A program made the translations under genes and the position numbers. From Balanoglossus misakiensis (taxonomy: Eukaryota > Animalia > Hemichordata), in assembly GCA_040954595.2 (NCBI GenBank), contig CM082591.2, forward strand, positions 10,991,309-11,055,308: a stretch of 64,000 nucleotides of DNA, written 5' to 3'. This document shows, in pieces, positions 1 through 64,000 of the stretch; positions within the stretch are counted from its first letter, which is position 1; the number at the start of each line of letters is the position of its first letter. The notes under the pieces are model-generated. The model did not search any database and had not been told where the DNA came from. It saw only the letters and a list, made by a program, of their open reading frames with translations.

Positions 1-3000
1 TTGTAAACAAACGAGGCTGTGTTTGGAAGCAACCATGGAAACTTTACAACTATCCGTCGATCTATAGAGTCCAGTGGAAAACTTTCTTATCCTCATAGGG
101 CTATCATGTGTTCTGCGCATCACAACAGAATTTTGTAAACAAACGAGGCTGTGTTTGGAAGCAACAATGGAAACTTTAGAACTATCCGTCGATCTACAGA
201 GTCTAGTGGAAAACTTTCTTATGCGCATAGACCTATCTGTTCTGCGCATCACAACAGAATTTTGTAAACAAACGAGGCTGTGTTTGGAAGCAAACATGGA
301 AACTTTAGAACTATCCGTCGATCTGCAGAGTCTAGTGGAAAACTTTCTTATGCGCATAGACCTATCATGTGTTCTGCGCATCACAACAGAATTTTGTAAA
401 CAAACGAGGCTGTGTTTGGAAGCAACCATGGAAACTTTAGAACTATCCGTCGATCTACAGAGTCTAGTGGAAAACTTTCTTATGCGCATAGACCTATCAT
501 GTGCTCTGCGCATCACAACTGATTTCCTTAAATAACCGAGGCTGTGTTTGGAAGCATCCATGGAAATTTTAGAACTATCCGTCGATCTACCGAGTCTATC
601 AGAAAACTTTCTCATGCGCATAGGTCTATCGTGTGTTCTGCGCATCACAACAGATTTCCTCAAATAAACGAGGGTGTGTTTGGAAGCAACCATGGAAACT
701 TTAGAACTATCCGTCGATCGACAGAGTCTAGTGGAAAACTTTCTTATGCGCATAGACCTATCATGTGTTCTGCGCATCACAACAGAATTTTGTAAACAAA
801 CGAGGCTGTGTTTGGAAGCAACCATGGAAACTTTACAACTATCCGTCGATCTATAGAGTCCAGTGGAAAACTTTCTTATCCTCATAGGGCTATCATGTGT
901 TCTGCGCATCACAACAGAATTTTGTAAACAAACGAGGCTGTGTTTTGAAGCAACCATGGAAACTTTAGAACTATCCGTCGATCTACAGAGTCTAATGGAA
1001 AACTTTCTTATGCGCATAGACCTATCATGTGTTCTGCGCATCACAACAGAATTTTGTAAACAAACGAGGCTGTGTTTGGAAGCAAACATGGAAACTTTAG
1101 AACTATCCGTCGATCTACAGAGTCTAGTGGAAAACTTTCTTATGCGCATAGGCCTATCATGTTTTCTGCGCATCACAACAGAATTCGGTAAATAAACGAG
1201 GGTGTGTTTGGAAGCAACCATGGAAACTTTAGAACTATCCGTCGATCGACAGAGTCTAGTGGAAAACTTTCTTATGCGCATAGACCTATCATGTGTTCTG
1301 CGCATCACAACAGAATTTTGTAAACAGACGAGGCTGTGTTTGGAAGCAACCATGGAAACTTTACAACTATCCGTCGATCTATAGAGTCCAGTGGAAAACT
1401 TTCTTATCCTCATAGGGCTATCATGTGTTCTGCGCATCACAACAGAATTTTGTAAACAAACGAGGCTGTGTTTGGAAGCAACAATGGAAACTTTAGAACT
1501 ATCCGTCGATCTACAGAGTCTAGTGGAAAACTTTCTTATGCGCATAGACCTACCATGTGTTCTGCGCATCACAACAGAATTTTGTAAACAAACGAGGCTG
1601 TGTTTGGAAGCAAACATGGAAACTTTAGAACTATCCGTCGATCTGCAGAGTCTAGTGGAAAACTTTCTTATGCGCATAGACCTATCATGTGTTCTGCGCA
1701 TCACAACAGAATTTTATAAACAAACGAGGCTGTGTTTGGAAGCAACCATGGAAACTTTAGAACTATCCGTCGATCTACAGAGTCTAGTGGAAAACTTTCT
1801 TATGCGCATAGGCCTATCATGTGCTCTGCGCATCACAACTGATTTCCTTAAATAACCGAGGCTGTGTTTGGAAGCATCCATGGAAATTTTAGAACTATCC
1901 GTCGATCTACCGAGTCTATCAGAAAACTTTCTCATGCGCATAGGTCTATCGTGTGTTCTGCGCATCACAACAGAATTTTGTAAACAAACGAGGCTGTGTT
2001 TGGAAGCAACCATGGAAACTTTACAACTATCCGTCGATCTACAGAGTCTAGTGGAAAACTTTCTTATGTGCATAGGTCTATCATGTGTTCTGCGCATCAC
2101 AACATAATTTTGAAAACAATCGAGGCTGTGTTTGGAAGCAACCATGGAAACTTTAGAACTATCCGTCGATCTACAGAGTCTAGTGGAAAACTTTCTTATG
2201 CGCATAGGCCTATCATGTTTTCTGCGCATCACAACAGAATTCGGTAAATAAACGAGGGTGTGTTTGGAAGCAACCATGGAAACTTTAGAACTATCCGTCG
2301 ATCGACAGAGTCTAGTGGAAAACTTTCTTATGCGCATAGACCTATCATGTGTTCTGCGCATCACAACAGAATTTTGTAAACAAACGAGGCTGTGTTTGGA
2401 AGCAACCATGGAAACTTTACAACTATCCGTCGATCTATAGAGTCCAGTGGAAAACTTTCTTATCCTCATAGGGCTATCATGTGTTCTGCGCATCACAACA
2501 GAATTTTGTAAACAAACGAGGCTGTGTTTGGAAGCAACAATGGAAACTTTAGAACTATCCGTCGATCTACAGAGTCTAGTGGAAAACTTTCTTATGCGCA
2601 TAGACCTATCTGTTCTGCGCATCACAACAGAATTTTGTAAACAAACGAGGCTGTGTTTGGAAGCAAACATGGAAACTTTAGAACTATCCGTCGATCTGCA
2701 GAGTCTAGTGGAAAACTTTCTTATGCGCATAGACCTATCATGTGTTCTGCGCATCACAACAGAATTTTGTAAACAAACGAGGCTGTGTTTGGAAGCAACC
2801 ATGGAAACTTTAGAACTATCCGTCGATCTACAGAGTCTAGTGGAAAACTTTCTTATGCGCATAGACCTATCATGTGCTCTGCGCATCACAACTGATTTCC
2901 TTAAATAACCGAGGCTGTGTTTGGAAGCATCCATGGAAATTTTAGAACTATCCGTCGATCTACCGAGTCTATCAGAAAACTTTCTCATGCGCATAGGTCT

Positions 3001-6000
3001 ATCGTGTGTTCTGCGCATCACAACAGATTTCCTCAAATAAACGAGGGTGTGTTTGGAAGCAACCATGGAAACTTTAGAACTATCCGTCGATCGACAGAGT
3101 CTAGTGGAAAACTTTCTTATGCGCATAGACCTATCATGTGTTCTGCGCATCACAACAGAATTTTGTAAACAAACGAGGCTGTGTTTGGAAGCAACCATGG
3201 AAACTTTACAACTATCCGTCGATCTATAGAGTCCAGTGGAAAACTTTCTTATCCTCATAGGGCTATCATGTGTTCTGCGCATCACAACAGAATTTTGTAA
3301 ACAAACGAGGCTGTGTTTTGAAGCAACCATGGAAACTTTAGAACTATCCGTCGATCTACAGAGTCTAATGGAAAACTTTCTTATGCGCATAGACCTATCA
3401 TGTGTTCTGCGCATCACAACAGAATTTTGTAAACAAACGAGGCTGTGTTTGGAAGCAAACATGGAAACTTTAGAACTATCCGTCGATCTACAGAGTCTAG
3501 TGGAAAACTTTCTTATGCGCATAGGCCTATCATGTTTTCTGCGCATCACAACAGAATTCGGTAAATAAACGAGGGTGTGTTTGGAAGCAACCATGGAAAC
3601 TTTAGAACTATCCGTCGATCGACAGAGTCTAGTGGAAAACTTTCTTATGCGCATAGACCTATCATGTGTTCTGCGCATCACAACAGAATTTTGTAAACAG
3701 ACGAGGCTGTGTTTGGAAGCAACCATGGAAACTTTACAACTATCCGTCGATCTATAGAGTCCAGTGGAAAACTTTCTTATCCTCATAGGGCTATCATGTG
3801 TTCTGCGCATCACAACAGAATTTTGTAAACAAACGAGGCTGTGTTTGGAAGCAACAATGGAAACTTTAGAACTATCCGTCGATCTACAGAGTCTAGTGGA
3901 AAACTTTCTTATGCGCATAGACCTACCATGTGTTCTGCGCATCACAACAGAATTTTGTAAACAAACGAGGCTGTGTTTGGAAGCAAACATGGAAACTTTA
4001 GAACTATCCGTCGATCTGCAGAGTCTAGTGGAAAACTTTCTTATGCGCATAGACCTATCATGTGTTCTGCGCATCACAACAGAATTTTATAAACAAACGA
4101 GGCTGTGTTTGGAAGCAACCATGGAAACTTTAGAACTATCCGTCGATCTACAGAGTCTAGTGGAAAACTTTCTTATGCGCATAGGCCTATCATGTGCTCT
4201 GCGCATCACAACTGATTTCCTTAAATAACCGAGGCTGTGTTTGGAAGCATCCATGGAAATTTTAGAACTATCCGTCGATCTACCGAGTCTATCAGAAAAC
4301 TTTCTCATGCGCATAGGTCTATCGTGTGTTCTGCGCATCACAACAGAATTTTGTAAACAAACGAGGCTGTGTTTGGAAGCAACCATGGAAACTTTACAAC
4401 TATCCGTCGATCTACAGAGTCTAGTGGAAAACTTTCTTATGTGCATAGGTCTATCATGTGTTCTGCGCATCACAACATAATTTTGAAAACAATCGAGGCT
4501 GTGTTTGGAAGCAACCATGGAAACTTTAGAACTATCCGTCGATCTACAGAGTCTAGTGGAAAACTTTCTTATGCGCATAGGCCTATCATGTTTTCTGCGC
4601 ATCACAGCAGAATTCGGTAAATAAACGAGGGTGTGTTTGGAAGCAACCATGGAAACTTTAGAACTATCCGTCGATCGACAGAGTCTAGTGGAAAACTTTC
4701 TTATGCGCATAGACCTATCATGTCTTCTGCGCATCACAACAGAATTTTGTAAACAAACGAGGCTGTGTTTGGAAGCAACCATGGAAACTTTACAACTATC
4801 CGTCGATCTATAGAGTCCAGTGGAAAACTTTCTTATCCTCATAGGGCTATCATGTGTTCTGCGCATCACAACAGAATTTTGTAAACAAACGAGGCTGTGT
4901 TTGGAAGCAACAATGGAAACTTTAGAACTATCCGTCGATCTATAGAGTCCAGTGGAAAACTTTCTTATCCTCATAGGGCTATCATGTGTTCTGCGCATCA
5001 CAACAGAATTTTGTAAACAAACGAGGGTGTGTTTGGAAGCAACCATGGAAACTTTAGAACTATCCGTCGATCTACAGAGTCTAGTGGAAAACTTTCTTAT
5101 GCGCATAGACCTATCATGTGTTCTGCGCATCACAACAGAATTTTGTAAACAAACGAGGCTGTGTTTGGAAGCAACAATGGAAACTTTAGAACTATCCGTC
5201 GATCTACAGAGTCTAGTGGAAAACTTTCTTATGCGCATAGACCTATCATGTGTTCTGCGCATCACAACAGAATTTTGTAAACAAACGAGGCTGTGTTTGG
5301 AAGCAAACATGGAAACTTTAGAACTATCCGTCGATCTACAGAGTCTAGTGGAAAACTTTCTTATGCGCATAGACCTATCATGTGTTCTGCGCATCACAAC
5401 AGAATTTTGTAAACAAACGAGGCTGTGTTTGGAAGCAACCATGGAAATTTTAGAACTATCCGTCGATCTACCGAGTCTATCAGAAAACTTTCTCATGCGC
5501 ATAGGTCTATCGTGTGTTCTGCGCATCACAACAGATTTCCTCAAATAAACGAGGCTGTGTTTGGAAGCAACCATGGAAATTTTAGAACTATCCGTCGATC
5601 TACTGAGTCTAGTGGAAAACTTTCTTATGCGCATAGGCCTATCTATGTGTTCTGCGCTTCACAACAGATTTCCTTAAATAAACGAGGCTGTGTTTGGAAG
5701 CAACCATGGAAATTTTAGAACTATCCGTCGATCTACAGAGTCTAGTGGAAAACTTTCTTATGTGCATAGGTATATCATGTGTTCTACGCATCACAACATA
5801 AGTTTGAAAACAATCGAGGCTGTGTTTGGAAGCAACCCTGGAAACTTTAGAACTATCCGTCGATCTACTGAGTCTAGTGGAAAACTTTCTTATGCGCATA
5901 GACCTATCATGTGTTCTGCGCATCACAACAGAATTTTGTAAACAAACGAGGCTGTGTTTGGAAGCAACAATGGAAACTTTAGAACTATCCGTCGATCTAT

Positions 6001-9000
6001 AGAGTCCAGTGGAAAACTTTCTTATCCTCATAGGGCTATCATGTGTTCTGCGCATCACAACAGAATTTTGTAAACAAACGAGGGTGTGTTTGGAAGCAAC
6101 CATGGAAACTTTAGAACTATCCGTCGATCTACAGAGTCTAGTGGAAAACTTTCTTATGCGCATAGACCTATCATGTGTTCTGAGCATCACAACAGAATTT
6201 TGTAAACAAACGAGGCTGTGTTTGGAAGCAACAATGGAAACTTTAGAACTATCCGTCGATCTACAGAGTCTAGTGGAAAACTTTCTTATGCGCATAGACC
6301 TATCATGTGTTCTGCGCATCACAACAGAATTTTGTAAACAAACGAGGCTGTGTTTGGAAGCAAACATGGAAACTTTAGAACTATCCGTCGATCTACAGAG
6401 TCTAGTGGAAAACTTTCTTATGCGCATAGACCTATGATGTGTTCTGCGCATCACAACAGAATTTTGTAAACAAACGAGGCTGTGTTTGGAAGCAACCATG
6501 GAAATTTTAGAACTATCCGTCGATCTACCGAGTCTATCAGAAAACTTTCTCATGCGCATAGGTCTATCGTGTGTTCTGCGCATCACAACAGATTTCCTCA
6601 AATAAACGAGGCTGTGTTTGGAAGCAACCATGGAAATTTTAGAACTATCCGTCGATCTACTGAGTCTAGTGGAAAACTTTCTTATGCGCATAGGCCTATC
6701 TATGTGTTCTGCGCTTCACAACAGATTTCCTAAAATAAACGAGGCTGTGTTTGGAAGCAACCATGGAAATTTTAGAACTATCCGTCGATCTACAGAGTCT
6801 AGTGGAAAACTTTCTTATGTGCATAGGTATATCATGTGTTCTGCGCATCACAACATAAGTTTGAAAACAATCGAGGCTGTGTTTGGAAGCAACCCTGGAA
6901 ACTTTAGAACTATCCGTCGATCTACAGAGTCTAGTGGAAAACTTTCTTATGCGCATAGGCCTATCATGTTTTCTGCGCATCACAACAGAATTCGGTAAAT
7001 AAACGAGGGTGTGTTTGGAAGCAACCATGGAAACTTTAGAACTATCCGTCGATCGACAGAGTCTAGTGGAAAACTTTCTTATGCGCATAGACCTATCATG
7101 TGTTCTGCGCATCACAACAGAATTTTGTAAACAAACGAGGCTGTGTTTGGAAGCAACCATGGAAACTTTACAACTATCCGTCGATCTATAGAGTCCAGTG
7201 GAAAACTTTCTTATCCTCATAGGGCTATCATGTGTTCTGCGCATCACAACAGAATTTTGTAAACAAACGAGGCTGTGTTTGGAAGCAACAATGGAAACTT
7301 TAGAACTATCCGTCGATCTATAGAGTCCAGTGGAAAACTTTCTTATCCTCATAGGGCTATCATGTGTTCTGCGCATCACAACAGAATTTTGTAAACAAAC
7401 GAGGGTGTGTTTGGAAGCAACCATGGAAACTTTAGAACTCTCCGTCGATCTACAGAGTCTAGTGGAAAACTTTCTTATGCGCATAGACCTATCATGTGTT
7501 CTGCGCACCACAGCAGAATTTTGTAAACAAACGAGGCTGTGTTTGGAAGCAACCATGGAAATTTTAGAACTATCCGTCGATCTACCGAGTCTATCAGAAA
7601 ACTTTCTCATGCGCATAGGTCTATCGTGTGTTCTGCGCATCACAACAGATTTCCTCAAATAAACGAGGCTGTGTTTGGAAGCAACCATGGAAATTTTAGA
7701 ACTATCCGTCGATCTACTGAGTCTAGTGGAAAACTTTCTTATGCGCATAGGCCTATCTATGTGTTCTGCGCTTCACAACAGATTTCCTTAAATAAACGAG
7801 GCTGTGTTTGGAAGCAACCATGGAAATTTTAGAACTATCCGTCGATCTACAGAGTCTAGTGGAAAACTTTCTTATGTGCATAGGTATATCATGTGTTCTG
7901 CGCATCACAACATAAGTTTGAAAACAATCGAGGCTGTGTTTGGAAGCAACCCTGGAAACTTTAGAACTATCCGTCGATCTACAGAGTCTAGTGGAAAACT
8001 TTCTTATGCGCATAGGCCTATCATGTTTTCTGCGCATCACAACAGAATTCGGTAAATAAACGAGGGTGTGTTTGGAAGCAACCATGGAAACTTTAGAACT
8101 ATCCGTCGATCGACAGAGTCTAGTGGAAAACTTTCTTATGCGCATAGACCTATCATGTGTTCTGCGCATCACAACAGAATTTTGTAAACAAACGAGGGTG
8201 TGTTTGGAAGCAACCATGGAAACTTTACAACTATCCGTCGATCTATAGAGTCCAGTGGAAAACTTTCTTATCCTCATAGGGCTATCATGTGTTCTGCGCA
8301 TCACAACAGAATTTTGTAAACAAACGAGGCTGTGTTTGGAAGCAACAATAGAAACTTTAGAACTATCCGTCGATCTATAGAGTCCAGTGGAAAACTTTCT
8401 TATCCTCATAGGGCTATCATGTGTTCTGCGCATCACAACAGAATTTTGTAAACAAACGAGGGTGTGTTTGGAAGCAACCATGGAAACTTTAGAACTCTCC
8501 GTCGATCTACAGAGTCTAGTGGAAAACTTTCTTATGCGCATAGACCTATCATGTGTTCTGCGCACCACAGCAGAATTTTGTAAACAAACGAGGCTGTGTT
8601 TGGAAGCAACCATGGAAATTTTAGAACTATCCGTCGATCTACCGAGTCTATCAGAAAACTTTCTCATGCGCATAGGTCTATCGTGTGTTCTGCGCATCAC
8701 AACAGATTTCCTCAAATAAACGAGGCTGTGTTTGGAAGCAACCATGGAAATTTTAGAACTATCCGTCGATCTACAGAGTCTAGTGGAAAACTTTCTTATG
8801 CGCATAGACCTATCATGTGTTCTGCGCATCACAACAGAATTTTGTAAACAAACGAGGCTGTGTTTGGAAGCAACCATGGAAATTTTAGAACTATCCGTCG
8901 ATCTACCGAGTCTATCAGAAAACTTTCTCATGCGCATAGGTCTATCGTGTGTTCTGCGCATCACAACAGATTTCCTCAAATAAACGAGGCTGTGTTTGGA

Positions 9001-11735
9001 AGCAACCATGGAAATTTTAGAACTATCCGTCGATCTACTGAGTCTAGTGGAAAACTTTCTTATGCGCATAGGCCTATCTATGTGTTCTGCGCTTCACAAC
9101 AGATTTCCTTAAATAAACGAGGCTGTGTTTGGAAGCAACCCTGGAAATTTTAGAACTATCCGTCGATCTACAGAGTCTAGTGGAAAACTTTCTTATGTGC
9201 ATAGGTATATCATGTGTTCTGCGCATCACAACATAAGTTTGAAAACAATCGAGGCTGTGTTTGGAAGCAACCCTGGAAACTTTAGAACTATCCGTCGATC
9301 TACAGAGTCTAGTGGAAAACTTTCTTATGCGCATAGGCCTATCATGTTTTCTGCGCATCACAACAGAATTCGGTAAATAAACGAGGGTGTGTTTGGAAGC
9401 AACCATGGAAACTTTAGAACTATCCGTCGATCGACAGAGTCTAGTGGAAAACTTTCTTATGCGCATAGACCTATCATGTGTTCTGCGCATCACAACAGAA
9501 TTTTGTAAACAAACGAGGCTGTGTTTGGAAGCAACCATGGAAACTTTACAACTATCCGTCGATCTATAGAGTCCAGTGGAAAACTTTCTTATCCTCATAG
9601 GGCTATCATGTGTTCTGCGCATCACAACAGAATTTTGTAAACAAACGAGGCTGTGTTTGGAAGCAACAATGGAAACTTTAGAACTATCCGTCGATCTATA
9701 GAGTCCAGTGGAAAACTTTCTTATCCTCATAGGGCTATCATGTGTTCTGCGCATCACAACAGAATTTTGTAAACAAACGAGGGTGTGTTTGGAAGCAACC
9801 ATGGAAACTTTAGAACTCTCCGTCGATCTACAGAGTCTAGTGGAAAACTTTCTTATGCGCATAGACCTATCATGTGTTCTGCGCACCACAGCAGAATTTT
9901 GTAAACAAACGAGGCTGTGTTTGGAAGCAACCATGGAAATTTTAGAACTATCCGTCGATCTACCGAGTCTATCAGAAAACTTTCTCATGCGCATAGGTCT
10001 ATCGTGTGTTCTGCGCATCACAACAGATTTCCTCAAATAAACGAGGCTGTGTTTGGAAGCAACCATGGAAATTTTAGAACTATCCGTCGATCTACAGAGT
10101 CTAGTGGAAAACTTTCTTATGCGCATAGACCTATCATGTGTTCTGCGCATCACAACAGAATTTTTTAAACAAACGAGGCCGTGTTTGGAAGCAACCATGG
10201 AAACTTTAGAACTATCCGTCGATCTACAGAGTCTAGAGGAAAACTTTCTTATCCTCATAGGCCTATCATGTGTTCTGCGCATCACAACAGAATTTTGTAA
10301 ACAAACGAGGCTGTGTTTGGAAGCAACCATGGAAACTTTAGAACTATCCTTCGATCTACAGAGTCTAGTGGAAAACTTTCTTATGCGCATAGACCTATCA
10401 TGTGTTCTGCGCATCACAACATAATTTTGTAAACAAACGAGGCTGTGTTTGGAAGCAACCATGGAAACTTTACAACTATCCGTCGATCTACAGAGTCTAG
10501 TGGAAAACTTTCTTATGCGCATAGACCTATCATGTGTTCTGCGCATCACAACAGAATTTTGTAAACAAACGAGGCCGTGTTTGGAAGCAACCATGGAAAC
10601 TTTAGAACTATCCGTCGATCTACCGAGTCTATCAGAAAACTTTCTCATGCGCATAGGTCTATCGTGTGTTCTGCGCATCACAACAGATTTCCTCAAATAA
10701 ACGAGGCTGTGTTTGGAAGCAACCATGGAAATTTTAGAACTATCCGTCGATCTACAGAGTCTAGTGGAAAACTTTCTTATATGCATAGACCTATCATGTG
10801 TTCTACGCATCACAACAGAAATCGGTAAATAAACGAGGCTGTACCATGGAAACTTTAGAACTATCCGTCGATCTACAGAGTCTAGAGGAAAACTTTCTTA
10901 TCCTCATAGGCCTATCATGTGTTCTGCGCATCACAACAGAATTTTGTAAACAAACGAGGGTGTGTTTGGAAGCAACCATGGAAACTTTAGAACTCTCCGT
11001 CGATCTACAGAGTCTAGTGGAAAACTTTCTTATGCGCATAGACCTATCATGTGTTCTGCGCACCACAGCAGAATTTTGTAAACAAACGAGGCTGTGTTTG
11101 GAAGCAACCATGGAAATTTTAGAACTATCCGTCGATCTACCGAGTCTATCAGAAAACTTTCTCATGCGCATAGGTCTATCGTGTGTTCTGCGCATCACAA
11201 CAGATTTCCTCAAATAAACGAGGCTGTATTTGGAAGCAACCATGGAAATTTTAGAACTATCCGTCGATCTACAGAGTCTAGTGGAAAACTTTCTTATGCG
11301 CATAGACCTATCATGTGTTCTGCGCATCACAACATAATTTTTTAAACAAACGAGGCCGTGTTTGGAAGCAACCATGGAAACTTTAGAACTATCCGTCGAT
11401 CTACAGAGTCTAGAGGAAAACTTTCTTATCCTCATAGGCCTATCATGTGTTCTGCGCATCACAACAGAATTTTGTAAACAAACGAGGCTGTGTTTGGAAG
11501 CAACCATGGAAACTTTAGAACTATCCGTCGATCTACAGAGTCTAGTGGAAAACTTTCTTATGCGCATAGACCTATCATGTGTTCTGCGCATCACAACATA
11601 ATTTTGTAAACAAACGAGGCTGTGTTTGGAAGCAACCATGGAAACTTTAGAACTATCCGTCGATCTACAGAGTCTAGTGGAAAACTTTCTTATGCGCATA
11701 GACCTATCATGTGTTCTGCGCATCACAACAGAATT
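1..11735. repeat. 132-bp satellite DNA array (~89 monomers in window, continues off the left edge) with higher-order repeats
   Basis: Monomer ttgtaaacaaacgaggctgtgtttggaagcaaccatggaaactttagaactatccgtcgatctacagagtctagtggaaaactttcttatgcgcatagacctatcatgtgttctgcgcatcacaacagaatt recurs every 132 bp. Variant patterns recur at 2373, 1057 and 1321 bp. Confidence 0.98.
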
Positions 11736-11788
11736 ACCGAATTCTGTTGTGATGCGCAGAACACATGATAGGCCTATGAGGATAAGAA
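11703..11788. repeat. Fold-back inversion terminating the satellite array
   Basis: 33-bp perfect arms (11703-11735 and 11740-11772) around a 4-nt spacer accg. The inverted monomer fragment extends to ~11788. Confidence 0.93.
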
Positions 11789-12567
11789 GGTGACAATGTC
11801 ATTTACCTACCCTATAGAAGGACCCACAATTTCCCTTTGACACATAGACAGAAAAAGAGACTGCAAAATATTGCAATAACACAAACTGCAACAATTCAAA
11901 TTATCATGTCCTTTTATAAATCAAGTCAGAACTGCATGAACTAAAAATTCACCCCGCACCAAAACCCAGGAAAACCCTTTTATTTATAAGGGAAAAAACT
12001 GGGAAAGCGTAGGTGATTTATAAAGTTAACAAAGAATTGAAATTTCCATTAATGCCTCTTGTAAAGCTATTTTCAAATAAACATGCTAATCTGGCATAAA
12101 TATATAGTAGAAAGAGTAAGATAATGTTGAATATTTTAAAAAATCAAGCAAAATTTGATAATTACAGTTAAACTGATTAAAATTAATACTTCATCACTGA
12201 AATAATGAAGTGTTTCAGTGAATTAATAATGGGGATGGTGTTCTATAAATAAAGTAACCTCTACAAATAAAGGGCCACAATCACTTGAATGAAATTTTTA
12301 ACAATAACAATGCTGATTATGCATACAAGATGTATACGAGATGTATACAAGATGTATACAAGATGCATGTATGAGAATAAATCTCATAAAAACTTCAAAT
12401 AAAATTCATATTAAAATAGGAAGAAGGATAATATAAAACTGTTGCTGCACACAAACGTTGTGTGAAAAGTCACTAAAAGGTCTGATAACAGAAAAAGTAT
12501 ACTAGACTTGAAAGTAAAGTAACTGAAAACTGAATGTCAACCACTGCATATGCTTGCAGTGAAAGGT

Positions 12568-13500
12568 GACTAATGAACTGATCCCAGGAAACTATACTGG
12601 ACTTGAAGGATCTATTGCAATTGTTTTCATCATGAAATCAGGTTAGTTATGCAATGCATATGGAATTCTCAAATATATTGCAAATTGAAACCTTGTCATC
12701 TGTTATAGCCACTGGGAAAACTTCTTAAAGATCCCGAAATTGGGAGAAAAGACGTTAACACTGAGATAAATGATGAAATCTCCAAACACACACTGACATC
12801 AAAACTGTTCCACAAATAATAAACTCTTGACAATGTCAAGCAAAAACAAAGTGAAACCTTATCTAATGTAGCCATTAGAAAAAGTTTAATTTCATTAAAG
12901 CCCTCGTAACATTGAGGGAAAAGGACATAAAGATGAATGTTCAAATGCAAAATAACTGAAATCTGCAAGTGTATCAAAAATAGAAAACTTTGGAAAAATA
13001 AATACTAAAATGTTAAGTTTTTTATTGTTCAAAAAGTACAAATAATGTGTTGCCTGTAAGCCGTGTTGCATGGGCTCGATAATATTCAATTTATGAGCAA
13101 ATTTACTGCTATTATACTCCACTCCCACCCCAAATAAAATAAACATTATGCCTATATGGCTTCTGCAAACACATTATTTATGTATTTGTAAAGAAAATGT
13201 TCGTCTAAAATTTAAAACACTATAAAGATTCACATGATGCGTATATGCATGCAACAATGTGTAAAAACACAAATTTCATATTAAAATGTGAAAAATAAAA
13301 TATATAGCGGTATATCAAACTGTTGAGCACTACACACACGTGTGAAAAGCGACTAATGAACTGATCCCAGGAAACTATACTGGACTTGAAGGATCTATTG
13401 CAATTTTTCTTTATCATCAAATCAAGTTAGTCATGTCGCACATATGGTAGTATCAAAACATATTGCAATTTAACCCTTCTCATCTGTTATAGCCATTAGA
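12568..13500. repeat. Diverged direct duplication (~150 bp, ~783 bp apart)
   Basis: gactaatgaactgatcccaggaaactatactggacttgaaggatctattgcaatt...catctgttatagcca occurs at ~12568 and ~13351. Confidence 0.8.
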
Positions 13501-13604
13501 AAAAATTCATTAAAGACATACCCTAAAAAGGAAAAAAAGGACACATAGGTGAATGTTAAAATGATCATACACACATATACACATTCTTTATTTATAATAT
13601 GGGA

Positions 13605-14285
13605 AAATACATTGTAGAAAGCAGCAGGCGCGCGCGCAAAGACATCATTTGCTTGAAGAGGGACTTCTTCTGCAAGTGTGGTGAACCAGCTTCATCAGAT
13701 AACAAAAAAATCCAGACACGCGAAGAACCATGAAAATCAGAAAGGACATTGCAGAAACGACAGACGCGCGTGCAAAGACATAATTTGCTTGAAGAGGGAC
13801 TTCTTCTGCAAGTGTGGTGAACCAGCTTCATCAGATAACAAAAAAATCCAGACACGCGAAGAACCATGAAAATCAGAAAGGACATTGCAGAAACGACAGA
13901 CGCGCGTGCAAAGACATAATTTGCTTGAAGAGGGACTTCTTCTGCAAGTGTGGTGAACCAGCTTCATCAGATAACAAAAAAATCCAGACACGCGAAGAAC
14001 CATGAAAATCAGGAAGGACATTGCAGAAAGCGACAGGTGCGCGTGCAAAGACATCATTTGCTTGAAGAGGGACTGCAATCTTCGGACTTTTTCTGCAAGT
14101 GTGGTGAACCAGCTTCATCAGATAACCACAAAAAATCCAGACACGCGAAGAATCATGAAAATCAGAAAGGACACTGCAGCAAGCGACAGATGCGCGTGCA
14201 AAGACATAATTTGCTTGAAGAGGAACTTCTTCTGTATGTGTAGTGAACCAGCTTCATCAGATAACCAAATACAACCAAGACATGC
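13605..14285. repeat. 136-bp tandem repeat, ~5 copies
   Basis: Unit containing tgcaagtgtggtgaaccagcttcatcagataac recurs at a 136-bp period in the first copies (13678, 13814, 13950); later copies are diverged. Confidence 0.93.
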
Positions 14286-14337
14286 CTAGAATAACGAAAA
14301 TTTAAATATGAATTCAAAAAAAAAAATAAGTATGACA

Positions 14338-15125
14338 ATCACAGATGCCAAAAACACCACAAGAGTACTTCCAGACACCAGAAAATTATGAAAATTCAAA
14401 AAAGATTTAAACAATACAACCCTTGGTATGGCATGGAAGAGGACAAGCCAGGGTACAGGCCAGGGACAGGACCTGGCAGGGACAGGACAAGACAGGGGAA
14501 AAGGATAAAGGCAAGGGGACACGGTAGGGGAATTGGCAAACACCCAAAATTTATGAGAATTCAAAAATTAATTGAAAAATACAACTCTGGGTAGGGTAGG
14601 GAAGAGGACAAGCCAGGGTACAGGCCAAGAACAGGACCTGGAGGGGGACAGAACAGAACAGGAGACAGGGTAAAGGCCAGGGGACAGGACAGGTCATCAC
14701 AGATGCCAAAATACAACCACAGAGTAGATGTACTTCCAAACACCCAAAATTTATGAAAATTCAAAAATGAATTGAAAAATACAACCCTGGGTAGGGTAGC
14801 TAGGAAGAGGACAAGCCAGGGTACAGGCTATGGACAGGACCAAATGGGGATAGGGGACAGGACAGGGGAAAGGGTACCAGACAGGATGGGGACAGGGTAT
14901 ATTACAGGTCAGCTAGGTACAGGGTAAAGGACAGGGGACATGTCAGGACAGGCCTGGGAACAGGGTAAAGGTCAGAGTACAGGGTACATGACAGGCCAGG
15001 GTACAGGGTAAAGGTCAGGGGACAGGACCTGACAGGGACAGGACAAGGCAGGGAATTCAAAAAAGACAACTGGCAATCACAACGGATGCCACAATACAAC
15101 CGGAGAGTACGCCTAGAAACCAAAA
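14338..15125. repeat. Degenerate purine-rich compound tandem repeat (cagggacagg-type blocks alternating with AT-rich blocks)
   Basis: atcacagatgcc-like block at ~14338, ~14696 and ~15076. gaggacaagccagggtacaggc at ~14439, ~14604 and ~14807. Confidence 0.75.
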
Positions 15126-15253
15126 AAGGTTTGAGCATATGACATGTCTTGTCATTGCTCACCAAGTAAATTATATCATTCATACAAAAAATACATACAT
15201 ACATGCATACCCACACATCACACTTCATAAAATTCTGGTATACACATACCGGG

Positions 15254-15281
15254 TACATACATACATACATACATACATACA

Positions 15282-15312
<31 letters not shown>

Positions 15313-15630
15313 TACAAACATAACCACGTTACATACGTATATACATACATTTGTACCCTAGGGTATACAGTATAATACATACATAACAATAAACAATAGT
15401 ACACACAGACCTGGGTAGGCAGGTACATACATAAGGCAGACATACCGATACATACATGAGCTTGTACATAGAGAAAGAGACACACACACAAGTAAAGGAG
15501 TGAATGAATTGATGAATGAAAAAAATGAATTGATAAATGAAGTGATGAATAAACAAACAAGCAGACAATAAACAAATGAAAGAAAGAATTAATGAATGAA
15601 TGAATGAATGAAGGAATGAATGAATGAATC
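15254..15630. repeat. (TACA)n and (GAAT)n microsatellites
   Basis: Pure tacatacataca run at 15254-15310; degenerate gaatgaat run at 15500-15630. Confidence 0.9.
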
Positions 15631-17284
15631 AGTAATCACATATGACAATATCTCCAACTGTGTATGATATAGTTGATACTTCAATATCAATCACGAAAAC
15701 ATGGCCATCATAAACCTATACTACTTCTACATTGTACTTTCAAAATGTACAATACTAGTTAATTATGCCTAAATCAATTACAATAATGTAACAATAGAAA
15801 TCTAGTCTATGTATAAAGAGAGGGAGAGCCAAGTCAAACAATATGCAATGGTGGTTTAGGCAAGTCAAGCATATGCAAATACAGTTGATCAAAGTCAAAC
15901 ATTAACAATATGCAATGGTGGTTTGCTCTTTATTGGGCATGTTTGCTTTCCTCACGTAACTGGTTGAAGATCTGTACCAATACAGGAATAATGCTGTATT
16001 CTCTTTTTGTATACCATTTAGCTTAGTTATATTAACTGCTATATTAGTGGGTTTATTTACGCGCTGAAAAGCTAAATGGTAATGACCTGAAGGCTGCTGT
16101 ATCCAGTGCATTTCGTGTTAGTTTACGTGCAGCTTAGTTATGCGCAATGGTTATTTTGTCTATAGGATCCAACAGCCTTCAGGCTAGGCTAAACAAATCA
16201 CAGTGATAATTAAGGACTATTGTTGTTAAATACTTTCTTTTTTGCTGGCAAAATTGATGGGTGTTGACATGCCCAAACTTAGGACTATGATCAAAGTGAT
16301 AATTTAGGACTATTCTTGTTAGTAAATTTCCTTTTTCGCTATCAAATTTGAAGAAGTGTTGCCATGCCAAAATATACACATCGCAATTTAATTTGAACCT
16401 GTTCTCCCTCTCCTCTCTGTCTGACACAATTACATACCGAAAAATCACAATATTACATTTTGAATACAGATCATATAACTTAGGGATTTATCAATGTTCT
16501 ATTCTAAGACATGGGAGAAGTTCTGTTCTTGAAATGACGATGAAATAAAACAATGTTGGTTTAAGTCCACGAATATAAAATCATCTTGTCTGAGGAATTT
16601 CCCCTGCATCTGATGCACTGGTCTTTGAATTCACGCATGTATCCTCTTCTTCCCTATAAACAGAAAGATGACATTACTCTTACCTTATATTGATTTGTCA
16701 CAGCAACAAAGAGTCGATAACTCTCACACAGCAGAAACAAAAATGTGCCCATGTCTACTCCATCCCAATAAAGAAATTGATGGCTTCTATGAGTTGCTCC
16801 TCTTTAGCTCTCAGTGTTCCAGCTGAATTGATCTCATCCTTAAACTTACCTTATTGTCAAAACTCTCACATTAATTAAGGTAAAAACACCACTCAAGGAC
16901 TTGGGCAAAAAGTGACGCAGAGGAAAGATAGCTAATTTGGGGCTACTTTTAGAATATTTTCTTATGATAGGTTCTGTACTTTACAGTTTCTTTGCCTACT
17001 TCGAATAGTGAATTATCAAATTATCAATAGACCAGATTGCATCATCCATACTGAAATATGCTGGAGAAAACTGATGATAGAGGTTTAATCATAATAATAA
17101 TGGGATATAAGTATCTATTTTAACACACTCTCAACAGGGACTTTTTTATCTCATTTGAATATCAACTTTGAAAAAAGCATTTATTTTGTGGGCAACAAGA
17201 AGGGAGTCCATATGAAATAATATTTATCAAAGTGTTGTGTGTTTGTAAGTAATTGAAAATTAAGAATTGGAAAACTAGCAAAAA

Positions 17285-20200
17285 ATAATTTTCCACAATG
17301 TAAAGCATTTTGTACCTTTAGAAGGTGAATCTTACTTTCCGAAATGGCATCCAGGCATCTTTGGAGGGCTTGCATTCTCATCCATGGCATCATTGAGGTA
17401 CAGGCATCTCAGCAGGATCTCAGCTGGCGGACATCATCTTCAGTTCTCTGACCTGTGCAATCAATGTAAACTGATACATTTCTATTTTAAAAATTGTGTT
17501 ACGAGATATGAAAATAAGTTTACTTCTGCATTTATTTATTAGACATAGCAATAATTGGTAAAACCTCGAATCAAATGATTCACTCATGGATTGCATACAT
17601 TACCTGTAAGGCTGCATTCACAAACACCTCTGGAGGGGGGGCAGGAGAATTGAGGGGGGGGATTTGAAAAAATTGAGGGTATATAAGGGGGGGAATTTGA
17701 AATAATTTAGGGACTGAAAGGGGGGGACTTGAAAACTTTGACGACTAAATATTTATTTTGAGTCCACAAAAATGCAGATTCGCGCCCTTTATTTTACAAA
17801 ATTTTCTAATGTGGGAGGGGGACACCCCTCCCACACCCACCCCCTCCATTCATCAACACCTTTCAATCATTGACTGGTTTATCTAGTGTCCCAGGTCAGG
17901 GGACTTGCCCCCACCCCATGATAACTTTGAACGCCGACGGTTAAATTTGTCCTCCCTAACATACCGGTAGTTGAGTTAATTTGCTTTTGCCGGGTTCATT
18001 AAAATGCAGCTTTGAGCTCTGTATTTTATAAAATTTTCTTACCCACCCCCTTCAATTCTCGGTTTACAATGTCTCCCAACACAGAATACACATTCTTAAA
18101 AATTAAAAACAATGTTCAGTTTTAATACCCACTGATGAGAGGAAACATCAATTTCAAATTATTTTCATGGGAGCGCTGTTTTTCTTTTTTACAAGATATT
18201 AGATAGATAGGTGATGTGTTTTGCTGTGTGAAAGAAAATGGGGGGGGGGGATTTCAAATTTTTAGCAGTTCGGAAGGGGGGTATTTGAAAATATTTCGGG
18301 TTGTGTAGGGGGGCATGTGAAAATTAACGGTAAAAAAAATTGAATTCTCCCGCCCCCCCCCTCCAGAGGTGTTTGTGAATGCAGCCTAAGCTTTCCATTT
18401 CATTGGCTATATTGGATCTCCATGTCTTTATTTTTACATTTCAAACAGAAACATAGCCATGTTCCACAATAGTTTTCCACAATATAATGCATGTTATACC
18501 TTGAGAAGGTGAATCTTACTTTCTGAAATGGCATCCAGGCATCTTTGAAGGGCTTGCATTCTCATCCATGGCACCATTGAAGCATAGAGGCATCTCAGCA
18601 GGATCTCAGCAGTAGGACATCAACTTCAGTTCCTTGACCTGTGCAATCAATGAAAACTGATACAATGCCATTTTAATTATTGTTTTACGAGACATGTAAA
18701 TAAGTTTACTTCTGCTTTATATTCCTCAGGCATAGCAATGATTATGATTGGCAAAACCAGGAATAGAGTTTTTCACTTATTGATTGCATCCAATATCTGT
18801 AAGCTTTCCATTTCATTGCCTGTATTTTATCTCAATGTTTTTATTTCACTCATTTCGTACAGAAACAAAGCCATGTTTTGAAATAGTTTTCCACAATATA
18901 AGGCATTCTCTACCTTTAGAAGGTGCATCTTACTTTCTGAAATGGCATCCAGGCACCTGTTATGGGCTTGCATTCTCATCCATGGCACAAGCATCTCAGC
19001 AGGATCTCAGTTGGTGGACATCATCTTCAGTTCCTTGTCCTCTTCAATCAATAAAAAATAATACATTTCTATTTTTAATGATGTGTTACGAGACATGTTA
19101 ATAACTTTACTTCTGCATTTATTCATTAGACGTGGCAATTGTAATTGGTACAACTGCATTTATTCATTAGACGTGGCAATTGTAATTGGTACAACTGCAT
19201 TTATTCATTAGACGTGGCAATTGTAATTGGTACAACTGCATTTATTCATTACACATGGCAATTGTAATTGGTACAACCAAGAATGGAATGCTCCAAGCTT
19301 TCTATTTCAGTGCCTGTATTGGATCTCAATGTCTCTATTTCAACGCATTTTCTACAGAAAAATAGCCATGTTTATAAAATGTAATACATTCTCTACCTTT
19401 AGAAGGTGCATCTTACTTTCTGAAATGGCATCCAAGCATCTGTGGAGGGCTTGCATTCTCATCCATGGCATCATTGAAGCACAGGCATTTCAGCAGGATC
19501 TCAGCAGTTGAACATCATCTTCAGTTCTCTGACCTGTGCAATCAATGTAAACTGATACATTTCTATTTTAAAAATTGTGTTACGAGATATGAAAATAAGT
19601 TTACTTCTGCATTTATTTATTAGACATAGCAATAATTGGTAAAACCTCGAATCAAATGATTCACTCATGGATTGCATACATTACCTGTAAGCTTTCCATT
19701 TCATTGGCTATATTGGATCTCCATGTCTTTATTTGCTTACATTTCAAACAGAAACATAGCCATGTTCCACAATAGTTTTCCACAATATAATGCATGTTAT
19801 ACCTTGAGAAGGTGAGTCTTACTTTCTGAAATGGCATCCAGGCATCTTTGGAGGGCTTGCATTCTCATCCATGGCACCATTGAAGCATAAAGGCATCTCA
19901 GCAGGATCTCAGCAGTAGGACATCAACTTCAGTTCCTTGACCTGTGCAATCAATGAAAACTGATACAATGCCATTTTAATTATTGTTTTACGAGACATGT
20001 AAATAAGTTTACTTCTGCATTATATTCCTCAGGCATAGCAATGATTATGATTGGCAAAACCAGGAATAGAGTTGTTCACTTATTGATTGCATCCAATATC
20101 TGTAAGCTTTCCATTTCATTGCCTGTATTTTATCTCAATGTTTTTATTTCACTCATTTCGTACAGAAACAAAGCCATGTTTTGAAATAGTTTTCCACAAT

Positions 20201-23200
20201 ATAAGGCATTCTCTACCTTTAGAAGGTGCATCTTACTTTCTGAAATGGCATCCAGGCACCTGTTATGGGCTTGCATTCTCATCCATGGCACAAGCATCTC
20301 AGCAGGATCTCAGTTGGTGGACATCATCTTCAGTTCCTTGTCCTCTTCAATCAATAAAAAATAATACATTTCTATTTTTAATGATGTGTTACGAGACATG
20401 TTAATAACTTTACTTCTGCATTTATTCATTAGACGTGGCAATTGTAATTGGTACAACTGCATTTATTCATTAGACGTGGCAATTGTAATTGGTACAACTG
20501 CATTTATTCATTAGACATGGCAATTGTAATTGGTACAACCAAGAATGGAATGCTCCAAGCTTTCTATTTCAGTGCCTGTATTGGATCTCAATGTCTCTAT
20601 TTCAACGCATTTTCTACAGAAAAATAGCCATGTTTATAAAATGTAATACATTCTCTACCTTTAGAAGGTGCATCTTACTTTCTGAAATGGCATCCAAGCA
20701 TCTGTGGAGGGCTTGCATTCTCATCCATGGCATCATTGAAGCACAGGCATTTCAGCAGGATCTCAGCAGTTGAACATCATCTTCAGTTCTCTGACCTGTG
20801 CAATCAATGTAAACTGATACATTTCTATTTTAAAAATTGTGTTACGAGATATGAAAATAAGTTTACTTCTGCATTTATTTATTAGACATAGCAATAATTG
20901 GTAAAACCTCGAATCAAATGATTCACTCATGGATTGCATACATTACCTGTAAGCTTTCCATTTCATTGGCTATATTGGATCTCCATGTCTTTATTTGCTT
21001 ACATTTCAAACAGAAACATAGCCATGTTCCACAATAGTTTTCCACAATATAATGCATGTTATACCTTGAGAAGGTGAATCTTACTTTCTGAAATGGCATC
21101 CAGGCATCTTTGGAGGGCTTGCATTCTCATCCATGGCACCATTGAAGCATAGAGGCATCTCAGCAGGATCTCAGCAGTAGGACATCAACTTCAGTTCCTT
21201 GACCTGTGCAATCAATGAAAACTGATACAATGCCATTTTAATTATTGTTTTACGAGACATGTAAATAAGTTTACTTCTGCATTATATTCCTCAGGCATAG
21301 CAATGATTATGATTGGCAAAACCAGGAATAGAGTTGTTCACTTATTGATTGCATCCAATATCTGTAAGCTTTCCATTTCATTGCCTGTATTTTATCTCAA
21401 TGTTTTTATTTCACTCATTTCGTACAGAAACAAAGCCATGTTTTGAAATAGTTTTCCACAATATAAGGCATTCTCTACCTTTAGAAGGTGCATCTTACTT
21501 TCTGAAATGGCATCCAGGCACCTGTTATGGGCTTGCATTCTCATCCATGGCACAAGCATCTCAGCAGGATCTCAGTTGGTGGACATCATTTTCAGTTCCT
21601 TGTCCTCTGCAATCAATGAAAACTAATACATTTCTATTTTAATTACTGTTTTACGACACATTTAAATAACTTTACTTCTGAATGTATTCATTGGACATGG
21701 CCATAATAATTGGTACAATCAAGAATTGAATGCTTCACACTAATAGATAACATCCAATACCTGTAAGCTTTAAATTTCATTGGCTGTTTTGGATTTCAAT
21801 GTTTTCATTTGCATACATTTTGTACAGAAACATAGCCATAAACCTGCATCTTACTTTCTAAAATGACATCTAGACATCTGTAGTGGACTTGCATTCTCAT
21901 CCATGGCACAAGCATCTCAGCAGGATCTCAGTTGGTGGACATCATCTTCAGTTCCTTGTCCTCTTCAATCAATAAAAAATAATACATTTCTATTTTTAAT
22001 GATGTGTTACGAGACATGTTAATAACTTTACTTCTGCATTTATTCATTAGACGTGGCAATTGTAATTGGTACAACTGCATTTATTCATTAGACGTGGCAA
22101 TTGTAATTGGTACAACTGCATTTATTCATTAGACGTGGCAATTGTAATTGGTACAACTGCATTTATTCATTAGACATGGCAATTGTAATTGGTACAACCA
22201 AGAATGGAATGCTCCAAGCTTTCTATTTCAGTGCCTGTATTGGATCTCAATGTCTCTATTTCAACGCATTTTCTACAGAAAAATAGCCATGTTTATAAAA
22301 TGTAATACATTCTCTACCTTTAGAAGGTGCATCTTACTTTCTGAAATGGCATCCAAGCATCTGTGGAGGGCTTGCATTCTCATCCATGGCATCATTGAAG
22401 CACAGGCATTTCAGCAGGATCTCAGCAGTTGAACATCATCTTCAGTTCTCTGACCTGTGCAATCAATGTAAACTGATACATTTCTATTTTAAAAATTGTG
22501 TTACGAGATATGAAAATAAGTTTACTTCTGCATTTATTTATTAGACATAGCAATAATTGGTAAAACCTCGAATCAAATGATTCACTCATGGATTGCATAC
22601 ATTACCTGTAAGCTTTCCATTTCATTGGCTATATTGGATCTCCATGTCTTTATTTGCTTACATTTCAAACAGAAACATAGCCATGTTCCACAATAGTTTT
22701 CCACAATATAATGCATGTTATACCTTGAGAAGGTGAATCTTACTTTCTGAAATGGCATCCAGGCATCTTTGGAGGGCTTGCATTCTCATCCATGACACCA
22801 TTGAAGCATAGAGGCATCTCAGCAGGATCTCAGCAGTAGGACATCAACTTCAGTTCCTTGACCTGTGCAATCAATGAAAACTGATACAATGCCATTTTAA
22901 TTATTGTTTTACGAGACATGTAAATAAGTTTACTTCTGCATTATATTCCTCAGGCATAGCAATGATTATGATTGGCAAAACCAGGAATAGAGTTGTTCAC
23001 TTATTGATTGCATCCAATATCTGTAAGCTTTCCATTTCATTGCCTGTATTTTATCTCAATGTTTTTATTTCCACTCATTTCGTACAGAAACAAAGCCATG
23101 TTTTGAAATAGTTTTCCACAATATAAGGCATTCTCTACCTTTAGAAGGTGCATCTTACTTTCTGAAATGGCATCCAGGCACCTGTTATGGGCTTGCATTC

Positions 23201-24075
23201 TCATCCATGGCACAAGCATCTCAGCAGGATCTCAGCTGGTGGACATCATTTTCAGTTCCTTGTCCTCTGCAATCAATGAAAACTAATACATTTCTATTTT
23301 AATTACTGTTTTACGACACATTTAAATAACTTTACTTCTGAATGTATTCATTGGACATGGCCATCATAATTGGTACAATCAAGAATTGAATGCTTCACAC
23401 TAATAGATAACATCCAATACCTGTAAGCTTTAAATTTCATTGGCTGTTTTGGATTTCAATGTTTTCAATTGCATACATTTTGTACAGAAACATAGCCATA
23501 AACCTGCATCTTACTTTCTAAAATGACATCTAGACATCTGTAGTGGACTTGCATTCTCATCCATGGCATCATTTAGGTACAGGCATCTCTGCAGGATCTC
23601 AGCTGGTGGACATCATCTTTAGTTCTCTGACCTGTGCAATCAATGAAAACTAATACCGGTACATTTCTATAATAATTACTGTTTTATGAGATGTATAAAT
23701 AAGTTTACTTCTGCATTATATTCCTTAGACATAGCAATGATTGGCACAACCAAGAATCGAATGCTTCACTCATAGATTGCAGCAAAAATCTGTACGCTTT
23801 CTATTTCATTGGCTGTATTAGATCTCAATGTCTTTATTTGAATACATTTTGCACAGAAACATAGCCATGTTTTGAAATAGTGTTCCACAATATAATGCAT
23901 TTTGTACCTTTAGAAGGTGAATCTTACTTTCTGAAATGCCATCCAGGCATCTGTGGAGGGCTTGCATTCTCATCCATGGCATCATTGAGGTACAGGCATC
24001 TCAGCAGGATCTCAGCTGGCGGACATCATCTTCAGTTCCTTCCCCTGTGCAATCAATGAAAATAATACACTTCTA
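17285..24075 (-). repeat. ~420-bp tandem repeat (15 units, ~1.26-1.30-kb trimeric higher-order repeat), each unit with an exon-like cassette on the minus strand
   Basis: cttactttc (minus-strand donor gtaag) at ~17331, 18515, 18929, 19412, 19818, 20232, 20674, 21080, 21494, 21850, 22333, 22739, 23154, 23510 and 23923. Trimer periods of 1303 and 1262 bp differ by one copy of an internal 41-bp minisatellite. Confidence 0.93.
17610..18386. mobile_element. 777-bp non-autonomous PIF/Harbinger-type MITE
   Basis: TIRs ggctgcattcacaaacacctctggagggggg at both ends. TAA duplicated at 17607-17609 and 18387-18389. Sister repeat units show the empty site tacctgTAAgctttcc (e.g. ~19682). Confidence 0.9.
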
Positions 24076-25311
24076 CACTACTGGAAGAATGTAACAGTGC
24101 GCCCTCGCGCGAGGAAATCTGGAGCAAATCGCGACATCTCCTCGAGGACATCGAGTGGGCGTGTATGGTTACACGCGTGAAACTCCAAAGCGCTCGCGAG
24201 AACAAATGTTCAACACGGGAGGGCTGATGCACGGCACTCGCGATTGAGTATGCTCGAAAGATAGAACAAAACCTTGACATGCTGGGCCTCAGGTGCGGGT
24301 TTCTTTTTCGCCCTTACGTTGGAACATTGAGCAATTTTACGTCCATAGACATAATAGGAAGTAGCAAAGTACGCGGAGTTCTGTTCTTGTGTTTGTACTG
24401 CGTTTGCTATGTCCGTCTACTCGAACTACCTCCTACCCCCATGACTCAACACACCATACAACGAACGGTTACTTCGGTACAGTAAATGGAAGTTGTTAAT
24501 GAGAAAAATATAAAAACGAACGTGTGACTTTTTAAGATTCTGTGTTATTTTATGTTGAGGTTTTTTCTTGTGAAACATCAACGTTTGCGACAACGCTAAA
24601 GAAGCGCAAAATTCCCCGGCGGGGGTGAGTGCAATAAATTGATTTTCTTCGGTCGTGTTAACAGCATTGCGCGATCATGAACAGTGAGCACAATGGCTGA
24701 GACGCGGGCGTCACGCATGGAACAATAAAGTGTTTGGGATAAATAATAAACTCAGCGAACACACAATATAATATTTCGTGGTTTTTTTTGGTGGTAATGA
24801 GAACTGCACTGACGAACGGCCTACCGGCTTCTCCGTCACGTTTTCATCATGAGAATAACCCCCTTTCCACTGACCAAATGCATGATGCATGCTGCAAATA
24901 TGTGAACGAACGCACTAGCGCGGAACGCGGAAGTGCTTCGGGTGTATCATTTCGTGTCGTGCAGAAAACTGGCATGTTTTTATACGTCCGGTAGAAATTG
25001 GGAGCACAAGCAAAGCAGAACTCAATAAGTAACAGCTTAACAATCCAAATACCAACAGGTCACAGACGTAACGGCCTCCTGCGTGGGCCTTCACAATAAC
25101 ACGGTCTCTCGATGTGATAGGGGGCGTGGTTATATCCTACCAGACAAAAGTAATGGGACTTATGTCGCGGGAATCACTAGTGATTTCAAGGTGTCAATTC
25201 ACAGCAAACATAGCGGGATTCACGAGTGTTTATGGATACACGCGGAACGTGAAATTAATTTTACATACGGCAGGATGCGATCTGTTATGGGTTGTATTCA
25301 AAACTGGTAAA

Positions 25312-25751
25312 GTTTGTGAAGTCAGTGTGACGAATTGACCGTTTTATGTTGATTTTCGTGTTTGTGAAGTCAGTGTGGAGAATTGACCGTTTTATGTTGT
25401 TGCTTCGAATTTGCGAAGTCAATGTGAAGAATTGGCCGTTTTATGTTGATTTTCGTGTTTGTGAAGTCAGTGTGGAGAATTGACCGTTTTATGTTGTTGC
25501 TTCGAATTTGCGAAGTCAATGTGAAGAATTGGCCGTTTTATGTTGATTTTCGTGTTTGTGAAGTCAGTGTGGAGAATTGACCGTTTTATGTTGATTTTCG
25601 TGTTTGTGAAGTCAGTGTGAAGAATTGACCTTTTATGATGTTGCTATGAATTTGCGAAGTCAGTGTGAAGAATTGGCCGTTTTATGGCCGTTTTATGTTG
25701 AACTTCGATTTCGTGTTTGCGAAGTCAATGTAGAGAATTGATCGTTTTATG
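25312..25751. repeat. 48/49-bp tandem repeat, ~9 copies, near the left end of the giant element
   Basis: Unit gtttgtgaagtcagtgtggagaattgaccgttttatgttgattttcgt alternates with a 49-bp variant, forming 97-bp dimers. Confidence 0.9.
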
Positions 25752-28586
25752 CGGCTAGTTAGACTTTGCGAAACAACGTAACTGCGAAACAACGAAACAT
25801 GACGATACCATTATTAAAATAGGGGCCAGTCATCAAGACGGTGGCGTATTATTTTTTTTAATAAGTTTCCAAATTAAAACGTATGCGAGCCAAGAAAACT
25901 ACAGGTCAGATAAATTGTTTCCTCGGAAATTCAACATTAGAATCAAATTTGGCGTTGGAAACAAACGGCGTGTCGCCAATTCCTGGTCCGGGGACTGGTA
26001 CTAGTGGTAGAGTCGTGTGATGCTACGTGTTTCGGTAAACGTCGAAACACAACGTTTTTTTAAGTTATCGACAGAGTTATATTATTCATTGTGAAAATCG
26101 GCAATGAGAAATGTCGAAACATTGTTAGTGTTTATCTTGTAAGATTATCATATAAATGTCTCAACATGACTTTTTATTGGTAATGTACCGCTATGCTCCA
26201 AACCTCTCTAAAATGAATCGGGAGGAACTTTAAATTACGTGGTTAGTGGATAGATACCTGTACGCAGGGCTAGTGGCAAATCCTCCGTGACGACAGTTGA
26301 CTGTGCACTTCCACAAAAACAACTGCGTCAAATCTCCATCAACTTTTCTGGTATTTTAGCAAGAGAGTTGGATACATTGTCGGCTCATCTGATGAATGCA
26401 AATCATTAGGCAGTGTAAACAACAACAATGTGTCATTTCTTGCTGTTTTTGTCGATGTTGCAGATAACTGTAAAATAAACACCATAATCGTGGAAAACAC
26501 GACCTAGGTCGCCCAACGTCACTACCGTCTTATATACAGGCAAGGGTGGAATCGACATGCCCTGATCTAGGCTCACGGGCCACCTTCAAGGCCCTGAAAA
26601 ATCACCCCATTCACGAGCGAGCGATTAAATTATGCCACCATAGGCACTGAAATTTATCTCACTGACCTAATTTGGGTTTCACTTGTTCTATCGAACAAGT
26701 GGAAAACGTCGATTTCCAAGTCGTACCCAGTCAAATTCAATCACATTTGAACTTCGCGACCGATGTTGCTGGCTATGTTAATACTGCATATTTAAATTGA
26801 CCAATCGGGCGCCCTGTAATGGCTGCCTCGGCCACCCGATTGTTTACTGCTCAACTCGTACGAGTACGTGTAACTGCGTTCAAAATAACGCGAAAAAAGA
26901 AGCAAAACCTTATGAGTCATACAGATAAACGGATACTTCCCACCTCTTTGTCAGAAAAATCTGCCGTTTTACGTCAGAACGTACACTTCCTGGTATTTAA
27001 TCAAGTAGCTGTGTTTTGTTAATTCAGTTCAGTGCATCTAGTACAGAGGAACTGTGTTTAAAAATAAGTATTGGTCAAAACCAGTGGCCGAATTAATAAT
27101 GAATAAAAAGTTTGATCACCATTGAATACTCAAGCTTGCGTAAAACGCGGACGAGATGACGCATGTTTTTGTAAAAGAAAACCTAAACATGAACTTTAAA
27201 TACCATTTTACGGCACACGTGTTATACAACAGTACCGTACACTCCCCACATTACATGTAGTCACCAGAGGGTCCACTCCACGTCGCAAAACGCTGGTTGT
27301 TTTGCGACCTTTTACGACGTCCACCGCAAGTACGTGGAATCACTCTCACCGCTTGCAGTCACTAAACGCCGTCAACCATGTGCATGATACGTTTGTTTTA
27401 ACATCAGACACAGCAACAGAAGTTGTTGCAGAAACTTAACTTTCTTAACAGAAAGCATAGCTAATGCAGTCAGTCAATAACAGAGTCGCAATCGACCTGT
27501 TCTAATAGTGTACCCCGCCGATGCTAGCGTACATGCAGTCTTTCATTTTAAGGCCTATCGATCTCTGTAGAAGTCCCTCAAGCTGGCAAGAGACTGTGGT
27601 CAACGAATCAAGGAGCGCATTGCTATAATCATGTCCGGAATAATTCATCGTCAATAATCCACTCATTAACTACATGTAATCCTGTCGGCAAACTGACTTC
27701 ATTTACACTTCGCCACGAATTTACCTATAGGTGGCTCGAGAGATTCGAAACCAAGAACCACGGGATGGGAATGCATTCTACATTGGCTTGGCTTGGGTGT
27801 CCCTTTAACCACTGTGACTTTAGTAAAATATTAACGTGAAGACTGGACAGGAACAGAAACTAGCGGTACGGTATCCCGACACTCTAACAATGCCTGCACA
27901 AAACACTTTTACGGCATATCGGTAAGAATGAGTACGGTAAAATTTACTACCCCTGTTATCGTCCAGCGATTGCATCGCTGAGGAATAAATTAGCACGTTT
28001 AAATTTGAACATGATAAGTCGCAATTTAATTGAAGTACAATTTCAATGCCGGTCGTAATACGAGTCAAACTTGCTTCCGGGTCAATTAGTGCAGTGTTTT
28101 ACAGTATGTACCCCCATCAAAATTCCAATGGGAGGTATTTTCTCACAATATACAAAGCTTTCTATTGCCAGGATCAGATTGTCTTTTTTTATTTACACTT
28201 TTTTGAGGATGGTTCCCCGCAAAATAAAATAATGCAAATGTCACCAGAATTGAAATTGTATACCAAAGCAATGGACTAACAGTTTTAGAGAAAGACAATT
28301 GCGAATGTTGACAAATGGATGCTGGACAAACAGGTAATTTGATAAGCTTCACATAGCTGGCAGCAGAACTGAAAAGGTCAAAAATTGTGACTTAGTTGTA
28401 CCATTAATCAATGTAGATAGAATACTAAGTTTGCAAAAGCTATTGAATTTTAAAGATTCAGGTAGGCAAAGTTCAAGGTTTCATTAAAAATATTTATTTT
28501 AACAAAAAACAGTGAAGTAAATTTTAAAAACAAAAAAAAATACAAAAAACATTAAACTGAAATGCAAATCAAATCTGTGTGTCTTC

Positions 28587-29009
28587 TCATGGCATGAACC
28601 GGAGACATCTGTTGGTTAAAAAAAAATAAAGTTACGAATATTGATGCATCTAGAACAGCTGTACAGCTGCATACATTAACATGTTGATCCAACTAATTTA
28701 TTCATCGGGAACGTAATGGAAATCAAATTCCATGCAGGAAGTTTCTCTTTAAGCTGAAAACCCGATTTCTACTGTACATTTAGATTGTTTTTTCACTATC
28801 TCATTGATTTTGTATTTTAGATAAAATGTGTGCCCAGCAAACCAAGTTAAAAATCAAAGGAAAGTGTTCTCATGGAGTCCAGGTGTCATACTCCGAGAAG
28901 CCCAGTGGCAAGAGACAAATGCTCGTTTCGACATTCTTTTTATGCCCATCATATTGCCCGGAAAGAAAACCTAATATAGACTAATTCCAGTTCACTTAAA
29001 CTGACCACA

Positions 29010-29040
<31 letters not shown>

Positions 29041-31371
29041 GGGTGCATGGATGCGACACATTTTGTGCAATATCTGATACACGGTTTTTGTCTAAGCCTG
29101 AAATATATACTCAAAAAGGAGTCTGTAAGTAGTATGTAAACTCTCTACTTACTCAGCATGCTTTGACGATATCGCTCTCTCTCCGAACTCCCTCGCGTTA
29201 ACCTCCATTATTGTAATAGTTTGTTGGAGCTCTTGGCATTTATTGTCCTCCAACGGCTCCGCCAAGTATTCAACTTCCTGTTATAAAACAATAATGACAA
29301 TATGTGAGTGATACTCAATCTTGCATAACAAAAAGTGTTAATGATCTACCACTAACATGCTCCTTGCATTTAAATTATATTCCCTTTCACTATCATCTCT
29401 TTTGTAGTATTCCATGTTCAGTCACTGGATCCTTTAAAACAAGACATGATATAAACTGAGTGTTCGTTTTGTTTTTATTGCAAGTTAATAACAAAGGTAT
29501 ATAATTGCCAGGTAAAATAACAACAAGAAGTTCCAAAAAAACTCACATTCAGTGCATCCTGCGTAAGCGTCGCAGCTAGCATGAGGCACCCCTCCGCTAT
29601 GTGGTGGGGCTGGTATTGCTGCCGTACATTCATTGACAGCAAGGTTATGTCTGCCAGATACTACAACGAAATGAAAAATTAATCAAGTCATGTATACAGA
29701 CAATTATGCCAACCTACTAACATCTAAGACCGAAAATAAGATTAAAAAGTTTGATGTTGTTGGAAGTTACAGTTACAAAGCTCAAGTTTAGATGAATCTT
29801 ACATTAAGTGTGTATACTTTTCAAGATTGCTTGTTTTATTTTGACTAACTTTATTAATAAAGTGATGTGTCACTTTTTTATCATCTGTCACATCAGACTT
29901 AAATGTTTTCAATCCAAATGTCTTACCTGTGCCACTTCTCTTGTTGTCCGTTTTATTTTGGGATTTAATTCCCATAGACACCCAAGGAAGGTTGTAACAG
30001 GAACTGTTGTTAATTTGAAATTTAGTAATTTCATAATTAACAGTTCCATGTTACAAACCTCCCTTGGGGTAAAGGCATCCGCAGTATAGTCAGAAAATGT
30101 GGATGCTACAAAAACTGGTACTTCCAGAAGTTTGCTGTTATTGAAAGAAAGAAAATACCTTAGCATTATTTAAAAATGTGTGTATAGGGATAAACTGTGT
30201 TTACGCCATCTTGAAGATTTGCAGTGCATTATGGGTCAATTGAGTTCCGGTACGGGGGGGGGGGGGGGTAGCGTCTAAAACCTATCCAATTTTCCAGCTG
30301 TTTTGTCAGATTTTCTTCAAGTAACGTTAGTAGTAGTAGTAGTTACATGAATAAAATCTAACTAAACTGCTGGAAAATGAATATGTTGTAGACGCTACTT
30401 CCCCCCCCCCCCCGTACCGGAACTCAATTGACCCATAATGCACTGCAAATCTTCAAGATGGCGTAAACACAGTTTATCCCTATACATTATTGTAAACAAA
30501 AAAGGCGGGTATTGATTTGTCTGGTGGGGTGCTTCAACTTGGCCAATCCACCATGGGTGTATCCCCTGCCCTATTTTCACTGTTGACTTGTTGACAACCA
30601 TTTTGGTGAGATTTTTGTCTACTTACTAATGAAGATAATCACCTATGTAGACTATGTAATGCATGTAAAAAGGGTGCTGAGCTATGGCAGGTTACAAAAT
30701 AAGCTTTCTGTTGATTTCAAATCATGGATTTAGTTTGAATTTTATTTTGTTGTAGTAATTCAACTGTTTAGGTCATAGAAAAAGACCGAATGTTGATGAT
30801 TTAAGATGAAACTAACTGCCAAGGTACACAATCTTACTGTTACACAACAAAACCAAACACACACAATTAATGAAAGTAAATCACTACAGACTGATGCCTT
30901 ACCTAGCGGTAAACAGGCTTGCCGCAGCAACCAATTGCTTGAGTTCCACATGGAACGCCCGGCACCTTGTTATGAAGCTATCGAAGTACCATATAGCTGT
31001 GTGTACTGTCTCAGGATCAAAATTCAGTTCTGTTGCCACGGCATACATCCAGTCAACGCAGACTGCTCTGTTATTAAGGTCCCTGGATGTCAATTGCGGG
31101 TACATGCTGTACCACACCGGCACACGTTCCTGGTGGAAGAAACAATACCAGTTACACACCATGAATCTTTGTAAACAGTTAAATCCCTTGTAGAGAACCC
31201 CCCCCCCCAAATCACAATGGCAGTTCACAGTTCACTTCAATTCAAAGCTTGAATATTTCGAATGCAGTCCAACTCCAAAACCGTTCCGCAAGCTACTGAA
31301 GTGTAACTAACACATTGAGTGACAAAACGTAACACCTTATTCCTAGTGTTTATCAGTGGCGCAACCCACAT
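28587..31371 (-). CDS. Divergent cyclin (A/B/E-type fold; Cyclin_N plus Cyclin_C), multi-exon, ~243 aa
   Basis: Exons 31129-30903, 30134-29927, 29660-29547, 29277-29153 and 28608-28587 have canonical ag/gt sites and matching phases (0/2/0/0/2). They translate to NRAVCVDWMYAVATELNFDPETVHTAIWYFDSF...QLVAAASLFTASKLLE...YTADAFTPREVCNMELLIMKLLNFKL...YLADITLL...YQPHHIAEGCLMLA, colinear with the cyclin box. Minus-strand AATAAA at ~28493-28498. The first coding exon (31371-31336) and the terminal exon are less certain. Confidence 0.88.
30181..30486. mobile_element. ~300-bp MITE with ~95-bp TIRs in a cyclin intron
   Basis: tatagggataaactgtgtttacgccatcttgaagatttgcagtgcattatgggtcaattgagttccggtacggg...gtagcgtcta is mirrored at ~30389-30486. 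Ends are in a TA/TATA context. Confidence 0.88.
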
Positions 31372-34300
31372 TCGATAACCATTAAGCTGTGCCTGTTGAA
31401 AATCACAACAGGTGTGTTTCAACACTGATTGTTTATTAGTGTCTGGTAATTACAGACTACAAAGACGGTTTATTTCTTGTTTATTCTGTCTTGGATTTAT
31501 CATCAGGTGCGAGTAAAAAGAAAAGCTCGCACTAAAATTAGAACTGAATTAGATCTCACACATCGACGTATCTTGTGTTCTCATTTGGACCATTCCGTCT
31601 CTCTCCCCGTCGAACCTATCCCTAAGTGTACGCCGTACAATCCATGTTTACAATCGACTAGTTGACGCACTGCTCTGATACTCGATTTTATTGCACAATT
31701 GTGCAATCGAACAGACGGGAAATCCCCAACAAAGTGAATGGAAACTGATTGTGCATTCTGTTTGTCGTAATCATGATGAATAATGTAAACATTAAATGGT
31801 TGCTAAACCCCATGACTGTGGTCGAGTATAAGTAAGCTTTTTTCATAATCATTCTCACACTCTAAACTATCCGACCGTTTTCGTTTTTCGCTGAATTTAA
31901 AGGGGGAAACAAGAACACTGTACAAACACAACCGCACAAAACGTCATCATTTGAAAACCTTTCAGCCCTATTAAATCGGACTAATTGGAGCCTAATCAAT
32001 CGGGCAGGGAAATGATTAAATGATATGGGCGTGTTTAAAAAATCGGTTGGCACCGTCACAAAGAGTCTATTTGGTTAAACGTACCTTGGGGAGTAAGTCA
32101 AATAGGTCTTATATTTGGGGATAAATATGCGCTGCTCTCAAATCAATACATTAAGAAAGAAGACTTCATCGATAAAACCACTCACTTCACGGATGGGAAA
32201 ATCGTCATTCAAATATAAAATATAAAGGATATCACGACCTGACTTGAACCATATCAGTCAAACACATGCCACTGTGTTATAGTTTTGATGCAAACACCAT
32301 TTTTCAGTCGTCCGTTGAAATCGTTCTCTTAGGGGATGCCAAAAAGGAATTCCCGAATTACAGCACGAATCAAAACTATCTTTTCACGTTTTCTCCGAAT
32401 ACTTTCCTCTTAAAAGGAATCTGTGTAAATTGTCGACTTACCTCTGTTAACAGAAGATGCTGCACCACACTTTGACGATAATCTGTGTAAATTGTGAGAT
32501 AGGACCATATTTTGTTATCGAGATCTAATAAGCGAACAAAGATTGCTCAATACTCCCGCGGAGACAACCCGAAGATATTCACCCTAAAAGCACTATTTTT
32601 GATAATTTTTTTATTGATCAAGCCTAATTCCCTTATTCTTATAGAGCATTGCTTGTTTCGAGTTGAGAAATATGGTACTTTTTTCACTAACTTACTGTCA
32701 AAAAAACTACAGGAAGAATCTCTTTTGTGTGGCCGATAATCAGCTGATTAAGTGCTTCCTTCTAGTGAAGACAAAACTAATTGATTTTGAGAAACATTAC
32801 TCGCATGGTTTTGTGGATAAATTTGCGACCGTTCTCATACGAACAGAACTCAGAGACTAACAAATCACGGGCGAAACACCACAAACACACAAAAAATAGA
32901 TTCGGTAAGCCTGCTGTCTCGCCATAAGAAATTCCATGCTGTCTATTTTAGCACTTCCGATGGAAATACAAAGAAATAATATTCAGCGATAATAAAGTTC
33001 CCCATAACTTTTGCAACACTCTCTAAGCGTCATGAAAAGCATTCTATCTTGTCCGCATAAATATATCTATCTGTACACTAGTCTCACTCTTCCTATAAAC
33101 TCGTCGTAGAACGAAGAAGTTTCGACTTACCTTTGCTCAAAAAATGGTCCATCGTTGTAAATACGAAATACGAAAAAAATCAAAATATACAGGAAGGAAA
33201 CTAAGGAACTGAGGAAACTTGGCAAAATGTCGAGGGAGTGATTTTTACTGCAAGCAGCTACTGAAACAGTGACCAGTATCGCACGCTTATATACCCTGTG
33301 GTTGACAGACGCGCCGCCGAGGCTATACAAAGGTACACAAATGCAACAAAAGAATGCGGGATATACGAAAGGTGTAAATGCATCAGCCAATAATTTTAGA
33401 TCCCGATTGTTGCATCGGCTTTGTCGTTGTGTTTTTACTAAAATAAACGAAACTAAAATGCCAAAGTTCAAATCACCAAGGTGTGAAGCCAAGGTGTGTA
33501 GATATCGTCCCATTCTCTCCCCTCACGTGCCATTCAGTACAGAAAAATAGCCGTGTGAAACACATGTAATTCCTTTTTTATCGATCCACCTGGCGTCAAT
33601 TAGTCATGGACCTGTATGTCATATAGTCGTGAAACAGTAGTATAGCAAAGGGGCCAAAGTGGTCAGTCAGAATGGGAGAAAAAGATGACAGCCTTTGCCT
33701 TCAAATCTATAATGGGACAGAATTCGCCAAGCGACTAGATGGGCTCCTATACTCAATGTAGTTAAGAAAGGTGATCGGCCGGCATGCGTAACCAAACGGG
33801 GCAGTGCTCGTTCGTCTTCAGTCCTAGTTCTCTAAAAGCGTATAGATTTCGAACAATTTATGGGTACTTCTAACTTTCAACATATTTTTATAATTGTTTT
33901 CTTCACTTTGATGGTTTTAAACCAAAATGAGCACTCGTGTTTAAACTTGGAAAGACTTATTTGGTCTTTAACACTGTGTGATTCTGAAGAAATGTACTGA
34001 TCGTGTGAAAACAAACAACCACCACTTCATTCTCACCGAATCTAGGCGACATCGATTCTGACGCCTTTCGTAGGTGTGAAGCATATAACCATGAGAGATT
34101 TTCTTTTATCTATGATTCATCAGATTTTTTTTTACATCCCACGCGTAACCTTCTATTAAAATGGTTAACATTCCACCAGTAAACTTGGCTTTACGGGGAT
34201 TCATAGTGATGACAGCAGGTTTCAATGTCGCTCTATAAAACACATTCATTTCAACAAAATATATGCCATATCCCCAAACGTTGGTGACACTTTCTTGTTA

Positions 34301-36112
34301 GGCCTAATTCAGTAATTATGTTGCTGATCGCATCAACCATACACACGACCGCATTTACGAACAAATTAAACGCTCCGTCTTACGCGTGCCGCCTTTTGAT
34401 GAAACTGACAATTTGTTGATCAGCATATGATGCCTTCATTGTTTCCGTGTACTACCTGAGCACGAGATTAACGATTTTTGTCTTGGTGATTCACATACGA
34501 TAGGTTGTTATTTTTTTTAAACAAAGAGACAGTGCTGATGTGAGGAAGCTATATAGAGAAGGGTGTTCGATTTTTCCCCTGCAAAATAGCTTCTGGGGGA
34601 GGGCGGAGACGGATAGAACCTTGCTGTATGTACTCAAAGACTGACCAGCAAATTTTAAAGGATAAATTCGATAATATTTTCTAATTCTTTCAAAGTTAGA
34701 GTGGGGCTTGGATCAGAACGTCGGGCACCATCCCACCCTATTATTTGATCGATATTTGACTCCAACTACCCTCTTTTAGCAAATCAAAAGTTGCTCAACC
34801 GCCATAAATGTTACCAAATGAACAGTTGCTGTGTCCCAGCTTTGTAAAAAAGTATTCCGATCTCTAACGGTGTAAAAGTTGTTGTCATTAATCATTAAAC
34901 CATCAACTTTAGAGGAAGGGCATCATAGAAGACACCAATGTGCATTTTCGGTCGCTTTTCAGTGAAAAAGTGCTGTCAATATTTTGTAACTTTCAATCAT
35001 TGGAATTTTTAGTTTTGCGTGGGAAAGTAAACAAAACAACTCGCCAAAGCCGAAATAAAGTCTATGGGATTAACACTGATCTGGAGATATCAACCGAATT
35101 AAAATGTGTTAATTGCATAAACGGGAGAAAGCTGGCTGACGGGTCGTAGTAATTTACCGATTTTCCTTCCCTCAGTTATCTGTGGGGCAGGGTTGAACTT
35201 TCGATGACCTGCATAGAAACAACCTACCAAGCCACAGATAGATGCTTTCGGATGATAACTTTAGCGAAATAATTAGTTAAACGTACTTCTGTCCACATGT
35301 GCTCTAACGATTTGCTATAGGTGCCGTATTTGTGACTTGCAGAGGCCCTCGATTGATTTTCCGCCCAGAGCGGCAAGCGTACCGGGACGGATGTAACTTT
35401 CTCTGTGAAGCCAAACTCAGACGTATTTCTCTACCGATCCGAGACTAGCTGGAATGATTTTAGCTGGTTGTGCAATACCCCGTTTTAGGTATTAGGGAAA
35501 GCTAAAAAACTACGACAGGGTTTTCACTTGACTTGGGCGACCTTTGAGACGAAGGTCATGTTCAATTTGGCCGGGCGAGGTTCCTTCTGGCGGTGCTTCA
35601 TGTTACGTATCTGTCTTAGTGTGCATTGATTACAAAATTAAAAAGAAAATTGGCGATGAAAAATTGTTGTCATCGACACATCAACAGTACACATGGGTTA
35701 ATCTGTAGTTGAAATTAAAACTTAAAAGCTTGAAAGGTGTAGGCAATTTTAACGTGTGTTCAGGCACGTCTATGGTTTTGAATCGCCGAAATCACTGTTT
35801 GTGAGTGTCGCAAAGTTTAATTGTTTGATGTCCGACGCCGCACGCTTCGGTTGTGTTTATGAGCAAGTAAACACGCCCAGAAAGTCTTACCATACCCGGA
35901 TCCTAGGATTAAGTTCAATAGATACCGAACATCATAAAAGGTATTAATCCATGGATACCAATAATGGAAAAAAGGTGTTAATCAGCTGAATCGTCCTGAC
36001 ACGCGATTGGTTGTGCATGATGAACATGACGTCGGTTTGGTCACACAACCACGGCAAATAGAAAAGAAACTACGACGATTAACCAGGCGTTTCATCAACT
36101 CGAGAAGACAAC

Positions 36113-37384
36113 ATGACATACGTAACAGAAATTCACCTGACAGAGGCTACTTTAGAGAATTTGTCTAAACAGTATCCATCAAGAAAGGTAGGTACACTTT
36201 TAAATTTTAATTCTTTATCTTCGATACATATGTTTCCTATCAGAAAATTGACATCTACAGCACGCAACTGATCATGAAACTTATCGACGCCCAAACCATG
36301 GAGGTACTAGAGAGAAGGCCTTCTCTCTAGTACCTCCATGCCCAAACTAAGTTTTCTACATAACTTAAAATGATTTAGGAAAGTATCTATGCAATACATA
36401 TAATTCACGATGTCAACAGCACGGCGATTACTACTAGAGCTCACAACTTTTTTTTTTTCAATTTCAGCTTACACTGCGCCAACTAGAGAAATTTTCTTTC
36501 TCGGCGTCTATGGCTATAATGGTATCCGGGCGACTCAAAGGGGTCGCCATCAATGATAACACACCACTAATTGTGATCCCGTCCAGGAAGATTCCATATA
36601 CATGTAGTGTTGACCTGGCAGTGTTTCTTCAAGGTAATGTTTAATTTCCCTAAAATCGGCCACAGTTGAAAGCGCGCGGTTTCCCTCGGTTTACTAATAA
36701 TAGTACACACTGAATGATAGGGGAAACGCGACATAGCTGTGAACCACCCGAGTGGACGTACATAGTGGCCGTTTTTTACAGCAATTTCAACAATTTCAGC
36801 GCTGTTTCAATGTTCCCACCATGCATCGCTTCCTTTCCTCAAATATATTTCTTCCATCAACAATAGTAACATTTAAACATGTCTGGCCAGTATCAGGTCG
36901 CATTGGAGCTGGTCAACATACGGGTGATCGCGCGCTTGGAGATAAGGCGAAATGGGCGATTACCGGAAGGGCCGATACGTGCATTATTGTTGCCCTTTTA
37001 AAACCTTTGCGTGTTTGACCTGATTTTTTAATCGTTTGTGAATTATCGCTTGTGCAGAAGGATAAATTTATACGTGCGAAGCACAGAAGTTTGGCAAATG
37101 CCGTCAGCTGAGGAACGTGATTAGCGATATTCCTAAAAGTGGCCGAGAATAGGCACAGAGGTTGTGCTAGTAGCTATACATGTACAGCTTGACCCACGGC
37201 CGCTTTTTGACACACACACTCTCTCTCTCTCTCTCTCTCTGATTTTTAAGTTTCTATGTGTTTGGCTGCGTTTATAGACAAACATAACATTTCAGTATTT
37301 TTCATTACAGGTAGCACAGTCCCTCAAGTAAGACGATCGAGAGTCTCCCATTGTTTGGTTGATGAACGAGGGGATAAGCTGTAG
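36113..37384 (+). CDS. Predicted three-exon orphan gene, 104 aa, unknown function
   Basis: Exons 36113-36187 (ATG...AAG|gtaggt), 36468-36633 (poly-T ttcag|...G|gtaatg) and 37311-37384 (ttcattacag|...TAG) join in frame without stops: MTYVTEIHLTEATLENLSKQYPSRKLTLRQLEKFSFSASMAIMVSGRLKGVAINDNTPLIVIPSRKIPYTCSVDLAVFLQGSTVPQVRRSRVSHCLVDERGDKL. No recognised homology. Confidence 0.5.
36297..36340. mobile_element. 44-bp perfect palindromic mini-insertion with 7-bp direct flanking repeat
   Basis: catggaggtactagagagaaggccttctctctagtacctccatg is flanked by cccaaac on both sides. Confidence 0.8.
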
Positions 37385-38269
37385 GATGCGGGTTTCGGTC
37401 ACGTGACTATCTGACAGTAGCGTTTTTCCCTTGGAAGCAAGCGGCAGTCGCTCTACTATGATGATTTTCCCGATATTTTAGTTATGTTTCAAGTATTCAT
37501 TCGACATTTTTAAAGACAATTTTCAACTGTGGATTGTGAGCATACACATTTTGCGGGCGTTTCTGGGATCGCTTTAATTTTACCTCTTTTTCGGTGTGTT
37601 TTTCTCGATAACTTTTTCCAATATATAAGGTGTCAGATAGCTATATCAAAAATTAACTTTTTATTATACTTGTGCAGAAATCGGTCATTTGCATCGTTGT
37701 TTAATTTCACCCTGACACAAATGGAGGCCTAATGAATGTAAATAACGTTGCTTCAAAATGAAATTTGCGATTTTTCATTCCCTTGCATTGGTTTTGGTGA
37801 TTTTAAGTGTTCATACTTCTTCAAGTTTGTCGTGTTTTTACCCTTCAAAAATGTTTTTTTTTTTCAAATTCGATAGCCACTGTCAATCTTCTAGTTGAAT
37901 AAAACCTTATAATCATGTTAAAGTAAAGAAAAGTCTTAAGTTATTCTGTGTACGTTAGGTGTACAACCGCAGTTTTACTTGGCGATATGGATGTTCGCTA
38001 GATTTTTACTGATACATGAACCAGTAGACATTACTGTAGGGTGTGGGCATCTCAGTTACACTAGTCGGTATTTATAACTTGCTGTTCCGCCGAAAAACAC
38101 TTGAAATTAAAGGATGTTTACACGTTGCTGCTTCCTCATTTGGTCGCCATGTAGGTCGTATGGCCTGGTCTTGGTGGACGGTAACCGAAACCAGAAACCC
38201 AGCCCCGAATTCGAAACTCAACTAAAGTACCAGAAACTCGCCCAAAGCATGCAAATACACGAAAAGTCT

Positions 38270-39130
38270 AGTAAAACCTGGCAAAACCGACCCCTGTGTA
38301 AACCGACTTCCTGTGAAAATCGACCGATCTGTTTAATCCCGAAAATTTCCCATTGACGCCCATGGTAAAAGTCACTCTGAATACCGACCACTGTCTACTT
38401 CGAACACCGACCGCGTTGGTCGGTCCCACCCCTCAAAATCATCCTGAATAGTCCGACCGATCACTTTATTGTAAAGGTTGAAATCCTGTCTTTGATCAAA
38501 AATTACCGCAACGATGTGCTAATTTTGGTTTTCCTGTCTTCCGAACAATAGTCAAAGCGACGGTAACACTTCGTTAGCAATTTACTGATAAGCCTTCCTG
38601 GTGGCGAGGTGTGAATCTCTTTTTGTAAACAATACAGTGTACAACCAACAGTGCGGCCACGCAGTGTTGACAAGGGCGGCGATTTATCAAACAGTACTGC
38701 AGAAGCGATGTTTCCTAAACAATCATCTCTCGACAGTTTTATGAAGAAAAAAAGACTGGATGTTGTTTTCTACAACTTATCAGTAGTTTTCAGGAAATCG
38801 AATGCCCCAGATTCTGCCGATGCGATTTTAATAATACGATGTACGTCTTTCTGTTTACCAACTCAGCCCGCGAACGAACTTGAATTTACTTTTTTTTATT
38901 TTCAACAATTTTCAGAAATTACACTATACAGAAGTTTTTAATTACCTTTTATTTGAAATATACATGAAATACGAATGTACAACGTGTATCTCGTGCGTGT
39001 GTCTGCTGTGCACTGTGTGTATGAGATCGGGGTCAAAGGGTTCATGGGGGGGGGGGGGGGCACGCCCACTCTGAGTAAACCGACCAGAATGTGTGGTCCG
39101 AGGTGAGGTCGGTTTTGCCAGTTTTGGGAA
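38270..39130. mobile_element. Degenerate non-autonomous TIR element (~860 bp)
   Basis: ctggcaaaaccgacc (38278-38292) is inverted at 39107-39121, with repeated internal accgacc motifs. Extreme termini are eroded and there is no clear TSD. Confidence 0.5.
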
Positions 39131-39496
39131 TATTGATAAAGACAAAAAAATCATAGCCGAATGAGTATACCCCGGTATATACAATGCCGGAAATGCACGT
39201 TGAGAGGAGACAGAATGTCGCTAGATCGTCTTAGACCTGGTTTGTTTGCATTTCCCAGGCCCAATTTTAACACCTTCTTGTGCTCTGTAGATACTGGCCT
39301 TGCACCCTGCCGGCCTTGATACTTCGCTTCAGTTTCGTTTAATTAATTTCCGCACTGTAACATGATCGTCACCATGCAGACACCCCCCCTCCCATTGAAC
39401 GGGATCAGTAACTGATCACTAAATGGCTTGCTTAGTCGTGTGTTAATTTTTGTTGAAATGTACATGACACATAAAAGAACAACAGTGATGTTAACC

Positions 39497-39574
39497 CTGT
39501 GTACAGTTCTGTGTGTTCCCGGCGTTAAACGGTGGGGGCCGTGTAACGCCGGGAACACACAGACCTGTACGCAG
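39497..39574. other. 78-nt near-perfect hairpin (~37-bp stem, 4-nt loop)
   Basis: ctgtgtacagttctgtgtgttcccggcgttaaacggt-gggg-gccgtgtaacgccgggaacacacagacctgtacgcag; two mismatches and two G-U pairs. Confidence 0.8.
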
Positions 39575-40218
39575 AGCTATACACAGGGCTACTACAGTGA
39601 TGTCAACTCCATGCACGTTGATTTGGTGTTGATAAACAAATGAGGCTTTGACGCTTACGTACAAGAAAATTTCTGAGTGTCCCATTTCCACGCCCGTTTG
39701 GCCCAGAATTCATTATTGGTTTACGGCCCATCAGTAATGGGCGATGAAATGCGTGTAACGTTGCTTTTTGTTATGGTTTATTATGTGTTTTTTAGTATTG
39801 AACACATTTAAGGGCCGTAGATAATTCAAACACGCGCATGATTAACGCAATTTATTCGTTAGGGCGAAGGATGTTTAACCGTATTTTTACACGGTTACCG
39901 CTAAAGATTCACACCTTCTAATTCTTGTACTCAATAGATACCGGCCTTGTATTCTCTTCCAAGCGTTCGCTGAGCATTGAGAAGAAAAAAAATGTACCGA
40001 GTGATGGGACAACGGAGTTGAAGTGTATTTCACAGTTTCGGAACGTGGAAACAAACTCGCCAAATATTATTACCGACTCGCGTTTTCACAAATTCCTCAT
40101 ACGCTGTTTCTTTTTTAAACGCATTTAACTAAGGACCCAACTGAGGATCAGGTACATTTTATTATGTGTTAGTTTTGTTACATAGATACATGCAAGTTAA
40201 TCGTCAAACGTAATAAAC

Positions 40219-42200
40219 GTCATTTGCCGACACTTGTAACGTCTGACTGTTGGAACATATCAAATTTTAGGTTCTGCGCAATGGAAAACAAAGAAATAAA
40301 CTGCATAAATCTGAAAGAATTGACTGAAAATATGTGAGATCGGGAATTGTTAGAGATACACGTAAGTTACAAGTATTAAATAAACGTAATTTGCCGAATA
40401 TCGGACTGAACAAACGAATAGAACTCTCGGTGAGCTGTTCAATATGCGTTTAAACTGTACCAGACAAATGGCCATGAACCTCCCCATGACCTCGCGATGA
40501 CTGTCGTGTCACTTACATGTACAGTGTATGTGGACTACATGTACATTACATTTCATGAACAATGACGGTTTTGGCTAGGTCATATCACTATAGCCGCTTG
40601 TCTGAAAAAATCTCGTATCATTTGACCGCTAATGTAATGCCATGTAATTGTATTTTTTTTGCAGTGTGTCGTGCACTTATACAAGTAGTTAGAAAAAAGC
40701 CCACATAGTGCTGGTAATTCGCGAGGCCACGCAAGTATCACGCGTTTAACACGCCACAGATATCGATGTCAGATCTCTCATCAAATGTGAATATTATTTG
40801 GGGCCTGTATGGGCTGAATTATATGCGAGTGTTCGTCAAAAAATTAATCGCTACTCCCATGTACTATTAAGATCTATGATATTGTCTGAAATAATCTCTC
40901 ATCGACAATTAAAGCATCCGTTTGAATTTTGCGAAATAAAAAAAATGGGTGGCCATGTCCTGACTTTGAACCTCATCATTATACATGTATACTCAACTGT
41001 ATAAAATTAAATATCGGACGTCGACTCAACAAACTTTTTCACGGAATGCGTCATTTGCCGACACTTACGTCTGACTGTTTGAACATATCAAAGTTTAGGT
41101 TCTGCGCACTGGAAAACAAAGAAATATACTGTTTGAAAATATTATGTTTTTGGTAGGCAGCAATGACACACGATTGAATAAACTGTACAAATTTCAATAT
41201 CGGACTGAACAAACGAATAGAACTCTCGGTGAGCTGTTCAATATGCGTTTTTATCATACATGCAACGCCTGTATTTAACACTTTCTATTGTTCTCGCCCC
41301 GAAGATATTTTACGGTATTTCACAATGTGAAAATATCGCGTCTCGGCGCGACAGTTCGCTGCGCGCGCGAGCGACACAAGGGGCTTAGGACTCTAGTGGA
41401 AAGGGGTGTTGTAAAATTCGGTTATTAGAAGCTGTAATAAAGTTTTCAAAGCTGGCGGTTTTGTCATGTTGAATGCATCATTATTAGTTCTTTGAAATTC
41501 TCAATGCAAAATAATTGTTAACATGATAATTTGAAAGAGAACGTAGACAATTTTATTTAGAATGCGGATGTACCCATCGTAATGAAAGCTGCCAACCCCC
41601 TTAAAATGATACTACGGCCCACACGTCATACGTCACAACATGGCTAATGCCGTGATCCCAGCGCCCGGTTCAAATTTGAAATTGTTTTTCTCGGCGCATT
41701 TTCGCAAATCGTACTGTTTTATAGGTAGGCATGTATGATAAAGGGTTTATTACACGAATTTTGGTCGATAACGCGACGCATTATCGACCAAAATTCGTGT
41801 AATAACCCCTAAAAACTGTACCAGACATATGGCCATGAACCTCCAGATGACCCCGCGATGATTGTCGTGTCACTTAGGCTAAAACAAAAAAATATGTTCT
41901 TTTCCGATTACCCGAACTACCCTAATTTTAAACCGACGACCCTAAACTTTATAGAGCTTTGTAAACCCGGAAGTAAAAATAATGATGTCAAATACACAAA
42001 ATTTATGAAAATATGGCGAAATCGCGCGCATCACGCAAGAGTATGACGTCAGTCTACTACACTTCGGCGGCCAGAGAAATAACAAAATTGCAAAATAAAA
42101 AAAATTCCCTACCTACCTACCTACCTACCTACCTACCTACCCGCTTGCCTGAAAAAAATCGCGTATTATTTGACCGCGAATGTAATGTCATGTAATTGTT
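40219..42200. repeat. Internal direct duplication (~420 bp) whose second copy is interrupted by insertions
   Basis: Copy 1 spans ~40219-40650. Copy 2 is in pieces at ~41049-41251, ~41813-41876 and ~42142-42200 (shared cgtcatttgccgacactt, aatatcggactgaacaaacgaatagaactctcggtgagc, aaactgtaccagaca, ccgcttg.ctgaaaaaa). Confidence 0.8.
41251..41812 (+). mobile_element. ~560-bp insertion with 13-bp inverted repeats plus a terminal palindrome (Helentron/HINE-like architecture)
   Basis: ttatcatacatgc (41251) and gcatgtatgataa (ending 41741) are followed by a ~69-bp palindrome at 41742-41810. The insertion is absent from the paralogous copy at ~40451 and sits at a T-run. Confidence 0.65.
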
Positions 42201-43085
42201 TTTGTTTTTTGCGTCCTAGAACTGTCATGTCTGTTCCCTTACATGGAAAGACAACTAAACTCGCCCAAATAATTTGATGAAAAATCATAAGATCAACACT
42301 GGGCTTCTGACGACCCTATCTACGTGAATCCCATCCCAAACATCATTTCTATGAAAAAAAATCACGAATGAGTAATTGATTTTTGACACTGGGCATACTA
42401 TCTGTTTCCTGTGCCTTGCTCTACATGTACATGTACAATATTCTGAAGTAACGTCGCGATGTGATCGCCCGTTCCTCAACACGCGCGGAGGGACTGTCAA
42501 GGATTATCAATCTTATAAAAATCAGGCGTACAGAGCAGCGACGTCTTTACTTCAACTGTATTTGCTGTTCTCGTTCTGATGATGTCAGTTTCAGATCAAG
42601 AACAACAAATACGCAAGGACGTCGCTGCTCAGTCGGTAAAATATGATTGTAGGATTTTTACCAATATCACCATGCTCACGTTTTTTACTAGTGGCGATCG
42701 TGAGATGGCCCACGCCCATTTTTGTACAGCAAGCTTTCACAATAAAATATTAAACAAAGAAAAAATAAATGGACAATGTGTCCTGTCATGTATAACGTGA
42801 CTTGTTTCGGGAATAAAGCATGCAGCAGACAGTTGAATTGGCCTTACAACGGCGCTCATTATACTTTGTTACACGGTGACATGGTTGAGAGTGGCAAACC
42901 TTTCGGTCCTATGACACTACAAAAGCACCGACAATCACTTATAGTTGCTAATCTGATTAACTACATGAGAGATTATATAGTTATATTATATGCAAATGCA
43001 ACTCCTGCTTGCCTTCCTCGCTTCTGGGACTTTGAACAACAGGATTATTTCTGCTGAAATATAGACAAATGCCAGTAAGTTTTTT

Positions 43086-44108
43086 ATGAACAGGATGGGA
43101 AGAATTGCTATTGAGCATCGACAGAAGATAGTGGAGTGGCATAAGTCTGGACACAAGATCGTTGAAATTGTTGAATTACTCAGGAAAGATGGAGTCAACA
43201 CCAGCAGAAATGCCGTAAGTCTGTTTCTTCAAAAGTATAGAAAAACTGGCTCTGTTCTTGACAAACGTAGAAGTGGGCGACCACGGAAAGCAACGATGGA
43301 GGTGAAAAATTTTATCAATGAAAAAATGGATGCTGACCGTGAACTTATATCGCGTCACCTGAGAGAAGAAATTCGTTTGGAGTTCGAAGTTAATATGAAT
43401 GAACGGACTGTCCGTAAAGCTCGATTGGAAATGGGCTGGATAAGGTCTCGAACCAAGTATGGCCATATGGTGAGAGAGCCTAACCGTGAAAAGCGTATGG
43501 AATGGTGTCTACACATGATGTATAATGAGGAAACATTCGATGACGTTATATGGACAGATGAGACAACTGTTGTCATGGAAACCTACGGAAACTACCAATA
43601 CCGTAAAGAAGGAGAGCCCAACCCTCGAAAACAAAAAGCTAAGCATCCTGGAAAATTGAACGTTTGGGGTTCGATTACTAGAAAGGGGGCTGGAAATCTA
43701 GTGATTTTTGACGGAACCTTAAATCAAAGATTTTACACAGAGTCAATTTTACGCGACACTGTACTCCCACTGAAGAATGCATATTTTCCTAATGGTGGAC
43801 GTTTTCAACAAGATTCTGCACCAGCGCACCGCTCAAGGCTTGCCATGGATTTCCTTCGAGAAAACCAGATAACGCGATTCCCTTTCCCTCCGGAGTCACC
43901 AGACCTTAACCCTATTGAAAAGGTTTGGAACTGTATGAAATACTACATCAAAAATAAGGCCAAACCAAGAAACATGGAAGAACTGCAGAACTGTGTTCTT
44001 AGATATTGGCAAAGTGTTGACATGAACATGTGTAATTACTTAATCGACATGCTATATACTGTAATGCCACGAGTTATAGAATTGGAGGGTCATCCTTCGG
44101 GCTATTAG
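43086..44108 (+). CDS. Tc1-family DD34E transposase, intact 340-aa ORF
   Basis: N-terminal HTH region, RRSGRPRK linker, catalytic WTDET ... FQQDSAPAH ... SPDLNPIEKVW with 34 residues between the second D and E, and an NVWGSIT motif. Confidence 0.96.
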   Translation: MNRMGRIAIEHRQKIVEWHKSGHKIVEIVELLRKDGVNTSRNAVSLFLQKYRKTGSVLDKRRSGRPRKATMEVKNFINEKMDADRELISRHLREEIRLEFEVNMNERTVRKARLEMGWIRSRTKYGHMVREPNREKRMEWCLHMMYNEETFDDVIWTDETTVVMETYGNYQYRKEGEPNPRKQKAKHPGKLNVWGSITRKGAGNLVIFDGTLNQRFYTESILRDTVLPLKNAYFPNGGRFQQDSAPAHRSRLAMDFLRENQITRFPFPPESPDLNPIEKVWNCMKYYIKNKAKPRNMEELQNCVLRYWQSVDMNMCNYLIDMLYTVMPRVIELEGHPSGY

Positions 44109-47100
44109 AAACCGATTTACAGACGTTTTGCCTATGGTGCAGGTAACTCTTACTCCCAGGAGCAGCAGTGGGTCCGGTGGTCTGCCTGGCCCCGTGTCTG
44201 TCAGTCAGGACATTGCTGGGCAAATTCCCGACGGATGGTTATGTGCTATGTACACAATGAGATGATCCAGTAAATTTTGAACACCTAATCACTCATTTTT
44301 TCAAAGTGAAAATGCAGCTATTTGAGACACTTTTGTTTTATCATTTTGTCAAACACACATTGTTGATCCTCAGACTTTTCTAATGCTGTGTTTTTGTGAG
44401 TTTTCATTGAGTGGAAAGCCATTTGTCCCAGTTATAAAGCTGCACTCACTGGGCTTGCAGCTATTGGCCTCGAAGTAGTGAACTGATAATCTGGCGCACT
44501 CACGCCAAAGCGGACAATTTCAGAAGTAAAAGCATCATTCGGTCTGTTATATTCCTAAGTTTTAGATGAAACATCCATTGCCAAACAAAGATCCCAGAAT
44601 TTACGGTACCATTGCAAACAGAGACTGGCCTTTTCAGTGTTAAGTGGCCATTACAGCTGTTACGTAAAATGCTGATGATAAGCGCTAACATAGGTCAATT
44701 TACGAGACAAGGCAATTTTAGCCGTAATACTATAACAAACACACGTCGCCAACTCTTATCCTCGTCCAATGATATAACACCCAAATGCAAATTTAACTCC
44801 AAAAGTGGCAAATTTCGAAAGCAAACCAAATGCTCTAACTATCTGTATCTATTTCTTATATCTTCATTTACTGTTGTCGTATGATTTTGTAGAAGAGACA
44901 TGAAATAAATTATAATTATATTTCTATGTTAAACTGAAGTCTCGAACGTGTTGTGTACATGACGTCACATATAAACATGCACTGACCCTGTTCTTGTTGG
45001 TAAGATTGAGCAAGCTTCGGTACTTCGACGGAAACGAAAATGTTTGCAAGACAATAACTCAACAACAGAGAGGCTCACGTCATTCCCGTTTTGTGTGTTA
45101 ACGGTTAGAAATCTTAACGACGAACTCCAGTTTTGTGTAAAACAAATGACCACAGACAAAGAAAGGTCACGATGTTATAATCATGATAGCAAAATCATTT
45201 TGTGCGTCAACGCGTTGACAAAACTTCCCAAAAAGTCGTGACTGTTTAATATTTGGCATTCATGGTGTCTTGAATTGAGTCGCCCGCTCGCGCAGCTGAC
45301 ACAATAACTTCTTGTGTCACTGCTCTTTGTTTGTTTGTTTGTTTGTTTGTTTGTTTGTTTCCCCGAAAAGAACGCCTAATTCGCCTGTACCCGCGGTGGG
45401 TGCTTTGATACCGTGTATTAGCTGATGAGGATATTGCTTGTTGCCAGATAGCTGACTTCATCAAATCAGTTGTATGTAAACAAAATTTGTCACCAATCTG
45501 TTCTATATACAGATCGCACCGAGCACTCAGACTGAGCGCTCCGTGCGATCTGTGGTCCTATATGGCTAATGTACAACATTGTTATATAACATGTAAGTTA
45601 CGCAACGTGACTAAAAGATAGAATCGTCACTGACACCATAGACCCTAGGGTCTATCTGACACAAAACATACACAGTGACTAGTGTTATACGAGTTGAGCA
45701 GAATTACATAAATCTGACGTGATTTTTTTCTGTTTTAAAGCAAGAATTAAACTTCTCTCTTAAAATCCAGTTCACATCCGCTATTCTTCTTTGCGCTGTC
45801 CTTTTTTCCTGTGCACAACACCTGAGATCACAACGCATGCTCTTTAAAATTCGTCATCAAATACGTCATTTATTTCACACGTTTGTTAATTAATGCCTGT
45901 CATTTTCCCGACAGTTGAAAAGTTGAGAATCTGAAGTAAAAAACGTGATTATTTGAATACACTTCAAACTATTGTACTGATCTTAAACATTTGAAGATTC
46001 GCTGTTGTTCCGATGTGTCATTGATGCGGTGCGGGAAACCTCGTAACATTTATGACACGGGCAATCACGTCTCAGTTTGATCGGTTCGACTGCCTATTAC
46101 ATCTACGTAGCCAGCCAAACCGATCGGCCAAGCATCGCTCCAGTCGCAAAACACTGTATATATTCTCCGCACTACAGTTTTTTTTCTGTCCGCCTCTCCC
46201 ATATTTACTGTAAGGATAGGTGTCGGTCATTCCATTGATCTGAAATAAACGTATTTGAACCATTCGGTAACATTGAGGCCACAGGAGCTGCGATATTTTG
46301 CATTATTTCAAACCAAAGTTCGGTATTCAAGTAAATATGCGTACTGAAGGACGAGTATTGAACTATTGGAGAGGTTTAGTTACACCTTAAAACGTCTGAC
46401 CGAAGGAAGTGGCGTACGCGTACTATGCGTAGCGACGCGTGAATTTTGCGGTTTAGTTGTGGTTTTTGGATGCTGGCTACATCACAATTGCACCTTCAGA
46501 TATCAATCGCTCAAATTAAGAGAGAATATCGAGCATTTCGGAAAAAATGTTACACGTAATCATGATTACACTAGAAGAGTCGTTTGCCGTTCCGAACGTC
46601 TGCTCCATACACGTACGCGACGTGTGGTTATCACGTGACGACGACGCTAAATCTTTATTAAAAGTTCAGTTCCGTTTTGTGTTCACGGAGTACTGCAACT
46701 CGTACGCCAACGAATGCATCTGTAAAACTGTGGTTTCTCACGCAAATAAAAAAAAACATTTAGTTCGAGAGCTTTCGGTTTCTGCAGTGTCAACTTCACA
46801 CTACGAGGTCTTGCTGGGTTGTGGCGGAAATATTGATGTCGCCAAGGCGGAAAATTCAGCAGTTGGCCAAGACAGGGTGTATTTTATAATTAGTACGAAT
46901 TGGGTGGACGTATCATTTGCGCCAGCAAAGGTAAAACCACTGAAACGAACGAAAGGCAACCAGTCAGTGAGTCCACTATCTGAACAGTCCTGAACATTTC
47001 CGGAATAAAGAAAGTAGTGTTGATAACTTGCGTCTTTGCCATTATCCCATATAATAGCAATGTTTATTCGGAAGATAAACAATGTTACGTAAGGAAGTTT

Positions 47101-47644
47101 GGTTGAAACGAAACTGTTGTCTGTTTACCTCGTGAGTCGTTGGTTCGGATGGTGGCATGCACAAATTTGTGAAGACGGCTCCTGGCACGATTTACTCTTG
47201 GAAAGTTAATATGACGGAAGTACATCTTTTTAAAAATCCAATTAAGCAATTGTGAACACAGCATGGTAAAATGACGATGCGGTAAATAAACATTCCTGTT
47301 CGATTTACATTGTTGCAATCTATCCATCGACGTCTTGTTTTACGTTCATTTATCTATCGCGGTGAGACAGAACTTGTTGTAATCTTAATTGTAACTAACA
47401 CCTCTCGCTTATCGCGCAGTTTCCCTTGTCTAAGCTTGTAAGAACAATTTAGAATGTGTCATTGCGGCAGGCTTTGCAGTCTTAATGCTCATGTTGATAG
47501 CAAACTGATAGCTTGGGATTACTAGTATCCTGTGGGAAAAACACACTTCGGACAAAAGGAACGGTTTCAGGGCTGTGTGGTACAGTTCTGGCGAATCTCT
47601 CGTGAGGATCACTTCTCCGCTCCTAACACATTCTTACGTTCGCA

Positions 47645-50110
47645 ATGAAAACCAGAAGACAACTTCTTAAAGGTGAGTAATTTTTTAACCTGACTTTTAA
47701 TGCGTACATAAATGGCCACGATGCCCTCAATTAATGTACCATGGGCACTTGATCAAAATTGAGTGTTTCTTATGTCGTCTAATTGACGGGTGTATTTCCA
47801 TTTCCTACAGCCGCTGATTTGGTTCTTGTCAAATTTATTGTTGACAAGAAGACGGCAATTGTGCCAAGGCAACGAATCGTCTCAGGGAATATCGCTGTTG
47901 GGGGCAAAGTTACCGTGAGATGGCATAACAAAGAATTTCACGATGCGCTTGTAATGATGGAATCAGGTAAGCAAGGTCACGTTTATGCGTAAAATTATCA
48001 GAAGTGTACATTTTTGAATGACCAGTTCTGATTAGGTGGAACCCATAACACATGAAATGTCAGTACCGACCAATACTCATGAAGCATATTTTTCTTTAAA
48101 TTACAGTTGACAAAATGAGATATCATGTATCAATTCAGGCAATACACTTGTCTTTGTCTGATCTGCATCCATGGTCTGATAAACAGGAAAACAGTCCAAG
48201 TTACAATGAATATACCGTAGGGGCATTTTCTTAAACGTGCCTTATCTCGCATTATTTGTATTTTGATTTAGACGACAGAAGCGCATTGGAGAGATGGGAC
48301 ATCGAAGAACACAGTCACCAAGATTTGCAGGACAAAATGGACCGGCAAACAAGAAGAAAAGGGGTAGGAAGAAAGCGACAAGCTGACAACGCCCAACAAA
48401 CACAGTCACAGACCAAGAAAACAAGAGTGGTTGCCAGTGGCCGTCCAAAAACAAAAAAGGTAGAGTTTTGACTCGTTTTGCAAAATACATGTGCTACAGT
48501 GAAGTATTTTTTGCATTATTTGTACATGTACATGTAGTTCTGTCTAGAAGTACGGAATGCACATAAACACTACACAAGGCTCGTCGGTGTTGTGCATGGC
48601 GAATATAAGACATTACAAGGGAAATTGGCAAGAATTTATCAACTCTGTTGTTCGTGTTTTGACCCAAACACTTTAAAATGTTGTCCCTTCGCACTGAAAT
48701 TTGCACAACGGAAACGGTAGGCATAAAATCGTTGATAAAATCAAGTGTTTTCTCGGGCATCCCAACTTATACGGGCAAACTGGGAATATCATTTGTGTTT
48801 TTAAAATTCCTGTCGCAGTGGAAGATTTGCTGCTATTATTTGTCACGCCTTAAACACATAAAATTGGTGTGAATAATTTTCAACTTTCGAACTTTGTCAC
48901 CATTGGGAATAACATTCAACTGTTTTCGTCACAGTTTAGTTAGGACATAGACTGTCTATGGTTAGGACTTCGTCCATAGACTCTAGGGTCTATGCATTGG
49001 CTAATTACTTACCAGTCAACCTGTTAAACAGAATGCAGTTTAGTTTCAAATACACAATGAGGCTTTATTCATTGTTTGTACCCCTTTAGTCACAGTTTTC
49101 TATAATATACTGACCACTGACTAAAAAGTTACTTTTCCTGTTCACGTTTTGCCGGAAATTTATGACAATTTTTTCAAATAAGCTTAATTTGTGTTTACGA
49201 TTTTAAACAGGGAGAAACGACAGTTCGCACGAGGACCGAATTGTTGCCTCAAGCCACATCTAGTCCGTCAACATCACCACAAGCAGGGCCATCAAGTACA
49301 ACGAGAAGCAGTGACATAAATGTACGGTCAGTAACAGTGATGCCGAGACCATCTCCACTAAGACGTCTTCACATTCACGTCCACACCCCATCTTCACAGA
49401 CTCCAACAACGCCTGAACGGAACACAGAACCGCTCACCCCCTTGCCTTCCAGTCCACCATCATCAATCTCGCCGAACCCTGCAAGATCTGTGATCAGTAG
49501 AAGACAGGCTGATGTCACTGGTGCTCTAATGAAATTCATTGAGGACCAGGGACAAAGGAATGAGAGGGTAATAAATGCAGTCTTGTCTTTAACGGAAAAT
49601 GTAAACAAAGTCGTCGCGAAAGTGGAGGTCATGTTTGACAAGATTACAAACATGCAAAATACTGACACCGCTCCGGGGGGAGGCAGTAACAGCCCAGGCA
49701 CACGACCACCAAGTGATGAGGGTTCACGCGATCATTCAAGCAGCTTGGAAAACACGTTCAATGAAGGCAGTAGATTTAACCTGTCTGATAGCAAGCTGCT
49801 TGAAATTAAAACAACGTCAAATTCACGGGCAAACTTTGCAGCCTCTCTAAACAAAGTAATCTTCACGGAGCAAGAAAGACGCACACAAAATGCAACTGGT
49901 CGACAGGGTAAAGGGATGTTTGACCCCGAAAAACTAAAATTCATAAAAGAACAAGTATTCAGACATTTTCCAGCTACCCCCCGTGAAGTTCATTTTTTTT
50001 GGAAACAATGTTTGGATGCTATTCATGAGGTCAACCGCCGCCCTATCAAAAGTAGAAGCAGAAATGAAAATCACATCGACCAGACACCATTACACGTGCA
50101 GGCTCCATAA
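47645..50110 (+). CDS. BEN-domain protein, four coding exons, 423 aa
   Basis: Exons 47645-47672, 47811-47966, 48272-48459 and 49211-50110 have canonical splice sites and matching phases (1/1/0). The C-terminal SRANFAASLNKVIFTEQER...NATGRQGKGMFDPEKLKFIKEQVFRHFP...WKQCLDAIHEVNRR fits a BEN domain. It is preceded by a small beta-rich N-terminal domain, a basic NLS-like stretch, an S/P/T-rich linker and a coiled-coil-like segment. AATAAA at 50282. Confidence 0.88.
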
Positions 50111-53100
50111 TCCGTTTAGTAAACAGTACCATTGAATTACGCAATGACTGTAAATTTTCTCAGGTTAAGTTATTGTGTCCAACAATGATTACGTCCAAAG
50201 TGTATTATTTTCTGTAGTAAAGTTAAATTTCTTTTTTCATTTAGATTTTGTAGTTCCTTTCTATGCAGTAGCTCTTACTTTAATAAAGTGAATATATACA
50301 TTTATTTTAGAAATGAATTTCATCTTTGGTGATTCTTGGTATGAGTGAGTGAGTGGACACTTTAGCCGTATCGTGCAGCAGTGATTTGTGTGTGATGCGA
50401 GATCATTTCTGGTCAAACACAGTCTTCAAAATTATCGCAAATTCTCACTTGTCGATTTACTGAGGAATGATGGGTCCATCATTTATGTAACCTTGGTTCA
50501 CCATCAACTTCTTTCACATGCATTCGGCACATTGATAATCCACTGGCCAACGTTTGTTCTGGAGGTTGAAAACGTTTACCTCAAAAGATTGAAAATCATA
50601 AGGATCGTTTTAATGTGCTAAATTTATAAAGATCGGAAGAGGCACGCATACCGGCCATGTAGTGTGCCTATGTGTAGATCTGATCTACGACTAGGTCGAT
50701 GACATGAGAGGTGGAATTCGTTCGGCTATACACTATTTTGAGGGACTGTGACATAGTTTTTATCCCAACAAATTTAAACTTGGAAAGTTATCGACACGGC
50801 CAACGTAGAGATGAATAAATTGTGTATACAATACATCAACCTCTTTCTTTGATCTACAATTTAGTCACTGCACTGTTCCGTGCCCACATTCTAACGCCAG
50901 TGACATTATTCTATGTTTGAAACTCGGGCATGCTGATTCAAGTAACGCAACAAAGTAACTGTTCACAAACCCGGTATATGGTAGTTGTAGAATGTTATGT
51001 CGTTCATCAACATGTATTAACTGACGTTTTAATACAGCTCAAACATAAAAAAATTGTTGACCTTGCCGCTCAATCGATGATTACATTTCAAAACCCAGTG
51101 GAGCGGCAGTTGTTCCTGGTGTGGTGATCGGTCTTTCGCCAACCTTCCTACAATTTATGCCTAAAGTATAGCGTGACTATGGGCAATCCCGATATCGTAC
51201 ATACAAACAAAAATACCCATTGCTGGCGTTGAGGTTTTATTGGGGCTGACAACAAAGCTCACTACAGTTTTATTTTTTCATTTTTTTTATAATTCTGACT
51301 TTATTATTGATTTAAAAAAACTACGATTATTTTCTTTAATAATAGTAGGAAAGGACGCCTTTGCCTTGATTTTGTATATCCGAGCGAGTAACTTGGAAAA
51401 ACCGGTGACACGTTTTGCAACTGAGTATTGGAACCGATAAATAATTTTACTGTATCCTGGCAATTATCATTACTTTATGACAATACATTCTTTTTACTCA
51501 TGAAAATCTAGGATGATTCTGGTTCCAAGGAGTTTAGCTGATAAATGGAAATATAACTGAATGCGGAAGTAAACGCACTCGTAATGTTGCGATTCGCCAA
51601 CACACGCACACACACACGCGACCATTAGAGTCCCCTATATACGACAATTCCCGTCTCCCGTTAATAAATACGAGATCAAATAAAAAAAAACAATGAGTGT
51701 ACTCCACTAGCAATTTGATTTGAAAGCATTCATCAGAATACCATTCTCATACACTGTAGGCCTATGTTCGTTTTTTATATGCACATCGCGATTTTTTCGC
51801 GTGGCCTCGCGAGCAAAATTGTCTTGAGTAATCACGCGTACCTGAGTAGGCCTATTGTTAAAACTGTCGCGACAACAATAGTATCATCGTTCCTAAAGAA
51901 ATTTTTTGAGGTGCGATGTCGTTCCCTGAAAGTTTGATTTTTCCGGCAGAGCACGATAGCATTTCACTAACGTCTGGCATTGATTTCACCACACATGCAT
52001 GTAGGCCTACATTGTAAACATGACTTCAATAATTCCTATAATTCAATGGTGGGTTGATGAAAGGATGAGCTTAAAAGCGGTGATAATCATGTGTCAGAGT
52101 GTTTAATTTAACGGACCTTGACTAATCGAGCTCGAATACGACCGAAACGATACAATATCGTCATGCATAAACGCAGTCGGTCACCCGCGCATAGACCCAC
52201 ACGTCTTTCGTGTGGCTTCTTTTTTTATTCATTGTCAGGATGTCGCGATCTGAGACCGGTCCCAGACTGCTCTTTTGGTAACCTGGGAGTCTCAGTTTGC
52301 GGTCCCGGATTAGGTTTTGGGGACCCGTACATACCTCAATTATTCGCAATTACATTTATACCACAAGAAAAATCGTCTTATCAGTCAAGTTTATTCGATA
52401 TGGAAGGAAACGAACAATCGGCAGCAACCTGTATTTCTTTAGAACATTGTCAAATTCGACCAGAACTTGTACCGACTCCACCCCAACCACACATATTTTA
52501 ACATTTTACTAAAAACTGAATTTCAGAAGCATTGTGTGTCATCGCAAAACGGCCGCGTCGGAAAGCTTGTCTTGTGGAGTGACCGTGGTCGACACGAAAA
52601 AAGATCGAACAATGTCGCAACGTAGACTAGCCCCCATTAGCCTCTTGACGTTTTTTTTCTGCCTCAATAAAGAAACTTAAAATACACAGTAAGGTTACAA
52701 ATTTGTCGATGGAGAGCTGAAAAAAAGAAAAACTTAATATATGCGATGTCGGCCAGACTGTAAAGATGAGTCGGCAGACCCTGAACCAAGAAGTAGGTCA
52801 TCCTGCCTAGGTCAAAGAGCAAGATTGCGAACGTCGAAGGAAACTACTGGGATGATCGTCGCAAAGTGCTGTGGGGAATCTCGGCTGAAATATCCATTTT
52901 TAATGCGATTCTTCAATAATGTCACTAAAAATGTGGTCGGTAAAGACATTGACATGATTTTTTATTCAATAACAGAAAAATATCGTCAAGTTTATGCGCC
53001 CGACGACAACGGCTGTTCAATTCACCAACGTTACTCCCACCTTATAGCACAGGCGGCCTGTGCCTTTTAGTAACTCAACCACAGCTACATGTATCACATC

Positions 53101-53445
53101 GTGGCCGCCGCGGCGTCACAAACGCATTTTGCCTTCGTATTGTAACCGTGAAAGTAATGCCGTCGCTATTTCCAAGGTGCAAAGGAGACTTCAGAGGCTG
53201 ATAAAATGAAACGCAGTGATAAAAAAAGTGCATAGCGTCGGGGACTGGAAACTATGCTGAAACGTGCACACGCGAGAACGGAGATCAACGTAAAACCCTC
53301 CAGTGTTCACTCGGGATGACAACGCGATTCGGACACTGTGCGTCACGGGAGGCCACTCGATATCATCGCGAGGTAAACGCGCGGCGCCCTGGATTTCCAC
53401 GGGGGGAAAACGCAACACACGCAAGGTTACTTTCTTCCAGTAGTG

Positions 53446-53642
53446 TATTTTAAATATTGTGTTACCAGACATGTATATAACTTTACTTCTGCATTTATTC
53501 ATTAGACATAGCAATCATTGGTACAACCAAGAATCGAATGTTTCACTTATTGATTTCATCCAATACCTGTAAGCTTTCAATTTCATTTGCTGTATTGGAT
53601 CTCAATGTTTTCATTTGAAAACATTTCACAGAGAAACATAGT
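53446..53642 (-). repeat. Remainder of the ~420-bp repeat unit interrupted at 24075
   Basis: tattttaaatattgtgttaccagacatg...ctttacttctgcatttattcattagacatagc...aatacctgtaagcttt...gaaacatag is colinear with the units at 17.3-24 kb. Confidence 0.92.
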
Positions 53643-53831
53643 TTGTGACAGAAGGTTTATGTGTAAATTCTATGTCCATATTTGAGTAAAGCAGAATATT
53701 TCGTTCTGACCACAATTACCTGGTATGATAATTGCAGTATCTATAATCTGTGGGTGGGCGTCTTCTGTCAGCTTCTGGACTGTTAGTACATATTCCATCT
53801 TTAGTTTCTTGATATCTGCAACTAATGAAAA

Positions 53832-53941
53832 AATAATAATAGTGCCCAGAAAATGGAATTGGTTACTTTAAATATTTTCTACTTACAATAATAATAGTGC
53901 CCAGAAAATGGAATTGGTTACTTTAAATATTTTCTACTTAC
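53832..53941. repeat. Perfect 55-bp tandem duplication
   Basis: aataataatagtgcccagaaaatggaattggttactttaaatattttctacttac occurs twice. Confidence 0.9.
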
Positions 53942-54814
53942 AATTACTCTACATTCTCACCATTGTTGTGTTTTCTGCATTGCTCCAATAAAGTTATTTA
54001 TGCCGAAAAACTATTAAAACTATTATGACCAAAATAAAACCCTCATCAACTTCCAAAGTTCATACTAGTCACACAATATGAAGAAAAAAGAACTTATCCC
54101 CTAGTACCGCCATATTAAATACTAATTACCACCTCTATTCTGGGGATTATCATAAACTAAGCTTTGTAGTAACTACCCTAACTTTTAAATGTCATCAAAT
54201 TCTGCAAACACGGAAAATTAAAATTATACATCTTACAAAAAATGGGCAGGACTTATTCTTTAAAACCAATTATTGGACTAATTTACCTACCAATGTTACA
54301 CATACTTAATACATGATTCACATGTTTGCAGTTACAAGAATGACAAATTTCAATTAGACGCCAGATTTTCTTCAACAAATCTTGACATCTTGCTTTTGTC
54401 TGCTACATCTTTAATTCATGGGAAAATCAAGTCTGCAAATTTAATAACTATGATCACTGAATTGAACTCTGAAAGACAAGTTTGTCTTCCAAACTCATCA
54501 TGACACTGCACCTAATATTACACATATTAAATAATAAATGAAATAGGATCAAATAAATGACATTACATAAAGATCCTAATTAAAGAATCAAATAAAGTCT
54601 GGTTGGCAGAGGTTCTGTTTACGCAAAAAGTATGCGTATTTGACGCCAAAAATCCTCACTTGACGCGGAAATCTTAATCAGTGTTAATATTGACGCACGG
54701 GAAACGGGTGATGTAGACGCATACTGCTGACTACCCCCGGGATCAAAATAATCACTTGTGCGCGAAAACTTGTACTCAAAATGTAGCTAATTTTGTTTAA
54801 TGAATATTAAACCC

Positions 54815-55438
54815 CCATCATTATAATCATCACTACCATCATTATCATTATTATCATCACCACAATTACAACCAAAGTCATTATTATAATGATCACCACC
54901 ACCACCATCATTATTATTACCATCATCACCAGTATTTTAAAAAATTATCATCATCATCATCATTATCACCGTTATTATAACCAAAGTCATCATTATCACC
55001 ACCACCATCATTACCACCATCAGCATATTATCATTATCATCAAAGTTATTATAAGTAGTCATCATTATTACCACCATCATTATTATCATAGTTACTATCA
55101 TCATTGTCATCACCATCATCACTGTAATTATAACCAAAGTCATCATTTTCACCACTATCATTATCACCATCACCATATTATCATTATCACCACAGTTATT
55201 ATAAGCAGTTATCATTATCATCATCATCATCACCACCACCATCATCACTACTACGATCATCATTACTGTTATTTTAAATAGTATTCATTATCATCATCAT
55301 CATCACCACCATCATCACTACCATCAATATTATAATCATCATCACTGTTTTTATTACCAAAGTCATAGGTATCATCATTATTACCACATAATAATTATCA
55401 TTACCATTACCATCATAATTATTGTCATTATCACCACT

Positions 55439-55478
<40 letters not shown>

Positions 55479-57399
55479 CTATATTTATCATCATTATGAT
55501 CGCTGTAATTAAAGCCAAAGTCATTATAATCATTATCACCGCCATCATTATTATCATAATTACCATTATTATTATAGTCATCACCATCACCACTATGATT
55601 GTTATCATTATGATTACTGTAATTAAAACCAAAGTCATCATTATCACCACCACCACCAACATCATTATTATCACCATCATTATCATCATCATCATTATCA
55701 TCATCATCATTATCACCGTTATTATAACCAAAGTCATCATTATCACCACCACCATCATTACCACCATCAGCATATTATCATTATCATCAAAGTTATTATA
55801 AGCAGTCATCATTATCACCACCATCATTATTATCATAATTACTATCATCATTATTGTCATCACCATCATCATCATCATCATCGTCGTCATCATTATCATC
55901 ACTATATTTATCATCATTATGATCACTGTAATTAAAGCCAAAGTCATTATAATCATTATCACCACCATCATTACCATAATTACCGTCATAATTATTGTCA
56001 TCACCATCACCACTATGATTGTTATCATCATTATGATCACTGTAATTAAAACCAAAGTCATCATTATCACCACCACCATCACTATCACTATCACCATAAT
56101 CATATTATCATTATCATCATTTTTTATACACAGTTATTATTATTATCATCATCATTACCACCAGCATCACTACCATCATAATTTACACTGTAATTATAAA
56201 TAGTATTCTTTATCATCATCACCATCACCACCATGATCACTATCATCAATATTATAATCATCATCACTGTTTTTTTACCAATTCATAAGTATCATTATCA
56301 CAACATCATCATAATTATCATCCCCATTACCATCATCATTATTGTCATTATAAGCACTGTAATTATAATCATCATCATCATCACCATAATTAACAATTAA
56401 GTCATTATCACCACTATCATCATTTTCATCATTACCATTATTATTGTCATCATCATTATTATATGATCATCCCCACTATACTTGTTATCATCATGATGAT
56501 CACTGTAATTAAAACCAAAGTCATCATTATCACGACCACCACCATCATTATCACTGTCATCATATTATCATTATCATCACAGGTTTTATAAGCAGTTATC
56601 ATTATTATCATCATCATTACCACCATCATCACTACCATCATCATTAACACTGTAATTATAAATAGTATTCATTATCATCACCATCACAACCATCATCACT
56701 ACCATCAATATTATAATCATCATAATCACTGTTTTTATTACCAAATTCATAAGTATCATTATCACAACATCATCATAATTATCCCCATTACCCTCATCAT
56801 TATTGTCATTATCACCACTATAATTATAATCATCATCATCACCATAAGTAAACCTTAAGTCATCATTAACCCCACTATCATCATTTTCATCATTACCATC
56901 ATAACTGTCATCATTATCACCACTATAATTATTATCATCATTATCATCACATCATCATCACCACCACCATCATTATTATCATCATCACCATTATTATAAG
57001 AAATGTCATCATCATCATCATCATCATCAGCATCAGTATCATCACCTTCATCACCACCATCATCATCCTTAGTATAACATCACCATGATCACCATTATAA
57101 TAACTAGTTATCATCACCATCACCATCATCACTATTAGGTATGATCATCACTGTTGTTATAACCAAAATCATTACCATCATAATCACTTTTTTTATAACC
57201 AAAGTCATCATTATCACCACCATCATCATCATTATCATCATTATTACCATTATCATTATTGTCATTATCCCTATGATAATTAAAATCATCATCATCAGCT
57301 TTATTAAAACCAATGTCATCATTATTATCATTATCACTAACACCATCATCAATACCATCATTATTACTATTATTATCATCACTATAATTAAAACAAGTT

Positions 57400-57448
<49 letters not shown>

Positions 57449-57745
57449 GCACTACCATCATTATTATTACTATCATCACTGTTATTATAACAAAAGTCAT
57501 CATTATCACCACCACCATCAACACCATCACTATTACTAACATTATTATCACCATTATTATAATCAGTTATTATTATCATCATCATTATCATCATTGTAAT
57601 TAAAACCAAAGTCATCATTATCACCATTATCACCACCAACACTATCATTACTATAATCATTATCCACTATCATCATCATTATAATCATCATTCGTGTAAT
57701 TATCATCACCATCGCCATCATCATAATTATTATAATTGTCATTCC
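54815..57745. repeat. ~2.9-kb (CAT/CAC/TAT)n-derived low-complexity repeat with internal block duplications
   Basis: Continuous degenerate atc/att/acc triplets with the recurring anchor accaaagtcatcattatcacc. Confidence 0.95.
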
Positions 57746-58303
57746 CCAGCAGTGACCGGTATACTGGGTTGCAAAGATTATATTACATATTTACTGTGGT
57801 GCACACACAGTAATTACCTACATGATTACAAAAGTTAAATTACATGTGGAGTACATTTACTCTCGTTTACATGTGGACAACAACTTAGGCATTGTCATTT
57901 ACAAGTGGCTTAGATGTTATGCGAACAACAAAATTGGTATTTTATACAAAAGTTTTCTGGCATATTTTCGAGGATGTGTGTCAGTGTACCACTCAGCAGC
58001 ACAAAAGTATAAAAATAAACGGACCAAATATGTTTTAAGCAAAACTATACTTTTTATAAGAGGTTATCCCAGTCGGTTTATTTATTTTAATTTAAGACAA
58101 GTTACACAATGCAATTGATCAAATATTAATTAGACAACGGGAGGACAATGCTTTACACCATGATAAAGTACAATTTATGACACAGAAATTCATTGTGCTT
58201 GTTTATTTATTGCGCTCACTTTGTTTAAGCCTAATTTATTTCTTGCATTAATACCTTTTTGAAAAATTTCTTATTTTTCATTTGTGTACTATTAGATGCA
58301 GTG

Positions 58304-59341
58304 CACTAGAATCATTAGAAAGACCTACACATCTCAGGGTTTTAAACTTGTAATTTTGGTTATTTCTAACGTTTTTCTCTATACAATTGTGTCTGACCAA
58401 TAATTGGCTATACAGCATTCAATTTGGATGAAATATAATTTCTAAAAATATTATGTTTGCAGAATTTTCAGACATTCAGCAGCTACCATCATGAATAACC
58501 CAGTCCCCACCCCCACTGTTTTTATTCCTTTTATAATGCTCCAAGTCAGATTAAAATTATTACTTACTAACACTTAATCAGGGGACCACTGTTATGAGGT
58601 TTCCTTATGCATAAGAAAATCTTAACCTACACTATTTTTTGCTTAATTACTATACAAATATAAAATGGTAGAGCAATAATAGAAAAATACTTCCCCTGTT
58701 TCATGCCCACTCGTCCATGTCCACAGGTTGGGTGATCACTTGTCTATTCCAGGTCTAAAGGTTTGATGGTCAATTGTCTATTACAGTTCCGCAGTTTTGA
58801 TGGTCACTTGTCTATTCCAGTTCACTAGAATCATTAGAAAGACCTACACATCTCAGGGTTTTAAACTTGTAATTTTGGTTATTTCTAACGTTTTTCTCTA
58901 TACAATTGTGTCTGACCAATAATTGGCTATACAGCATTCAATTTGGATGAAATATAATTTCTAAAAATATTATGTTTGCAGAATTTTCAGACATTTAGCA
59001 GCTACCATCAAAAATCCCCCAATCCCACCCCCACTGTTTTTATTCCTTTTATAATGCTCCAAGTCAGATTAAAATTATTACTTACTAACACTTAATCAGG
59101 GGACCACTGTTATGAGGTTTCCTTATGCATAAGAAAATCTTAACCTACACTATTTTTTGCTTAATTACTATACAAATATAAAATGGTAGAGCAATAATAG
59201 AAAAATACTTCCCCTGTTTCATGCCCACTCGTCCATGTCCACAGGTTGGATGATCACTTGTCTATTCCAGGTCTAAAGGTTTGATGGTCAATTGTCTATT
59301 ACAGTTCCGCAGTTTTGATGGTCACTTGTCTATTCCAGTTC
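58304..59341. repeat. 519-bp tandem duplication, near identical
   Basis: cactagaatcattagaaagacctacac starts at 58304 and again at 58823. Each copy ends in the first units of the adjacent minisatellite. Confidence 0.93.
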
Positions 59342-60016
59342 CACAGTTTGATGGTCAATTGTCTATTCCAGATCCATAGTTTGTAAGGTCACTTGACAAT
59401 TCCAGGTCCACACTTTTGATGGTCACTTGTCTATTCCAGTTCCACAGCTTTGATGGTCAATTGTCTATTCCAGATCCACAGATTTTATGGTCACTTGTCT
59501 ATTCCAGATCCACAGTTTTTATGGTCACTTGTCTATTCCAGATCCACAGTTTTGATGGTCAATTGTCTATTCCAGGTCCACATTTTTGATGGTCACTTGT
59601 CTATTCCAGTTCCACAGTTTTGATGGTCAATTGTCTATTCCAGATCCACAGATTTTATGGTCACTTGTCTATTCCAGATCCAGTTTTGATGGTCAATTGT
59701 CTATTCCAGATCCACAGTTTTGATGGTCAATTGTCTATTCCAGAACCACAGTTTTTATGGTCAATTGTTTCTTCCAGATCCACAGTTTTTATGGTAACTT
59801 GTCTATTCCAGGTCCACAGTTTTGATGGTCAATTGTCTATTCCAGTTCCACATTTTTGATGGTCAATTGTCTATTCCAGATCCACAGTTTTTATGGTCAC
59901 TTGTCTATTCCAGATCCACAGTTTTGATGGTCAATTGTCTATTCCAGATCCACAGTTTTTATGGTAACTTGTCTATCCTAGGTCCACAGTTTTGATGGTC
60001 ACTAATATATTCCAGG
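59229..60016. repeat. 34-bp minisatellite, ~23 copies
   Basis: Unit gatggtca(c/a)ttgtctattccagatccacagtttt. Confidence 0.93.
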
Positions 60017-63000
60017 TTGCAGTCTTCACCTTTTTAATGTCAAACGCATCTGTTTCAGGTTCAGCCTTCAATTCACTCTGTTACATTGCTTCATTTCTAT
60101 GTGGATAAAATACATGAAAGCATCAAGAATAAATCTCAAATTGTAACCACAATGTGTACTTTTCTACAGAATGCTTGGTGACGGCAAGTTATTGTCAATG
60201 TAACAGTGTTCTCCACAGGAACATTTAAGAGGGAGGCCCACTCCAAATAAAATTTCCAAGTGTCCTCTTAAGATTTACACCTTGCACACCTCTCTATTTG
60301 CTCCGCTGTTCCCTTAAAGTTTTCTTGTCTGCATAGCTGTGTTCTTTGTGAATGACTGTTTTGTTTATGTGAATAAGCATATGGTCTGCCTAAGAGAACA
60401 TTAACCCTTATGCTGCCAAGTTGGTTGAAACTGGTTTGATTTCCAGTAGGGTGCCTAGAATCCTGGCACACAGGCCCGTTTGGCTACCAAGTGTGTGTTA
60501 CTCAGGGGAACCTAAACAATACCCTCAAAGCCAAACCAGTCCAAACCAGTATGGCTTGGTACATTTTACAGGGGTTTAAACTGCAAAGGTTGTCTAATTA
60601 CATTTGATTATAATATGTATGTGAGCCATGCCAAAACGTTCAGCATAGGTTAAGGAAGAAAAAATGGCACATACATATTTTAATGGACTTGACATCCTAA
60701 ACAGGTATGACACCCATTAGCGTTAGGGTTAAAGGGACAAAGTCTCTCTTTTTTTCATGTCAAAATCCATAAAGTACGTACTCCAAATCAATAAGTAATT
60801 CATAATGATGATTACACATGGCTTGACGAATACTGTGAACCAAGTTTTTGCCCTTTATGCTCAGACATTATTTACATCTGGCCATAGGTACAATCTGAAC
60901 CAGCAGCCATTTTGAACCAGACTCATCGGCTAGAAGTGTAAAAGGTGAGAAGACTCAAATTTAGCAGAAAAGTTTTACTCCATAAGGTCCTACTGGTATA
61001 ATACATGTACCAGTATACATATGCCAAATGGGACCTAAAAATAAAACAAAGTCTCAATAAAGTACATACACACCAATTTTCAAAGAAATCTGACTAGTAG
61101 TACTTGAGTTACGGAGTTTTGACCATTTTCACATTTTTCCGGGTCATTTGCATATTTTTGGCAATGACAACTTGATTTAAACAAAATCCCATTAACAGCC
61201 CAGCCTGCACTAGTAGTTACACATAAACATTTTTGCAAAGCAGAAACCTGGGTAAGTTGGGGTACTATGAGTATGAGGAGAAGAACAAAAAATTTTAGTT
61301 GGTATACAAAACAAAAATGCTGAAAAAAACAATTTGCACTTTCCTAAGAATTTTGTATAGAGTAGCTGCAGTTCAGTAGCTCTAGTTTTGCCTGTTGGTT
61401 TGTGTTACTAGTGGATGGCAAAACCTCTAACAAGTAAAGCAAAACTCCGAACAGAAAAAAACTCAGCCTACAGCTACTGGAACTGCAGCTGAGAGATGCA
61501 CCAAAGGAAACCATGCAAAAATACTGTGTTCGAAGTAACGCTTGAGAAAAAAATCGTCACAACTTCCCCCTCTCAATAGCAAATGGTTATCCATAAATAA
61601 AATATAAATGGGTATTTTATTTCACAAGCACAACGGCACGGCACATGAAACTTTCAGACATAACAAGCGCACCTAGTTCTGCTATACAAGGTGTGTTGTC
61701 CATGAGTCGACGTTGTGGTCGAATGTAAACAAGTAACCACCGCGCCGACATGGCCGAGGGAAGTTGATAGAGGATTTTTGGAATGAGAGTTTAATGTGAC
61801 CGTGTACCGCCGGGTCAGAAAATAAGCTTTATGTATATAAATGTACTCACACGAGTCCAGTTTTGGCAACCAACGTTATCCCAAATTATCCAGCAAGAAA
61901 ATAGACGTCCATGATGCATGCCCGGATGTGTGTCCCGAATACGATTTTACGAAAAACCCCGACGATTTGCCGAGTGCCAGCTCAAGCTGACCAATCACAG
62001 AGGGGTATCTAAATATGACTCGGGATAGCAAGAAACAAAACAAAGCGGCGATGCTAAAGTCACATGAAAAGTTGTAGCGGATTGGTCAATTTCTGGTTTA
62101 TAGTGTTATGTTGGCCAAAACCTCGGATAAAAATCGTGAGGCCAGCTCGTAGACAGTACAGTTGGTCGATTAATGCAGTCGGGTCCCCTGCCTCGTATGG
62201 TGTGAGATTCCCTCCAAATCTCAAATAATTCGATTATATTGCTTTTTGCTATTACATATTATAATTAGAATAAGAATATTATAATTATAATTACATTTTT
62301 AGTGAACAAGGAATTTAGTGTTGAACTTCAAATATTTACTGCAATTTTGTTTGTACGACGGGGTTTTCTTTGTAATCGTTCCCCATGTGTGTCTATATTT
62401 GTGGAATAAATACTGGCTGCATACTGGAAATATTGAGTGCTGTACGTTCCCTGGCCCGGAAGTGACGTGTGAATATGAGCGACCTCCATTGGAGAGAACC
62501 CCTGGTCACATTCTATACGATTGATCAGGCGAGCTTCCATACCTGGAGGGTTAAATAAAAGAATTGTGCAAAATTAATTATATGTCGGAATAACACATAC
62601 ATCATGGTGATAAAAGACGATAGTCACTCTGAAATGTTTCGTAGCATAATCAAGAACTTAAAACAAACTGCAATTATACGGACCCGCAAAATTTCCTGAC
62701 GGACCAATCACCCATAACCTACTTGGAGGTGGTGAAACCACGACGCATTGAACTTAAAAAGAGAAAAACCCGCAGATTGAAGCATGACATATGGGTTCAA
62801 ATTAGCTTTTTTCAAAGCGGTCTTTATCAGTCTCATGGTGGCAAGGGATGTGTCCGGATCGTTCAGTCACTTGTATTTGTCGCAATTCAGTTGTGGGCAC
62901 AGATGCAATATTTAACGAAATTTATCTCAAAATGGAGCGCGGTGACCATGCGATTTTATTTGACTCAGCTATACGTAAAATTTCGTGAAAATGGCAATAG

Positions 63001-64000
63001 TAGAAGTTTGATTTTTAGAAATTACCAATGCAATCCTATGGAAAGAGACACATGCGCACTGTTTACCAATGTGCGCGCAGATTTACATTTTGACACCTCG
63101 GGCGTATTATGAATAACCATTCAGCACACGGTTATCTGGGACAGTGTCTGTGATGAGGCACAAGCACTTGTTTTTGAGCACCCCTTCTCAAACCGTAAAA
63201 TGCAAAGACTAAGTTTCTCTGCTATATCAGAGAGATTTACGAAGGGGGTATTTTAAAATGTATTAAAAATTTCAATTGCCAACTTCGACATAATGCGGCT
63301 CTCTAATAGGCCTATAAGAACAATGAAGATAACTGAAGCGAGCAACTTGAGTAGGCAGGCCTGTGGCAAATGTTAACATCCTTTAGAACCTCATGATACT
63401 ATGAAAGCAAACCTTTTTGCATGGTCTTGTATAACCTAAGGTCAAAGTGGAATAATACAAACTGTGAGACCTTCTTATTTGCCGGAGCGGATTATATTTA
63501 TACTATTCAATTACCCAAGAAATAGCTATATTTTGTATTATGAGTCATTCTGCCCAATACACGGTAGTCTCAATTGAAACGTGATACGCTGGGAAATGTT
63601 CTTTTGAAGATAGTGAATAGTGTTTCATCGGTTCCCACTAAGATACTCTTACCTGAACAAATGTACGTTTTACACAATTCTAAACTAAATGTGTGTTGCT
63701 TGGCTACGTTTGGATACCCAAAGTAATTTTCTTTCTGTGTACAAGGTGGTATGACCGTCGGTGACAGACAAAAACACATAATAGCCCTCAAAACCTTCCA
63801 AGTCCTTGCAATATTAAAATGCGCTGCGTGGCATTTTGAAAACAAAGAAAAAAACTAGATTCACTTGTTTGATATCACCAGACTTGTCGACGTCACCCCA
63901 AGTGTGAGACGCTCCTCGAAAGTGAAGCACTGTTATAGAAAGGAATGGGACGAAACTGAAGTTATTTCGCTTACGAGATGAAAAACAGTAAATTAGCACC

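Follow-up and report, generated by a model that had tools for sequence, protein, structure and literature searches.

Tc1/mariner elements are the textbook one-gene transposons of 1-3 kb, and their efficiency drops with size. Tc1 elements are described as having one ORF and an average length of ~1.3 kb (PMC7325037). The same source describes the ciliate TBE and Tec elements as DD34E ITm elements with three ORFs, but there a zinc-finger protein and a recombinase are among the products of the extra ORFs, the TIRs of Tec measure ~700 bp, and its descriptions of these ciliate elements mention neither BEN nor cyclin. Transposons of >10-30 kb that carry additional genes and have nested insertions are described as giant KDZ, EnSpm and Sola-1 elements in Ectocarpus and as Teratorn in fish (PMC12477816, PMC6431247). 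They resemble the element reported here in these respects; however, their transposases belong to other superfamilies. Tc1, mariner and cyclin are absent from the main text of the giant-transposon review PMC6431247, the main text of PMC12730594 is without cyclin, BEN, Mariner or Tc1, and PMC5704228 has BEN in its reference list only. No description of a Tc1 element with BEN or a cyclin was found in the literature, with Repbase, most subscription papers and supplements outside the coverage of the search.

The element described here lies in a 64-kb stretch of DNA (the window), and coordinates below are positions within it. It is like members of the Tc1 family such as Sleeping Beauty (PDB 5cr4) in its DD34E triad, paired-type N-terminus, GRPR linker, short TIRs and TA duplication, but unlike a canonical Tc1 element it is 29.4 kb long, has at least three genes, and encodes a transposase that appears to fall in a separate clade. 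The sequence suggests that it is likely a giant, intact-looking Tc1-like element from a lineage paired with BEN, and that its cyclin is likely cargo. If it is a naturally occurring member of 29 kb whose spliced genes are intact, it would raise the size range of the superfamily about twentyfold and would be a case of whole-gene carriage in an animal.

Insertion into a satellite array

The insertion of 29.4 kb into a satellite array is real. A satellite of ~415 bp breaks off at the TA at 24074-75 and picks up again past the TA at 53446-47, and the insert between them (24076-53445; 29,370 bp) has TIRs at its two ends. The features of the insertion site are:

17334..24073, no strand: host ~415-bp satellite array, the insertion target; the unit resumes at 53448 (~190 bp)
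24074..24075, no strand: left TA target-site duplication; one TA here in sister satellite units
24076..24095, + strand: left TIR (CACTACTGG...), then ~130 bp of weak inverted similarity, CGCG-rich
53426..53445, - strand: right TIR, 19/20 bases identical to the left
53446..53447, no strand: right TA target-site duplication

With a single TA between them, the two flanks align over their full length to sister satellite units at 83-90%, six satellite units read through the insertion site uninterrupted, and the sister units carry a single TA at that position. The earlier note's account of a TA-flanked insert of this length in a host repeat, with 19/20 TIRs, is upheld by these alignments and by the expectation of ~0.0015 TA-anchored inverted pairs of such quality per 64-kb window by chance. 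That the duplication at this one site is TA could be chance. The left end reads TA followed directly by CACTACTG. Beyond the TIRs, the weak inverted similarity has a score of 36, which was matched by 0/1000 dinucleotide shuffles. The CpG o/e is 1.03 in the element vs 0.3 in both flanks.

Public reads came from three runs (X1, X2 and X3) of one sample in one study, of which the best-matching run is possibly the source of the window sequence itself. Matches in X3 are repeat-like stretches only and say nothing on expression, and read depth, which is not copy number, was used solely for locating high-copy parts.

The transposase and its clade

43086..44108, + strand: Tc1-like transposase, 340 aa; paired/HTH N-terminus, GRPRK, D158-D243-E278 (DD34E); no intron, no stop

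The transposase ORF is open, with the catalytic triad D158/D243/E278 at a spacing of 34, a Pfam DDE_3 match that exceeds the cut-off, and paired/HTH matches at the N-terminus; its sole PDB match is Sleeping Beauty (E 1e-21, PDB 5cr4). The intact DD34E transposase claimed earlier is thus borne out, and the label 'autonomous', also given to the element at that time, may be kept in the sense of an intact transposase ORF only. In the reads a single 2.7-kb contig contains the transposase, at a depth equal to that of BEN and the right end.

The best database relatives of the transposase are 35-45% identical, and named Tc1 proteins are 24-30% identical. In a quick, midpoint-rooted tree of 44 rows, which had no references from mariner, pogo, TRT or L31, the window is one of 27 rows that group apart from the 7 named Tc1 rows (SH-aLRT 100). 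By sequence, the predicted transposase appears to fall in a clade separate from named Tc1 proteins, where it is the most divergent, basal and long-branched row. Bivalve TLEWI, which is Tc1-like and has introns as do clade relatives L004 and L007, was considered as the identity of the element and rejected: TLEWI is described as DD36E and without TIRs (10.1101/656579), whereas the window transposase is DD34E and intronless and the element has TIRs.

The metagenome and genome scans covered 2/64 and 7/64 parts, and 13 clade loci are from metagenomes. In four of these (L003, L005, L006 and L008) the left end upstream of the transposase is TA followed by CAGTA(C/T)TG, which matches the end of the window element at 6-7/8 bases, and pairwise similarity among these small relatives upstream of the transposase begins at that same TA. 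One of them, L003, resembles a one-gene element of 1.57 kb. Element ends were also sought for the elements of loci L007 and L030 and of contig G001:C4, and none were definable.

Within the window, no credible inner ends were found for the transposase gene. One TA-anchored inverted pair (42422/48537, 15/16) surrounds the transposase and outscored 30 shuffles, but it was rejected as the gene's own ends: it consists of a TACATG repeat that is complementary to itself, and as a pair of ends it would cut the BEN gene in two. Since the ends of the element resemble those of its clade and the gene is without credible ends of its own, we infer that the element would be moved by its encoded transposase. 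The same two points add support to the earlier assignment of the element as Tc1-like.

The BEN gene

47645..50110, + strand: predicted BEN-domain gene, 424 aa; 4 exons (47645-47672, 47811-47966, 48272-48459, 49211-50110)

The BEN gene model, a prediction from sequence, has GT-AG exon borders and no stops in translation. Its BEN domain has a Pfam E of 2e-4, marginally short of the cut-off. A three-sequence BEN profile matched BEND3 at E 1e-8 and BANP at 0.008, and a Foldseek search with the BEN model (mean pLDDT 70) returned BEN domains in all top rows, none at E <= 0.001. Among solved structures the predicted C-terminal BEN domain is nearer to BEND3 than to BANP. A query with the last BEN exon gave 0 matches among 3039 candidates. 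The sample also holds diverged copies of the BEN gene.

At two of the clade loci a BEN gene lies head-to-head to the transposase. In L007 it is above the Pfam cut-off and 37% identical to the window's BEN domain, and in L030 it matches a two-sequence profile at E 2e-9. Similarity between the N-terminal BEN exons of the window and L007 is weak and was equalled by 4/1000 shuffles. No significant BEN match was found in 10/13 metagenome clade loci, most of which have short flanks; a frame in L010 that was BEN-like by eye scored like shuffles and was rejected.

A further case is contig G001:C4, from the best of 80 rows in a search of prokaryotic genomes, the remaining rows being weak; by its LTR and P-element content the contig looks like animal DNA. 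It contains both Pfam BEN matches found in this 4.3-Mb assembly, at distances of 0.3 and 6.1 kb to clade transposases, and a third transposase place is flanked by homologues of the second BEN gene. A P-element-like transposase sits between the second BEN match and the clade transposase, so this BEN gene may belong to another element. In viral contigs there was no BEN and only distant IS630-like matches; 13 exact matches to the 16-base end were found there, which is about chance level by a rough estimate.

Because clade transposases adjoin BEN genes on other contigs, BEN is likely a conserved second gene of the transposase lineage and not captured cargo, as the earlier note had it. The transposase and this candidate helper would form a pair for testing large-cargo delivery.

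The cyclin gene

29149..33152, - strand: predicted cyclin gene, 247 aa, cyclin-A/B-like; 6 exons (33152-33131, 32482-32442, 31129-30903, 30134-29927, 29660-29547, 29277-29149)
30187..30482, no strand: TA-flanked MITE with perfect inverted arms in cyclin intron 3; missing from the related cyclin copy in reads

The cyclin gene model is likewise a prediction from sequence, with GT-AG exon borders and no stops in translation, and a TATA-like box lies ~140 nt upstream of its start. The predicted protein is without an N-terminal extension, with an in-frame stop directly upstream of the ATG, and no RxxL or KEN motif was found in it. Residues 8-195 align with retrieved cyclins; in three that are longer, the aligned part begins at residue 73-350. 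Among solved structures, cyclin A2 matches best (E 4e-5). As in a Cdk-activating cyclin of the A/B type, there is a cyclin box with conserved K (cyclin A2 position 266) and E (position 295); E295 is within the aligned stretch and K266 was placed via ungapped extension. These two residues of cyclin A2 are presumably CDK-contact residues. The MRAIL patch is NRAVC in the predicted cyclin.

Database cyclins are distant from it, at 28-47% over short stretches among the best 12 matches and 25-38% over longer alignments. Among longer proteins the cyclin exon was found in 0/141, and an atlas search with it led to generic Cyclin_N clusters. The reads contain diverged cyclin copies of different intron content. 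No cyclin was found beside the clade relatives. The 3' half of the gene has a CpG o/e of 0.49, which fits host origin or gene-body methylation. The cyclin is likely captured cargo, as judged from these sequence comparisons.

Other content of the element

36113..37383, + strand: possible orphan gene, weak three-exon model of 104 aa
25312..25772, no strand: internal 48/97-bp tandem array
25602..26869, no strand: nested high-copy repeat(s), bounds from depth bin alone
37014..42085, no strand: nested high-copy repeats and a partial internal duplication (40218-40660 vs 41049-42208)
46119..46900, no strand: nested high-copy repeat, bounds from depth bin alone

The spliced non-transposase genes proposed earlier stand for BEN and cyclin, whose models are intact, whereas the third, the 'orphan', is weak: its three-exon model of 104 aa is open, its four-exon model is broken, no family was found for the single exon searched, and the atlas search gave no usable lead. 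Judged from coarse depth bins, ~6-7 kb of the insert consists of nested high-copy repeats, which the earlier note did not mention. Several of these nested repeats, including the MITE in cyclin intron 3, are absent from related copies in the reads. Pfam found no CACTA or viral domain in 163/167 ORFs of >=55 aa, the four ORFs outside the scan being ones that overlap known genes in other frames. A Teratorn-like viral fusion was rejected on this basis, with no viral gene among the scanned ORFs. Rfam gave three matches on the element, all hairpins and far under the cut-off.

Proposed mechanism

The reading we favor, and consider probable, is of a giant member of a Tc1-like (DD34E) lineage that mobilizes itself into TA sites with BEN as a helper and has captured a replication-promoting cyclin, these roles all being predicted. 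The first step is seen at the locus, as insertion at TA with duplication, TIRs and an intact catalytic triad. In the second, the encoded transposase would recognize the ends of the element. In the third, the BEN protein would bind CGCG-rich subterminal DNA and help to pair, or keep open, ends that are 29 kb apart. There are 11 CGCG in the terminal 500 bp of the element vs 0.56 per 250 bp in the interior, and CGCG is described as bound by BANP's BEN domain (PMC10206803); by this analogy BEN may bind the CGCG-rich ends. However, the closer similarity of the domain to BEND3 counts against this step, as does the fact that the ends of the small relatives, with 1-3 CGCG per 250 bp, are not CGCG-rich.

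The fourth step is the weakest and, taken on its own, somewhat doubtful. The cyclin would bind host CDK1/2, would, lacking an N-terminal extension, escape the destruction signals of that region, and would bias excision to S/G2, when sister-chromatid repair could restore the donor copy and turn cut-and-paste into a net gain. Some DNA viruses carry their own cyclin. In the fifth step, the element would grow further through nested insertions, and this is seen in part in the window.

A histone stem-loop lies directly 3' of the transposase stop in 6/13 clade loci and reaches the Rfam cut-off in 2/13, while none was found 3' of the window's three genes. Such histone-type mRNA ends in relatives fit selection on cell-cycle timing. 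A wider proposal, which we regard as rather unlikely, is that this animal Tc1-like lineage times its jumping to replication, small members through the histone stem-loop of the transposase and giants through a stripped-down cyclin of their own that drives S phase, with BEN letting the transposase handle far-apart ends. A transposon-borne cyclin together with the relatives' histone-type mRNA ends makes testable an old idea, that copies are gained through S-phase-coupled transposition.

The cyclin could instead be a passenger. On that account a two-gene Tc1-like element acquired a piece of host DNA a single time, most of the interior and the cyclin are neutral sequence that has yet to decay, and the element may have lost its mobility. 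The earlier note had predicted multiple loci with identical ends, which were not seen in the single sample examined: X1 and X2 showed no second insertion site with these ends, and the listed end contigs run into the window's own flanks. This agrees with a passenger, as do the plentiful low-copy non-coding DNA and nested repeats, the failure to find a cyclin beside relatives, and the CpG-depleted, host-like 3' half of the cyclin gene. However, the cyclin is open over six exons in spite of its distance from database cyclins, and the reads contain diverged copies of it. We consider this account quite unlikely.

Tc1-like or CACTA

The element has the features of the IS630-Tc1-mariner superfamily, namely a DDE/D transposase with an N-terminal DNA-binding domain, a TA duplication (at one site) and 19/20 TIRs, and the DD34E spacing of the Tc1 family. 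The canonical Tc1 build of a single ORF in about 1.3-2.5 kb is not matched by 29,370 bp and at least three genes, nor are the TBE/Tec features present (a zinc-finger or recombinase gene among three ORFs; long Tec TIRs). It is therefore filed, from its predicted genes and ends, as a Tc1-like variant and not as a canonical Tc1 member.

Subterminal repeat arrays at both ends are a feature of CACTA/CMC elements. The ends of this element are without tandem arrays and have only the weak inverted similarity, along with a 48-bp array that occurs at the left alone, 1.2 kb inwards from the end. The earlier note had also raised a non-autonomous CACTA/CMC element, which would have been moved by a CACTA transposase from elsewhere with the Tc1-like transposase and BEN cassette and the cyclin as passengers. 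The ends do begin CACTA, and the CAC...GTG termini with a 2-bp duplication, seen here at a single target site, still fit animal CACTA/CMC elements (ENS1_Cis, CMC-NA) as described in PMC6004678. In Ectocarpus, giant EnSpm elements are described that carry additional genes and whose transposases are dead (PMC12477816). However, TA is the duplicated sequence, small members of the transposase's own clade have matching ends, the transposase and BEN cassette is without credible inner TIRs, and the element has a DD34E transposase in place of a CACTA transposase, for which the 163/167 ORFs scanned gave no Pfam match. This alternative has been weakened and is now quite unlikely, and the element is treated here as Tc1-like.

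Support from public reads

That the insert is an assembly artefact, an unrelated block joined into the satellite, is hardly credible: the surroundings are rich in satellite and no long read could be placed across the whole element, but the TA duplication is exact and accompanied by TIRs, and public-run contigs extend over the left junction at 0 differences (X1, 24046-24780; X2, 24046-24676) and the right junction (X1, 51029-53475), each with 30 flank letters, one under the bridging criterion. Some contigs have left-flank-like letters immediately 5' of 53446, as expected of empty satellite units. The long pieces of X1 (n=13) differ from the window at 17/17,179 letters, so a second near-identical version of the element is probably present in the sample, as another haplotype or individual.

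Histone-type stem-loops behind clade transposases

Six of the metagenome loci that encode transposases of the same clade carry an identical canonical histone 3' stem-loop located 20-90 nt 3' of the transposase stop, with a purine-rich box downstream of it. The Rfam Histone3 cut-off was reached at 2 of these 6 loci. The stem-loops lie at:

L001:2241, histone 3' stem-loop
L002:2722, histone 3' stem-loop
L003:1516, histone 3' stem-loop
L004:3851, histone 3' stem-loop
L007:4828, histone 3' stem-loop
L008:4569, histone 3' stem-loop

Contigs with transposase and BEN genes

The ends of the L007 contig, which also has a BEN gene, share a repeat of ~150 bp (72-218 and 4892-5043) that is 70% identical and direct rather than inverted. 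At L030 the BEN and transposase genes are arranged back-to-back, and a 25-bp inverted repeat (5755-5779 and 6024-6048) was found at their 5' ends. G001:C4 (L127, L233-L238) is a 932-kb contig within a prokaryotic assembly, with LTR-retrotransposon, P-element-like, Tc1-like and BEN genes on it. It has the look of animal DNA that was binned wrongly. On this contig, one transposase and a BEN-like gene are enclosed by long inverted repeats ~27 kb apart (785295-812286).

Repeats within and around the element

Several small repeats lie within the element:

30187-30482, MITE with TA on both sides, perfect arms and poly-G/poly-C tracts
36297-36340, 39508-39563, 41747-41805 and 45509-45553, short near-perfect hairpins of 44-59 bp

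The MITE has many copies in the reads and is missing in a related cyclin copy. CCCAAA is duplicated at the flanks of the first hairpin, which a related copy in read run X2 lacks. CpG observed/expected is 0.49 across the 3' half of the cyclin gene (28200-31300) compared with ~1 in the remaining element.

Outside the element, a 132-bp satellite with higher-order structure (89 copies, 1-11735) terminates in an inverted 58-nt copy at 11734-11791. A degenerate (ATC)n microsatellite of ~3 kb with extreme GC skew occupies 54800-57700, and beyond it lies a 34-bp tandem array at 59238-60015.
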